From Thermoplasmata archaeon (lineage in GTDB: Archaea; Thermoplasmatota; Thermoplasmata; UBA10834), in assembly GCA_041550275.1 (NCBI GenBank), contig JBFEPA010000001.1, positions 1 through 47,916 on the forward strand: DNA of 47,916 nucleotides. The letters are read 5' to 3'. The translations under genes and the position numbers were made by a program. Position 1 is the first letter of the stretch, and the number at the start of each line of letters is the position of its first letter. The notes under the pieces are model-generated. The model had not been told where the DNA came from and made no database searches. It worked only from the letters and a program-made list of their open reading frames with translations. Below are positions 1 to 47,916 of the stretch, one piece after another.

Positions 1-21
1 CTCATTATGAGCCACTCCATC

Positions 22-125
22 GGAAGAAAATGAAAGGGGTTTGGCCCTTCGTGCAAATTCTATAGTGCTCTGATTGAAATATAGCCAGTCTCCCGAGTAT
101 GAATCCGGCTCCCTGCACGTCGCAC
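22..125 (+). repeat. Intergenic modular repeat unit, copy R1 (GA-rich tract, A-like, CTCTGATTGA, GCCAGTCTC, CTGCACGTCGCAC)
   Basis: Contains gctctgattga (67-77), gccagtctc (84-92) and ctgcacgtcgcac (113-125). The segment gtatgaatccggctc matches gtatagatccggctc in copy R4. Module order is the same as in R7, R8 and R9. Confidence 0.6.
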
Positions 126-267
126 CTCGGTCTAACCTGACACAAGTCCCCCTCGGGTCTAGCCCACACAGGACCGCAGCGCAAGGGGCGCGCGGCCGTC
201 GCAAGAGCCGCTCCGGGACGGCACCATTCTAATAGCCGCGACCATCATCACGTGGTGACGAGATATT

Positions 268-1188
268 ATGCCAGAGAAGCCATTGTTCATCCGACGTCTT
301 GAGCAGAATGATTGCTATGGAAGCGTCGTCTCAGCCAAGCATCTCGAAGAGCTCGGCGAGGAGATCAGGTCGTTGCACAACGAGGGGCTGCTCGACGAGG
401 ACTTCTACCGCGAATTTGAAGACCCCTATTTCACACCGACACTGCCTGAGAGCCTGCCAAATGCGAGGTCGATAATCGTCGTCGCGATGCCGCGGCCCAT
501 ATTACGCACGACTTTCCACTGGGAGGGCCATGAGGTGCGGGCTTCAGTCCCCCCGAACTACCCTGACACGGACAAGGTGGTCAGGCGAGCCAGACACGAA
601 TTAAGGAGAGCTTTCAAGCCAAGGCAGTACAAGCTCTTGAGGGCAGTGTTGCCAGTCAAGCTCCTTGCCGTCAGGAGTGGCCTGGCCAAGTACGGCAGGA
701 ACAACATCACATACATCCCGAAGTATGGCAGTTTCCACCAACTCACGGCGTTCTATTCCGACTACCGAAGCCCGATCGACAACTGGCAGGACAAAGAGGC
801 GCTTCCATTGTGTGCGAAGTGCAGTGCATGCATCAAGACCTGCCCGACCAACGCCATCGAGAAGAACAAGTTCCTAATCCGCGCTGAGAAGTGTCTGACA
901 TACCTGAACGAGAAGGAAGCTAAGCACGCGTTTCCCAAATGGGTAGATGCTTCGTCCCACAACTCTATCATCGGTTGCATGCGGTGTCAGAGGGCCTGTC
1001 CCTACGACAAGAATGTTGTCGATTGGTGCGAGGACCGAGGAGAGTTCAGCGAAGAGGAGACCGCATATCTTCTCAGGGGCAGGTTCGGAGGCGACAAGGC
1101 CGCGGTGATGCAGAAGAAGTTGAAGAGAATCGGCCTCGACCTGAGCATATTCCCAAGAAACTTGAAGGTTCTCTTGGACAGGGAGTGA
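268..1188 (+). CDS. 4Fe-4S double-cluster protein, epoxyqueuosine reductase (QueG)-like / reductive-dehalogenase-related
   Basis: 306-aa ORF with an ATG start. It has two ferredoxin-type motifs, CAKCSACIKTCP and CMRCQRACP, after an N-terminal domain typical of QueG-like proteins. Confidence 0.6.
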   Translation: MPEKPLFIRRLEQNDCYGSVVSAKHLEELGEEIRSLHNEGLLDEDFYREFEDPYFTPTLPESLPNARSIIVVAMPRPILRTTFHWEGHEVRASVPPNYPDTDKVVRRARHELRRAFKPRQYKLLRAVLPVKLLAVRSGLAKYGRNNITYIPKYGSFHQLTAFYSDYRSPIDNWQDKEALPLCAKCSACIKTCPTNAIEKNKFLIRAEKCLTYLNEKEAKHAFPKWVDASSHNSIIGCMRCQRACPYDKNVVDWCEDRGEFSEEETAYLLRGRFGGDKAAVMQKKLKRIGLDLSIFPRNLKVLLDRE

Positions 1189-1252
1189 TGATGGCCTCTA
1201 TTCGGAGAGACAGGGAGAACAAAGGGCACTGCGGAACCCGACTCGCAGAATA

Positions 1253-1378
1253 GATGATCTCGGGCACAGACAATCGGCTTCACACATGGCGCACCACGGC
1301 AAAGGCACTATTATTGCCTGGAGAAGAAGGGTGCGAAAAGAAGTCTAGCTCGATGCAAGAGCCCATTGATTGATGACA
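1253..1378 (+). repeat. Intergenic modular repeat, degenerate copy (B-like caatcggcttcacacatggcgcac, GA-rich tract, TCTAGCTCGATGC, cccattgattgatgac)
   Basis: gaagaagggtgcgaaaagaagtctagctcgatgc resembles gagaaggaggccgagaaggagtctagctcggtgc of R8. The B-like module lies upstream of it. Confidence 0.4.
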
Positions 1379-1401
1379 TGCTAAAGGGGGGCTTCCGCAG
1401 T

Positions 1402-2094
1402 CTACTCCTGCTTCACGCCAACGTCACGGAGCTTCAGGAAGGGATACGAGTTCCTGACCAGCTGCAGCTGGGCCTTCCTAAGATGCTCCCCAAAGGTCGA
1501 CCTAGAGACCCCCTCACCTCTAGCGACCCGGTCCATCCTGGTCTTCGCTGGTATCTCGAGGAGGCCGTTCTCGAAAGCCAGCACGAGTGCACGGACTTGC
1601 CGAGGCGTCAGACCTCCAAAGAAGTGAAGTGGTATCACGGAGAGATTATTGACCACGTCAAGATCCCCTCTGGACTGGTGAGATACAACCTGTACCTTTC
1701 CCGTCCGCTTCACCTCGGCGACGAAACGCTGAAGCGACGCTCTGCCAACCGACAAAACCCGGTGGGTCTCCCAGCCATTGAGATATGTCACCGGAGGAAT
1801 CAGCCAGACATCGCACTCGCCGGCGATGGACATGACTGACCCGTAATCTCCGCACGCGCACTTGCGCGAGATCGTGATGGCAGAGCGCCCGTCCTGGATC
1901 ATCTCTCGAGCGCTCAGCAGCTTCCTAGCCGCTTTCAGCATCTTCGGGAGTATGGAGGAATCCGAGGCGGATATCTGCAAAATCTCGTTTGAACCGTTGC
2001 ACCAGAGGACCATCTCCGCATCTGGAAAGGACGATGAGAAGTCGCAGAACGGGCACGGATGCTGTATCCTTAGTCGGGTGTCGAGAAGGCTCAC
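1402..2094 (-). CDS. HTH_10 (bacterio-opsin-activator-type) DNA-binding transcriptional regulator
   Basis: 230-aa ORF with a GTG start. The C-terminal stretch LTPRQVRALVLAFENGLLEIPAKTRMDRVARGEGVSRSTFGEHLRKAQ is the archaeal HTH_10 signature. The N-terminus is Cys-rich. Confidence 0.8.
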   Translation of the reverse strand: MSLLDTRLRIQHPCPFCDFSSSFPDAEMVLWCNGSNEILQISASDSSILPKMLKAARKLLSAREMIQDGRSAITISRKCACGDYGSVMSIAGECDVWLIPPVTYLNGWETHRVLSVGRASLQRFVAEVKRTGKVQVVSHQSRGDLDVVNNLSVIPLHFFGGLTPRQVRALVLAFENGLLEIPAKTRMDRVARGEGVSRSTFGEHLRKAQLQLVRNSYPFLKLRDVGVKQE

Positions 2095-2600
2095 AATCAG
2101 TCACATCACGCAGGACCTAAAAAACTTTTGCCGCCCCAAGGCGGCTCTCATATAGGCCCGGCCAAGGGAGGCAGAAGGCTTACTGGCTCGGTCGCGGTTC
2201 AACTGATAAGATGTCCCTGGACTTACTCCTAGCAGAGAGCTTTAGAAGATGGAAAGAGGACCGCGCCCCCATCGAGCTGAAACGATATGCGAGGCGCGAA
2301 TGGGGCGCAGAGACCTGCTTCCTTCACCTCCACAGTCGCTCCAAGCACCTGTCCTCTGGGCACTCCGTAGCCGTTGCCTTGTCTCGTATAGTGCAATCAT
2401 TGCTCGGCATCACTCGGAGCAGACCAGTGAATGAAAACAGGCCCCCCGCAAACAAGGTATCGGTCAGCAAGCCAGTTCATTCCACTGAGATTCCTAGTTC
2501 CAGTATCGCCTCTGAGGGTGTCAGCACGGGGCCGGCGGACCCACTAATCATTGGCTTGGGGGACAAGAAGAGTCGGACAGACGCAGAGTCCGCCCCCACA

Positions 2601-2750
2601 GCGATCCCACACACATCCGAAATCTAGCTCGGCGCCGATCCTCTGTGATCGAGATGAGCCATCCGCCCAGGGTTCGCATGTCGCACCCATGATAAAAGGC
2701 CGTAGGGGCGGAAGAGGCGACTTGTGATAGCAGAAGGCTTCTCGTCATCG
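2601..2750 (+). repeat. Intergenic modular repeat, copy R3 (two tandem units)
   Basis: Unit 1 reads aatctagctcggcgcc..cctctgtgatcgag..ccatccgccc..agggttcgcatgtcgcaccc. Unit 2 reads catgataaaaggccgtaggggcggaagaggc..cttgtgatagc..ctcgtcatcgag. The stretch cccatgataaaaggccgtaggggcggaagaggc matches R5 at 30 of 33 nt. Confidence 0.75.
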
Positions 2751-2789
2751 AGACTAGTCAAATCTCGACCGTTAGGATCACCGTTGCAC

Positions 2790-3674
2790 TCATCTGAGCC
2801 ACTTTCTGCGTCTCACGAGGACGACCACAACAGCACAAACAACGATTACGACTGCGGCGAATACTGCAATCAATACGCCCGGAACGACGAGTGAGTCCGT
2901 ATCGTCATCCCCATTCGGACCGCTGCTATCGTAAACCGGCACATCGTTGCCGACCAGCGAATTGGAATTCATGTCAATGTCATTGCACTCTGTCAGATAT
3001 ATCCCATATTGATTTCCCGCGATGTCATTCCCCGAAATCGATGAGTCCGACGTGCAGTTCAGGTACACTCCATACTCACTGTCAGATATGACATTGTCTG
3101 TTATCTGGACCTGCTCGCAAAGGTGAGAGTACACTCCATGTCTCGAGCCGTTGATCTCGTTGAGCTCAATATCGATGTATTCGGAAGCCACCGCATAGAC
3201 ACCGGAGAAGGAGTTGTTTATGATAGTGTTGTTCTTGATAGTCACACTGACCGTGGTGTTGAGTGTAATCCCATCATTGTTATCGGCCAACACTGAATCC
3301 TCGATCCATGCGTTCCTGACATTTGACAGCCAAATCCCGTTGTACAGCGCCCCTCCCGTTTCGACACGCACATTCCGGATTTTGAAATGGGCGTCTGTGT
3401 GGCTGATCTGTATGCCCCCTGCAGATCCGGCAGCCAGGGAGGCATTGATGATCCAACCTTCGATTATGTAAGGGTCTTCTTCAGTACCCTGCCCTCCCGT
3501 GACGCCGTTCTCGGCGACAAAGCCAGAGTCATCATCTATCTGAATCACATCGTGCGGCGTGTAGGTTTGAACCGCTTCAGCAGGGGTTGTCGATAGAGAA
3601 GTTCCTGCTAGAGGTAGAAAGAATATTACAGCGATTGCCCCGGTAATCCTCAATCTCATAGCCATTCGAACCAC
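2790..3674 (-). CDS. Secreted right-handed parallel beta-helix repeat protein (NosD-like) with C-terminal membrane anchor
   Basis: 294 aa. It has an N-terminal signal sequence and repeated motifs of the type NN.I.GI.L / N.I..N..GIYL. The C-terminal hydrophobic helix is followed by RRRKWLR. The start is GTG at 3674, with an alternative ATG at 3665. Confidence 0.75.
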   Translation of the reverse strand: MVRMAMRLRITGAIAVIFFLPLAGTSLSTTPAEAVQTYTPHDVIQIDDDSGFVAENGVTGGQGTEEDPYIIEGWIINASLAAGSAGGIQISHTDAHFKIRNVRVETGGALYNGIWLSNVRNAWIEDSVLADNNDGITLNTTVSVTIKNNTIINNSFSGVYAVASEYIDIELNEINGSRHGVYSHLCEQVQITDNVISDSEYGVYLNCTSDSSISGNDIAGNQYGIYLTECNDIDMNSNSLVGNDVPVYDSSGPNGDDDTDSLVVPGVLIAVFAAVVIVVCAVVVVLVRRRKWLR

Positions 3675-3760
3675 AATGGAATCTCACCGTTTGCACCCTA
3701 CTTATACCTTGTCTTGTCCCTGCTACCTGACCTACTGACACGAGGGAATGAATCGCCAAG

Positions 3761-3849
3761 AAAGAAGCTGATAAGGAGTTTAGCTCGGTGCTAAAATCGC
3801 GAAATCTAAATCTGACCAGTCATCCAAGTATAGATCCGGCTCAACCCAC
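3761..3849 (+). repeat. Intergenic modular repeat, copy R4
   Basis: ggagtttagctcggtgctaaaatcgcgaaatctaaatctgaccagtcatcc is about 85% identical to R6 over roughly 50 nt. The tail gtatagatccggctcaacccac matches R1 and runs across the VIT1 stop codon at 3841-3843. Confidence 0.75.
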
Positions 3850-4572
3850 TAGAAGATGAACTATTCTACCGAACAGAAACCCCAGACCGCACGATATTCC
3901 CCCGATTGCCAAAGTCTCCAGTCCACTTACCAGCCTAGGCATCTTGGTAAGCTTCGTCTTCCATATCCCTAGCAAGAACAGGAAGGCAAGAATCGTGGCC
4001 GCGCTAACCAAAAGCGCGCTCTCAGGCGTTGACATTATGAAGAACGGCAGTATTGCGGGAAACGCTCCGACCAGAAAGGATAGCGATGCAATGGCGCCGA
4101 TCCTCCAAGGGTCATCAATCTGTCCCGGCGATATGCCAATCTCTTCCTGAACCATGAACTTCAGCCACAGTTTCTTATCGCTCGTGATCCTTTTAACCGC
4201 CGTATCCTGCTCCTCTGCAGAGAAACCGTATTCCTCGAAGATCTCGCGAATCTCTTGAGTTTCCTTCTCAGGCATCTCCTCGATCTCCTGAGTTTCCCTT
4301 CGCACTTGACTTTCGAAGAAATCCTTCTGCGCCTTCGTCGAGATGAAAGCACCGAAGAATATCGCTATAGCGCCTGCAGAAATCTGAGCCATACCAGCCA
4401 ATACTATGCTGTCATTTGTTTCCACGAGGGCAGAGACACCCGCGAGGAAGGCGACCGTCGTTATAAGACCAGTATCGATGGCATAGACGATATCTCGTAT
4501 CAACCGTCCCCGCGGCGTATGCCAGTCCTCTCCATGCCAAGCTTTGAGCCGATCTTGCTTACCGACCACCAT
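3841..4572 (-). CDS. VIT1/CCC1-family iron/manganese transporter
   Basis: 243 aa. It has an N-terminal cytosolic segment, TM helices ([15 protein letters not shown]..), a central acidic helical insert ([24 protein letters not shown]) and three C-terminal TM helices, which is the typical VIT family layout. Confidence 0.85.
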
Positions 4573-4771
4573 ACGCTATTCCATCTCTGCAACGACGTCG
4601 ACAAAGAAATCACTTTCCACGAACAAGCGTCTAAGGAAACCGCTTGGCGGGATTGCGAAGCGTCCGAGGATGGCCGTTAGATTTCCATCGGAGACCACGA
4701 ACGAAAATGCATGTCGCAACCACTTAATATCAACTACGCGATTGGTGATTGAGCACCTGGAGGGATCAGCC
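4573..4771. promoter_or_regulatory. Divergent control region between the VIT1 and catalase genes; candidate TATA box ttaatat at 4724-4730 and SD ggaggg at 4759-4764 for catalase
   Basis: An A/T-rich heptamer lies about 45 nt upstream of the catalase ATG, and GGAGGG lies 8 nt upstream of it. The region also holds a degenerate repeat-unit fragment (aaaatgcatgtcgcaacc, 4704-4721). Confidence 0.35.
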
Positions 4772-6301
4772 ATGGGTGGTGATGGAAAAACGAAGAGACT
4801 CACAAGGGCATTCGGCATGCCCGTTGGGGATGACCAGAACAGCAAGACCGCTGGAGAGAGAGGGCCCGTTCTCATCGAGGATGTTCATTTGCTTGAGAAG
4901 CTGGGGCACTTCGACCGCGAACGTATCCCAGAGCGCGTTGTGCATGCGAAAGGTGCGGGCGCAGGCGGATACTTCGAGGTCACCGCGGATGTCACGAAGT
5001 ACACGAAGGCGAAGTTCCTCTCCCAGGTCGGTAAGCGAACGGATGTGTTCGTCAGGTTCTCGACCGTTGGCGGGGAGAAGGGGTCTGCGGATTCAGAGCG
5101 CGACCCACGAGGTTTCGCCATCAAGTTCTACACGGAGGAAGGAAACTACGACCTGGTGGGCAACAACACACCGGTCTTCTTCATCCGAGACCCGATGAAG
5201 TTCCCGGACTTCATACACACTCAGAAACGGAACCCCGGTACCAATCTCAAGGATCCAGACGCATTCTGGGATTTCCTGTCACTCACGCCGGAATCGATCC
5301 ACCAAGTCACCATATTGTTCTCCGACCGCGGCATTCCCGCGACGTACCGGAACATGAATGGGTACAGCAGTCATACGTACAAGTGGTACAACAAGAACGG
5401 TGAATACTACTGGGTGCAGTACCACTTCAAGACTGACCAGGGAATAAAGAACCTCACTAGAGAGGAGGCGGATGTCATGCGAGGCAGGGACCCTGATCAC
5501 GCGACGAGGGATTTGTACGACGCGATAGCTCGGGGAGACCACCCATCCTGGACCCTCGAGATGCAGATAATGACCCCCGAGCAGGCGAAGGACTACCGTT
5601 TCGACATACTGGACATAACCAAGGTCTGGCCACACGCAGATTTTCCTCCAATCAAGATCGGGAAGATGGTGCTAAACCGCAACCCCGTCAACTATTTCGC
5701 TGAGGTCGAGCAGGCGGCGTTCTCGCCCAGCAACCTGGTGCCGGGCATAGCGGCTTCGCCGGACAAGATGCTCCAGGCGCGCCTATTCTCATATCACGAC
5801 ACGCACATCCACAGGCTGGGACCGAACTACCATCTGATACCGGTGAACGCGCCGAGGAACTCGCCGGAGCAGAGCTATCAGCGCGATGGATTCATGCGGA
5901 CCGATTCGAACGGAGGCGGAGGCCCAAACTACTGGCCGAACAGCTTCAACGGGCCAGAACCGGACATCTCTGCAAAGGAGCCTTTGTTCGACATCTCCGG
6001 AAAGGCGGGGCATCACCCCTACTCGCACCTGAACAGCGATTTTGTCCAGCCTGGCAACCTATACAGGAATGTGATGACGGAAGGAGACCGCGAGAACCTG
6101 GTGGGCAACATAGTGAGCCATCTGAGCGGAGCGCAGAAGCGCATACAGGTTCGACAGACCGCGCTGTTCTTCAAGGCAGACCTGGACTACGGCCAACGAG
6201 TAGCAGAGGGGCTAGGTCTTGACGCGAAGGAAGTCGAGCAACTATCGCGAGGGATTGGCAGAAATCCCACGGGAAATGGCGATGAATTGCCGAGATTGTG
6301 A
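4772..6301 (+). CDS. katE: Monofunctional heme catalase
   Basis: 509 aa from the ATG at 4772. Classic catalase motifs are present: [70 protein letters not shown] and [20 protein letters not shown]. The upstream part of the ORF (4544-4771) overlaps the VIT1 start and shows no catalase similarity. Confidence 0.97.
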
Positions 6302-6465
6302 CGTTGACGACGATTCGACATAGCTTCATCCCTCGCGAAGTCGCCTGATGGATGTTGGTCTTTAGGCAAACTGGTCACGCTAATATACCCCGTAACTCTG
6401 TACCCTTTTCGGAGGGGAGAGGCGATGTCGAGATGCCATATCTTTTCCAGTTGGAGGTACAGAGG

Positions 6466-7623
6466 ATGTCACGTAGAACGAATGGAATGTGTCTTGTAGC
6501 ATCCGTAGCAGCTGTCCTGCTAATACCGGGACTATGTGTGACTCCGAACGCAAGCGGAGAAACTGTGGTCTCATGGACCTTTGCAGTGTACATGAGCGTT
6601 GACAACGATCTTGAGGACGACTGGGAAAGTGCGAGCCTGCCATCATTGCTGAGCATACCAGCAAATCCAGACATCAGAATTGCCGTTATGGTGGACTGTC
6701 TGGAAACCGATGGGACAGAACTCCTTGAGATTTCCGGCGACAGCTATCAGGTTGTCAATACATACCCTGAGATGAATTTTGGAGACGGAGCTACCTTCAG
6801 TTGGTTCATCAGTGAAGTCTCAACCCTATACCCCTCTGAGAAGCTGTCTGTTACGGCTTCAGATCACGGCTCGGGATGGAAGGAATTCAGTTATGACCAG
6901 ACATCCGGAGACGAAATCCGAATGCCAGAAATGAAGGCCGCAATCGAGGATGCAGGTGTGTTCATTGACATTCTGTCGTTCGACGCTTGTCTGATGGGGA
7001 GCATCGAAGTGGCCTACGAAGCGTACACCACCGGTCTGGTCCACTACATGGTCGGTTCTGAGGAATCAGTCCCGCTGGATGGATTTCCCTACGATGACAT
7101 GCTGACTTCAGCAGCCTTGGACCCGACAAGAACCCCGGCGCAGGTGGCAGTCGACATGGTAGAGGGATATGGACAGCATTACGATCAGACCTCGGCCATG
7201 AGCGTAACCCTTTCGGCAGTGGATGTTCTGAGCATTGGCCAGTCAACGGCAACATTCCAGACGTGGTGCGGTTTGATGCATGACAATCTCGGTGTCTATG
7301 GGAGGGTCTACAAGGACGCTTTGAAGAAGGCCTACATCGCGTTTGGGACGATGAACTACGTGGACATGGCGGATCTCGGAGATACCCTTCTGGCCGACAG
7401 CCGGTTCTCTGACTCTGTCCTAAGGAGCGCGACCACAGGTATGGTAGCCGCGATTGACAGCGCGGTCATCGCCATCTACGCGAATCCAGATTGCCCAGAT
7501 AGCAGAGGATTGACCCTGTATTGGGCAACAAAAGGCGAGTGGCGCTACTTCGGAGCCAACTACGCAGATGTGCAGTTTGCCATCGATATGGGCTGGGCCG
7601 ATTTTCTGGCAGACTACAACTGA
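6466..7623 (+). CDS. Secreted clostripain-like cysteine peptidase (family C11)
   Basis: 385 aa from the ATG at 6466, with an SD ggagg upstream. A signal peptide is present. WTFAVYMSVDNDLE, the His motif SDHGSGW and the Cys motif SFDACLMGS match the C11 catalytic dyad context. Confidence 0.8.
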   Translation: MSRRTNGMCLVASVAAVLLIPGLCVTPNASGETVVSWTFAVYMSVDNDLEDDWESASLPSLLSIPANPDIRIAVMVDCLETDGTELLEISGDSYQVVNTYPEMNFGDGATFSWFISEVSTLYPSEKLSVTASDHGSGWKEFSYDQTSGDEIRMPEMKAAIEDAGVFIDILSFDACLMGSIEVAYEAYTTGLVHYMVGSEESVPLDGFPYDDMLTSAALDPTRTPAQVAVDMVEGYGQHYDQTSAMSVTLSAVDVLSIGQSTATFQTWCGLMHDNLGVYGRVYKDALKKAYIAFGTMNYVDMADLGDTLLADSRFSDSVLRSATTGMVAAIDSAVIAIYANPDCPDSRGLTLYWATKGEWRYFGANYADVQFAIDMGWADFLADYN

Positions 7624-7640
7624 GAGCGTTCAGACTTCCA

Positions 7641-7663
7641 CGCCCGTCCTGCTCGGACGGGCG
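7641..7663 (+). terminator. Perfect 9-bp stem hairpin (cgcccgtcc-tgctc-ggacgggcg) followed by a T-rich tract, 18 nt after the C11 peptidase stop
   Basis: The inverted repeat 7641-7649 / 7655-7663 can be read directly. caatttctattctc follows it. Confidence 0.55.
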
Positions 7664-7740
7664 CAATTTCTATTCTCACGTGATTGCGGAGATCTTGCCG
7701 TCGAGACAGAGATTTGAGACCGGCATAAGGATAGAATAAG

Positions 7741-7926
7741 GGTTAGCAAGGAGTCCGGCTAGGCGCAGAAGCCCTCTGATTGACAACCAGCTAGTGTTCG
7801 GGTTTCATTTACGGAGTTCTTCCCAACCCACCAGACCTCGCCCATGAGAAAAGGCCATAGGGGCGGAAGGGCATTCCGTACTTGTCGAAATGTCGATCCT
7901 CAGTATATTGAGCGCGAGTCCAGACC
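7741..7926 (+). repeat. Intergenic modular repeat, copy R5 (two tandem units)
   Basis: Unit 1 reads caaggagtccggctaggcgc..ccctctgattga..ccagctagtg..gggtttcatttacgg. Unit 2 reads cccatgagaaaaggccataggggcggaagggc..cttgtcgaaatg..tcgatcctc..agtatattgagcg. Confidence 0.7.
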
Positions 7927-7971
7927 TATAGATGTAGCAAGACAACCCTGATGAAGTAGGAGAGACATACG

Positions 7972-8502
7972 ATGAATAATATGTTGACAAGTGAAGTGCA
8001 GGCGCAACCGGCTTCAAGAACAAGGAGAATCCTTGTAGCCTACTTCTCGTGGTCCGGCAACACGCGTGAGATTGCCAATCAGATTCACAAGATCGTCGGC
8101 GGCAATCTCTTCGAAATCGTGAGCGTGGACAAGTATCCCAGCGATTACGACGAGACTGTGAAACAGGCAAGAAAGGAACTTGAGACAGGTTGCAGGCCTC
8201 AGCTGGTATCGGAAGTCGAGGACATCGAATCTTACAACGTGGTCTTCATCGGCTATCCTAACTGGTGTGAAACGATACCCGCGCCAGTGGCATCGTTCCT
8301 GTCAAAGTGCGATTCCACTGAGAAGACCATCGCACCGTTCTGCACGCACGGCGGAGACCGTCTGGGGAGAAGCGTCGAGGACATCGCCAGGCTATGCCAG
8401 CGGTCCACAGTCCTGGAAGGTCTTGCGGTCCGGGGTAGCGAAGTGAGGAACGCGCAAGGCAGAGTATCCGAGTGGCTGCGCAGAACTGGAGTGGCGGAAT
8501 AG
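7972..8502 (+). CDS. Flavodoxin-family protein
   Basis: 176 aa. RILVAYFSWSGNTREIA is the flavodoxin FMN-loop context. A later stretch reads YNVVFIGYPNW..APFCTHGG. An SD aggag lies upstream. Confidence 0.85.
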   Translation: MNNMLTSEVQAQPASRTRRILVAYFSWSGNTREIANQIHKIVGGNLFEIVSVDKYPSDYDETVKQARKELETGCRPQLVSEVEDIESYNVVFIGYPNWCETIPAPVASFLSKCDSTEKTIAPFCTHGGDRLGRSVEDIARLCQRSTVLEGLAVRGSEVRNAQGRVSEWLRRTGVAE

Positions 8503-8554
8503 GCAACTATTTTATCAGCAGAAAATCGACTAGATGCCATGGCCCTCTGTGAGA

Positions 8555-8652
8555 GCGGGAAAGAGTGAGAAGGGATTTAGCTCGGTGCTAAGATCGCGAA
8601 ATTAAAACCTGGCTAGTCATCTCGTCTCAGAGTCGATTCGTGCACATGGCTC
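8555..8652 (+). repeat. Intergenic modular repeat, copy R6
   Basis: gggatttagctcggtgctaagatcgcgaaattaaaacctggctagtcatctcg matches R4 at about 85%. The tail gattcgtgcacatggctc resembles the B module. Confidence 0.75.
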
Positions 8653-8802
8653 AAGGATTCGTAGGATGTTGAATCTCATCTATCCTAGGACACGTCACCA
8701 GTGCGTTCTGCAGGTTTGAAGAATGGTTGGTGTGGACCATCATCTAAAGGGGGAAAAATGATTAGCTAGGGTTGCGATTGACTAGCGAGGAAGTGGCGAG
8801 AT

Positions 8803-9996
8803 TTGCGTACGGATTTCGGCATCAGTCTGGCAAGGCTTGCATTGGCCACAGTCCTGATAGCCATGGTCATGCTCCCCTTATCTGCAACCACCTCCTCGGC
8901 ACACCTACCGGTGTTTGACAGCGGAGGTGAGTCCTATGATACTGCGGATCGAATTGAGAACCTTGAGACATCGTTTGCCTTCTACGGCGAGCTGCCACTC
9001 ATGACGCCGGGAGACCCCGAAGGGTCGAAATACTATGTCTTTGAAGGGAAAGAAGGTCAGGAGCTGAAGTTCGAGATTGGCAAGAAGGAGTTCTTCTTCG
9101 CTCCTTGCGTGCTGCTAGTCGGGCCAGGGCTTCCGAACCCTGACAAGGATGCGAAGAACATCATCAACAGCAGCGGTCTGAACCTGCCGGCCGGATCGGG
9201 AGCGTTGGGATGGTCCTCCGTATTCCTGCCTTTCGTAATCTATCTCGCAGAGACAGAATTTGAGCCGTTCACCCAGACCACCTTCTATTACGCCTACAGC
9301 GAGAGCGTTCTGCTGCCGTCAGACGGGACGTATTACTTCATCATGACTGGTGTGGTGTATTCTGAGGAACTAGGAGGTTATCAGATAAGCTCTGGCAAGT
9401 ACTTCCTGGTCACCGGCTACGAGGAGGAGTTCACCGTGCTGGACTTCGTGCTCATGCCTTGGTACTGGTTGAAGGTTCAGAGCTTCTGGAGTGAGCATGG
9501 AGAGATGTTATTCATCTTGCCGACTGCGGCGGTTCTGCTCCTCCTCCTTGCTGCGGAGGCGTTCCGATTGAGGAAGGATGAGGATTTCTCCGGGAGGACG
9601 GAGCCTGCCAGATCTTTGTATTTCGTAGGTGCAACGGGCTCGTTCCTGATGATAGGTGGTGCAGTCCACCAGATATCGCTGCTGATAGTGTATTCGGGGG
9701 AGCACGAATGGGAGGGAATCGCGTTCCTCGTTCTCTCCCTACAGCTGGCAGGCATTGCTCTCGGGGTTACATCAGCCAGATTCGTGAAGAGGCATCTCTT
9801 CAACATGAAGGCGGCCTCATTGACCCTTGGGGGTGTAATCGTGACAATCGCCCTGGTGCTTGGGGCAGGTGTAATCATCGGACCGCTGTTGTTCTTTGGC
9901 AGTCTGGTTGTCATGATGCTAGTCAACCAGCGCGTGCATCGGGGTGAATCCCGGGGCGAAGAGGACATTCAACCTCAAGACAATCGCGATTCGTAG
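8803..9996 (+). CDS. Membrane protein of unknown function: signal peptide, about 200-aa extracellular domain, then 4-5 TM helices
   Basis: 397-aa ORF with a TTG start (uncertain). The predicted cleavage site ..TSSA/HLPVF would leave an N-terminal His. The C-terminal half is strongly hydrophobic. Confidence 0.6.
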   Translation: MRTDFGISLARLALATVLIAMVMLPLSATTSSAHLPVFDSGGESYDTADRIENLETSFAFYGELPLMTPGDPEGSKYYVFEGKEGQELKFEIGKKEFFFAPCVLLVGPGLPNPDKDAKNIINSSGLNLPAGSGALGWSSVFLPFVIYLAETEFEPFTQTTFYYAYSESVLLPSDGTYYFIMTGVVYSEELGGYQISSGKYFLVTGYEEEFTVLDFVLMPWYWLKVQSFWSEHGEMLFILPTAAVLLLLLAAEAFRLRKDEDFSGRTEPARSLYFVGATGSFLMIGGAVHQISLLIVYSGEHEWEGIAFLVLSLQLAGIALGVTSARFVKRHLFNMKAASLTLGGVIVTIALVLGAGVIIGPLLFFGSLVVMMLVNQRVHRGESRGEEDIQPQDNRDS

Positions 9997-10030
9997 ATCT
10001 CATAGCACGCGGTCTGCGTACTACCTTCAT

Positions 10031-10125
10031 TGATTTCACGAGGAAAGGCGATGAAAAGGTCTATATCCCGGTACAAAAACCCTCTGATTGAAAAATGGCC
10101 AGTCATCGCGTTTCAAAGTCGCTTC
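10031..10125 (+). repeat. Intergenic modular repeat, copy R7
   Basis: tgatttcacgaggaaaggcgatgaaaaggt matches R8 at 28 of 30 nt. The whole unit aligns to R10 at about 75% over roughly 75 nt. It contains ccctctgattga and ccagtcatc. A weak B-like tail (gcgtttcaaagtcgcttc) covers the cphA stop codon. Confidence 0.75.
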
Positions 10126-12737
10126 TTACTTTTCGCCAATAAATTCTCTTTGTATTCCAAAACATCAATGATTGCCCTATTAAAAAAGTTGGCCTGAATG
10201 ACAATCAGGTCGCCCTCTTTTGCCATTTTAAGAGCCGCTAGTATGGCAGCATGCTCTTCGGGGACCATCTCAATGTTATCTTCAGGGAATCCCGTGGATA
10301 GTATGCCCTTGCGCACCAGTTCAGCGGTTTCACCGGTCTTTCGCTGTCTGGGACACGCATCGCAAAGGATGATGTGATCGTACATATTCCCCATATTTCT
10401 GCCAAAATTGAATATGTCCACGTCTCTCCTGTCACCCGTGCCGCTTCCGACATTGATCTTTCTCCCTCTTGCAAGGTGAGGAATGAGATTCGCCAATGCT
10501 TCCAGGGCCGAGGGGTTGTGTCCGTAATCAATCAAAACCTTGAATGTGTCAACATCTATGAGATTCGCCCTGCCGGGTAATTGTCCCGTTGATGGATTGA
10601 ATGTAACAAGGCTGAGTTGTATGGTCTTGATATCTATGCCTATCGCATAAGTTGCCGCTACTACGGCCAGGGTATTGGAGACATTGAATGTTGCTTTCCC
10701 GTCAAAAGTAATCGGAATTGTGTTTATCTTCGCTATATGAATGTCAGATGCGCCTTTTCTCAGGATAATCTCTCCGTCCTTGATGGTCACGGCAACCCCA
10801 CCGTTGGAGATGTGAGATGCAAGTGCTGGATTATCATCGTGGATAGAGAATAATATAGATTTTGCCTTGATGACGTCTTTGTATTTCAGGGTCCACTCAT
10901 CATCGGCATTTAAAACAGCAAACCCCTCAGGTTTTACTGTTTCGACCACGAGTCCCTTGAGTTCTGCCAGTTCCTCCATGGTGTTGATTCCATCCAAGCC
11001 CAAGTGGTCGGGAGATACGTTTAGGACAACGCCTACATCGCTTTCATCGTAACCCAACCCCCTCCTCAGGATGCCGCCACGGGCGACCTCCAAGATTGCG
11101 TGGTCTACAAGCGAATCCTTCAGGATGTGTTTTGCTCCCCCCGGACCACTGTAGTCCCCCTTTAGTACCAATTGGTTTCCGATCTCGACGCCGTCCGTGC
11201 AGCACATTCCCACGTTCTTTCCCGCGTATTTCAGGATATGAGCTATAAATCGGACCGTGGTTGTCTTCCCGTTCGTACCGGTAACCGCTATGATGGGGAT
11301 TGTGCTCTTACTGCCTGGGGGGAACAGCATGTCGACAACAGGTTTGGCAACGTTTCGCTTGGTGCCGTAGCAAGGGTCCAGATGCATCCGGAATCCCGGG
11401 GCAGCGTTCACCTCTACGATCCCGCCGCCAGTTTCCTTCAGAGGCTTCTCAAGGTTGGGTGCTACCACATCGATTCCCATGACATTGATGTCAATTAATT
11501 TAGATATCCGCTCCGCCATCTTCTTGATATGAGGATGTACCTCATCAGTCACATCTATCGAGCAACCGCCAGTACTCATGTTGGCGGTGGATTTGAGGCG
11601 AAGTATTCTACCCTCAGGAAGTACATCCGTGAGTTTCCGCTCATGCTGTCTGAGCAGTCTCCTCGTCATGCTATCTATCCTTATTTTTGTAAGGACTTTC
11701 TCGTGTCCGATGCCGCGTCTCGGATCTTTGTTAATCGCGTCTATCAATTCGCGAATTGTTGATTTCCCGTCGCCCATCACGCTGGCAGGTTCCCTTCTCG
11801 CAGCCGCGACGAGCTCTCCATTGATGACCAGCAACCTGTGGTCATAACCTTCTAGATGCTTCTCAACAAGTACGTAGTCATGGAATTTCTTCGCGCTTGC
11901 GTATGCCATCCGGAGTTCCTTTTCGTTATTGACAAGTGCCGTGATACCCTTCCCATGATGACCGACCAGCGGTTTCACGGCAACTGGGTATCCCACATTG
12001 CTGGCAACAGTGACCGCTCCCTGCAGATCCCGCACAGATTCTCCCCTGGGAACAGGCACACCCGCATCCTCCAGTATCTCCTTGGTCTGCTCTTTATCGT
12101 CTGCAATATCAACGCCGATGGCAGAGGTATTGAACATCATGGTGGCCTGAATCCTCCGCTGGTGTACTCCGTGACCCAACTGAACATAACTCTGATTATT
12201 GAGGCGGATATACGGAATCCCGCGGCTCGCCGCCTCCTTTATTATCGAAAAAGTCGAGGGGCCAAATAGATTTGCCTCACGCACTTCCTTCAATTGAGAG
12301 ATGATTGAGGCAATCCTGATTCGTCGATTCTGGAATAAGGCATCCACTATCCTTACGGCCGCCTCTCCGGCTTCGATGCCAGCCTCGGGGCTTCGATATC
12401 TGAAGACAACGGTGTAAACGCCCTTTTCGGAGGTTTCGCGCGTCTTGCCGAAACCGACGTTCATATTCGCAAGACACTGGAGTTCAATCGCCACATGTTC
12501 GACGATATGACCCGCCCAGGTTCCGGTCTCGACCCTCTCCAAGAAACCACCGGGATAACCCAAGGAGCACCGATGTTCCGCTATGGTAGGTATCAGCCTG
12601 CAAAGTCTGTCTTTCAGGCCGGGAACCATATCTGACGGTTTTCCCTCCAGTTCGCCGATATCCAAAAGCATGTAGATTACAGGATAGCGACTGTAGTAGT
12701 TCGAGCCATAGAGGGCGCGGATTTCCCTAATAATCAT
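10113..12737 (-). CDS. cphA: Cyanophycin synthetase
   Basis: 874 aa. The N-terminus MIIREIRALYGSNYYSRYPVIYMLLDIGELE is characteristic of CphA. A central ATP-grasp region follows (GYPVAVKPLVGHHGKGI). The C-terminal Mur-ligase-like domain carries the P-loop VTGTNGKTTT. The length is typical of CphA1. Confidence 0.95.
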   Translation of the reverse strand: MIIREIRALYGSNYYSRYPVIYMLLDIGELEGKPSDMVPGLKDRLCRLIPTIAEHRCSLGYPGGFLERVETGTWAGHIVEHVAIELQCLANMNVGFGKTRETSEKGVYTVVFRYRSPEAGIEAGEAAVRIVDALFQNRRIRIASIISQLKEVREANLFGPSTFSIIKEAASRGIPYIRLNNQSYVQLGHGVHQRRIQATMMFNTSAIGVDIADDKEQTKEILEDAGVPVPRGESVRDLQGAVTVASNVGYPVAVKPLVGHHGKGITALVNNEKELRMAYASAKKFHDYVLVEKHLEGYDHRLLVINGELVAAARREPASVMGDGKSTIRELIDAINKDPRRGIGHEKVLTKIRIDSMTRRLLRQHERKLTDVLPEGRILRLKSTANMSTGGCSIDVTDEVHPHIKKMAERISKLIDINVMGIDVVAPNLEKPLKETGGGIVEVNAAPGFRMHLDPCYGTKRNVAKPVVDMLFPPGSKSTIPIIAVTGTNGKTTTVRFIAHILKYAGKNVGMCCTDGVEIGNQLVLKGDYSGPGGAKHILKDSLVDHAILEVARGGILRRGLGYDESDVGVVLNVSPDHLGLDGINTMEELAELKGLVVETVKPEGFAVLNADDEWTLKYKDVIKAKSILFSIHDDNPALASHISNGGVAVTIKDGEIILRKGASDIHIAKINTIPITFDGKATFNVSNTLAVVAATYAIGIDIKTIQLSLVTFNPSTGQLPGRANLIDVDTFKVLIDYGHNPSALEALANLIPHLARGRKINVGSGTGDRRDVDIFNFGRNMGNMYDHIILCDACPRQRKTGETAELVRKGILSTGFPEDNIEMVPEEHAAILAALKMAKEGDLIVIQANFFNRAIIDVLEYKENLLAKSKKRL

Positions 12738-13609
12738 TAATCATCCTCATTACCTTTCTGACAGGTCGGGCTGAGATACTCTCTTGTCCAGATGTTATAT
12801 CCATGCCCTTTGGTCAGGGTGTGAACCAGAACCCCTTCGACTGCTATAGCTTCTCCGTCTTCTAGTGAAGAGATGTTCGAATATTTTATGCCATGTCCGT
12901 CAAATATTACAACCAAACCGTTACCGATTGCCTCCAAAATGTGTCCCTTTCGAATAATCACCCCTGTGTCTTCCCCCAGGCCCAGGCCTATATATCCTGG
13001 GTTCAAAGAGACCACCTCCATCAACCTGCTGAACCGGCCTCTCTTCATGAAATGGCTGTCAATTATCATACGTTTTACCAGGCCGACACCCCCAGTCATC
13101 TGAACTACGCCCTTACATAGGGCTTCACCGCTCTCACCGCCATATATCATCGTATCCGACATTGACGATGCACCTGCACTTGTTCCGGCAATTACACATT
13201 TTTCATTGAAGTATCTTCTTCTGACCTCTTGAAGAACAGGGGTGCCTCCGAGTATGCTGGTAATCTTAAGCTGGTCGCCGCCCGTGAAGAATACTATGTC
13301 GGCTTTCCGGATTCGCTCTAAATACTCGTTGCTATTTGCCTGGTCTCTCGTCCCAATATGAATAAGGTTGGCATTTGATACACCAATCTTCTCAAATGCA
13401 TTGAGGTATGCCGTTCCGGTTTCTTCCGGTATTCCACTGGCCGTAGTAATGATCTCAGCAATCGGGTTATTGTTATTCGTAACCTCGATTATCTTTCTTA
13501 GTATATCCAGGTCATTATCCTTGTCCTCATTCCCACCTACGACGACCAAAACACCTTCAGGAATATCAGATCTGTTTCCCAACATGTCTGATGTTGTGTT
13601 TTTCATCAT
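12737..13609 (-). CDS. cphB: Cyanophycinase (peptidase S51)
   Basis: 290 aa from the ATG at 13609. Motifs include VVVGGNEDKD, FFTGGDQLKI and the Ser-nucleophile context AGTSAGASSMSDTMI. Its stop TAA overlaps the cphA ATG by 1 nt (TAATG at 12735-12739, minus strand). Confidence 0.9.
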   Translation of the reverse strand: MMKNTTSDMLGNRSDIPEGVLVVVGGNEDKDNDLDILRKIIEVTNNNNPIAEIITTASGIPEETGTAYLNAFEKIGVSNANLIHIGTRDQANSNEYLERIRKADIVFFTGGDQLKITSILGGTPVLQEVRRRYFNEKCVIAGTSAGASSMSDTMIYGGESGEALCKGVVQMTGGVGLVKRMIIDSHFMKRGRFSRLMEVVSLNPGYIGLGLGEDTGVIIRKGHILEAIGNGLVVIFDGHGIKYSNISSLEDGEAIAVEGVLVHTLTKGHGYNIWTREYLSPTCQKGNEDD

Positions 13610-13718
13610 ACCCCAGTACTCTATTTCCGTATTTAAGGACAATTGCAGTTCAACAAGTAATATACTACACCATACACCCCGCAAAAGCATTATCAATACC
13701 AATCATATAGGCGTGTTC
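13610..13718. promoter_or_regulatory. A/T-rich divergent control region between cphB and the Cys-Ntn hydrolase gene
   Basis: The spacer is 109 bp. TATA-like elements are present: tatttaagg (cphB side, about 30 nt upstream of its ATG) and taatatac / atcatatagg (plus-strand side). Confidence 0.35.
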
Positions 13719-14516
13719 ATGTGTCGCCTTTTCGGGTCGTTCTCGCTAGATTCTTCTGATCTTCGCCAGTACCTTTACCAAGATGAATGCTCCCTTCTTA
13801 ATCAATCCAATGTGAAGCCTTCTGAGAAGCAAGCACATGGATGGGGTCTCGCATACCTGGAAGACAAGGTGAAGGTTGTCAAGAGTCCTGGAGCGATATT
13901 CGACGAAGTACCACAATTCAAGGACATGGTTGGCAAGATGAATTCTCCTATTGTCCTTGCCCACATCAGACGTATGAGCAATCCTCGTAGGCTTCCAAGG
14001 AAGAGATTGATATCGATGGAGAACGCACAGCCTTTCTCCATACCAGATCTAATGTTTATTCATAATGGTGCAGTCAACAAACCAAATGAGGTGGATATCG
14101 GAGAATACAGAACATTGGTGAAAGGTGATAATGATTCCGAGGTGCTTTTCTGGCTTCTTGTAAAGAAACTTGAGGAAGAGAAACAGGTAGAGAAGGCATT
14201 GATTTCCGTGGAAAGAACATTGAACGCAACCGTAGAAAAAGGAAAGAAGCCTTTCACGGCCATCAATATGATATTTTCAGATGGCAAGGTGTTTCACGCC
14301 TACAACAACTATACTTGTCAACCCATGAATTCTCTGTGTTCCTCTAAACAGGGATATTACTCTATGAGTTATCTTGTGGAAAAAGACAGGATAATTGTTA
14401 TGTCAGAACCATCCAATCTGGATGATGATTGGCAGATCCTCAATAATCGTGAGATGTTGAGCGCCAGGATCGAGGACGGAAGATTATCCTACTCGATAAA
14501 GAGAATTCGGGTATGA
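13719..14516 (+). CDS. Class II glutamine amidotransferase-like Cys-Ntn amidohydrolase (YafJ/EgtC-type)
   Basis: 265 aa starting MCRLFG, so Cys2 is the nucleophile after Met removal. HGWGLAY and AHIRRMSN fit the GATase_4 fold. The longer ORF from 13368 overlaps cphB and is rejected. Confidence 0.8.
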   Translation: MCRLFGSFSLDSSDLRQYLYQDECSLLNQSNVKPSEKQAHGWGLAYLEDKVKVVKSPGAIFDEVPQFKDMVGKMNSPIVLAHIRRMSNPRRLPRKRLISMENAQPFSIPDLMFIHNGAVNKPNEVDIGEYRTLVKGDNDSEVLFWLLVKKLEEEKQVEKALISVERTLNATVEKGKKPFTAINMIFSDGKVFHAYNNYTCQPMNSLCSSKQGYYSMSYLVEKDRIIVMSEPSNLDDDWQILNNREMLSARIEDGRLSYSIKRIRV

Positions 14517-14661
14517 TTCTTGCTTGTCCAGCTGGCGAGTATAACCATGATCAATTACAGACACGGCCTGTACCAGGATTTCACATATGGGATTTCGATC
14601 TGTTCATCGAGCACCATCTCCAGAGTATCAATGCAGAAGTAACTGCTGACGGCTAGGGCGG

Positions 14662-15189
14662 TCAGACGGTTCTGTATTCGTGCTCGAACTCGTCCTCCCA
14701 ATGTGACGCGTATGAAATGTCGCCATCCTTGAACTTCCTGACTGCCAGTCCGGCCAGTGTATGGGCAAGCTCGGCGTCTCTCTCCCTCCAGACCGCTCTC
14801 GCGTCCGGAGGAACGAACAGATACGTTGGCGATTCGTCAATGAACCTCGGCGGCAACCTCGCAAGGGCGAATATGTCACACGCCCTCTCGTCTCCGGGTA
14901 TGCCCTGGGAATTGAACTGAGCTAGATGCATGAGCTCATGGGCAATCGTCCAATACGTCGGGTATCGCCATGCGCCGTTCTTCTCCTTCCGTACCTCCAG
15001 CTTCAGCTTGACGGACCCGCTGTTCGACTGAAAGACGAATCCCTCAAAGAACCGTGTCAAGCCTATTGTGATCTGCGGCTTCAGCTCCGGGAAGTAAGGC
15101 TGTAATGTGTTCAACCTCCGCGAAAGCTCTTCCCTAACCTCTTCCGGCAGCCCACGCGCTTTCCTCGTCCACGAGATCTCCATCGGCAT
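14662..15189 (-). CDS. Putative zinc metallopeptidase (HEXXH motif)
   Basis: 175 aa with an ATG start. It contains WTIAHELMHLAQF. No signal peptide is visible. I cannot resolve the family by eye (SprT/DUF45-like). Confidence 0.6.
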   Translation of the reverse strand: MPMEISWTRKARGLPEEVREELSRRLNTLQPYFPELKPQITIGLTRFFEGFVFQSNSGSVKLKLEVRKEKNGAWRYPTYWTIAHELMHLAQFNSQGIPGDERACDIFALARLPPRFIDESPTYLFVPPDARAVWRERDAELAHTLAGLAVRKFKDGDISYASHWEDEFEHEYRTV

Positions 15190-15240
15190 ATGACCCCCGT
15201 AGTACCCATCCAGTTCTTAGTTAATCCGATTCAAGCCCCT

Positions 15241-15377
15241 GAGAAGGAGGCCGAGAAGGAGTCTAGCTCGGTGCCAATTCCTAGACATAGAGCTGACCCA
15301 TTCAATCGGGTTTGCACGTCGCACAAACTGAACCGTCGATTTCACGAGGAAAAGCGATGAAAAGGTTTGCATATCGG
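15241..15377 (+). repeat. Intergenic modular repeat, copy R8 (full unit plus the start of a second)
   Basis: It reads gagaaggaggccgagaaggagtctagctcggtgcc..cccattcaatcgggtttgcacgtcgcac, then gatttcacgaggaaaagcgatgaaaaggtttgcatatcgg. It links the A, G and B modules to the module seen at the start of R7. Confidence 0.8.
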
Positions 15378-15437
15378 ATCGTTAGGACTTGGGCTCACCA
15401 AGATCTGTAGTATCAGTGTCGGAATCATTTGGTCCGA

Positions 15438-16595
15438 TTACGATAATCGCGACTCGTAATCCTCATATCGTGATCGACGGACGATCCTGACCTCGTTGGA
15501 TTTTGTGATTACCGCAATCGCCGGGAGCGGGATCCCATTGAACATGTTGTTGCTCACGACCGAATATGAAGCCAAGTCGCGGAACATGACTCTCGATCCT
15601 CTGTGCAGCGGTTTCTCGAATGAGAAATCTCCCAATATGTCCCCGGAGAGGCAGCTTCGGCTCGCCAATCGATATGTATGCTCCAGCCTGCCTGGCTCTT
15701 CTCCCCCGATAACCTCCAGCTTGTACGATGCGATCAGAACATCTTGAACATGAGCCCAGGCGGATATGTCTAGGATGGCGATGTCCATCTCGTTGCGAAC
15801 GATATCGAGTACCGTAGCCAATAGGACTCCTGCGTTCAACGCGACGGCCTCTCCCGGCTCCATGTAGACGTCTACGCCGTGCTCCTCTCTGAAATCTGAG
15901 ATGACCCTATACAACCGATCGATATCGTAATCCGGTGCAGTTACGAGCTGCCCTCCACCGAAGTTGACCCACTCGACCTGCGAGAGATGATGCCCGAACT
16001 TCTCCTCGACCACATTGACCAGCTTCTCCAGTGAGTCAGAGTTCTGCTGACACAGGGCGTGGAAATGGAGTCCCTCTATTCCCTCCGGAATGCCCTTCAG
16101 GTCATCGGCTTTCACGCCGAAGCGACTGCACCTCGCACATGGGTCCCAAAGACCGATTGGTATCTCGGAGTACTCGGGATTGATGCGAATGCCGCAGCTT
16201 ATCTTGCGTGGATTCTTCTCCACGAGTGGGAGAAGCCGTTCCCACTGGGGAATGGAGTTGAACACGATGTGATCGGAGATCTTGAGTATCTCCTCAAACT
16301 CGTGGTCGTCATAGGCAGGAGAGAACACATGGACCTCCTTCCCAAACCTCTCCTTTCCTAGACGCGCTTCGTATAGCCCGCTCGCGCAGGTTCCATGCAG
16401 ATATCGACCGATCAGAGGGAACAAATCGGGAATCGTGAATCCCTTCAGCGCCATGAGTATCTTGCAGCCAGTCAGTTCCTGGACGTTGCCAAGGATCTGG
16501 CAATTCCTCTCGATTGCCTGTTCGTCAATTACATAGCACGGCGAAGGAACCCTTGCCAATGCACCTTCCTCGTAACCGCTTGTGCGCTGCATCAT
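15438..16595 (-). CDS. nspC: Carboxy(nor)spermidine decarboxylase (PLP-dependent, alanine-racemase-fold)
   Basis: About 385 aa from the ATG at 16595; the ORF extends to a TTG at 16619. Motifs include CYVIDEQAIERN, ILMALKGF, HVFSPAY, GLHFHALC and EPGEAV, typical of CANSDC. Confidence 0.85.
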   Translation of the reverse strand: MMQRTSGYEEGALARVPSPCYVIDEQAIERNCQILGNVQELTGCKILMALKGFTIPDLFPLIGRYLHGTCASGLYEARLGKERFGKEVHVFSPAYDDHEFEEILKISDHIVFNSIPQWERLLPLVEKNPRKISCGIRINPEYSEIPIGLWDPCARCSRFGVKADDLKGIPEGIEGLHFHALCQQNSDSLEKLVNVVEEKFGHHLSQVEWVNFGGGQLVTAPDYDIDRLYRVISDFREEHGVDVYMEPGEAVALNAGVLLATVLDIVRNEMDIAILDISAWAHVQDVLIASYKLEVIGGEEPGRLEHTYRLASRSCLSGDILGDFSFEKPLHRGSRVMFRDLASYSVVSNNMFNGIPLPAIAVITKSNEVRIVRRSRYEDYESRLS

Positions 16596-16985
16596 GATCC
16601 ATAGGCATTCCCGCCTCAAAAAGGGTTACCGTTGTTCATGCAGGATTATGCATTGACCACTTCGAGGCTTCCCAAGGGTCAGGACAGAGTGATGTTCATT
16701 CGGCCGACACCAAGAACACTGGCACAAGTTGGGGGGACGAAGGCGCGAATCGGGAACCCGATAGTTGGCCGAGCATCAAGCTAGATTGAGGCCACAGAGG
16801 TAGAAAGGCGAGAAAGGATTGTTGGTGCCCGAGCTGTTACCTTCCAAGGAGTTCGTGACGCGTCTCGGTGAGAAGGGCTCAAGGTGAACGAGGGGGTCAC
16901 GACGTCGTGGGTCGAGGGTAGTTCATCGGATTTGTCCGGAAGGTCTATGACCCGACTTGCACATGTTTGCCGGGGAGATCGCGTC

Positions 16986-17771
16986 ATGCAGATCATTGAT
17001 TTGAGAGATGAGGACGAGGGGCTCTATTTCGTCTGTCTCGAGGATTGGTCAGATGAGATGAAGGAGGCAGGCGACCACAAGGAACGATGGTACGGAAGGA
17101 TGAAAGAGAAGGGCCTCAGAGTCAAGCTAGCGGTTGACGACAAGGGCGTGACGGGTGGGATGATCCAGTACATTCCGGTCGAACTCTCATCTGCCAGCGG
17201 CGAAGGCCTCTATTTCATCAATTGCATTTGGGTCCACGGGTACAAGCAGGGGAGAGGCGATTTCCGCAGGAAGGGGATGGGGAAGGCGCTTCTCAAAGCG
17301 GCAGAAGATGACGCCAAACGACTCGGGGCGAAGGGGATGGCCGCGTGGGGCCTCAGACTGCCCATATGGATGAAGGCATCATGGTTCAGGAAGCAGGGGT
17401 ACGACAATGCGGACAGGGAAGGCATGGCAGTCCTCCTGTGGAAACCGTTCACTCAGGACGCCAAACCACCGCGTTGGATCAAGCGGAGGAAGAGACCGCA
17501 GGCAACTCCAGGGAAGGTCACCGTGACTGCGTTCATGAACGGATGGTGCCCTGCCCAGAATCTAGTCTATGAACGGGCCAAACGAGCGGCGGCTGAGCTG
17601 GGCGACAAGGTAGTGTTCAATGGCGTCGACACTTCTGAGAAGAGCACATACCTCGAATGGGGCATCGCTGACGGCCTGTTCGTAGACGACAAGATGGTGA
17701 GAACCGGGCCCCCGCCATCCTACGATACGGTGCGAAAGTTGATTGCCAAGAGAGTCAGGAGATTGAAGTAG
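16986..17771 (+). CDS. GNAT-family N-acetyltransferase fused to a C-terminal thioredoxin-fold domain
   Basis: 261 aa from the ATG at 16986. The GNAT core reads IWVHGYKQGRGDFRRKGMGKALLKAAEDDAKRLG. The C-terminal segment VTVTAFMNGWCPAQ..VFNGVD looks like a thioredoxin-like fold. Confidence 0.7.
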   Translation: MQIIDLRDEDEGLYFVCLEDWSDEMKEAGDHKERWYGRMKEKGLRVKLAVDDKGVTGGMIQYIPVELSSASGEGLYFINCIWVHGYKQGRGDFRRKGMGKALLKAAEDDAKRLGAKGMAAWGLRLPIWMKASWFRKQGYDNADREGMAVLLWKPFTQDAKPPRWIKRRKRPQATPGKVTVTAFMNGWCPAQNLVYERAKRAAAELGDKVVFNGVDTSEKSTYLEWGIADGLFVDDKMVRTGPPPSYDTVRKLIAKRVRRLK

Positions 17772-17837
17772 GGCATTCGTGCAGACGAGAACCCTATCAT
17801 TCTTGTGGGCGAACCGGCAGATTCCCAGACGAGCTCA

Positions 17838-18131
17838 CTACTTGAACCCGGCCAGGAAGTCATCTATCGGAATCGCCGACAACGTGTTCGTCTCAAGGGT
17901 TCCGCGGGAGCCCAGGTCCACCATAACCTTTGATATCGTCACATCGTCCGGTGCTTCGAGGATATTGAGGAAGTCGTACTCGCCGAGAAGCGCGTACTGG
18001 TGCAGGATTCGTGCGCCCATCTTCGAGATCTCCTCGTTCACTTCCTTGACGCGTTCTGGCTTGGCTTTGAGCGTCTTCCGTCCCTCATCTGTCAGTTTCG
18101 ACAACACTACGTATACCGCCACTTCGACCAC
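17838..18131 (-). CDS. GYD-domain protein
   Basis: 97 aa with a GTG start. It contains ..LLGEYDFLNILEAPDD.., the GYD family signature. Confidence 0.85.
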   Translation of the reverse strand: MVEVAVYVVLSKLTDEGRKTLKAKPERVKEVNEEISKMGARILHQYALLGEYDFLNILEAPDDVTISKVMVDLGSRGTLETNTLSAIPIDDFLAGFK

Positions 18132-18270
18132 CTACACAACCGCATGAATACCGGCCCTCTTATCTCTTTTGCCGACCAGCGAATGGGCAGGGTCGGATCA
18201 GGTTTCCACCGCTCCGCAGAAGGCCTTAAGTAAGCCGGCGGGGATTGATGACTCACGCGGGAGGGATGAA

Positions 18271-18684
18271 ATGCAGGAGCGGACAGGGAGGATAACCCGC
18301 CTGTGGCTGGCGATGATCCCGGTCTCGGACATGGAGAGGGCTCTGGAGTTCTACAACGAGGTTCTGGGACTGCCGATCGCTCTCGACGCGAGGACGTTCA
18401 ATCATGCAGAGGTCGGTCCAGAGGAGCCGTTGGCCAAGATAGGTTTGCACGCCACCGGAAAGGAGCGCAGTGAGAGGCGAAGGAGCGGTGTGGTGTTCGA
18501 CACAGATGACATCTACGCCCTGCATCAGAGGCTCAGAGAACAGGGAGTCGTCTTCACGCTTGAGCCGACTAAGATGCCTTGGGGTGGGATCGTCGCAGAC
18601 TTCCTCGATCCGGACAACAACGAATTGGAGGTTGTCCAAGATCCTGGACACTACGGACCTGACCGGACCGCGCAGCCTGAATGA
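18271..18684 (+). CDS. VOC-family (glyoxalase/bleomycin-resistance fold) protein
   Basis: 137 aa from the ATG at 18271, with an SD gggaggg upstream. Motifs include PVSDMERALEFYNEVLGL and PWGGIVADFLDPDNNELEV. Confidence 0.85.
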   Translation: MQERTGRITRLWLAMIPVSDMERALEFYNEVLGLPIALDARTFNHAEVGPEEPLAKIGLHATGKERSERRRSGVVFDTDDIYALHQRLREQGVVFTLEPTKMPWGGIVADFLDPDNNELEVVQDPGHYGPDRTAQPE

Positions 18685-18819
18685 GATTGACCGGGAAGAT
18701 CGGTCGGAGGGGAGATAGGCAATCTCCCACGGACTCGTTCGAAGACCCCTATGCGTGCCACCGTCGCCTCGGAGTCTGCCTACTCGGTGACTAGCAGGGA
18801 GAGGCGCACCCAATCGTCC

Positions 18820-20349
18820 CTACGCCGACAGTTCGAGTATGAACTCGTACGCCTCCAGCCCCAGGGTGGTGTCCGATCCCATGAGCGCGGATACGGCTGC
18901 GTCAGTATCTCCATCAGCAATCGCCTCGGCAGCGATCGCCTCCGCCTCCGCGTTCTTCTCGATGGCTCCGGCCTCCCACTCGGTCAACACAGGCGCGAGC
19001 GCTATCCATGCCTCGAACGTCTCCTCCCTGAGCAGGCTCGCGGCCTTCCATACAGTGCCGTCCACATACGCCGAGAGCGTCCCGACGAGCTCTCCTGGCC
19101 GCTCCATGAGGCCGTTGTGGAGGGGGAAGTAGGGCGTATATCCAGGATTGTTGATGGCCGTCCACATGACCGACATGAGGGACGGGTTCTCGGGGTCTAT
19201 CTCGAACACTCCCGCGGCGACGGTTCTGATGTTGCATATCGAGAACCCGGGCCAACCGAAGCCCCATGTGCCCCAGGGCATCTCGTCAAGATGCTCCTCG
19301 ATGATCTCCCAGGGCTGCGAGTTGCCGTAGTCGTCCACATCCCTCGTGAACGACATGAGGTCCTGCGCCGTTACGACGTCGTCGTTCTCCGAGAGCAGTT
19401 CGTAAGCGCGGTCCATCCTGGAGACCGAAGGGACCCAGAAGTACCCGAAGTCCTCGTTCACGACCCAGTCGAAGAACGGCGGCAACGTGTAGTGGTTCGT
19501 GTGCACGGCAACGCCGTCCGTTATCTCCTGCCAAACGGTGTCCTCGCCGTCCTCGGTCTGGTAGCATGACGACACCGCCTCTATGAACGCAGCGGAGTCC
19601 TTGTCAGCGACCATGAGGCTCGTGCCACCGTATTTGTCAACGGCGCGGACGAGCTCGATCGCCTCGTCCACGGTCGAGCACATCTCGAGCACGTGGCGGT
19701 TCAATGGGTTCTCGTCCCAGCCGCCCTCATAGAAGTCGGGCACGGGCACCCAGTTGTTGCCGTCGCTTAGGCCCGCGTCGTTGAGGCCGAATGAGATGCC
19801 CCAGTCACCCGCGCCCGCGACGGCGATGAATCCGTGCCTTCCATCGATCGGCTCGACGACTAGGAGAACGTTCGGGGCGTTCGCGTCCCGCGTCTTCGAC
19901 GCGAGCGTGTTCCCAGTCGCAGAGCCCGTCCCGACGGCGACGAGTATCGTGCAGCCGTCATGGCTTCGAACGGATGAGCCGAACATGTTCATCGCCAGAA
20001 GCTCGCTGAAATCCACGCCCGAGGCGGCTGCCATGGCGCGTATCTCCGTGACCATGTGTTCAGGCATCGATGAGGACAGCGACACGGCCCGAGCGGCCAT
20101 GGCCCGCTTGTCCATTCCTTTGACCGTGGCCTCCTCCCAGAACCCGTTCAGGTTGTCCCTGATCATCGGGCCTACGGCGCTGCCGTAGGCCGTCCCACGC
20201 TCTTCCGGCGTGCCTGAGAGGACCACGATGGGCATCCCGTCGACCACGGGCAAGGTCGCCTCCGCCCCCATGGACCCGACGGGCACGAACACCATGAGAC
20301 ACAACACGGTCGCTACACATACTGCAGACAATACACTAAACGCCCTCAT
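18820..20349 (-). CDS. Secreted C45-family Ntn peptidase / acyltransferase-like protein
   Basis: 509 aa with a signal peptide. LSGTPEERGTAYG and the candidate nucleophile context HDGCTILVAVG..ASKTRD resemble the family of acyl-CoA:6-APA acyltransferase. Confidence 0.7.
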   Translation of the reverse strand: MRAFSVLSAVCVATVLCLMVFVPVGSMGAEATLPVVDGMPIVVLSGTPEERGTAYGSAVGPMIRDNLNGFWEEATVKGMDKRAMAARAVSLSSSMPEHMVTEIRAMAAASGVDFSELLAMNMFGSSVRSHDGCTILVAVGTGSATGNTLASKTRDANAPNVLLVVEPIDGRHGFIAVAGAGDWGISFGLNDAGLSDGNNWVPVPDFYEGGWDENPLNRHVLEMCSTVDEAIELVRAVDKYGGTSLMVADKDSAAFIEAVSSCYQTEDGEDTVWQEITDGVAVHTNHYTLPPFFDWVVNEDFGYFWVPSVSRMDRAYELLSENDDVVTAQDLMSFTRDVDDYGNSQPWEIIEEHLDEMPWGTWGFGWPGFSICNIRTVAAGVFEIDPENPSLMSVMWTAINNPGYTPYFPLHNGLMERPGELVGTLSAYVDGTVWKAASLLREETFEAWIALAPVLTEWEAGAIEKNAEAEAIAAEAIADGDTDAAVSALMGSDTTLGLEAYEFILELSA

Positions 20350-20520
20350 GCGAAACTCCCCCTACCACGCGGGCTTCCGGCCGGTCGACTTGCTCGGCGG
20401 AGCTGCCCGCGCTCCGATGCCCTGACCGTAGTACGTGATAGAAATCGGTTGCGGTCAGTGCAATCGTCGGACGCGGCGTCGGAGCGCCGAACTGCCTTTC
20501 GACCTGGTCCTCCGGGACCG

Positions 20521-20605
20521 ACGAGGATAGGCGATGGAAGAGTGTATATCCTGGTGCGAAAAATCTGATCGAGAAACGGCTAGACACCGCCGCGTGCACA
20601 CGGAT
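20521..20605 (+). repeat. Intergenic modular repeat, copy R10
   Basis: acgaggataggcgatggaagagtgtatatcctggtgcgaaaaatctgatcgagaaacggctagacaccgccgcgtgcacacgg aligns to R7 at about 75%. Confidence 0.7.
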
Positions 20606-20617
20606 CAGTGGGCCGAC

Positions 20618-22090
20618 TCAGTATTTCGCGAGGAGTTTCTTCGACTCCTCCTTCACAACCCTATCGAGTTCCGTCTCCACATCCTTCTCAAGCGGCGTCA
20701 CAACATGCTCCCTGAGGATCCTCCTGACATGGTCTTTGGCAGTATCCTGAATCGGCTTGAAGCCCTCTTTCGCTGCTCTATCGGAACTCCGCTTGTCCCA
20801 AAGCGGCGAAACCCGCAACTCCCCCTTGCGGATGTTGTCCATCGTGTGAGGTTCGGCGAGGAAGTTGCCCATGTGGCCCACCTTGTCTATCAGATTCATC
20901 GCGAGACCTCCTTCATCCACACGGATCCCTCGCAGAATCCTCGCGACATCGTTGAACATTTCGTTGTTTATGACCATCATCTCGAGACTGCTAGCGCCTT
21001 CCCACCCACCTCCAAGTCCGGAGATGCTGTCCGGTCCGGCCAGGGCGGGCATCAAGACGGTCATCATCTGCTCGAATCCCATCTGCATGTCCCACCTGGT
21101 GATATCGGATGACATGCCATTGGCGTCGGATACCATCCCGTACCTGTGAGCCATCTGCACTAGGGCCGCAGACACAAGGCCTTCCTCGGGAACTCCCCAC
21201 AGGTCCCTTCCCGAGCGGGGGTCCATGATGCAGACCCTGCCCGAGTAGACGGTGGGCAAGCTGGTGGTTACCGTCTGCATCAGCATGATACCTCCGAACT
21301 GTTCCGCGTTCTGCTGTGCCAACGCCCCGCTCAGAGTCACTGGTCCCGTCTCTCCGCAGATCGGGCAGGGAATGATGGTGAACGGGATTCCCTGCTCGAC
21401 GCTCCGCAGAAGAACTTCGCAGTTATCGTCTGCAAACGTGAGAGGGCTGCTGGGGGACCCGCCGAGGCTGAATAACGGTCTCTTCCGAAGCTCCTCTACT
21501 CCTCCTGATACACAGGCCCACATCTTCACGAGGGAATCGACCGTTTCCTCGTTCGGAGCGTACCCGCCGGCCGCCTTTCCCGAGTTCTTCATGGCCGCCT
21601 CCATTGTCTTCAGAACCAGCAGTTCCGGCGGAACATCATTCGCCATCACGAGGCTGGATGCCATGTGGTTGTTCTCGAGAGCATCGCCGAGCTTGGCTGC
21701 CATCTCAACGTCCTCGTAGGTCGAGTGTCTCGGTCGACCTGTCTCAAGGTCGACTATATGTGGGTCGCCTCCGCCTGCGCACGGGAACATGTGCTCCCCG
21801 TCATACTCGATATCCCATATTCTGTCTCGGGCAGGGAATATGTTACGATGGGTGATCTTGCCGATCGCATCCTCGACCATGGATCTAGGGAAGGTGATGA
21901 CTCCCTTCCTCGTCGGATGAGCTGCAGCACCTGCATTCAGAAGCCTCTTCCTGGCATCCTCGCTGTCGTACCTGATACCAGTCCTCTCCAGTATTCTCAG
22001 GGAGGCCTCGTGTATCATGTCGACCTGGTCATCGGTCAAAACCTTCAGTCTTGAATTCGGATTGAGTTTGATCCCTCTCACTGACATCAT
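20618..22090 (-). CDS. MttB-superfamily methyltransferase, non-pyrrolysine (paralog 1)
   Basis: 490 aa. The N-terminus LTDDQVDMIHEASLRILERTGIRYDSEDARKRLLNAGA is typical of the trimethylamine methyltransferase family. The frame is uninterrupted, with no in-frame TAG. Its ATG overlaps the stop of the upstream permease gene (22087-22090). Confidence 0.9.
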   Translation of the reverse strand: MMSVRGIKLNPNSRLKVLTDDQVDMIHEASLRILERTGIRYDSEDARKRLLNAGAAAHPTRKGVITFPRSMVEDAIGKITHRNIFPARDRIWDIEYDGEHMFPCAGGGDPHIVDLETGRPRHSTYEDVEMAAKLGDALENNHMASSLVMANDVPPELLVLKTMEAAMKNSGKAAGGYAPNEETVDSLVKMWACVSGGVEELRKRPLFSLGGSPSSPLTFADDNCEVLLRSVEQGIPFTIIPCPICGETGPVTLSGALAQQNAEQFGGIMLMQTVTTSLPTVYSGRVCIMDPRSGRDLWGVPEEGLVSAALVQMAHRYGMVSDANGMSSDITRWDMQMGFEQMMTVLMPALAGPDSISGLGGGWEGASSLEMMVINNEMFNDVARILRGIRVDEGGLAMNLIDKVGHMGNFLAEPHTMDNIRKGELRVSPLWDKRSSDRAAKEGFKPIQDTAKDHVRRILREHVVTPLEKDVETELDRVVKEESKKLLAKY

Positions 22091-23040
22091 CTCTTCCGCA
22101 GCTTTGGATTGAAGATTTCGTCAAGCGCGTAACCGATGAAAGTGAAACCCATTACCAGAAAGACTATGCAGAGCCCCGGCATGATCACCCATAGATAGAA
22201 GCCGTTGTACATTGCGTCAGCATTCAGCGCATCCTCAAGCATGTTGCCCCATGTGACGTCTACCGTCGCGGCGGCTCCCATCCCGAGGAAGCTGAGGGCG
22301 CTTTCGGAAAGGATCGCCAGCGCTACAGTGAGGATTGCATTCGCGAATATCAACGGAAACACATTCGGAAATATGTGCTTTCTGATGATGTGGAACTCCC
22401 CTGCCCCAACGGATCTCGCCCTCTCGACGAAAGCCCTCTTCTTGACAGACAGAACCTGAGTTCGCACTATCCTCGCAGTGCCAGCCCAACCAGTTATGCC
22501 TATCACGAGAATGATCTTCCATACGCTGGGTCCTCCGGGAAGGACCGCCGCAAACACGATCATCAGCACCAGCCAAGGCAGCACCAGGAAGACATCGGTG
22601 ACCCTCATCAAGACCTCGTCTCTCCAACCGCCCCAGAATCCGCTCAGAAGGCCGACAATCGAACCCAGCACCATGGAAACGGCAGCGGCTAGGACGCCAA
22701 TCATTAGAGAAATTCTAGCTCCATATACCACCCTGGCAAGGACGTCATTTCCTCGAGAATCCGTTCCAAATGGGTGTTCTGGTGATGGATCGGTGCCTGT
22801 TCCGAATGAGGCCACCTCATCATGCGGACCATAGGGATAGTCCAGACTTCCAACCGTCGAGAAGACCCACATGATTTGCGCTGGGAACGCCGCCATCGCG
22901 GCGAATACGATGAGTATCGTGAGCCCGAGCATGCCCATCCGGTTTCTCCTGAACACTCGTCCTGTGTCTGCAACCTTCTTGCGGATGAGCCCCATCCTTT
23001 CTGCGAATGGCCCGGACAACGCGAAATTCGTCTCAATCAC
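22087..23040 (-). CDS. ABC transporter permease, OppC/DppC-type
   Basis: 317 aa with a GTG start and six TM segments. The EAA-like loop reads FVERARSVGAGEFHIIRKHIFPN. Confidence 0.9.
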   Translation of the reverse strand: MIETNFALSGPFAERMGLIRKKVADTGRVFRRNRMGMLGLTILIVFAAMAAFPAQIMWVFSTVGSLDYPYGPHDEVASFGTGTDPSPEHPFGTDSRGNDVLARVVYGARISLMIGVLAAAVSMVLGSIVGLLSGFWGGWRDEVLMRVTDVFLVLPWLVLMIVFAAVLPGGPSVWKIILVIGITGWAGTARIVRTQVLSVKKRAFVERARSVGAGEFHIIRKHIFPNVFPLIFANAILTVALAILSESALSFLGMGAAATVDVTWGNMLEDALNADAMYNGFYLWVIMPGLCIVFLVMGFTFIGYALDEIFNPKLRKR

Positions 23041-23051
23041 CTTTCATCAGT

Positions 23052-24032
23052 TCAACTCAACTCCACACGAGGGTCCAAATACATCATTACAATGTCCGAG
23101 ACGAAGTTGGCGATTATCACAGCGACCGCTATTATGAAGAACGCAGCTTGGAGTACTGGCCAATCCTCTTCGTTGACCGCGTCTATCGTCGCCCACCCCA
23201 CTCCAGGGTACTCGAAAACCCATTCCACCATGAACGCCCCGCCAACGATGTACGCAACGGTTAGTGCAATCAGTATGAGCATCGGCAACATTGCGTTTGG
23301 CACAGCATGATCCTTCAATACTTCCTTTTCAGTCAGGCCTTTTGCTCTCGCAGTGGTTATGTAGTCCTCCGTCATCACATCAGATAGAGAGCCACGCATC
23401 ACGAGGGAGAATGTCGCAATGTACACGAGCACTAGACAGACCACGGGCAAAACCAAGTGGTGCAGGAGATCCATAACTGATGCAAGGGTGAATTCGAATT
23501 TTTCCCCAATATCCAGGCTTCTGGAAGCTGGGAAGATCTCCCACGTTTCGGCAAACACCATTACCATTATCATGGCGAGCCAGAATGTGGGCATTGCATA
23601 GAAGAAGAGCGAGAATGCAAGAGATCCGGAGTCAAACAAACCGCCTCGCTTCCACGCTGCAAGAATCCCAATGAGCATGCCAATCACAATCATGAAGACT
23701 GAGGCAATGCCAACAAGGAGCAGAGTCCATGGAATGTACTCGAAGAGGTAATCCATCGCCGGAACCTTGTGTTCGAACGACTCGCCGAAATCAAGAGTGA
23801 AGACACCCTTGATGTATATGATGAACTGCTCGGACATAGAGTCGTCCAGGTTGTATCTTTCGATTAGCATCTTCTTGTACTCATCGGGAATCTTGGGGTC
23901 AGACGGAACCATGAACTGCAACGGGTCGCCAGGCATCATCCGAAAGAGTACGAAATTGATGCATATCACTAGGAGAAACGTGATGAACAGGCTTATGACT
24001 CTCCTTAGTAGTATTCGCCTGAAGTTTCTCAT
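23052..24032 (-). CDS. ABC transporter permease, OppB/DppB-type
   Basis: 326 aa. The N-terminus LLRRVISLFITFLLVICINFVLFRMMPGDP and the loop YITTARAKGLTEKEVLKDHAVPNA are typical of binding-protein-dependent system permeases. Confidence 0.9.
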   Translation of the reverse strand: MRNFRRILLRRVISLFITFLLVICINFVLFRMMPGDPLQFMVPSDPKIPDEYKKMLIERYNLDDSMSEQFIIYIKGVFTLDFGESFEHKVPAMDYLFEYIPWTLLLVGIASVFMIVIGMLIGILAAWKRGGLFDSGSLAFSLFFYAMPTFWLAMIMVMVFAETWEIFPASRSLDIGEKFEFTLASVMDLLHHLVLPVVCLVLVYIATFSLVMRGSLSDVMTEDYITTARAKGLTEKEVLKDHAVPNAMLPMLILIALTVAYIVGGAFMVEWVFEYPGVGWATIDAVNEEDWPVLQAAFFIIAVAVIIANFVSDIVMMYLDPRVELS

Positions 24033-24131
24033 GCGTTGGCTCCACTCGTCAAACTCGTGTCTCAGTCTGCGATGTTGTCATCTCGCGGAAATGGTCAATT
24101 GAAAGGGTTTGAGGGGGGTTGTGCGACCTGT

Positions 24132-27100
24132 CTACTCCTCAGGAGATTCCGGCGGCGGTTCATCCATCTGTTCGGGAGACGATTCATCCTCCGGAAGCTC
24201 CGGTTCTGAACCTTTCTTCCGCTTCAAGAGAAGAGCGGCGACCGCCACCGCTGCAATGATCGCGAGTAGTCCTACCGCGGCAATCGCAACGGTGCTCAAT
24301 CCCCCGTCATCCCCCTCCTCGTCCGGAATCGGGTCGATGGTCAGCGAGATGGTTCTTTCACTCCACGCCGGATCTTCATGGTCCTTATCGTCCTCCACCC
24401 AGATCTTCACATCGAAATCTCCGCTGGTGGTGTATGTATGTGTCAGTTCCACCGTGAAGTTTTCGCTGCTGCCCATATTGTTGACCGTTTCCTCAGTCAC
24501 GTCCTGCGAGTCTCCGAAGATAATCTTCACGACCATCGGGTCACCCTCTGGGTCGCTGACGTTCAGGGTGAACGTTATCTCGACACCGACCGTGGTGTTC
24601 TCGGTTGGGCTGTATTTCGGTAGTTCGTTGATGGTCGGTTTGAGGTTGCTGCCAACGGTTACCTGAGCGGTCTTGGACACATTGTGGCCCGGCTCCGGGA
24701 TGCCGTCATCCACATACGCCTTCAGAGTGAAGATCGCTACCTCATGGTACTCATGCGAAGCCGCGTAGTCGACGTCTCCCTCAGTCATTGGGGAGCCATC
24801 TCCCCAGTCGTACCAGACCGTGAGGTCGTCGCCATCAGCATCCGAGACCACCATCGGCGTGATGGTGAAGGTTTCGTTGTACATCGCGGAGTAGCTCCCT
24901 GCGAGCTGAATGCTCGGCGGCGAGTTCTCCGGCGGCTCCTCGACCAACAGCTCGAAGGTCTTGCTGACATTGAACGTTCCGTCGTTCACATGCACCGTCA
25001 CAGTATAGGTGTCCACATCGACGTAGGTGTGTACCGCAAGGACGGACTGAGGCCCCGTCGTGCCGCCAACGGTGGAGTCCGTGTATTCCTCACCGTCTCC
25101 GAACTCCACGGTGATCGTCAGGGCGTCTCCGTCGCCGTCGGCTGCCCTCACGACCATCTCGACCGGTTGTCCCTGAATGGCCGGGTCAGGATCCGCAATC
25201 AGCTGAACGCTGCTCGGCGCGAGGGGCCCATCCAGCGATACGACGACTTCGACCGTCGAGGAGATGTTGTGCCCGGACTCACCCGTGAGGTCATCGACCC
25301 ATACCGTTACCGAGTACGTGGCGGGCGTATCCCACATGTGCCACACGTCGTCGATGACGACGGCATTCGGGTTCGACGAAGTGTCGTACTCCGTCACATT
25401 GAACGTACCATCGTCCCACTCCCATGTGAACCGCAGTGTGTCCGTGTCGGCGTCCCTGGCCGTCGCGCTCAACGAGGTCCATATGTCCACATTGGTGGCG
25501 ACGTCAGCGACTGTCAACGAATAAGGCGGCGAGTTCGCAATCACAGAGTAGGTCGCGAACGTGAAGGAATTGTTGTGGCCTGGCGCGTCGTAGCCGTCAT
25601 TCACCCACACTGTGACGTCGTAGTCTCCAGGATTATCGAACACGTGTGCCTGCTCAATCTGTATGGGTTCCCCGGGCGCGCCTGCTGTTTCGGTTGTGGT
25701 CGTGAACGACCCGTCGTCCCAGTCCCAAGTCACCGTGAGCCCGGCCTCCTCGGCATCGCTCGCAGTGATCGACCATGTCGTCGTCTCTCCGATATACGCC
25801 TCAGGTGGTGAGCATGACGGGGCACTGATCGTCGGCACTTGGTTGGATAGCGTAACAACATCTACCAACGCTGTGCTGTTCCTGACGTACGTGCCGTCCG
25901 TCACTGAGACTGTCAGTACCAGATCGCTCGCCAAGGTATCGTAGCTGTGACTGACGCTTGCCTCGAATGATGTGTCGGTTCCCGTGTCGTATGTGTCGAC
26001 CTCCTCGGGGCTGCCATCACCGAAGATCCATGTGACTTCGAGTGCGTCTCCATCCGAGTCGTGTATCATCACGGAGAAGGGGGTTTCCTGATCCCGTAGC
26101 ACCTCGTATGAGGGGGCGAGTCCTATGTCAAATGCCGGCACTCCCTTTGGCTCGATCTCGAAATAGTACCAGAACGAACTAGGAGTTACTCCGGAGTTGA
26201 TTTCCATGTCGGGGACGTTCTCGTAGTTGTCAGTCCGGTAGGCAATCAGGCCGGCCGGATACACAAGGCAGATGTACGGGCAGTCCCGATACACCATCCG
26301 CTGCATCTCGTGGACTATCGCCTGTCGCTCGAAGATATCCATCGTTTCCTGCTGTTCCACCCACAGCTGGTCGTACACAGGGTTCGAGTAGAAAGCATCG
26401 GACCATTTGGTGTTGTCGCTATTGTCCACGGGTATCTCATCCGTGGTCAACACGGACAGGAACCATGTTGGGTCGACGTCGGGCCACCAGCTCCAGATGA
26501 ACAGGTCGTACTCCATTTCGAACTCTAGGTTGTATAAGATTCCCTCGGAGGTAGCGTGTAGGTTGGCTTTGACGCCAATATCCACCCACCATTCCTGCAT
26601 CTTCTGGGCAGTTAGTTCGTCCATGAGGTTCGAGCGGATGTAATAGAACTCGAACTCCAGCCTCGCCCCGCTCGTCTCGTTCATCCTGACGCCATCAGTA
26701 TCGAACTGACCGTAGCCAGCTCTGTCGAGGAGGGCGTTCGCACCTTCGATGCCGAAATTATGCCACTTATCCTCCTCAGGTACCGCGTAGTGCCAGAAAG
26801 GCGTCGCCGGCGGTATTATTGCATAGGCTTCCTGAGCCCTGCCATCATGGATCTCATCCGCGATGTACGGTATGTCCGTGGCCATCGTCATCGCCTGCCT
26901 GACCGACAGGTTGCAGGTCTCGTAATTGGTCGAAGCATCGGGGAAGTTGCGGTCTCCATCCTCATTGACGGACTCCCTCCATTCTTTAGATGCACAATTG
27001 AATCCGAATTCTTCAAGGATGTGTGTCGCAGGCGTCTGCCCATCAACATCTGGGTTCTCCATGAGGGTTTCCCATGAGAGCGTTGGTACGCCGTCAACTG

Positions 27101-27968
27101 CTTCGATCTCCCCTAGCTCGAGATCAGTAACCATCGCATTGGCGTTCTTGTATATGATGAAAAGCAGCTCGTCGATATTGACAGAGTCGACTTCGATACC
27201 TGGAAGGCGGTGGTACGGTTTTTGAGCGAGAAGACTGATGTAGCCCTGAGCCTGGTTGTATTCGTTCAGAATGAACGGACCAGAGCCGACGGGGCCATCC
27301 GGAAAGTAATCCGTATCCCACATATCCACCCGATTGATTCCGACATCACCATCTCTTACCGCAGTCCAGCGGTGCTCCGGGAGGATCGGGACTATCAAGG
27401 ATAGCATATTGGCTTTCGGGTTCAACAGACTTACCTCAACGGTGTGGGTGTCAAGCGCGACAACATCATCGAAGCCGTCTAGATAGCCAGCCATAAGTGA
27501 ACATTCTTTTGGATTATCCATAATCATTTTGAAAGTGAAGACGACGTCGTGTGCCGTTACGGGATATCCGTCGTGCCAGTACGAATCCTCAACGAGATGG
27601 TAGGTCCAAGTCAGATTGTCATCGCTAACTTCATGCGACGCTGCAAGTTGTGGATATGGGTCCATCCTCGGGCCAACGGCATAGAGGAACTCATACATCA
27701 TGTGCGCGACAGACCATGACGTGCCAGACATCATATCGAACGGGTTGAAGGAGTCTGGGTCTTCCGTCACCCCTATTCTGTACACAAAAACTGGTTCTTC
27801 GGCTTCAACCGACGGAGCTGTCACAACAAGCGTTGCCAGCACCGGGAGCAGCATGCACATGGCAATCATGATGGCCGCGAAGCCGTGCAGTCTGCCTTCA
27901 CCAAACAAGCCTGACAAGACTCTCGATTCTTTTCCCGCAGTATGCATATGTGCCTTCGGTGGATGCAT
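24132..27968 (-). CDS. Family-5 (OppA-like) solute-binding protein fused to six PKD-like domains and a C-terminal membrane anchor
   Basis: 1,278 aa. A signal/anchor is followed by an SBP_bac_5-like region (about aa 58-610: RIGVTEDPDSFNPF.., PFILNEY). Six Ig-like repeats each carry a W.(F/W)GDG-type motif (WIFGDGS, WDWDDGS, WEWDDGT, VEFGDGE, YDWGDGS, IIFGDSQ). A TM helix and an acidic tail follow. Confidence 0.9.
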   Translation of the reverse strand: MHPPKAHMHTAGKESRVLSGLFGEGRLHGFAAIMIAMCMLLPVLATLVVTAPSVEAEEPVFVYRIGVTEDPDSFNPFDMMSGTSWSVAHMMYEFLYAVGPRMDPYPQLAASHEVSDDNLTWTYHLVEDSYWHDGYPVTAHDVVFTFKMIMDNPKECSLMAGYLDGFDDVVALDTHTVEVSLLNPKANMLSLIVPILPEHRWTAVRDGDVGINRVDMWDTDYFPDGPVGSGPFILNEYNQAQGYISLLAQKPYHRLPGIEVDSVNIDELLFIIYKNANAMVTDLELGEIEAVDGVPTLSWETLMENPDVDGQTPATHILEEFGFNCASKEWRESVNEDGDRNFPDASTNYETCNLSVRQAMTMATDIPYIADEIHDGRAQEAYAIIPPATPFWHYAVPEEDKWHNFGIEGANALLDRAGYGQFDTDGVRMNETSGARLEFEFYYIRSNLMDELTAQKMQEWWVDIGVKANLHATSEGILYNLEFEMEYDLFIWSWWPDVDPTWFLSVLTTDEIPVDNSDNTKWSDAFYSNPVYDQLWVEQQETMDIFERQAIVHEMQRMVYRDCPYICLVYPAGLIAYRTDNYENVPDMEINSGVTPSSFWYYFEIEPKGVPAFDIGLAPSYEVLRDQETPFSVMIHDSDGDALEVTWIFGDGSPEEVDTYDTGTDTSFEASVSHSYDTLASDLVLTVSVTDGTYVRNSTALVDVVTLSNQVPTISAPSCSPPEAYIGETTTWSITASDAEEAGLTVTWDWDDGSFTTTTETAGAPGEPIQIEQAHVFDNPGDYDVTVWVNDGYDAPGHNNSFTFATYSVIANSPPYSLTVADVATNVDIWTSLSATARDADTDTLRFTWEWDDGTFNVTEYDTSSNPNAVVIDDVWHMWDTPATYSVTVWVDDLTGESGHNISSTVEVVVSLDGPLAPSSVQLIADPDPAIQGQPVEMVVRAADGDGDALTITVEFGDGEEYTDSTVGGTTGPQSVLAVHTYVDVDTYTVTVHVNDGTFNVSKTFELLVEEPPENSPPSIQLAGSYSAMYNETFTITPMVVSDADGDDLTVWYDWGDGSPMTEGDVDYAASHEYHEVAIFTLKAYVDDGIPEPGHNVSKTAQVTVGSNLKPTINELPKYSPTENTTVGVEITFTLNVSDPEGDPMVVKIIFGDSQDVTEETVNNMGSSENFTVELTHTYTTSGDFDVKIWVEDDKDHEDPAWSERTISLTIDPIPDEEGDDGGLSTVAIAAVGLLAIIAAVAVAALLLKRKKGSEPELPEDESSPEQMDEPPPESPEE

Positions 27969-28117
27969 TTGGTTCCCCCCTCTCTACTGGCCCCCCTAAG
28001 GAGGCTCTACCTCAGCGACAAAGGATGTTAACCATTATAAAGCTTATTCTATCGCCATAAGTAACAGTTATATAATCGAACATAGTTCGCGAGTTGAACT
28101 GCAGGAGGTTGTTGATC
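27969..28117. promoter_or_regulatory. Divergent promoter region; TATA-like ttatataa (28068-28075) for MttB paralog 2 and tttataat (complement of 28034-28041) for the binding-protein operon
   Basis: The two A/T octamers lie about 45 nt and about 70 nt upstream of the respective start codons. SD-like GGAGG (28104-28108) and GAGGGGGG (complement near 27975-27985) are present. Confidence 0.45.
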
Positions 28118-29569
28118 GTGCAAATCAAGGAATCGGTGGGCGGCCAGCTGGAAATACTCTCGCGTGACGACCTGGACAGAATACACGGCGCCACGGTCGA
28201 AATCCTCCAGAGATTGGGCATGAAGATATGGGAGCCAACGGCTCTGAAGCTCTTCAAGGATGCAGGAGCTGATGTCGATGAGAAGACGATGATGGTACGC
28301 ATCCCGGAAAACCTCCTCAAGGAGACCATCCGGAAGGCTCCTCAGGAGTTCAAGCTCTACGGAAGGGATCCGGACTACGTCCTCGACATGGCCGGGAATA
28401 AAGTCCACATCGGTCCTTCTGGTCTTGCAGTGAGGGTGCATGACCTCGATGGCAGGATAAGGCCGGGGACGCTGAAAGATGTCGGGGACCTTGCAAGGCT
28501 CATCGACGCGTTGGATAACATCCACATGAATGTCATGAACGTCACCCCGTCCGACGTCCCGGACGATCTGTATCATCTGTACGTGATCCAGGAGGACTGG
28601 AAGAACTCCGTGAAGACGACCGATGGATACAATTGGACCGCTAGAAAGGCCCAGGAAACCATCGACATGGCGTCGATTCTCAGGGGCGGTACCGAGGAGC
28701 TGATGAAGAAGCCGTGCCTCCTTGGCTACACCAACCCCGTCAGCCCGATGCAGCAGTCCAAAGAACTGATCGAGGGTGCGCTGATCTACGCGAAGTACAT
28801 GCAGCCGATGATCTACGCTCCCGAAGCGCTGGCTGGCGGCACCGCACCAGCGACCCTCGCAGGACTACTTGCGCAGCAGAACGCGGAGGTCCTCTCCGGA
28901 ATCATGATTTCTGAGCTCGCGAACCCGGGGGCCCCTGTGTTCTACGGGACGGTCTCAGCGGCGCTAGACATGAAGACGGGTGCGACAGCCCTGGGGGGGC
29001 CAGAAGTCGGCTTGATAAACATCGCGACAGGTCAGCTGGGCAGGTACTATGGGCTCCCGCGCAGGGGCACGGGTGGCAATTCCGACTCCAAGACACTTGA
29101 CGCTCAGGCGGGGCTGGAGACAGCGACGAACATGCTCATGGCGGGGCTCGCCGGCATGAACTTCATCTACGACGCCTGCGGCTCCCTTGAGGGCAGCATA
29201 ACGACCTCATACGAGAAGCTCGTGATTGACAACGAGATCGCCGGCATGGTAACGAGGATCTTGGACGGCATCGAGGTCACAGAGGAGACGCTCGCGGTCG
29301 ATGAGATCTGCAAGGTTGGGCCGAACGCCAGCTTCATCGGGACGCCCTTCACAGCGAAGCACTTCAGGAAAGAGCACTTCCTCCCGACGCTGCTTGACCG
29401 CAGGTCGATGGACTCGTGGCTGAAGGCCGGTTCGAAAGACATCACCGCGGTCGCGAGGGAGACGGCAAAGAAGATACTGAAGGAGCACGAGCCCGTGCCA
29501 ATGGACAAAGGCGTCACAGCGGAGATAGAGGAGTACGTTAAGAAGGCGTCCAAGACCTACGGTTACTGA
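28118..29569 (+). CDS. MttB-superfamily methyltransferase, non-pyrrolysine (paralog 2)
   Basis: 483 aa from the GTG at 28118, 9 nt after GGAGG; the ORF opens at a TTG at 28094. It is highly similar to paralog 3 along its whole length (EILSRDDLDRIHGATVEILQRLG..). There is no in-frame TAG. Confidence 0.9.
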   Translation: MQIKESVGGQLEILSRDDLDRIHGATVEILQRLGMKIWEPTALKLFKDAGADVDEKTMMVRIPENLLKETIRKAPQEFKLYGRDPDYVLDMAGNKVHIGPSGLAVRVHDLDGRIRPGTLKDVGDLARLIDALDNIHMNVMNVTPSDVPDDLYHLYVIQEDWKNSVKTTDGYNWTARKAQETIDMASILRGGTEELMKKPCLLGYTNPVSPMQQSKELIEGALIYAKYMQPMIYAPEALAGGTAPATLAGLLAQQNAEVLSGIMISELANPGAPVFYGTVSAALDMKTGATALGGPEVGLINIATGQLGRYYGLPRRGTGGNSDSKTLDAQAGLETATNMLMAGLAGMNFIYDACGSLEGSITTSYEKLVIDNEIAGMVTRILDGIEVTEETLAVDEICKVGPNASFIGTPFTAKHFRKEHFLPTLLDRRSMDSWLKAGSKDITAVARETAKKILKEHEPVPMDKGVTAEIEEYVKKASKTYGY

Positions 29570-29752
29570 GACGGGGCACCTACTCCTCCTCTCAGCTTAG
29601 GATTCGAAATCTCGTATGGGGCGTACCGCCGAAGGTGAACGCCAGGGCGACGAAGGCTGATGAAGATCTCGCAGAGCGAGGGCACAGCTCAAGAAGGACG
29701 CAGGCCTACGAGACGGACGACGGGGCTGTGGGCTCGTGATACCAGGCCATTT

Positions 29753-30799
29753 CTAGAGACTGAATCTTGTGAATTCGTTCTCGCACGGCGACCCGTGGGA
29801 TATCCAGAACTCCCTCTTCGAAGGTACGCTGATCCATGAATCGAGGGTAAGCCATCGTTGTTTTGGATCGGAGTCATCTCCTGGGTGGCAACATATCGAG
29901 TGTGGATGGTTCACATGATCGCGGAAGAAGCTCATGCAGGTCTGCAGGTCTATCTCCCCGCAGTTCTCCTTCAACAGCCTGTTCATTCTGTTATGACGAA
30001 CGATGCTGCTGCTGGATTCAGTGTTCTGTCTCGAGTGGAACCTGTCCGACACGAAGTGGTTGGCGTGGCCCAGATACTCCCCGCTGTACAGTACTTCCAC
30101 GTCATTGGGTGTGGCTTCGACAGCATATAACTCCGTGTCATCCGTAATGACGAAGTTGAAGCATCCTGCTCTATCCGCTCTCAGGACGGCGTCCAACGCC
30201 TCCCCCAACGTCTTCTTCTTCAGTATCTCGGCTACGATGATGTAGGTCGGAACTCCGGCAGTCAGCTCCAACCGTGGCACTGTGTTCCAATTGACAGTGA
30301 TGCCCTTGGAGTTCAGCCCTGCACAGGCAAGTATCCCGGGGTTGGTATAATCCAGAATGTCAGGACCGTTATTCCTTCTTACCTTGAATAACAGGCTGAT
30401 CTCTCCGTCCCACCACTCGCTCTCCATCCCGTCCCAAGACTGTCCCGCATATGTCTTTCCGTCTTTGGTCGCTTCGCCCGTGGCGGCAAAGGCCGTGCAT
30501 CGAGAGAAAGCGTCTCTCTCTTCAAGAGCGTTCACCATGACTATCTCGTCATACAGCCGGCCGGATCCATCCGCCATCCCTTTTAGCTCCTCGGCTATTT
30601 CAGGGGAGTAGTTCTGGATGAACGGCCCGTACTTGCGAGCGTGTTTGAGCATCTGATCCTTAGTCAGCCTTCCGCTGAACTCCTTGTAGAATTGCTCCTC
30701 TACCATGCGGGCAATCAAATTCTTGCAGGCCTCGCCGTACCTGTAACCTCTGTCGTATGGCTCGCCACTCAATTCCATAGTGAAGAGACTCTTACCCAT
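29753..30799 (-). CDS. C45-family Ntn peptidase / acyltransferase-like protein (cytoplasmic)
   Basis: 348 aa from the ATG at 30799; an alternative GTG at 30811 overlaps the MttB stop by 4 nt. It contains LSGEPYDRGYRYGEACKNLI and the nucleophile context FSRCTAFAATGEATKDG. No signal peptide is visible. Confidence 0.75.
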   Translation of the reverse strand: MGKSLFTMELSGEPYDRGYRYGEACKNLIARMVEEQFYKEFSGRLTKDQMLKHARKYGPFIQNYSPEIAEELKGMADGSGRLYDEIVMVNALEERDAFSRCTAFAATGEATKDGKTYAGQSWDGMESEWWDGEISLLFKVRRNNGPDILDYTNPGILACAGLNSKGITVNWNTVPRLELTAGVPTYIIVAEILKKKTLGEALDAVLRADRAGCFNFVITDDTELYAVEATPNDVEVLYSGEYLGHANHFVSDRFHSRQNTESSSSIVRHNRMNRLLKENCGEIDLQTCMSFFRDHVNHPHSICCHPGDDSDPKQRWLTLDSWISVPSKREFWISHGSPCENEFTRFSL

Positions 30800-30807
30800 G
30801 ATTATGT

Positions 30808-32259
30808 TCACCCGCCGACGTATCCTTTCGTGATCCTCTTGATGAACCTGTCAATCTCAGCCTGGACGTCTTTCTCGATCGGCTCCACCTTGTGCTCCTT
30901 CAGGATCCATCTAGCTTTCCGTCGAGCTTCCTGAGAGATGTTTCTGCCGCCGGCCCTCAACCAAGCCTCCCAGCTCCTGCGGTCAAACAACGTCGGCAGG
31001 TAGTGCTCAGTCCTGAACGTCTTCCCTGTGCGAGGCGATCCGAGGTAGTTCGTGGAACCGTACTTGCATATCTCGTCGACAGCCAGTGTCTCTTCGCTGA
31101 CATCTATCCCTCTGAGTATCCTCGTTACCATGCCGGCGATCTCGTTGTCTATGACCAGTTTCTCGTAGGAGAAGGTGAGCGTGCCATCGAGCCCGCCGCA
31201 CGCTTCGTAGATGAAGTTCATGCCTGACATCGCCGCCACCAACATTGACATCGCAGTCTCAGCGCCCGCCTGGGCGTCCACGGTCTTGGAGTCGGTGCTC
31301 CCGCCTGTGCCTCTCCTTGGAAGATTGTAGTATCTTCCGAGCTGGCCCGTGGCGATGTTGATCAAACCAACCTCAGGTCCTCCCGAAGCCGTCGTCCCGG
31401 TCTTCATATCCATGGCGGCGGAGACCGTGCCGTAGAGCACGGGTGTTCCAGGGCTGGCGAGCTGGGAGACCATGATTCCCGCGAGCACTTCTGCGTTCTG
31501 CTGGGTTATCAAGCCAGCTAGGGTCGAAGGAGCAGTGGCGCCTGCCAGAGCTTCGGGGGCGAAGATCATCGGTTGCCTGTACTTCGCATACACGAGCGCC
31601 CCCTCGATAAGCTCCTTGGAGAGCTGCATCGGACTGACAGGATTCGTGAATCCCAGCAGTGGCGGTTTCTTCATGAGCTCCTCGTGGCCGCCTCTCAGGA
31701 TGGCCGCCATGTCGATCGTCTCCTGCGCCTTTCTAGCCGTCCACGTGAATCCGTCGGTCGTCTTCACGGAGTTCTTCCAATCCGCGTTTATGCAGTGCAG
31801 GTGATAAACATCATCGGGCACATCGGAAGGAGTGACGGTCAGCAGGATGTGATGTATGTTCTCGAGGTAGTCCGCAATCCTGGCGAGGTTCTCGACATCG
31901 GCCAACGTCCCCAGCCTGACCTTCCCATCCAAGTCCTGGACCCTCACTGCAAAACCCGCAACTCCGAAGTGCACCTTGTTCCCGCTGTAGTCGAGTTCGT
32001 ACTTCGGGTCCCTGCCGTACATCTTGAACTCGGAAGGCGCATTCCGGAGCGTTTCCTTCAGGAGGTTTTCAGGGATCTTGACAGTTCTTGTTTTCCAGTC
32101 AACATCCGCCCCTGCTTGGTCGAAGAGCTCCAGTGCCTTCGGTTCAAGCACCTTTATGCCTAATCGGCGCAAGACCTCCATAGTTGCGCCATGAATCTTG
32201 TCTAGGTCGTCCCTTGAAAGAATCTCGAATGGTCCTCCGACGATCTCATTTGCCCGCAA
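30808..32259 (-). CDS. MttB-superfamily methyltransferase, non-pyrrolysine (paralog 3)
   Basis: 483 aa with a TTG start. FEILSRDDLDKIHGATMEVLRRLGIKVLEP is a close paralog of 28118-29569. There is no in-frame TAG. Confidence 0.9.
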   Translation of the reverse strand: MRANEIVGGPFEILSRDDLDKIHGATMEVLRRLGIKVLEPKALELFDQAGADVDWKTRTVKIPENLLKETLRNAPSEFKMYGRDPKYELDYSGNKVHFGVAGFAVRVQDLDGKVRLGTLADVENLARIADYLENIHHILLTVTPSDVPDDVYHLHCINADWKNSVKTTDGFTWTARKAQETIDMAAILRGGHEELMKKPPLLGFTNPVSPMQLSKELIEGALVYAKYRQPMIFAPEALAGATAPSTLAGLITQQNAEVLAGIMVSQLASPGTPVLYGTVSAAMDMKTGTTASGGPEVGLINIATGQLGRYYNLPRRGTGGSTDSKTVDAQAGAETAMSMLVAAMSGMNFIYEACGGLDGTLTFSYEKLVIDNEIAGMVTRILRGIDVSEETLAVDEICKYGSTNYLGSPRTGKTFRTEHYLPTLFDRRSWEAWLRAGGRNISQEARRKARWILKEHKVEPIEKDVQAEIDRFIKRITKGYVGG

Positions 32260-32489
32260 GGTGCTGCATCCTATGACCCCGAACGGATAGCGGGTCTATG
32301 TATCTAACGCATCAACAAACGGAGTCTCAAGAGCATCTTCAGACGAACACGCAGATTGAATCGCGGGTGCCAGCACTCCTTGTGCCGTGAGTCGCACACT
32401 CCTTCGTTCACCCCATGACCTCGAATGTGCGCACACGCCAGAAGTCATTAAGTAACGAATTCGACAATGAGCCGGATGGTGTCTCGGCA

Positions 32490-33605
32490 ATGATGGCAGA
32501 TAGACTCAGAAAAGTCAGATCGCTCATGGAAGAAGGAGAGTACGAATGTCTATTCATATCGCCCGGGCCAAATCAACGCTACTTGACGGGATTACATTAC
32601 GACTACCCTGGTGATGCTTGGGATACGATCATAACCTGGGATATGATGACAGCGGGAATCATCCCACTTGACGGAGACCCGGTTCTCGTAGTGCCGAGAA
32701 TCAGTGAGGATTGGGTGAGGGAAGTCTCGGAAATCGAAGACATTCGGTGCTATTCTGGTGCGGAGAACCGGAGGGCGATTCTCGGAGATCTGTTGGGCAA
32801 GATGAGGGGAACGCTCGGCACGGAGGATCACCTGCCGTTCAAGATCTACGAACAACTCGCCGCTGTCCTTCCGCAGATCGAGATCAGGAGCGCCTCAGAG
32901 ATGCTGAGCCACGCCAGGCTGGTCAAATCAGAGGAAGAAGTAGAATCCATGCGAAAGGCTGCCGGGATAGTGGAAGAGGGTGTGAAGGTAGGCAGGGAGT
33001 TCATCCGGGAGGCCGTTACAGAAAGGGAGATCTCCATCGAGGTTGAAAGTGCGATGCGGAGACATGGAGCCGAAAGCATATCATACTGTGTTGTTCAGAC
33101 AGGAGCCAAAACAGCTTCTTGGGATCCTCCTTCCGAGAACCGCGTGAAGAAAGGGGATTTGTTCCTGATGGATTTGTCCGCAACATACAACGGCTATCAT
33201 GCAGACATTACACGACCGACTGTCGTCGGAGAACCTAGCGAGAGACAGAAGAAGGTTCACGGGGTAGTCCTAGACGCGCAATTGAAGGCTATAGACGCAA
33301 TCCGGGACGGAGTGAAAGCGGGCGTAGTCAATGATGCGGCGGGGAGAGTATTTGACCAGAGGGGATATGGAGAATACGTCCCCTTCGGGATCGGACATGG
33401 TTTGGGTCTCGAGGCGCACGAAATGCCCCATTTGACAGAGTACAGAGATATGGAAATGGTCCTACAACCAGGAATGGTTATGACCATTGAACCTACAATC
33501 AATCTTCCAGGCGAGTTCGGCATAAGAATAGAAGACGATGTCCTGGTGACAGCCGGGGGGAGAGAGACTCTGACTACCCTTGGAAAGGAGCTTGTTCAGA
33601 TCTGA
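32490..33605 (+). CDS. M24-family metallopeptidase (Xaa-Pro dipeptidase / creatinase-fold)
   Basis: 371 aa from the ATG at 32490. It has a creatinase/prolidase N-domain followed by a pita-bread domain with DLSATYNGYHADITRP, GHGLGLEAHE and IEPTINLPGEFGIRIEDDV. Confidence 0.9.
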   Translation: MMADRLRKVRSLMEEGEYECLFISPGPNQRYLTGLHYDYPGDAWDTIITWDMMTAGIIPLDGDPVLVVPRISEDWVREVSEIEDIRCYSGAENRRAILGDLLGKMRGTLGTEDHLPFKIYEQLAAVLPQIEIRSASEMLSHARLVKSEEEVESMRKAAGIVEEGVKVGREFIREAVTEREISIEVESAMRRHGAESISYCVVQTGAKTASWDPPSENRVKKGDLFLMDLSATYNGYHADITRPTVVGEPSERQKKVHGVVLDAQLKAIDAIRDGVKAGVVNDAAGRVFDQRGYGEYVPFGIGHGLGLEAHEMPHLTEYRDMEMVLQPGMVMTIEPTINLPGEFGIRIEDDVLVTAGGRETLTTLGKELVQI

Positions 33606-33705
33606 GAGCCCCACGTCCACGAACCCGACCTCCCGAATGACGACTCGCTAATGTCCGATGGAATCCGAGAACGCGTTCTTGGACCGGGCTCTCGCACGGT
33701 CTGAC

Positions 33706-34587
33706 CTATCCTATCGATATCAGGATTATGCCCATGACGACGATACTGAGAATCGCCCAATCCAAGCGAGACAGTCTCTCGTTCAGGAATGCGCGCGCCC
33801 CCAATATAGTCACGACCGGGTATGCGGAGATGAGTGGGAACACCATCGACGCTGCACCTCGTGAGACCGCGGCGGTCTCGGCGAAATATGCGAGTTGCCA
33901 CAGCTCCGCCACCACAATAGCACCGATGACTGGCACTGTCCACTTCGGGAAGAGGACGCGCAACGACGCGCCCTTATGGCGAAGGTAGACGAATCCTATA
34001 GGTGGCAGCACGAAGACATAGAGACCTAGGTAGCCGATCAGCGGGAGGCCTTCGAGCGCCATCTTGATGAATATCGCACCCACGCCCCATGAGAGGAACG
34101 TAGCCAGGCTGAGCAGGAGGGAGGACCGGCTGAACCCGGTCACTTCCTCTGTCGATCGGCCGTGGGTGAACGAGAGTGCGGCCATGCTCGCTATGATCAT
34201 CGATATGCCCATGAAGCTCAGTAGGCCGAGCCGCTCCCCGAGGACCGTGATCGCGAGGAGCGCAGTTAGAGCAGGGTACGCCGCGGTTATGCTGCCGACC
34301 ATGCTCACGGCGCCTCTCTCGAGCGCCTCGAGGTAGATGTAGAATCCTCCTCTCGCAGTCGACGCGCCGATTAGACCGTACAGGACGTATTCGAGATGAC
34401 TGAGGTACTCTCCCCACAGAAGGACAGCTCCGACAAAGATGAACACGAATATCGGCAGAGAGACGACGAGGTTGATTGCGACCATCGATTTGGCGTCGAG
34501 GGACCTGACGACGGCCTTCGCTATGATCTGGTCCAAGCCGTATATCAGAAGCGCGCACAGGGCGAGCGCGATAGCATCTTCGATCAT
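33706..34587 (-). CDS. EamA/DMT-family transporter
   Basis: 293 aa with ten hydrophobic segments arranged as two EamA-like halves. Confidence 0.85.
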   Translation of the reverse strand: MIEDAIALALCALLIYGLDQIIAKAVVRSLDAKSMVAINLVVSLPIFVFIFVGAVLLWGEYLSHLEYVLYGLIGASTARGGFYIYLEALERGAVSMVGSITAAYPALTALLAITVLGERLGLLSFMGISMIIASMAALSFTHGRSTEEVTGFSRSSLLLSLATFLSWGVGAIFIKMALEGLPLIGYLGLYVFVLPPIGFVYLRHKGASLRVLFPKWTVPVIGAIVVAELWQLAYFAETAAVSRGAASMVFPLISAYPVVTILGARAFLNERLSRLDWAILSIVVMGIILISIG

Positions 34588-34667
34588 TGACCTCTTGCCA
34601 GCCGCCTCCGGAATCCGCTAGCAGTATAGATAGTCTTGGACAGCGACCGTAGAAACGATTGGGAATG

Positions 34668-34744
34668 GTTCAACTCGGTGTGAAGGTTGCAGGATTGAAT
34701 CCCAGGCAGTCCCAGAAACGAAGCCCCGGCTTCGACCTCCTCGG
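34668..34744 (+). repeat. Intergenic modular repeat, degenerate copy
   Basis: gttcaactcggtgtg..gcaggattgaatcccaggcagtcccag..ccccggcttcgacctcctcgg is collinear with R1 (gctctgattgaaatatagccagtctcccgag..atccggctccctgcacgtcgcacctcgg). Confidence 0.4.
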
Positions 34745-34868
34745 AGTATTCGAAGCGAGTGCGTCTCAGCGCGGGCGGAGCGAGACAACTCATAAGTAAA
34801 GCCCTGTCGATACTTCTACGTCCCATCGGAGGAGGGTGGAGAACGTATTGCAGCCAAGGTGGTCATCG

Positions 34869-36818
34869 ATGAATATGCGTGAGGACGTTGTGAGAGTATC
34901 GTGTTGGGGGATTGCGTGCTTGCTTGGATTGGTCGCCGCGTCGTGCGTTGCGTACCCGGGCAGTTCTGAGACGATAGAGGTCAGCACGGACCTGCCGCCA
35001 TTGGCTGCCGAGCGGTTGGGCGCGGGTGTCGTGTTGGGGGACGACGGCCGCATCTATGTATTCGGAGGATACAGATACAACTACACGAGTTGGGATTCGA
35101 CAACCAACACGGTGATGATCTACAACATCTCGACTGGGGCTACCAGCTATGGAACCTCCATGTCTAACGGGGTAGCATGGCCGTCATGCGCTAAGTTGCC
35201 CGACGGAAGAATCGTGGTGATAGGTGGATACGACTCCACGGTCACGAACGGCACAATGAACGTCCGCATCTACAGTCCGCAGGGCAATTCGTGGACCACG
35301 AACGCCAGCGCCCCTACGAACATCAGCAAGGCCGGTACGGCCCTAGGGAACGACGGCAAGGTCTACGTATTCGGGCCCCAAGGCTCACCGAACAGTACGC
35401 TCATATACGACCCTGTGGGAGATGCTTGGTCCTATGGGGCGGATATGCCCGGCAACAGAGACCGCTACAGCTCCTCTGTGGTGACATATAACGACACGGC
35501 CATCTACGTCATAGGCGGCCATCGCATCGCATGGATCTGGATTCCACCTAGCACGTGGCTTCCCATACCCACCGACACGAACTTCGTCGACATCTACGAC
35601 CCCACCACTGACTCCTGGACCAGCGGGAGCCCCTTGAACACGGCCAAACACTCGGGTGGTGCGGCTATCGCGAAGGACGGATGCATCCACTACTACGGCG
35701 GACAACAATGGATAGGGATATGCTATGACGAGATCGAGACCCTGGACGTCTCCGCATCCGGGGCGAACTGGCAGGTCTCGAATTGCACGATATCCAGGGA
35801 GAAGGCACACTTCGGAACGGTCGCGGATGAGTACGGAAGGGTGTTCCTGGTCGGAGGAATGGAGTTTCCGACCTACAGCGGCGTAGACGAGGTCGAGATG
35901 CTCCTGACGGCCGAGGTCTCAGAGGTCTCTGAGATCATCATCGCGAGCCCAATGGACGGGACGGAGGTGAACGGCACGGTCGAGATCACCGTGGAGGTCA
36001 AGAACCAGCATCAGGCGAGCGTGGTGGTCGTCGATATGTATGTGGATGATGACCTGCTCGAGAGTCAGCTCGGGGGAGGTGCGACCGCGTGGACCTTCCT
36101 CTGGAACGCCTCTGACCTGCCGCTAGACTCCTATCACGACGTGTTGGTGCGGGCGTTCTTCTCCGATGGTTCTGTTTCAGTGGACGAGGCATCGTATGTG
36201 GTGGTCACTGAACTCACGGACGAGGGGATCGATGAGAGACTCTCGCAGATAGAAGACGATCTTGCAGCCGTTCTTGCGAACATCTCCGATCTGGCGTCGA
36301 GCATCGATGCATTGGAGAACCTGACAGGCTCGCTACTTGAGAACGTATCGATACTTCGGGATGACGTCATCTTGATGCGAGATGATATCCAGAGCAACCT
36401 GTCTTCAGTGCAGACCGAGATAGGCGAGATCCAATCGCAGCTCGACGCTCTCGCTGATGCTATGGCAGAACTGGAGTCGTCCACGGCAGCGGACCTGTCA
36501 GGCCTATCGGCGGATGTTACATCCCTATCGGAAGCGCTTGACACCCTGACGGCGACGGTCCTAGACATGCAAGCTGCGCTGGACGCACTTGCACAGCAGC
36601 CAGGATTGGATCTCGACGAGGTCATGGACGATCTCGATTCGATCATGGATGCCGTTGAGGAACTCAACCGCACCGTAGATGAAGTCGACGGATCGGTCGG
36701 CGAGGCTCAGAGTTCAGCTGACAGTGCGAGCACCTACGCGTTGCTCGCAATGATAGTGGCGGTCTTTGTCCTAGCGGCGTTCGCCGTAAGCACGTTGGTG
36801 CTGAGGAAGAAGCCTTAG
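34869..36818 (+). CDS. Surface protein: six-bladed Kelch propeller, Ig-like domain, long coiled-coil stalk, C-terminal TM anchor
   Basis: 649 aa from the ATG at 34869, with a signal peptide. Six blade motifs are present (GRIYVFGGY, GRIVVIGGY, GKVYVFGP, TAIYVIGGH, GCIHYYGGQ, GRVFLVGGM). A heptad-like Leu/Asp/Ser-rich region of about 160 aa spans 36230-36720. The TM helix and RKKP lie at the end. Confidence 0.8.
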   Translation: MNMREDVVRVSCWGIACLLGLVAASCVAYPGSSETIEVSTDLPPLAAERLGAGVVLGDDGRIYVFGGYRYNYTSWDSTTNTVMIYNISTGATSYGTSMSNGVAWPSCAKLPDGRIVVIGGYDSTVTNGTMNVRIYSPQGNSWTTNASAPTNISKAGTALGNDGKVYVFGPQGSPNSTLIYDPVGDAWSYGADMPGNRDRYSSSVVTYNDTAIYVIGGHRIAWIWIPPSTWLPIPTDTNFVDIYDPTTDSWTSGSPLNTAKHSGGAAIAKDGCIHYYGGQQWIGICYDEIETLDVSASGANWQVSNCTISREKAHFGTVADEYGRVFLVGGMEFPTYSGVDEVEMLLTAEVSEVSEIIIASPMDGTEVNGTVEITVEVKNQHQASVVVVDMYVDDDLLESQLGGGATAWTFLWNASDLPLDSYHDVLVRAFFSDGSVSVDEASYVVVTELTDEGIDERLSQIEDDLAAVLANISDLASSIDALENLTGSLLENVSILRDDVILMRDDIQSNLSSVQTEIGEIQSQLDALADAMAELESSTAADLSGLSADVTSLSEALDTLTATVLDMQAALDALAQQPGLDLDEVMDDLDSIMDAVEELNRTVDEVDGSVGEAQSSADSASTYALLAMIVAVFVLAAFAVSTLVLRKKP

Positions 36819-36832
36819 GACTCACGGAAGCC

Positions 36833-36863
36833 CAGGCGTCAGATCGCCTGTTCATTTCATTTG
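36833..36863 (+). terminator. Hairpin caggcg-tcagat-cgcctg followed by ttcatttcatttg, 15 nt after the Kelch gene stop
   Basis: A 6-bp perfect stem (36833-36838 / 36845-36850) and the T-rich tail can be read directly. Confidence 0.4.
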
Positions 36864-36962
36864 CCGATGAGGGCACCGGCCATAGGAGGCGTCTCCGGAT
36901 GAAACCATTTGCTGCAGGCGTGCTTGTCCGGAATGGGGATCTGCACGGCAAGTTATCTCAGT

Positions 36963-37511
36963 CTATGCGAGCAGGCCAGCGGCCTTCAGTTCTTCCGTAA
37001 TCTTGTCGACGGCGATCTCGGCATCCTCCGGCTTTCGGGCGCCAGTGCATACAAGCTTCCCGCTGCCGAACAGAAGCATGACCACCTTCGGCGATTCGAG
37101 ACGGTACACGAGCCCTGGGAACTGCTCCGGCTCGTACTCGACCCTCTCGAGACCGAGGGTGATAGCCGTTGCGTTGAGATTGATCTTCGCTCCGAGGTTG
37201 CTCGTGGCAACGATGTTCTGCACCACGATCTCCGGCTCGTTCTTGATCACAACGCCGGCAGCTTCTATCTGCTTGACCACCTTGCTGACGGCGGTCTTGA
37301 CCTGGTCGAGGCTCTTCGCACCCGTACACACGACCTTCCCGCTCCTGAAAAGCAGCGTCGCCGTCTTCGGTTCTTTCAACCTGTATATCAGACCCGGAAA
37401 CTGCTCGGGCTCGTATTCCGCACCATCAAGTGCAAGCGCGATCGACTGAAGGTCTAACTCCGCCCCGAGGGATGCTGAGGCGACAACGTTCTCTATCTTA
37501 ATCACTGCCAT
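36963..37511 (-). CDS. tbp: TATA-box-binding protein
   Basis: 182 aa from the ATG at 37511. The two direct repeats are IENVVASASLGAELDLQSIAL..EYEPEQFPGLIYRL..LLFRSGKVVCTGAKS and VQNIVATSNLGAKINLNATAI..EYEPEQFPGLVYRL..LLFGSGKLVCTGARK. This is diagnostic of Archaea or Eukarya. Confidence 0.97.
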   Translation of the reverse strand: MAVIKIENVVASASLGAELDLQSIALALDGAEYEPEQFPGLIYRLKEPKTATLLFRSGKVVCTGAKSLDQVKTAVSKVVKQIEAAGVVIKNEPEIVVQNIVATSNLGAKINLNATAITLGLERVEYEPEQFPGLVYRLESPKVVMLLFGSGKLVCTGARKPEDAEIAVDKITEELKAAGLLA

Positions 37512-37546
37512 AGGATCTCCACCGGCCTGACGGTATTCAAATAGGC

Positions 37547-37554
37547 ATTTATAA
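37547..37554 (-). promoter_or_regulatory. Candidate TATA box (TTATAAAT on the minus strand) about 40 nt upstream of the tbp ATG
   Basis: The plus-strand sequence atttataa at 37547-37554 can be read directly. The SD-like GGTGGAG lies between it and the ATG. Confidence 0.5.
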
Positions 37555-37802
37555 GCAAGCCCGTCGTCAGTGATGGAAATCATGCAATCCGAGAAGAGTC
37601 TGAGAAAGGAGTTTTCGTGTCCGCAGTCTACTGAACTCCCTTCTTGAGAGCTGGGACTGTCAGCCGATCCGCATATGAAGCGGTCGTCTCTGATGGAATA
37701 GTCGGATCTGGAGTTGCATGTTACGCTCGTTCGATTGAGGCATCTGATGCTACTAGTGACATCATAGCGAGCACACCACGGTTCATTCCCCGTAGGAGAA
37801 TA

Positions 37803-37925
37803 TTCTCTCCGATTGACAGAGAAACACGAAGGTATCTAGCTCGACGCAGGTTCTCTCTGACAGAAACTAACCAGTCAATTCGGTTTGCATGTCGCACCAT
37901 GCACACCGCGGATCCCACACAGGCT
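37803..37925 (+). repeat. Intergenic modular repeat, copy R9
   Basis: It reads ttctctccgattgacag..ggtatctagctcgacgc..ccagtcaattcggtttgcatgtcgcacc..gatcccacacagg. The B-module stretch matches R8 at about 23 of 28 nt. Confidence 0.75.
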
Positions 37926-37950
37926 TAGAGCCGACACGGCAACCCTTCCA

Positions 37951-40900
37951 CTACTCCACGTCGTCCTGATCGGGCGGGGCACGTCGTCTGCGCAAGACGA
38001 CCACGGCGGCAATGAGCAGGATTGCAGCAGTCGCGGCGATCAAGACCATGAGCCACGGCATCCCTTGACCACCCGGCCCTTCGTCCATCAGGCCCGCGAT
38101 GCCGAAGAGGGAGAGGCCCGACACATTGGCCCACAGATAACCCTCGTACGTCATTCCGAACATCTCGACGTCTGTGGTGTTCACGCCTGTCGTATCAACG
38201 ATGTCCGAAAGCCTGACCCACGATCCATCTGCGGACATGAGGTACAACTGAAGAGAGCTTTCGTTGAGGTCCTCTGGGTCGTCTCCGTCCCCGTCCCCGT
38301 TCATGTCGAGGTCTGCCGCGGTGTAGTATATCTTGATGAGCGACCCGGATACCACATCAGACATGTTGGGGTCGTGTGACTGGAACTCTATCCGCACGTA
38401 CTTGTCCATGATGACCTCGTCAGGCGCAAGTGCATCCGAACCCGAAAGGCTGTCCTCGACCTCGTCATCATGTAGCTTCTCGACTGCGATGCTGAATGTC
38501 GTCATGTTGCTCAACTTCGTCCATACGAATGTGTCGGTTGCCCTCATGGTGTCGATCTGGTCGAGCATGAAACATTCCCTCGGGTTGAGGTAGTCCACGA
38601 GCACGCTTCCGTCCGAGACGGTCATCCGCATGCTCTTCAGGATGCCCAGAACCCTGATCCAGTCAGTGTCGTAGACCTGGGAGATCATCACTATCGTCTG
38701 CGTCTCGTTCCACAGCCCGTATCTCACAGCAATCCGCTCATAGACTGTGCTGGTCATCCTATCGACAACGTCCCCTGAGTCCTCAAGCAGGTCATGGATC
38801 AAGCCGCCTGCGCCGCCTGCGTCTGAATCCGGAGTCCCCACGAGAACGATGTACCGGGCGCTACTGTAGTTGGACTGCAATGTATCCGCATCGACGACCC
38901 TGACCGTTGCGTGTTCGGACAGATTGTAGACGAAACCTGCACAAGTTCCGATATCATCGTACGCGAGCACGATCTCGCCGTCGAGCTCGAGCAGGTAGTC
39001 GAGGTCGAGGGAGTCGGGTATTCCATCGCCGTCGGAATCGGTGCTCTTCGGGTTGAGTCCGAGTTCGAGCTCTCTCGAGTCGCTGAGTCCGTCGCCGTCG
39101 GTATCGTTGGACAGGGGGCTAATCAGGGAGGATATCTCGAACCCATCTGAGAGCCCGTCACCGTCGGAATCGCCCGAAGTGGCGTTCGTGTCGTAGAGGA
39201 CTTCGTAACCGTCGTCGACCCCGTCGGAGTCAGTATCTGGGGAGTTCGGATCCGTTCCGAGCCGGTACTCCTGCCCGTCGAACATGAAGTCTCCGTCGGA
39301 GTCAGGATTCTTCGGGTCGGAACCGAAGCCGATCTCCTTCAGGTCGTCCAGGCCGTCCTGGTCTGTGTCGTTGTTGTTGGGGTCCGAGCCGAGCAGGAAC
39401 TCCTCGTAGTCTGACAGGCCTTCGCCATCAGTGTCCGGGAGCTTCGGATCGCTGCCGAAATTGATTTCGACTCCGTCCCCGAGCCCATCACCGTCGGTGT
39501 CCCAATGCGTCAGGTTTGTCCCGAGTTCCCACTCTTCCGAATCCGGAAGCCCGTCTTCGTCTGGGTCGAGCGAGCGCGGGTCGGACAGGAGGGCGGCCTC
39601 GTCGGGGTCGGGAATGTCATCGGCGTCCGTGTCGGGCGCCATCGGATCGCTTGTGATGAGGTAGGTGAGAGTCTCATCTTCCGTCGTGACTGTTATGAAC
39701 CATCCGTCGTTCTCCTCGATATCCGTCAGGCCGTCACTGTCCGCGTCCAAGAAGATGTAGTCGGGGTCTGCCGGTATCAGTTCCATATAGTGGGAGGTTT
39801 TCGTCACGTTCTGCCAGTTGGCCAGGTAGATGTTGTTCTCGTCATCCACCGCGATGCCGCTGCCTGCAATGTAGTCTTCCTCGAAACTGCACATCCACCT
39901 GCCTTCAGGAGTCCACTTCTGTATACGCTCCGCGAAATCACCGCCCGCGTCGAGCGTGAGTATATCGCCGCTGGCGTCGACCGCCATGCTCCTGACTCTG
40001 CTGATAAAACCGTCCTGAGTGCCTGTCTCGCCCCACATCGTCACGAACGTGCCATCTGATTCGAATTTCTGGATCCTGTCGTTGCCCATGTCGGAGACGT
40101 AGACATATCCATCCTCATCGATATCGATGTCTGCCTCGAAGGAATCCAGGTTGAATTGCCCAGGTCCCGTGCCATAACCTCCCCAAGAGGTCTCCAGCGA
40201 CACCACTTCAGTTCCGTTCATCACGAATTTGAGAACATGGTCGTAGGAGTCCAAGAGATACATGTAGTACGTGTCGGCGGTCGGGCCGTTGGGATCCAAC
40301 GCCAATCCGAGCACTCCGACGTCCACTCCCACGAGCTCGCTGTAGGGCAACTGGTCCAGGATCGTGCCATTCTGTGCGTAGAAGAACAGGTTCGAACCCG
40401 TGCAAGCGAACAGGACGGGTTGGCGCTCGCCGGACACGTTCGCCGACATGCACTCGAGCTCCGAGGGTCGGGTCGGAGTAGATATCACTCGAATCTCTGT
40501 TCCGTTATGGTCGTAGACAGCGATGGTGCTGTAGTTGTCAGTATACACGAACCCGTCCTCATCCACAGCGACGACGTACGGATAGTAATCCCCGGCCTCG
40601 GGCGCGAAGGAAGCACTGAAATCGATTTGCGTAAGATAGTAGTCCGTGATCTCGTCCTGAGTGCCGTCCCCATCGGTGTCGGCGCTCCTCGGGTTGAGTA
40701 GACAGTAGTACTCCTGGAAGTCGTTGATGCCGTCTCCGTCAGTGTCGTTCAGATGCGGGTCGGAGTTGACCATCCAATAGTAGGTGTTGTTCCTGTAGGT
40801 GAAATTGACCGCCCATCCGTGATACTCGAAGTAGTCTGTGAGGCCATCGCCGTCCGAGTCCGGATTGGTGAAGTTGTATCCCCTAGCGTGCTCGAACCTG

Positions 40901-43900
40901 TCGTCCAGCCCGTCCTGGTCGGTGTCGTGGCCGGACCATCGGCTGGGGTTGGAGCCGATCTGGAGTTCGTAGGCGTCGCCGAGGCCGTCGCCGTCCGTAT
41001 CCCACCTCCACGGGTCCGTGTTCGCCGATGCCTCCTCAGATGCATTCAAGCCATCTCCATCGGAGTCGCTAGAGACCATGCCTCGCCATTCGCCGAACTC
41101 GTCGATGCTGCCAGGCATGACGTCGAAGTATATCGTGGTCCAGTGCGAGACCTGAGTATCGGACGGGTCATTGGTCTGCGACTCCCTGTCGCACCACCAT
41201 CCGAAGAACCACCAGCAATCGTCGTAGTATATCCTGTAGTCGGAATACAGGCCGACGGCCACCGGGAAGTTCACCATGCCTATCCCCGGCCGGACCCATG
41301 CTTCGGTCTCGTACAGGACCGACTTGGAAGTCGACGTGTAGACCGTGGAGTTCTCTACCGTCGATCCCCCTCTCACCGACTGAGAGCCCCACGGGACGGA
41401 TATGACCTGGTGAGGAATGATGTAGCTGTCGACCAAGTCTCCGTAGGTGCCGTCGCCGGTTATCGTGACGTTCCCGTACAGGCGGCTGCTGTAGGATATG
41501 TTGTCACCGACATCTATCCCGTTCCCGTCCACGTCCACGAAGGACATATCGGAGTCGACATATTCCAAGTCGACATTGCTCCGGGTCCTGGTATCCGTGA
41601 AGCAGTCGATAAGCCACCCGATGAACAAACCCATGAAATCAATCCCGAATATCTGCAGCACCGTATCCACCAAGGCGATCAGCAGGGCGATGACCACGCC
41701 GACAGGGCCACCGAATGCTGCTATGGCCAACAGCGTGAGAGAGTACGCGAGCATGACTACGGAGTAGGTGACAGCGATGCCCGTGCCGACCGATCCCCAG
41801 CCGAGCTCTTCGCCTATCGCGAAGAGCGCGTATAATGAGATGCCGACAGCGAGGATTACGCCGATGACGTTCATGGCCGTGCTGATACGCTGAACAACAG
41901 TGGTCGAGCTTGTCAGGGTCTGTTTGACCGAGTTGAACGTGGTCTTGAACAGATCCCAGGTGCTCTGACCGGCGGTCTTGGCAATGGTGCCGAGTCGCGC
42001 GAAGGCCTCACAGAAAGCATAGGCGGTATCGAGTATCTCGATGGCCGTGAATATGATGTCTATCGACATCATGGTCACTTCTATGATGGCCTCGACGGTC
42101 TCGTCCAGAAACACGACTTCCGGATAGTCGTGGTCTACGGCCACCCCTCCGACAGATGCGATCGTGAATTCGCCACAGTACCACGCCGACACGAGGCTGA
42201 CCGTGGTTACCAGAGCGCTCTCGTTCAGGTCCCAGGCCCTGACCTCTTCGATGACCTCAAACAGCTCGAGGGGGGTTTCGTCCCCTCCCGTGTACCAGCT
42301 GGAGCGGAGAACCTTCGAAACGATCGCGGGCTCACTCGTAAGGTCGGCCGACAGCGGACCGTCGTGGATGTACGACTCCGAGAGCTGTCCCAGCTCGATG
42401 CAGACGGCCTCATCCTCCACGCCCACGATCACAGGCAAGGTCTCTCCCACCGCCATGGATTCCATTGCGGAGGGGATCATTGTCGACATGGCTTCCTGCA
42501 TGGCCAAGTCCTGGTGCGAGAAGCCCCGGACATCCGACACGATTGCCGTGAGGTTGTAGTCTCCGAGCAACGCGGGGACATCATCCAGGCTGTTCGATGA
42601 GTTCCTCAGATACTCATACGCGAGGAGCAGATTGGCCGCGATCAGTTCGTCGAGTTCGGCTCCGTGGAAAACGCCAACGCTGGAGCCTAGGTTCTCGCTG
42701 ACCTCGAGCCCCGTCAGCGCGAAATCCTCGTAGTAGGTGGCGAGAATCATCGGGGATGACGCCACCCCAAGGTCAATCTCAGTGAACAGGCTACTGCCTT
42801 CGGACTCCGCATCATCCGCGGTCAATGTGCCATCTGATGTGGCCGTCAGGTTGTTGCCATTACCTGCAACGATCACAACGGAACCATCATCATCTCTGTT
42901 GAACACGAACTCGGTGTCGGTCGTTACCTCATCCGATGACGCGGATATTGACCCGTCGGGGTTGAGCGTAACATAGAGGCCGTTAGAGGCCACGAGGGAG
43001 CCGCGGTCTTGCCCCAACGACGTCCAGACGAACGTCTCATTCGCTCCAATGTCGTCTCCGTTGGCCAGAATCGAACCGTCGGCCTGCAGACGCAGGTAAT
43101 CGCCACTCTCCGATGCGAACGCCCTGATCTCGTTGTCATTAAGACCGCTGACCCTCCACATGAGGCTGAGGTCGAGAGACACGCTAAGAGGCGATGCGGT
43201 CTCGGGGAAGAACATCCTGCCCTTAAGGGCGACCATGTTGCCATATTCCCATACGGGAAACAGCGGAACATACGCCGATGTGTCGTCTACTATGATCCCG
43301 TAATCCTCGATCTCGTCCTGATCCGGGAGGTCCTCGCAGTCGATTATCAGTGTGGGTATGATGACGACGTCGTCCACGGAACCGTCCAAGTCCCTGAACG
43401 ACCCCCTTGAATCGGTGGGCCAGTCCCAGCTCTGTTGTATGAGCCTCATATGGTTGGGATTGTCTGTCCTGAGCTGAAACGACACATAGGTCGGGCTTCC
43501 CGAAGTCTGCACCGTGACCTCGATATCGCTCCTGAGCGTAGTTTTGGCGAAGGGCGACATATCCAGATAGTCAGGCACTCCATCGTCGTCGTTGTCGGGA
43601 TCCCACGCATTGGGCAGGCCATCGCCGTCTAGGTCGAACGTGACATTCGTCACTTCCGCGTAATCGGGAAATCGATCATCGTTGGAATCGGCCTTGTTGG
43701 GATCCATGCCCATGAACGCTTCGTCGTAATCGCTCAGTCCGTCGAAATCGCTGTCCGGGTTGAAGGGGTCGGTGCCGATGACGAGCTCAACCGAGTCGGG
43801 GAGGCCGTCGCTGTCCGAGTGGTTCGTATCGTCCGTGTTGTTCATCAGCTCCCCAACGAACCTGCTGAGATCCCGGAAGGCTGCGGGGATCTCGTGCGGG

Positions 43901-44019
43901 GTCTGCTGAGAAGTCACCTCCTTCTCGCTGAGGTTGTTGAGCATCGGCTGAAATGCAAGCATAACCAGGCAGACTGTCACGACTACAGAAGCCACTGTGA
44001 TGCGCTTTCGCGAAAGCAA
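37951..44019 (-). CDS. Giant (2,022 aa) membrane-anchored surface protein: three arrays of thrombospondin-type-3-like Ca-binding repeats, beta-trefoil-like region, internal TM cluster, NHL-type beta-propeller, C-terminal TM anchor
   Basis: The start is TTG after GGAGAGGAG, followed by an N-terminal signal/anchor. D.D.DG..D..E repeats lie at about 43539-43824, 40659-41097 and 38990-39690. NHL-like blades (YVYVSDMGNDRIQKFESDG, ERIQKWTPEG) lie at about 39700-40630. Hydrophobic helices lie at about 41599-41872. The final TM is followed by RRRRAPPDQDDVE. Confidence 0.85.
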   Translation of the reverse strand: MLSRKRITVASVVVTVCLVMLAFQPMLNNLSEKEVTSQQTPHEIPAAFRDLSRFVGELMNNTDDTNHSDSDGLPDSVELVIGTDPFNPDSDFDGLSDYDEAFMGMDPNKADSNDDRFPDYAEVTNVTFDLDGDGLPNAWDPDNDDDGVPDYLDMSPFAKTTLRSDIEVTVQTSGSPTYVSFQLRTDNPNHMRLIQQSWDWPTDSRGSFRDLDGSVDDVVIIPTLIIDCEDLPDQDEIEDYGIIVDDTSAYVPLFPVWEYGNMVALKGRMFFPETASPLSVSLDLSLMWRVSGLNDNEIRAFASESGDYLRLQADGSILANGDDIGANETFVWTSLGQDRGSLVASNGLYVTLNPDGSISASSDEVTTDTEFVFNRDDDGSVVIVAGNGNNLTATSDGTLTADDAESEGSSLFTEIDLGVASSPMILATYYEDFALTGLEVSENLGSSVGVFHGAELDELIAANLLLAYEYLRNSSNSLDDVPALLGDYNLTAIVSDVRGFSHQDLAMQEAMSTMIPSAMESMAVGETLPVIVGVEDEAVCIELGQLSESYIHDGPLSADLTSEPAIVSKVLRSSWYTGGDETPLELFEVIEEVRAWDLNESALVTTVSLVSAWYCGEFTIASVGGVAVDHDYPEVVFLDETVEAIIEVTMMSIDIIFTAIEILDTAYAFCEAFARLGTIAKTAGQSTWDLFKTTFNSVKQTLTSSTTVVQRISTAMNVIGVILAVGISLYALFAIGEELGWGSVGTGIAVTYSVVMLAYSLTLLAIAAFGGPVGVVIALLIALVDTVLQIFGIDFMGLFIGWLIDCFTDTRTRSNVDLEYVDSDMSFVDVDGNGIDVGDNISYSSRLYGNVTITGDGTYGDLVDSYIIPHQVISVPWGSQSVRGGSTVENSTVYTSTSKSVLYETEAWVRPGIGMVNFPVAVGLYSDYRIYYDDCWWFFGWWCDRESQTNDPSDTQVSHWTTIYFDVMPGSIDEFGEWRGMVSSDSDGDGLNASEEASANTDPWRWDTDGDGLGDAYELQIGSNPSRWSGHDTDQDGLDDRFEHARGYNFTNPDSDGDGLTDYFEYHGWAVNFTYRNNTYYWMVNSDPHLNDTDGDGINDFQEYYCLLNPRSADTDGDGTQDEITDYYLTQIDFSASFAPEAGDYYPYVVAVDEDGFVYTDNYSTIAVYDHNGTEIRVISTPTRPSELECMSANVSGERQPVLFACTGSNLFFYAQNGTILDQLPYSELVGVDVGVLGLALDPNGPTADTYYMYLLDSYDHVLKFVMNGTEVVSLETSWGGYGTGPGQFNLDSFEADIDIDEDGYVYVSDMGNDRIQKFESDGTFVTMWGETGTQDGFISRVRSMAVDASGDILTLDAGGDFAERIQKWTPEGRWMCSFEEDYIAGSGIAVDDENNIYLANWQNVTKTSHYMELIPADPDYIFLDADSDGLTDIEENDGWFITVTTEDETLTYLITSDPMAPDTDADDIPDPDEAALLSDPRSLDPDEDGLPDSEEWELGTNLTHWDTDGDGLGDGVEINFGSDPKLPDTDGEGLSDYEEFLLGSDPNNNDTDQDGLDDLKEIGFGSDPKNPDSDGDFMFDGQEYRLGTDPNSPDTDSDGVDDGYEVLYDTNATSGDSDGDGLSDGFEISSLISPLSNDTDGDGLSDSRELELGLNPKSTDSDGDGIPDSLDLDYLLELDGEIVLAYDDIGTCAGFVYNLSEHATVRVVDADTLQSNYSSARYIVLVGTPDSDAGGAGGLIHDLLEDSGDVVDRMTSTVYERIAVRYGLWNETQTIVMISQVYDTDWIRVLGILKSMRMTVSDGSVLVDYLNPRECFMLDQIDTMRATDTFVWTKLSNMTTFSIAVEKLHDDEVEDSLSGSDALAPDEVIMDKYVRIEFQSHDPNMSDVVSGSLIKIYYTAADLDMNGDGDGDDPEDLNESSLQLYLMSADGSWVRLSDIVDTTGVNTTDVEMFGMTYEGYLWANVSGLSLFGIAGLMDEGPGGQGMPWLMVLIAATAAILLIAAVVVLRRRRAPPDQDDVE

Positions 44020-44180
44020 GCTCTCCTCTCCCCTATCGACGCTTCCTATTCATGTGACACCGCACTCACGAAGGATATTCCTTTTGGTCGCTGCATCGGG
44101 AACGGACAGGGCTGTCGACGAGGCTCCTCGTAGAGTACGACATTCTTCGGTCGTCAGAAGGGGCCATCATCAGAGCGGAC

Positions 44181-45314
44181 TCAGTTCCCAGTCCACACAG
44201 GAGCTGTCCACGCTGTCACCCCCGGCTCCTCCCCATTCAGCGGCGAGACCGTGGTCACGCGCACGAAGAAGTACCGTGGCGCGCCATCCCCGCTCAGTAC
44301 TACGGTCTCATCGACGGAACTACTGCCCGTGGGTTCGAAGCTCCAGGCAGTCTCATTCCCGTCGGAGACTATCTCGACCAGCGTGATCGCATCGCACAGT
44401 CCGTCAGGATCGTCTATCACGATCGAGGCGGTGTAGCTGGTAGCGCCCGGGTTTGACAGGCACGACCCCATCACTTCGCCGTTCACGGTGAAACGTATCT
44501 CGAGGTTCTCGTCGAGGGTCGCATACCCTCTGCCCTCCCTCATGGCTTCGTACAGGTTGTCACTGGTCAGGCTGGGGGCGAGCAGGACCGTTCGGATCCC
44601 CAGCGGAGATATCCAGTCGCCGTAATGATCGTCCTCCGTCGCTGTGGGCATCATCTGCCAGCCCTCGTCCAGTGCTTTGATGTAGCTCGAGTCGCGATAG
44701 CCCCAGTTGTAGCACTCGAGCATACCCATGGCCGAATCACGTTCCTCCGTCCAGAAATCGAACTGGAAGTAGTCCCAGGCGACTGGGCATCCATATGACA
44801 ACGGATGGTTCCACTGGCCGATCGCCCCGGGCTCTTCAGCGATCCAATCGTATATCCATGGGAAGAACGACCCGCCGGTCATGCGCTCCCCTTGATAGTA
44901 CGATGGTGGTGCCAATCCCGGGTTGGGCGGCATGTTGGGCGTGCAGTATATGTTCAGCTCGTTTATTCCGCGCAGATAGTACTCGTATCCTGCCATTGCG
45001 ACGAAAGTCGAGGACGTGTGATCCTCGGCCGAGCGGAGTATGTCAGCCCACTCCCGGTCATTAAGCTCATGCTGGTGGTCGGTCACCGCCAGGAAGTCTG
45101 CGCCAGCCAACTGCGCCGCTTCGAACGCTTCATCCGGCGTGCCAGTGCCATCCGAGTAGGATGTGTGAGAGTGCAGATCCCCGAAGTACAGATTGTACTC
45201 AGGTTCGGCCTCTTCCGCTTCGACTGCGAGAGCTGTGCCGCAGCAGAAGGAAGGGCCAATCATCGCAATCACCACGACAAGAGACAGTCCCGAGATGAGT
45301 TTCCTACTGACCAT
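44181..45314 (-). CDS. Secreted PHP-domain metal-dependent phosphoesterase with C-terminal Ig-like domain
   Basis: 377 aa with a signal peptide. It contains the PHP motifs YFGDLHSHTSYSDG and FLAVTDH. The beta-rich C-terminal part is about 90 aa. Confidence 0.8.
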   Translation of the reverse strand: MVSRKLISGLSLVVVIAMIGPSFCCGTALAVEAEEAEPEYNLYFGDLHSHTSYSDGTGTPDEAFEAAQLAGADFLAVTDHQHELNDREWADILRSAEDHTSSTFVAMAGYEYYLRGINELNIYCTPNMPPNPGLAPPSYYQGERMTGGSFFPWIYDWIAEEPGAIGQWNHPLSYGCPVAWDYFQFDFWTEERDSAMGMLECYNWGYRDSSYIKALDEGWQMMPTATEDDHYGDWISPLGIRTVLLAPSLTSDNLYEAMREGRGYATLDENLEIRFTVNGEVMGSCLSNPGATSYTASIVIDDPDGLCDAITLVEIVSDGNETAWSFEPTGSSSVDETVVLSGDGAPRYFFVRVTTVSPLNGEEPGVTAWTAPVWTGN

Positions 45315-45400
45315 GGTTACGGAGTCCCCCCAAGGCTAGACGCTCAGAGGTATCCCGCTAAACACTATTTCTTGGTTACTGACCCGTGACCGGTGGCAAT

Positions 45401-45469
45401 GGATGATCCGCCCCTGACAGAATCGGTCGAAACGCCACAGGAAAAGGCCACGTTCGTACGGGAACGGGG
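45401..45469 (+). repeat. Intergenic modular repeat, degenerate copy
   Basis: ggatgatccgccc..aatcggtcgaaacgccac..aggaaaaggccacgttcgtacgggaacgggg is collinear with R3 (gagatgagccatccgccc..ggttcgcatgtcgcac..tgataaaaggccgtaggggcggaagagg). Confidence 0.4.
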
Positions 45470-45601
45470 CCGTTGAAGGGCTACTCGCTCGCTGACTATA
45501 ACTGAACAGGATGGAGCGGTAAACCAGCCGAATATTCATATAGTAAGAGGCGAGTCAGTAGTTCAGCGGCGTGGGTTCGGTCGAATGAGGAGGGAACATC
45601 A

Positions 45602-47916
45602 GTGAGCATTGTTCATGAGTCGGATCGTAGAGTGGTTGTTGACGACGGGGATATCGCATCCGAGAGGATCACCGCAGCGCATACGGGGTCCCCGGGCAGG
45701 AGAATGAGAAAGGTCTCGATTTCACTGGCCGTCGTCACCATGCTCGTGCTGGTGTCAGCCGCAGTGGCGATCTCGTCTTCGTCGAACAGCGTTATCCAGG
45801 AGAAGGCGACAACGAGCACGACGATCGAGGGGCCCTACGTTCAAGTGGGCATGCTCGGCTCGGTCGTGTACTGGAACCCATTGAACATGCAGATGGTCGA
45901 GGACTATGTCGCCACGTATCTCGTGTACAGCTCGCTCTTCACATACGACCAGGACTGGGGAGGTCCGGTGAACGACCTCGCCACGGGATACTGGCAAGAG
46001 GTCCATCTGAACGGCAGCATGACGACCTACATCAACGTCACCACTAACGCGTACTTCAGAACCATAAACGACATCGACGACGCCAGCCATCCACTCACTG
46101 CGAGGGACGTATCGTACACTTACAACCTCGTCAAGAACAACTCAGGTGGCACCTTCGACTGGTACCTCGAGGAGCTCAGCTACTTCACGGCGATTGAGTC
46201 CGTCCCGGGCTCGGGTGTTTGGGATAGAGTGAGCACTTGGTGTCCATATACGAAAGCGACCCTGATAGACGATATCAGTGCAGTGCCCATCCTGCCAATG
46301 TACCTGTGGGGACCGGATGGGGAGAACTACGAGGCTAGGGCACTTGGCGAAATGGATCCCAGTGAACAGGTCGGGAGCGGCCCGTTCGTCTTCGAGGACT
46401 GGCTGAGGGACAGCTGGTACATGTTCAAGACGGCCCCCAACTATCATGGTGAAGCGGACTACGGAGCTACGAGGACCGTCAGCATACCGGGCGTGCTGTA
46501 CCAGGTGGTCAGCGACACCCAGGCGATGTGCATCGAGGTGAACAACGGAGATCTGGACTGTGCCGTCCTGACCGGCGACCTCAACGCCTTCAACAATGTC
46601 CTTGGCATGGGCGCAACCGTCAATGTCTACAAGGCAGCCGTAGCGGAGAACGGGATCACGGACATTGCGATCAATGCGTTGCCGGATTGTTTCGATGAGG
46701 GGGCAGGCTACCTAAATCGCCACCCAGCTTTGCTAGATCCATTCGTCCGGGAAGCCATCTTCATGACTCTCAACAAGGACTACATAGTGAACACGATCAT
46801 GGGCGGCCTGCCGATCATGGGCCACTCAGTCATCCAGCCCGGGTTCTGGCAGGCGGATATCCAGAACATTGTGCCCTTTGATCCCGCCGGAGCCAAGGCG
46901 ATGCTCCTGGCGAACGGCTGGGAGGACCTTGACGGAGACGGTTGGCTGGAGGCGACCGCGACTGCTTATGGCGTTCAGATGGGATGGTTCGATGCTGGGA
47001 CCGAACTCTCGGGCATCAGATGTCAGGCGGTCGACACCGACCCCAACTACGGCAAGATAGCTATTGCGTGGCCGGGCTGGGCTAGCTACGCGGGGATACA
47101 ACTCATAGGAACCATAGAGACGGAGACGACGATGGTGAACAAGGCGTGGTACGCCGCGGACTACGACATCTGGGTCTGGCACTGGGGCTGGGGCCCTGAG
47201 CCGATCGGTGGCGCTCTCAGCGTATGGCTGACCTCCGAGATCGAGAAGGCAGGAGACAACTGCCAGATGCCGATCGGTCCATGGTGGTGTCACGAGGACA
47301 ACATCACCGAATGTCCCTATGTCGACCAGGACATGATAGACAAGTACGACATCATGAACCCGGGCACGTGGGACGGCAGGTTCTCGGCGTTCGACCAGAA
47401 CATAACGGACGCCAAGGCCATCCTCGACGTCGGCGAGCGCAAGATCATCATAGACAAGCTCCAACAGTGGGTTTATGACTCTCACACCGAGCTCACGCCA
47501 TACTACGACCTCGGCCTCTATGGATACACCGACTACCGGTTCGATAACTGGGGAGATTGGGGGGCGCACAACGGATTAAGTGTGGTGCAGGGCCTGCCTT
47601 GGCTCTGGTTCATGCTTGAGCCGGTCGTGGACAGGAAACCCGTCTTCGTCATGCCGCCAGCGCTCACGTACACGGCGTACGAAGGTATCGAGGAAGCGTT
47701 CTCGGTTGCGGTGTCTGACGACGAGGGCTCGCCCCTGTACGTGAACTTCACCTTCGGCGACGGCGGAGAGGACAGTGTGTACCTCACGGGAGACACTACG
47801 GTGGCGCAGTGGGCCAACGTGACTTACACGTACACCACTGCAGGCGAGTACACCTTGAATGTGTCCCTGACGGACGGGTTCGTAGAGGACGACGCCGTGC
47901 GGAACATATACCGCGA
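45602..47916 (+). CDS. Second family-5 (OppA-like) solute-binding protein followed by PKD-like domain(s); 3' end truncated by the window
   Basis: This open frame is absent from the ORF track because it has no stop in the window. A GTG at 45602 lies 7 nt after GAGGAGGG; an alternative ATG is at 45704. The signal/anchor reads MRKVSISLAVVTMLVLVSAAVAI. SBP_bac_5-like sequence follows (GSGPFVFEDW, FMTLNKDYIVN). A PKD motif (VNFTFGDGGEDS..YTYTTAGEYTLNVSLTDG) lies at the end. Confidence 0.85.
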   Translation, partial: MSIVHESDRRVVVDDGDIASERITAAHTGSPGRRMRKVSISLAVVTMLVLVSAAVAISSSSNSVIQEKATTSTTIEGPYVQVGMLGSVVYWNPLNMQMVEDYVATYLVYSSLFTYDQDWGGPVNDLATGYWQEVHLNGSMTTYINVTTNAYFRTINDIDDASHPLTARDVSYTYNLVKNNSGGTFDWYLEELSYFTAIESVPGSGVWDRVSTWCPYTKATLIDDISAVPILPMYLWGPDGENYEARALGEMDPSEQVGSGPFVFEDWLRDSWYMFKTAPNYHGEADYGATRTVSIPGVLYQVVSDTQAMCIEVNNGDLDCAVLTGDLNAFNNVLGMGATVNVYKAAVAENGITDIAINALPDCFDEGAGYLNRHPALLDPFVREAIFMTLNKDYIVNTIMGGLPIMGHSVIQPGFWQADIQNIVPFDPAGAKAMLLANGWEDLDGDGWLEATATAYGVQMGWFDAGTELSGIRCQAVDTDPNYGKIAIAWPGWASYAGIQLIGTIETETTMVNKAWYAADYDIWVWHWGWGPEPIGGALSVWLTSEIEKAGDNCQMPIGPWWCHEDNITECPYVDQDMIDKYDIMNPGTWDGRFSAFDQNITDAKAILDVGERKIIIDKLQQWVYDSHTELTPYYDLGLYGYTDYRFDNWGDWGAHNGLSVVQGLPWLWFMLEPVVDRKPVFVMPPALTYTAYEGIEEAFSVAVSDDEGSPLYVNFTFGDGGEDSVYLTGDTTVAQWANVTYTYTTAGEYTLNVSLTDGFVEDDAVRNIYR

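Follow-up and report, generated by a model that had tools for sequence, protein, structure and literature searches.

A polar family of tRNA-Leu-like repeat units at breakpoints of accessory-gene modules in Thermoplasmata

Gene capture in archaeal chromosomes, with tRNA genes as attachment sites and integrated elements in tandem, was reportedly described by She et al. in 2001, and the T-arm is a classical location of the integrase crossover in tRNA genes. Modules bounded by recombinase sites also occur as IMEX elements at dif (for example, CTX/TLC arrays) and as pdif modules of Acinetobacter plasmids, in which pdif sites alternate in orientation. Fragments of tRNA genes are by-products of integration (PMC9897764), archaeal tyrosine recombinases (PMC8371274) and Xer recombination (PMC5357621) have been reviewed, dif adjoins the xerA operon in haloarchaea (PMC11840125), and integrons have been described in archaea (PMC9668308).

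Here we analysed a 47,916-nt stretch of a Thermoplasmata archaeon (contig JBFEPA010000001.1, positions 1 to 47,916; hereafter, the window), which carries a family of co-oriented repeat units that are similar to tRNA-Leu and at which gene modules are present or absent and synteny breaks. Literature searches returned no description of this repeat family. Like attachment (att) sites in tRNA genes, the units appear to be direct repeats of tRNA-gene origin, chiefly from the T-arm and 3′ end, keep the orientation of the tRNA, and flank acquired genes. Unlike such sites, they are far more numerous and denser (38 kb contains at least 10, and the median spacing is 1.4 kb), comprise near-full-length pseudo-tRNAs with a conserved 30-nt leader, are common to many uncultured Thermoplasmata populations, have hardly any integrases beside them, and lack a defined crossover position (17 points, −33 to +66); furthermore, their modules carry between one and three ordinary accessory genes, or none (106 nt).

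Integrons (attC arrays, CALINs, and the Vibrio superintegron VCR) share with the units the repetition of a site in one orientation between short accessory cassettes, a cassette content that differs between strains, the presence of non-coding ‘empty’ cassettes, and, as in CALINs, arrays that often have no neighbouring integrase. In contrast to integrons, the sites here appear to stem from a tRNA gene, breakpoints vary in position, and cargo lies on either strand, with many multi-gene modules. R″ (RYYYAAC) and R′ (GTTRRRY) boxes were absent at the unit ends on both strands, in the consensus and in individual copies, the units have no conserved imperfect attC hairpin, and no IntI was found with them; with boxes, hairpin, and IntI all missing, a classical attC was rejected.

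Repeat units and their polarity

Ten full units and a partial one are present in the window, and each lies on the + strand (Table 1); the units have a length of about 75–106 nt, a full period of about 106 nt including the leader, and a mean column identity of 54%. Self-blastn of the window yielded 23 plus/plus HSPs versus 2 plus/minus HSPs, both of which are coding mttB paralogues and not units. A search by nhmmer with a model from the window copies returned 10 matches, all on the + strand (E 1e-11 to 1e-19), and the eleventh-ranked match reached only E = 2.9. An independent HMM, trained on 131 metagenome copies with the window, L009, and L010 copies excluded, found 10 + strand matches in the window (10.3 to 60.5 bits). 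The same HMM found no units on the − strand of the window (top score 2.7 bits) or in 50 dinucleotide shuffles (maximum 7.0 bits).

By self-blastn and nhmmer, the nine strong copies that a sequence-only reading of this DNA had singled out are a genuine family with the module order it described, and the two-strand scan with shuffles bore out its statement that every copy is on the + strand. Its degenerate copies at 2150–2235, 6340–6450, 16800–16980, 17772–17833, 34668–34744, and 45401–45469 are at noise level (best E = 2.9), while a copy placed at 1253–1378 stands only for its 3′ part (1323–1418) and not for the remainder. The claim of a unit in nearly every intergenic spacer was overstated; on our own gene map, about 10 of the 29 spacers that measure 60 nt or more contain a unit, with nine or ten units within the first 20.7 kb and one at 37.8 kb.

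Table 1. Units and modules in the window, with matches of the independent HMM
Feature	Position	Strand	HMM match	Remarks
Unit R1	21..125	+	24–121	44.6 bits; truncated by window start; 3′ end GAATCCGGCTCCCTGCAC matches 3′ end of tRNA-Leu(CAG)
Unit Rd	1323..1418	+	1324–1381	24.4 bits; L arm, M1 (TCTAGCTCGATGC), and C module present, T module degenerate; overlaps stop of − strand gene 1402–2094; different unit version at this site in L010
Unit R2	2600..2694	+	2622–2671	Window model E 2.5e-11, independent model weak (10.3 bits); family D9; M1 is TCTAGCTCGGCGC; T module reduced to GGTTCGCATGTCGCAC
Module X1 (ATGATAAAAGGCCGTAGGGGCGG)	2689..2711	+		Upstream portion of an L arm; breakpoint of the 965-nt ACT-domain gene insertion of L010
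Unit R3	3758..3851	+	3754–3849	60.5 bits; type most like tRNA-Leu (TTTAGCTCGGTGCTAAAATCGCG...)
Unit R4	7733..7827	+	7733–7820	41.7 bits
Module X2 (CCATGAGAAAAGGCCATAGGGGCGGAAGG)	7841..7869	+		Left edge of flavodoxin block common to L009
Unit R5	8556..8644	+	8556–8630	42.6 bits; L009 homology stops directly after M1 (8576–8588)
Unit R6	10028..10131	+	10037–10117	50.9 bits; family D7; long L arm GATTTCACGAGGAAAGGCGATGAAAAGG, M1 variant TCTATATCCCGGTAC; overlaps cphA stop (10113)
Unit R7	15240..15329	+	15239–15277	Found by window model and independent model
Partial unit R7b	15338..15377	+		L arm and M1 variant only; family D7
Unit R8	20523..20611	+	20523–20614	15.5 bits; ends 7 nt before stop of − strand MttB gene at 20618
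Unit R10	37817..37905	+	37818–37909	21.4 bits; between TBP gene and gene for 2022-aa surface protein; left flank homologous to left flank of L070 unit

The family is common in Thermoplasmata contigs, with about 160 copies at 73 loci; viral contigs were without any member in two scans. In 42 multi-copy metagenome loci, 85 pairs of neighbouring copies are co-oriented versus 4 opposed, and one orientation regardless of the strand of flanking genes, as previously claimed, holds both in the window and in the metagenome loci. In the window, co-orientation persists for 38 kb or more, compared with about 28–30 kb on other contigs, and unit orientation switches within 14 kb in L082. Solitary units are frequent among the loci, and the 106-nt ‘empty’ unit is kept in many contexts. 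R7 and R7b form a tandem doublet resembling the doublets of metagenome loci, which have a period of 105–108 nt.

Genes inside modules lie on the unit strand in 77 cases and on the opposite strand in 54. Units are found preferentially at gene 3′ ends and in convergent spacers: the commonest gene arrangement around them is >R< (50/127), downstream neighbours converge on the unit in 73 of 127 cases at a median distance of 52 nt, and in the window, 7 of 10 units directly adjoin the stop codon of a gene on the − strand. The units were also considered as archaeal promoters (BRE/TATA), which was rejected because TATAT occurs in two copies only and orientation is unrelated to genes, and as a small protein or leaderless ORF, which was rejected because the start codon is not kept among copies.

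tRNA-Leu similarity and module breakpoints

The consensus of 142 unique copies terminates in GTTCAAATCCGGCTCCCTGCA, its 3′ end being identical over 21–22 nt to the 3′ end (T-loop and acceptor) of the tRNA-Leu(CAG) gene of L049, and its global alignment with tRNA-Leu gives z = 5.7–6.6 against shuffles. Specifically, a purine-rich leader of about 30 nt precedes the tRNA-like part, in which T(C/T)TAGCTCGGTGC is the counterpart of the D-arm region, CTGATTGA...GCCAG that of the anticodon and variable region, and GTTCAAATCCGGCTCCCTGCAC, or the short form GGTTTGCAYGTCGCAC, that of the T-arm and 3′ acceptor. The best-kept units are collinear with tRNA-Leu over their full length (for example, ACGGCGCTGGA vs ACGGCGCTAGA). 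Upstream of the 3′ 22 nt, the similarity is collinear but weak, and the 3′-end match exceeds the 99th percentile of shuffles in half of the units. With ARAGORN, the window yielded no tRNA and none of the units in 60 loci was called, and units were not called as tRNA by covariance models; the unit ends show only about 6 nt of acceptor-stem-like complementarity in the consensus, and complementarity between the leader and the GCCAG region is only partial and shifts in register. The sequence-only reading had missed the tRNA origin. A tRNA-Phe ancestry, suggested by the GAA-like loop CTGATTGAAAATCAG in some copies, was set aside since tRNA-Leu aligned best, there being no tRNA-Phe gene to compare.

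In L049, a genuine tRNA-Leu(CAG) adjoins an integrase fragment, and a co-oriented unit 4.4 kb downstream also adjoins an integrase fragment, an arrangement that resembles the textbook one for tRNA att sites and suggests integration geometry. A genuine tRNA-Leu was seen at the head of an array only in L049; the array in the window is truncated on its 5′ side. Contigs of other assemblies end at R1, and leftward extension of the window failed because all contigs stop there.

Comparison with L010, which is 96–97% identical to the window, reveals module differences at units. At the position of R3, L010 carries an extra 1341-nt gene with a unit on either side; R3 itself is a single hybrid unit, composed of the left half of L010 copy a and the right half of L010 copy b, while an extra 965-nt ACT gene of L010 is flanked by duplicated module X. 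In L009, the flavodoxin block (7846–8588) sits amid unrelated genes, with X and M1 as its boundaries. One-flank homologies at units provided 35 informative cases, 25 of them with a co-oriented unit at the partner's break, and 21% of HSP ends fall within 60 nt of units versus 3.8% expected.

Switch points in 17 pairs map to about −33, 0, +9, +27, +36 to +45, +53, and +66, clustering at 0 and at +36 to +45. The points are spread over the unit and therefore do not demonstrate a single site-specific crossover; a single crossover at the M1 end, suggested by the first three comparisons, found no backing in this systematic mapping. At the units, whole modules are gained, lost, or placed in a new context, but no empty site (unit alone absent) was found in 30 two-flank comparisons, a test of little power because most of the compared pairs are near-identical.

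The cargo is a mix of accessory and defence genes without hallmark genes of mobile elements, and includes catalase, flavodoxin, cyanophycin metabolism, methyltransferases, GNATs, and defence genes. A look-up of the flavodoxin protein gave no result; a look-up of VIT1 returned the same gene order as in the window. No tyrosine recombinase or integrase is present in the window, integrases occur in almost none of the 73 loci and are absent among genes neighbouring 86 other units, and no transposase family is linked to the units. The last unit lies 0.45–2.3 kb from a XerA-type recombinase in L104, L110, L059, L133, and L037, and homology in L104 and L110 is confined to the recombinase side of the last unit. 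This array-side recombinase scores 176 bits as XerA and only 71 bits with an integron-integrase model; XerA near arrays is a conserved housekeeping gene in conserved synteny, and other Methanomassiliicoccales contigs carry xerA with no unit nearby. The arrays resemble IMEX and pdif modules in that modules are bounded by repeated sites and one lineage's array ends near xerA, but no 11-6-11 dif-type site was recognised in the units, the surroundings of xerA in other genomes (L133–L136) contain no M1-like site, and units do not alternate in orientation as pdif sites do. A dif/XerA site was dropped as an explanation of its own and is retained only within the cassette reading below, since the nearby recombinase is housekeeping XerA and M1-like sites are not near xerA elsewhere.

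Origin of the units

We lean towards the reading that the units are tRNA-derived remnants of att sites from serial integration that still serve as breakpoints for integron-like module exchange. Each unit would be a tRNA-Leu(CAG) gene copy that has decayed and no longer functions. Circular DNA with a tRNA-like attachment site would enter the resident tRNA or an att copy via a tyrosine integrase, each insertion adding one gene module and one further unit in the same orientation, so that serial insertion would yield an array of co-oriented units irrespective of the strand on which cargo genes lie. Two co-oriented units could then recombine, either site-specifically or with short conserved blocks as homology, and the module would be deleted, excised, or exchanged; the units would thus serve as joints within an accessory-gene store resembling an integron. 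The family, its polarity, its likeness to tRNA-Leu, and the module indels and synteny breaks at units are observed; the integrase-mediated origin and the continuing recombination activity are what we infer, the geometry of L049 pointing to integration. Against this reading, an integrase is missing from the window and from almost all loci, and the modules are far smaller than typical integrated elements (median 1.4 kb, some 106 nt). Plain homologous or microhomology recombination between the repeats would fit the mapped breakpoints equally well.

A bolder and rather doubtful proposition is that the units belong to an active cassette system, an analogue of integrons that would operate on double-stranded, tRNA-Leu-derived sites rather than attC hairpins through a trans-acting tyrosine recombinase, possibly host XerA. 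Circular modules carrying one or a few accessory genes, or even the 106-nt empty module, would be inserted and excised at units, resulting in polar arrays tens of kilobases long. A dedicated system of this kind, in which host XerA or another integrase would act in trans at a core site within the unit, we consider unlikely. The candidate core sites are the T-loop and the M1 palindrome AGTTTAGC-TCGGT-GCTAAAAT; M1 of the best-kept type is an imperfect inverted repeat whose 8–10-bp arms surround a 5-nt centre. Two junctions coincide exactly with M1, and many others fall at the T-arm start (+36 to +45). The XerA-type recombinase near the last unit of the loci named above and a cargo spectrum and spacing like those of integron cassettes point the same way, but that recombinase is a housekeeping protein also encoded where no unit is near, the 17 pairs have no unique crossover point, the window has no recombinase, and solitary units are common.

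Among the three explanations offered by the sequence-only reading, a mobile MITE- or REP-like element came nearest. Like MITEs, REP/BIME elements, and tRNA-derived SINEs, the units are short, multi-copy, non-coding sequences of intergenic spacers with a preference for gene 3′ ends, and with SINEs they share tRNA ancestry; we know of no archaeal retrotransposition machinery that would generate SINEs. A tRNA-derived, non-autonomous element with strand-specific transposition, the indels arising secondarily by homologous recombination, would accommodate the solitary copies, the conservation of the 106-nt ‘empty’ unit across contexts, the preference for convergent spacers, and the scattered breakpoints. 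We nonetheless regard it as improbable: terminal inverted repeats, a REP-type palindrome, and a conserved hairpin are absent from the units, as are target-site duplications and an associated transposase, none of the 30 low-power comparisons has an empty site, and the strict local co-orientation (85:4) would call for an extra polarity mechanism.

The position of most window units at stop codons of − strand genes, the convergence of downstream neighbours, and the purine/A-rich leader, which reads as an oligo-T/pyrimidine tract on the − strand, would suit a functional RNA or transcription signal, be it a small RNA, a tRNA-like processing signal, or a terminator. Such a role is very unlikely. RNAalifold predicted 0 pairs and no consensus structure for the units, single-sequence folding z-scores range from −1.13 to +1.0, and Rfam at gathering and E-value thresholds matched only PYLIS in the window and no unit, so the small-RNA family proposed earlier was not supported; moreover, orientation is independent of flanking genes, and a signal would leave the module indels and the tRNA-gene ancestry unexplained. 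A structured RNA or riboswitch was rejected by the same absence of structure and Rfam match, as was a C/D-box sRNA, prompted by GATGA and CTGA motifs, whose spacing is also wrong. The long tracts of co-orientation could also reflect polar sites, oriented by replication, to which a chromosome-organising or segregation protein binds, which we hold to be the least likely explanation: the 106-nt unit is long and poorly conserved, the units are clustered, their orientation switches within 14 kb in L082, and such a protein is superfluous for a tRNA-derived unit that marks indel breakpoints.

Even if the units are no more than fossil att sites acting as recombination hotspots, they would explain the assembly breaks at units, and variable regions could be located with the HMM or with the 106-nt unit as a marker. 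The units would also show that tRNA-gene fragments can accumulate into dense polar arrays, which is relevant to the annotation of tRNAs and genomic islands. If the units are live joints, uncultured sediment Thermoplasmata would gain a modular means of collecting and exchanging accessory genes, and archaeal gene-capture platforms would extend past IntI/attC integrons.

Repeat units in the window and in other genomes

Reading of the sequences at nine sites bore out the common module order proposed in the sequence-only reading: a purine-rich tract, T(C/T)TAGCTCGGTGC (the D-arm-like module M1), a segment often containing CTCTGATTGA, then CCAGTCATC or GCCAG, and finally GGTTTGCAYGTCGCAC or a longer ...ATCCGGCTC... 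tail. In an unbiased self-comparison of the window (47.9 kb, G+C ~55%), repeats are plus/plus only, the sole plus/minus matches being coding mttB paralogues. A search by nhmmer with a model of the window copies returned 10 matches (E = 1e-11 to 1e-19), all on the + strand. To guard against circularity, we built a second model from 131 metagenome copies only, none of them from the window. This model recovered the same 10 units (10.3–60.5 bits), with a best score of 2.7 bits on the − strand of the window and a maximum of 7.0 bits on 50 dinucleotide-preserving shuffles, confirming the single + orientation claimed earlier. A partial eleventh unit is also present (see table). The claim of further 'degenerate' copies is not supported, as the best remaining nhmmer match with the window-copy model has an E value of 2.9, and the claim that units occupy nearly every spacer gives way to roughly 10 of the 29 spacers that measure 60 nt or more, most of the units lying within the first 20.7 kb. 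Rfam matches in the window are confined to mttB genes and are all PYLIS-like, and no tRNA gene is present.

A two-module pattern search of GTDB genomes matched two genomes, both Thermoplasmata MAGs: Hel0.bin85 (L010), a close relative of the window, and SG225.bin4 (L009). The leader-plus-M1 pattern occurs at 120 or more loci in metagenome contigs. Among the matches listed, ~73 loci hold ~160 full-length copies that extend well past the search pattern; on contigs with at least two copies, 85 neighbouring pairs are co-oriented versus 4 opposed, with a median spacing of 1.4 kb. Units in tandem doublets repeat at a constant 105–108 nt, indicating that the full unit, comprising leader, M1, middle and tail, is ~106 nt long. 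No family member was found in two scans of viral contigs, and no description of the family was found in the searchable literature. The only four opposed pairs among the matches listed fall in three loci, in one of which (L082) the unit order is + + − − +, as if a unit-bounded segment had been inverted. Separately, contigs of three independent assemblies all end inside R1, no more than ~30 nt from where the window starts, which suggests that units, or strain variation at units, break short-read assemblies.

Coordinates of features in the window and in compared loci
Feature	Locus	Coordinates	Strand
Partial eleventh unit	window	15338-15377	+
Stretch 96-97% identical to L010	window	102-5668	
Differing unit versions relative to L010	window	1323-1418	
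Module X	window	2689-2711	
Flavodoxin block	window	7846-8588	
Starts of Logan contigs	window	~8281-8409	
Cyanophycin synthetase gene	window	10113-12737	-
Cyanophycinase gene	window	12737-13609	-
MttB-superfamily gene	window	20618-22090	-
MttB-superfamily gene	window	28094-29569	+
MttB-superfamily gene	window	30808-32259	-
2022-aa surface protein gene	window	37951-44019	-
Contig ends inside R1	window; L010; L011	1-30; 1-122 (reverse); start	
Opposed neighbouring units	L082; L071; L030	5145-13678; 459-3748; 274-4730	
Conserved flank after last unit	L104; L110; L059; L133	10433-13023; 1-3075; 4790-5051; 10001-11440	
404-aa integrase and tRNA-Val	L026; L033	12920-14246; 2781-4107	

Resemblance of the unit to tRNA-Leu(CAG)

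The consensus of 142 unique copies reads, from left to right, ...gaaAAAAaaaaagAaAAGGAG (leader), TTTAGCTCGGTGC (M1), AAtAATCCCCTGATTGAAAAAtaGCCAG (middle) and ..AGTTCAaAtcCGGCTCcCt.ca (tail). Over 21–22 nt, the consensus tail shows no mismatch to the tRNA-Leu(CAG) gene of L049, one of the compared loci; the matching stretch covers the T-loop, T-stem and 3′ acceptor strand. Global alignment of the consensus with tRNA-Leu gives z = 5.7–6.6 against shuffles, and the best-scoring of the 12 tRNAs compared are Leu genes. The best-preserved units, including R3 and R5 of the window, are of the TTTAGCTCGGTGCTAAAATCGCG... type and are collinear with tRNA-Leu across the D-arm, anticodon-stem and variable-arm regions. 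The 3′ end of R1 is GAATCCGGCTCCCTGCAC, and the GGTTTGCAYGTCGCAC module may represent the same tail after an internal deletion. In L049, the genuine tRNA-Leu(CAG) gene adjoins an integrase C-terminal fragment, and 4.4 kb downstream of it there is a co-oriented unit, also beside an integrase fragment, which is a textbook context.

ARAGORN calls none of the units as a tRNA, and Rfam yields no match even when small regions are searched at permissive thresholds. Consensus pairs are absent from the RNAalifold prediction, and single-sequence folds are no stabler than shuffles (z = −1.13 to +1.0). Terminal inverted repeats are likewise absent.

Gain, loss and content of unit-bounded modules

The window's single R3 is a composite: its left half equals that of one L010 unit and its right half that of a second, and in L010 these two units enclose an extra 1341-nt segment encoding a 333-aa protein. 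At module X, an upstream L-arm segment, 965 nt that are absent from the window encode an ACT-domain protein in L010 and have a copy of X at each end; elsewhere, differing unit versions sit between conserved flanks. The flavodoxin block, bounded by module X and the end of the R5 M1, is the only stretch common to the window and L009 (94.5% identity), and in L009 it is flanked by unrelated genes on both sides, with a tandem doublet intervening on the right. Across all loci, 21% of BLAST HSP ends lie within 60 nt of units, versus 3.8% expected. Furthermore, a co-oriented unit is present at the partner's break in 25 of the 35 informative cases of one-flank homology at units, and the 30 two-flank matches, most of them between near-identical sequences, include no empty sites and differ in size by extra unit-bounded modules only. 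Logan contigs of the window's own population (L001 and L003–L008) start within the flavodoxin gene, in its 3′ half, and not at a unit, hinting at strain polymorphism within this cassette.

Units lie preferentially at gene 3′ ends, most commonly in the convergent configuration (50 of 127), and of the genes within modules, 77 share the strand of the unit and 54 lie on the opposite one. Accessory and defence genes are mixed in the cargo next to the units, which includes GNATs, agmatine deiminase, peptidases, transporters, HEPN, AAA_15/21, HNH, DUF559 and an Eco57I-type restriction-modification gene but no integrases. In the window, modules encode an Fe-S protein; an HTH_10 regulator; a NosD-like protein; VIT1, catalase and clostripain; flavodoxin; ornithine decarboxylase, GNAT and glyoxalase; MttB with a peptide ABC transporter; and TBP. 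One further module holds cyanophycin synthetase and cyanophycinase together, a gene pair that is, to our knowledge, unusual in Archaea.

Of the three MttB-superfamily genes, the second and third form an inverted pair (~72–75% identical). All three contain matches to Rfam PYLIS_3 (42, 32 and 25 bits) in uninterrupted ORFs without in-frame TAG, and probably represent non-pyrrolysine MttB homologues with coding sequence similar to the PYLIS model. The 2022-aa surface protein carries bacterial TSP3 repeats and FRG1/fascin-like domains, and its gene holds internal DNA repeats of 66-nt periodicity (families D1, D3 and D4).

Origin of the arrays

In the simplest account, the units would be att-site copies left behind by serial integration of tRNA-targeting circular DNA. 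Their polarity would follow because integration by recombination at one site always gives direct repeats, whichever strand the cargo uses. Changepoint mapping of 17 pairs placed switch points at approximately −33 to −19, 0, +9, +27, +36 to +45, +53 and +66, the largest group (+36 to +45) being at the T-arm start. No single crossover point was obtained. The exchange may be site-specific, with one or two cores (M1, T-loop), but recombination via the conserved blocks as short homologies accounts for the data equally well.

A Xer-type tyrosine recombinase lies 0.45–2.3 kb past the last unit in four loci (L104, L110, L133 and L037), and homology between L104 and L110 is limited to the recombinase side of that unit. 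This protein is, however, the conserved housekeeping XerA, also present in unit-free Methanomassiliicoccales contigs, its gene order is conserved (CN-hydrolase, NadE, unknown, XerA), and no M1-like palindrome occurs near xerA elsewhere. In one lineage, the flank after the last unit is conserved: it contains two small ORFs, the housekeeping xerA operon and, on the opposite strand, a tRNA-Pro gene. All that L133 retains of a unit is a degenerate half, situated 450 nt from xerA. In two other loci, a 404-aa tyrosine integrase adjoins tRNA-Val ~3.5 kb past a four-unit array. This integrated element, separate from the array beside it, suggests that the region is an integration hotspot.

Like integron arrays and CALINs, the family combines co-oriented sites with accessory cargo in short cassettes of variable content, some of them empty; however, it is negative in the defining attC and IntI tests, and attC R''/R' boxes are absent from the unit. 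An active system of the integron type, with tRNA-derived recombination sites, is rather unlikely. The family fits best among att-site repeats derived from tRNA genes and archaeal 'gene capture'. It is unusual among these in how densely the units lie and in having small modules that lack integrases, a conserved leader, 106-nt doublets and a distribution over many uncultured Thermoplasmata populations.

Follow-up and report, generated by a model that had tools for sequence, protein, structure and literature searches.

The closest described counterpart of the locus studied here is the cphBA pair of Synechocystis (CphA1 of UTEX2470, PDB 7LG5; CphB of PCC 6803, PDB 3EN0), in which cphB likewise precedes cphA. 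In bacteria, the role of beta-Asp-Arg dipeptidase falls to IadA, IaaA or CphZ, and the clusters that join one of them to cphA1 and a cyanophycinase follow the same logic as the present locus, the pair plus one small-molecule amidohydrolase (PMC10206079, PMC9974463). CphZ itself had been an uncharacterized hydrolase encoded beside cphBA before it proved to be a dedicated dipeptidase, and in several bacterial phyla the dipeptidases for cyanophycin are still unknown (PMC10206079). Among archaea, the Culexarchaeia were reported to encode a cyanophycinase only, which was read as a sign of scavenging, in a study that also remarked on the scant discussion of archaeal cyanophycin metabolism (PMC9723716). 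In the searchable literature, CphA is treated as specific to bacteria.

We analyzed a stretch of 47,916 nt, hereafter the window, from a Thermoplasmata archaeon (GCA_041550275.1, contig JBFEPA010000001.1, positions 1-47,916, forward strand). Its relevant features are as follows.

1402-2094, HTH_10 regulator, archaeal marker
10032-10071, plus strand, direct repeat copy 1, 40 nt, imperfect, core GATTTCACGAGGAAAGGCGATGAAAAGGT, in the intergenic region 3' of cphA
10113-12737, minus strand, cphA, cyanophycin synthetase 1, 874 aa (TIGR02068 and Pfam domains)
10120-14557, three-gene cassette, delimited by the blastn block shared with contigs L100 and L018, by breakpoint sequences and by composition
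12737-13609, minus strand, cphB, intracellular cyanophycinase of peptidase family S51, 290 aa (TIGR02069)
13610-13718, divergent intergenic region between cphB and the third gene, 38.5% G+C
13719-14516, plus strand, Cys-Ntn amidohydrolase here called GAT4, 265 aa (Pfam GATase_4)
14662-15189, minus strand, 175-aa ORF with an HELMH motif, 56% G+C, host-like
15338-15377, plus strand, direct repeat copy 2, 40 nt, 5306 nt from copy 1
36963-37583, TBP gene, archaeal marker

An earlier note on this DNA had described the surroundings as archaeal from the presence of tbp and an HTH_10 regulator. Both genes were located, and the best named matches of the TBP were from Thermoplasmata archaeon (83 to 88% identity). 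We consider it likely that the three genes form a cyanophycin cassette native to the Thermoplasmata, moved or exchanged among its lineages, that serves to make and break the polymer. The locus differs from bacterial cphBA in its archaeal host and archaeal-looking putative promoters, in the apparently mobile low-G+C cassette that holds the genes, and in a third gene that is not IadA, IaaA or CphZ. The genes are already labelled by public pipelines. The most novel lead is GAT4.

The cphA product scored 1148 bits against TIGR02068 (curated cut-off, 850), contained the Pfam domains Cyanophycin_syn (N domain), ATP-grasp, Mur_ligase_M and Mur_ligase_C, and could be aligned with the CphA1 structure 7LG5 along its whole length (residues 6-861 on 6-867; 797 bits). 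We then assessed the positions and conservation of the catalytic motifs across 123 homologs, taking the roles of the residues from PMC9262961. The N domain harbored Cx19HxxEH (C57, H77, E80, H81). In the ATP-grasp G domain, H261 corresponds to H267 of Synechocystis, and the Mur-ligase-like M domain contains the P-loop GTNGKT (K491) together with D577-H578, the counterpart of D585-H586. This is in good agreement with the earlier description of a full-length gene with all three domains and GTNGKT. Judged from its sequence, the protein is a complete CphA1 with every catalytic motif checked intact, alike to the Synechocystis enzyme in its N-G-M architecture and its three active-site motifs. It would use ATP to convert Asp and Arg into multi-L-arginyl-poly-L-aspartate, with backbone extension by Asp in the G domain and attachment of Arg in the M domain, and the metallopeptidase site of the N domain should confer primer independence.

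Similarly, the cphB product exceeded the TIGR02069 cut-off (237 bits versus 126.6). Its triad, Ser144-His186-Glu213, with the serine within GTSAGAS, fell in columns conserved in 7UQV and 3EN0. The full-length gene and the S51 serine context proposed before were confirmed. A hydrophobic signal was absent from the N-terminal sequence. The Synechocystis enzyme shares the Ser-His-Glu triad and likewise lacks a signal peptide, and CphB is predicted to degrade the polymer to beta-Asp-Arg inside the cell. Translation starts at the ATG at 13609, as in relatives and independent gene calls, on which grounds TTG at 13702, the first codon of the ORF, was rejected as the start. By direct reading, the stop codon of cphB and the start codon of cphA share one base (TAATG, 12739-12735, minus strand), with GAGG seven bases upstream of the overlap, so that the proposed translational coupling was borne out. 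The Culexarchaeia and the window thus both have a predicted archaeal cyanophycinase, but the window adds a coupled, complete synthetase, which would imply endogenous storage rather than scavenging. With all three genes, a peptide-consuming archaeon would gain an internal store of nitrogen and carbon with its own route of mobilization. A C11 peptidase, an M24 peptidase and an Opp-type peptide ABC transporter are also encoded in the window, making the peptide-based lifestyle suggested earlier plausible.

GAT4 is transcribed divergently from cphBA, and the three genes do not form one operon. We aligned the intergenic region with those of loci L015 and L101 to assess its conservation. The cphB ATG is preceded, at a distance of about 20 nt, by a TTAAATA box (TTATATA in L015), and the GAT4 start, at about 21 nt, by a TTATCAATA box. 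This spacing suggests archaeal TATA promoters and leaderless or short-leader transcripts.

The earlier note had correctly recognized the cphBA pair but left the gene at 13719-14516 unidentified, although it belongs to the same cassette. GAT4 is a stand-alone class-II glutamine-amidotransferase-like protein with the N terminus MCRLFG. It matched Pfam GATase_4 with 47.8 bits (cut-off, 23) and the EgtC equivalog model with 81 bits, under the cut-off of 218.65. In the alignment, its Ntn catalytic set was conserved and intact (Cys2, Arg84, Asn116-Gly117, Asp139). The best PDB folds for its AlphaFold model (pLDDT 94.6) were those of EgtC (4ZFK, 4ZFL and 4ZFJ; TM 0.72 to 0.85), and the modeled fold is EgtC-like. 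Indeed, both proteins are of the stand-alone class-II amidotransferase type and share the nucleophilic N-terminal Cys as well as the conserved Arg, Asn-Gly and Asp residues, at a sequence identity of only 17 to 19%. EgtC acts on a small-molecule gamma-glutamyl isopeptide bond, one carbon longer than beta-Asp-X. However, unlike EgtC of the ergothioneine pathway, GAT4 is linked to cphBA, and none of the window ORFs scanned with Pfam or NCBIfam matched the families of EgtB or EgtD. We hypothesize that GAT4 may represent a novel type of beta-Asp-Arg dipeptidase and the candidate third enzyme of the pathway, which would cut the beta-aspartyl isopeptide bond of beta-Asp-Arg to yield Asp and Arg. To our knowledge, no class-II amidotransferase-type enzyme acts on beta-aspartyl substrates. 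IaaA is likewise an Ntn hydrolase, but GAT4, with its candidate function, comes from an unrelated family with a Cys nucleophile.

There is an even chance that GAT4 is instead an unrelated neighbor, such as a hydrolase of gamma-glutamyl compounds or a detoxifying amidase, and that a general isoaspartyl dipeptidase from another locus splits beta-Asp-Arg. Its divergent transcription and the gamma-glutamyl substrate of EgtC, its nearest characterized relative, would fit such a role. Furthermore, other proteins of the family occur widely where cphBA is absent, and three loci (L014, L017 and L003) carry cphBA without GAT4 beside it, indicating that these genomes either do without GAT4 or have a substitute at another site. 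In contrast, GAT4 was found adjoining and divergent from cphB in four lineages (the window; L100, L018 and L020; L015, L016 and L019; L105) in which all other neighbors differ, with identities of 79 to 93% for GAT4 and 75 to 94% for CphA. Wherever their context is known, orthologs with 75% identity or more were located beside cphB, and at none of the roughly 79 loci with homologs of 35 to 55% identity was cphA or cphB nearby. The gene travels with cphBA inside one homology block, and the trees of cphA, cphB and GAT4 were mutually congruent. In addition, at four conserved positions the cphB-linked subfamily has residues that set it apart from each of the 18 other members aligned, among them H40 in place of Asp and M86 in place of Ala. 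Unlike the GAT4 cassette, related archaeal or unassigned loci (L103 and L104) harbor an M20 peptidase as an alternative hydrolase in the third position (cphB-cphA-M20).

The island had been placed at 10113-14516 and taken as horizontally acquired. The region does behave as discrete and transferable, but it corresponds to a three-gene cassette of 4.4 kb at about 10120-14557: its homology to the sister-species contig L100 (95.8% DNA identity; 93.9% for L018) was confined by blastn to these limits, with unrelated flanks. The cassette ends within the final cphA codon on one side and about 41 nt past the GAT4 stop codon on the other, and both ends coincide with the limits of the low-G+C stretch. 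On its left side, the cassette is adjoined at cphA by a 397-aa gene. The G+C content of the island was 47.7%, compared to 56.0% in the remaining window. The low G+C content noticed earlier thus holds, but the spot counts of 32 to 48% exaggerated the dip in cphA, which at 50.1% lies inside the host-gene spread on G+C alone. Among 4.4-kb sliding windows, the island ranked lowest in G+C content (z about -4.8) and highest in tetranucleotide distance (0.35; mean 0.19 and maximum 0.27 for the others), so that the compositional check proposed in the note identified it as the extreme on both measures. GC3 was also reduced (cphA, 0.56; cphB, 0.48; GAT4, 0.48) compared to the 25 other genes (0.68 ± 0.07).

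The two direct repeats, for which 0 matches would be expected by chance, bracket cphA, cphB, GAT4 and the 175-aa ORF. Copy 1 with its right flank (to 10121) corresponds to half of a repetitive element, about 90 to 180 nt long, in the sister species, and copy 2 with its left flank (15241-15337) to the other half. No integrase, transposase or tRNA was found next to the cassette, and no empty site was found in the comparison of assemblies. The 175-aa ORF lies between the repeats but outside the conserved cassette, is missing from the sister species and gave no family match in profile searches; it is probably not part of the cyanophycin system.

The three-gene cassette was present in at least four Thermoplasmata lineages, each time in another neighborhood, and its G+C content stayed at 45 to 48% in hosts of 50 to 56% (cassette versus flanks: 47.7 and 56.0% in the window, 45.8 and 53.2% in L100, 45.4 and about 50 to 53% in L015; cassette of L105, 45.7%). 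Inheritance is therefore not simply vertical. A purely vertical history, with cphBA an old resident of the Thermoplasmata whose low G+C content reflects gene-specific amino acid or expression constraints, seems unlikely to us. In its favor, the three gene trees agree, the position does not vary among the assemblies of six runs from the window's population, and in relatives with cphBA but without GAT4 the G+C content follows that of the host from slightly below (44/46, 47/50, 58/60 and 59/62%). However, the offset of 2 to 3 points for cphA in these relatives is far exceeded by the 8 points overall and 13 for GAT4 in the window. The direct repeats and a sister species with a 96% identical cassette, wholly different flanks and breakpoints exactly at its ends also argue against it. 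Transfer or rearrangement within the Thermoplasmata fits these data best, whichever way the cassette may have moved.

The earlier note had instead read the low G+C content as the signature of a donor, the island being a direct and recent acquisition from a bacterium by an archaeal lineage otherwise devoid of the pathway. The foreign composition, the sharp limits and the bacterial origin of the cyanophycin enzymes characterized so far (PMC10206079, PMC11915815) are compatible with this, and the first bacterial names among the CphA matches (Bacteroidales and Acidobacteriota, 56 to 57%) are just slightly more distant. Nevertheless, all 11 named matches at 58 to 84% identity were MAGs of Thermoplasmatota, Thermoplasmata or "Methanobacteriota," and a twelfth archaeal name appeared at 57%. 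Organism names were available for a minority of the 120 homologs listed, and the clades without names, L103 and L104 among them, may be bacterial. In the CphA tree, the window's clade had 100% bootstrap support and only archaeal names inside, the backbone not being resolved. Bacterial genomes in a GTDB scan reached just 36 to 42% identity (best matches, in Clostridia), and the relatives' cphBA genes lie beside archaeal core genes (S12-S7-EF2-EF1alpha-S10, S8e/SRP19 and PolB). Together with the four cassette-bearing lineages and the archaeal-looking TATA-like boxes upstream of both starts, this makes a bacterial import very improbable. That homologs of cphA are common in this archaeal lineage, as the note had foreseen for the case against its reading, is thus largely borne out, and their inheritance is not simply vertical. 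By sequence comparison, the cassette is part of an archaeal clade of considerable size rather than something taken up recently from a bacterium.

That assembly or binning inserted bacterial DNA into a contig of archaeal origin is hardly conceivable, metagenome-derived as the contig is and sharp as the G+C change is at both ends, because the cassette's relatives are themselves archaeal and both junctions were recovered independently in other assemblies: the one between the 397-aa gene and cphA in contigs of six separate sequencing runs, and the right one in two of these and in a second genome assembly (GCA_041545865.1; 99.8% identity over 17.9 kb). Many cassette-bearing metagenome contigs are just 3 to 5 kb long, which suggests that assembly breaks near the cassette edges.

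The island at 10113-14516 carries a third gene, GAT4, beside the two cyanophycin genes on which the earlier note had centered:

10113-12737, minus strand: cphA, cyanophycin synthetase, 874 aa, downstream of cphB
12737-13609, minus strand: cphB, cyanophycinase (peptidase S51), 290 aa, upstream of cphA
13719-14516, plus strand: GAT4, 265-aa EgtC-like Cys-Ntn amidohydrolase starting with MCRLFG, divergent from cphB

According to Pfam, CphA consists of three domains, namely, the Cyanophycin_syn N domain (PF18921), an ATP-grasp domain, and a Mur ligase with its middle (PF08245) and C-terminal (PF02875) parts. The protein scored 1148 bits on the NCBIfam equivalog TIGR02068 (cutoff, 850) and 1112 bits on NF010623 (cutoff, 877). 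Furthermore, its residues 6-861 aligned without large gaps to residues 6-867 of 7LG5 (797 bits), the solved structure of Synechocystis CphA1. Three active sites have been defined by mutation in CphA1: an N-domain site that makes primers, with E82 in a Cx19HxxEH zinc-peptidase motif, a G-domain site (H267), and an M-domain site (D585/H586) (PMC9262961). By alignment, the counterparts of the Synechocystis catalytic residues are H261 (H267) and D577/H578 (D585/H586), with K491 as the P-loop lysine, and the N-domain motif reads C57-x19-H77-x-x-E80-H81. The Cx19HxxEH motif was kept in all 123 aligned CphA homologs. Since this motif and the G- and M-site residues are present, the window CphA is a predicted primer-independent CphA1 by the criteria of PMC9262961.

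CphB scored 237 bits on the equivalog TIGR02069 (cutoff, 126.6) and also matched Pfam Peptidase_S51 and the solved cyanophycinases 7UQV and 3EN0. A mechanical ORF opens at TTG 13702; independent gene calls and all relatives use ATG 13609. Residues S144, H186, and E213 aligned with chain residues S152, H194, and E221 of 3EN0, whose catalytic triad we take to be native S132, H174, and E201 (Ser-His-Glu). By inspection, the N terminus (MMKNTTSDMLGNRSDIPEG) contains no hydrophobic signal stretch, and CphB should therefore act intracellularly, unlike the secreted CphE. Read directly on the minus strand, the cphB/cphA junction is GAGGATGATTAATG, in which the cphB TAA stop (12739-12737) and the cphA ATG (12737-12735) have one base in common and GAGG stands seven bases 5' of the cphA ATG. 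The TAATG overlap claimed in the earlier note is thus exact. Its description of both genes as full length is likewise confirmed, for cphA (N, ATP-grasp, and Mur-ligase-like domains with a P loop) by Pfam, TIGR02068, the 7LG5 alignment, and K491 and for cphB (S51 serine) by the TIGR02069 score and the aligned triad. Conserved TATA-like boxes lie about 20 nt 5' of the start codons of both cphB (TTAAATA; TTATATA in L015, a related locus) and GAT4 (TTATCAATA), a spacing typical of archaeal leaderless transcripts, and we regard them as putative promoters.

GAT4 matched Pfam GATase_4 (PF13230) with 47.8 bits (cutoff, 23) and no other Pfam family, and in NCBIfam it matched only the EgtC model. It is a stand-alone class-II glutamine-amidotransferase-type Ntn hydrolase. 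Indeed, it has the full class-II Ntn set of a Cys nucleophile (C2), a conserved Arg, an Asn-Gly oxyanion pair, and an Asp, and in an alignment of 24 family members, R84, N116-G117, and D139 were invariant and C2 nearly so. The top PDB folds for its AlphaFold model (mean pLDDT, 94.6) were the EgtC entries 4ZFK, 4ZFL, and 4ZFJ (TM, 0.72-0.85), followed by the uncharacterised 3MDN and the glutaminase domains of GlmS and PurF. However, GAT4 is not EgtC by the curated model, as it scored 81.3 bits on TIGR03442, under the cutoff of 218.65, and no Pfam or NCBIfam match to the EgtB or EgtD families was found among the window ORFs scanned. Unlike the known beta-Asp-Arg dipeptidases, it showed no match to the amidohydrolase (IadA), Asparaginase_2 (IaaA), or AstE/AspA-M14 (CphZ) families.

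All GAT4 orthologs of at least 75% identity with known context adjoin cphB, in four lineages. A tie of the GATase_4 family at large to cyanophycin was rejected, since cphA and cphB were absent at all of about 79 loci with 35-55% identical homologs; the cphBA link is specific to the GAT4 subfamily. At four positions that are otherwise conserved in the family alignment, F8, H40 (for Asp), M86 (for Ala), and F192, this subfamily has a residue found in none of the 18 other aligned members. M86 probably falls in the counterpart of the GlmS/PurF segment that binds the substrate alpha-carboxylate. EgtC, the nearest characterised relative, cleaves a gamma-glutamyl isopeptide bond, the one-carbon-longer analogue of the beta-aspartyl bond.

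The two surrounding genes that the earlier note had named as archaeal are both in the window:

1402-2094: HTH_10 regulator
36963-37583: TBP

The best named relatives of the TBP come from Thermoplasmata archaeon (83-88% identity) and then from Methanomassiliicoccales (79-81%), which places the host within the Thermoplasmata. The cphA-side junction, with a gene for a 397-aa membrane protein, was seen in separately assembled contigs from six sequencing runs. Two of those contigs also include the GAT4-side junction, as does a second genome assembly, GCA_041545865.1, which is 99.8% identical to the window across 17.9 kb. A chimeric assembly is effectively excluded.

We then computed the composition of the island (GC3, G+C of third codon positions):

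Composition of the island, its genes, and the rest of the window
Island (10113-14516): G+C 47.7%
Rest of window: G+C 56.0%
cphA: G+C 50.1%, GC3 0.56
cphB: G+C 45.7%, GC3 0.48
GAT4: G+C 43.0%, GC3 0.48
25 other window genes: G+C 55.6 +/- 3.2%, GC3 0.68 +/- 0.07

Of all 4.4-kb windows, none has a lower G+C than that of the island (z about -4.8) or lies farther from the remainder in tetranucleotide usage (distance, 0.35; elsewhere, mean 0.19 and maximum 0.27). In Karlin codon-bias distance, GAT4 (0.56) and cphB (0.46) rank first of 27 genes, and the cphA value (0.31) is high for an 873-codon gene. The low-G+C island is therefore a real anomaly in G+C, tetranucleotides, and codon bias, but it is weaker for cphA than the earlier spot counts had suggested.

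Blastn of the window against contig L100 of a sister species (GCA_044240365.1; CphA 94% identical) returned a single 95.8% identical block, from window position 14557 to 10120, and everything outside this block was unrelated. One breakpoint falls inside the last cphA codon (Leu-stop in the window, Ala-stop in L100) and the other about 41 nt past the GAT4 stop. Next after cphA in L100 comes a paralogous Opp operon, with 65-75% identity to that of the window. The three-gene arrangement was also found in the lineage of loci L015, L016, and L019 (CphA, 75%; GAT4, 79%) and at locus L105 (CphA, 77%; GAT4, 80%), with flanks that, as far as the contigs show them, differ from those of the window.

G+C content of the cassette and of its flank
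Window: cassette 47.7%, flank 56.0%
L100: cassette 45.8%, flank 53.2%
L015: cassette 45.4%, flank about 50-53%
L105: cassette 45.7%, contig ends near cassette edges

The cphBA genes of three loci devoid of GAT4 are close to host G+C (44/46% in L014, 58/60% in L017, and 59/62% in L003). The three genes travel together, since the pairwise identities of CphA, CphB, and GAT4 all give the same grouping, the window with L100 versus L015 with L105. GAT4 is missing from relatives in each of the two subgroups, and it has therefore been lost or gained at least twice. Recombination within cphB-cphA was rejected: no convincing mosaic was found, and the trees of the four full cassettes agree. The window CphB is slightly closer to L015/L014 and the window CphA to L017, and sliding identity showed that this discrepancy is concentrated in the poorly conserved CphB N terminus and in high-G+C hosts. 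In a search for the target site, all eight contigs that reach far enough and carry the identical flanking protein had cphA adjoining it, that is, only occupied sites were found.

The cassette lies between two copies of an imperfect direct repeat, together with one further ORF:

10032-10071: 40-nt repeat, copy 1
14662-15189, minus strand: 175-aa ORF with a HELMH zinc-peptidase-like motif at residues 84-88
15338-15377: 40-nt repeat, copy 2

The 29-nt core (GATTTCACGAGGAAAGGCGATGAAAAGGT) is identical at 28/29 bases, and 0 matches to the 40-nt repeat are expected by chance. The copies enclose cphA, cphB, GAT4, and the 175-aa ORF, a segment of 5.3 kb and thus larger than the 4.4-kb cassette. The sister species has further copies of a longer, lineage-specific intergenic element (about 90-180 nt; L100, 10537-10668; L018, 1636-1816), which bracket, in direct orientation, roughly 11 kb including the cassette. 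Window copy 1 with its right flank (10032-10121) corresponds to one half of the sister elements (89-92%), and copy 2 with its left flank (15241-15377) corresponds to the other half (79-83%). Such a layout would be expected from integration of a circular molecule via the core (Campbell-type), which we take as a lead only. Alternatively, the window might hold two diverged full copies of the element, in agreement with the faint similarity that the nonmatching halves keep. The repeats support a rearrangement; the window contains no tRNA gene, and no integrase, transposase, or recombinase family was found among the window ORFs scanned.

A structured RNA was dismissed, as there was no relevant Rfam match between 9900 and 15500 at an E value of <=1 and the fold z-scores ranged from -0.7 to +0.65 (both strands, three copies), and so was a viral or proviral attachment site, as the repeat core had no exact match in IMG/VR. 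The 175-aa ORF was not retained as a member of the system, since no Pfam or NCBIfam family matched it, its G+C resembles that of the host, and the sister species lacks it at this position. In L018, a short-chain dehydrogenase ORF (1044-1811, minus strand) follows the GAT4 gene and ends at the repeated element; it appears to lack the N-terminal glycine-rich motif and may have been truncated by rearrangement. Just outside the repeat-bracketed segment of the window lies nspC (15438-16619, minus strand), encoding carboxynorspermidine decarboxylase (TIGR01047, 450 bits; cutoff, 409). The polyamine route of NspC uses aspartate semialdehyde and arginine-derived diamines, and cyanophycin stores the same two amino acids; the adjacency may be a coincidence.

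To trace the origin of the cassette, we considered the best 120 CphA homologs (56-100% identity), a minority of which have organism names. Among these, all names at 58-84% identity are archaeal ("Methanobacteriota archaeon," Thermoplasmatota, Thermoplasmata, Candidatus Saliniplasma, and Candidatus Natronoplasma), one further Thermoplasmatota name occurs at 57%, and the first bacterial names, Bacteroidales and Acidobacteriota, occur at 56-57%. When one genome per GTDB species was scanned, two archaeal MAGs came up at 80-85%, and the other hits were bacterial at 36-42%, mostly Clostridia. In a bootstrapped neighbour-joining tree rooted on Clostridia, the clade of the window CphA has 100% support and contains archaeal names only. 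The Acidobacteriota and Bacteroidales proteins form another 100% clade, sister (100%) to a different Thermoplasmatota group; support for the backbone is 6-38%. There has been at least one inter-domain transfer, in one direction or the other.

Gene context settles that the CphA relatives are truly archaeal. Indeed, about 2.3 kb with a single 709-aa gene separates cphBA from S12-S7-EF2-EF1alpha-S10 in GCA_020697715.1, and cphBA is found near S8e, SRP19, and family-B DNA polymerase in GCA_043799545.1 and near DUF531 and other archaeal genes in GCA_018903355.1. The same approach was rejected for the unnamed CphA clades of loci L103 and L104, whose neighbours are not diagnostic of a domain. The horizontal acquisition proposed in the earlier note is supported as a cassette mobile within the Thermoplasmata but not as an import from bacteria, given the 100% clade with archaeal names only.

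In the pathway that we propose, CphA would build the Asp/Arg polymer in times of amino-acid plenty and CphB would free beta-Asp-Arg inside the cell, both steps being proposed because of family membership and intact sites. GAT4 is a candidate for the last step, in which it would cleave beta-Asp-Arg. We make this assignment tentatively and consider it somewhat more doubtful than probable. The linkage to cphB in four lineages, the four subfamily-specific positions, and the relationship to EgtC speak for it; the divergent transcription and the absence of GAT4 from three cphBA loci speak against it. It also counts against this role that we know of no class-II amidotransferase-type enzyme acting on beta-aspartyl substrates. 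The wider reading, according to which GAT4 is a fourth, so far unrecognised class of cyanophycin-dipeptide hydrolases and the three genes form a self-contained mobile nitrogen-storage cassette among sediment Thermoplasmata, seems to us rather unlikely.

At two related loci, with CphA 59-64% identical to that of the window, another hydrolase gene directly follows cphA (order, cphB-cphA-M20):

L103, 10638-11891: M20-family peptidase
L104, 10622-11881: M20-family peptidase, overlapping cphA by 4 nt

This position directly 3' of cphA suggests that one and the same slot has been filled with different hydrolases in different cassettes, and the M20 peptidase is another candidate for the dipeptidase step. 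There is a precedent in CphZ, an uncharacterised hydrolase adjoining cphBA that proved to be a dedicated dipeptidase, and the cyanophycin dipeptidases of Firmicutes and Bacteroidota are still unidentified (PMC10206079).

In the literature covered by our search, cyanophycin figures as a polymer of bacteria. A 2025 survey of Mur-domain proteins described CphA as specific to bacteria (PMC11915815), and the main genomic survey of cyanophycin covered bacterial genomes only (PMC10206079). In Culexarchaeia, a cyanophycinase alone was found, and archaeal cyanophycin degradation was said to have received extremely limited discussion, with no experimental evidence (PMC9723716, 2022). Our literature search found no paper joining cyanophycin to Thermoprofundales, MBG-D, or Methanomassiliicoccales and none joining it to class-II amidotransferases. 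However, dozens of these archaeal proteins already bear the label "cyanophycin synthetase" from the NCBI and JGI pipelines, and archaeal cph genes are thus already in public data, though undiscussed. The novelty of cyanophycin genes in archaea claimed in the earlier note therefore stands with regard to published papers, whereas the databases already contain such genes. The cphA and cphB enzymes are ordinary members of well-characterised families, the unusual part being the host domain, and it is the GAT4 partnership and the mobility of the cassette that could be new.

The window and dozens of Thermoplasmatota relatives establish complete modules for synthesis and degradation, with intact active sites, in a major group of sediment archaea. 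Such modules matter for how the deep and benthic biosphere stores nitrogen and carbon, and a new CphA1 clade becomes available to enzymologists. GAT4, for its part, bears on which enzymes finish the breakdown of cyanophycin in organisms that have none of IadA, IaaA, and CphZ. If the reading as a dipeptidase and mobile cassette is true, cyanophycin would be a storage polymer of archaea too and not of bacteria alone.

Other loci carry distant GATase_4 homologs 37-40% identical to GAT4 (L050, about 7892-8221; L072, about 6545-6874; L074, about 7893-8222). Each has, at a distance of about 1 kb, a gene for an ATP-grasp protein that shares about 30% identity with the G domain of CphA, and this may be a separate instance in which a peptide ligase and an amidohydrolase are paired.

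Elsewhere, the window encodes a catalase, a C11 clostripain-family peptidase, an Opp-type peptide ABC transporter, and a 2022-aa TSP3-repeat protein (4544-6301, 6352-7623, 22087-27968, and 37951-44019, respectively). The transporter includes a 1278-aa binding protein with PKD domains, and the peptidase and peptide transporter would suit a protein-degrading archaeon. Three full-length MttB-superfamily ORFs (18820-22090, 28094-29569, and 29753-32259) have no in-frame stop and are therefore nonpyrrolysine members. A match to Rfam PYLIS_3 at 29078-29177 (42.2 bits; cutoff, 38) lies within a stop-free ORF and is probably coding-sequence similarity, not a pyrrolysine insertion signal. Two of the MttB-superfamily ORFs are paired with AAT/C45 Ntn-hydrolase genes, and one of these pairs overlaps by 4 nt.
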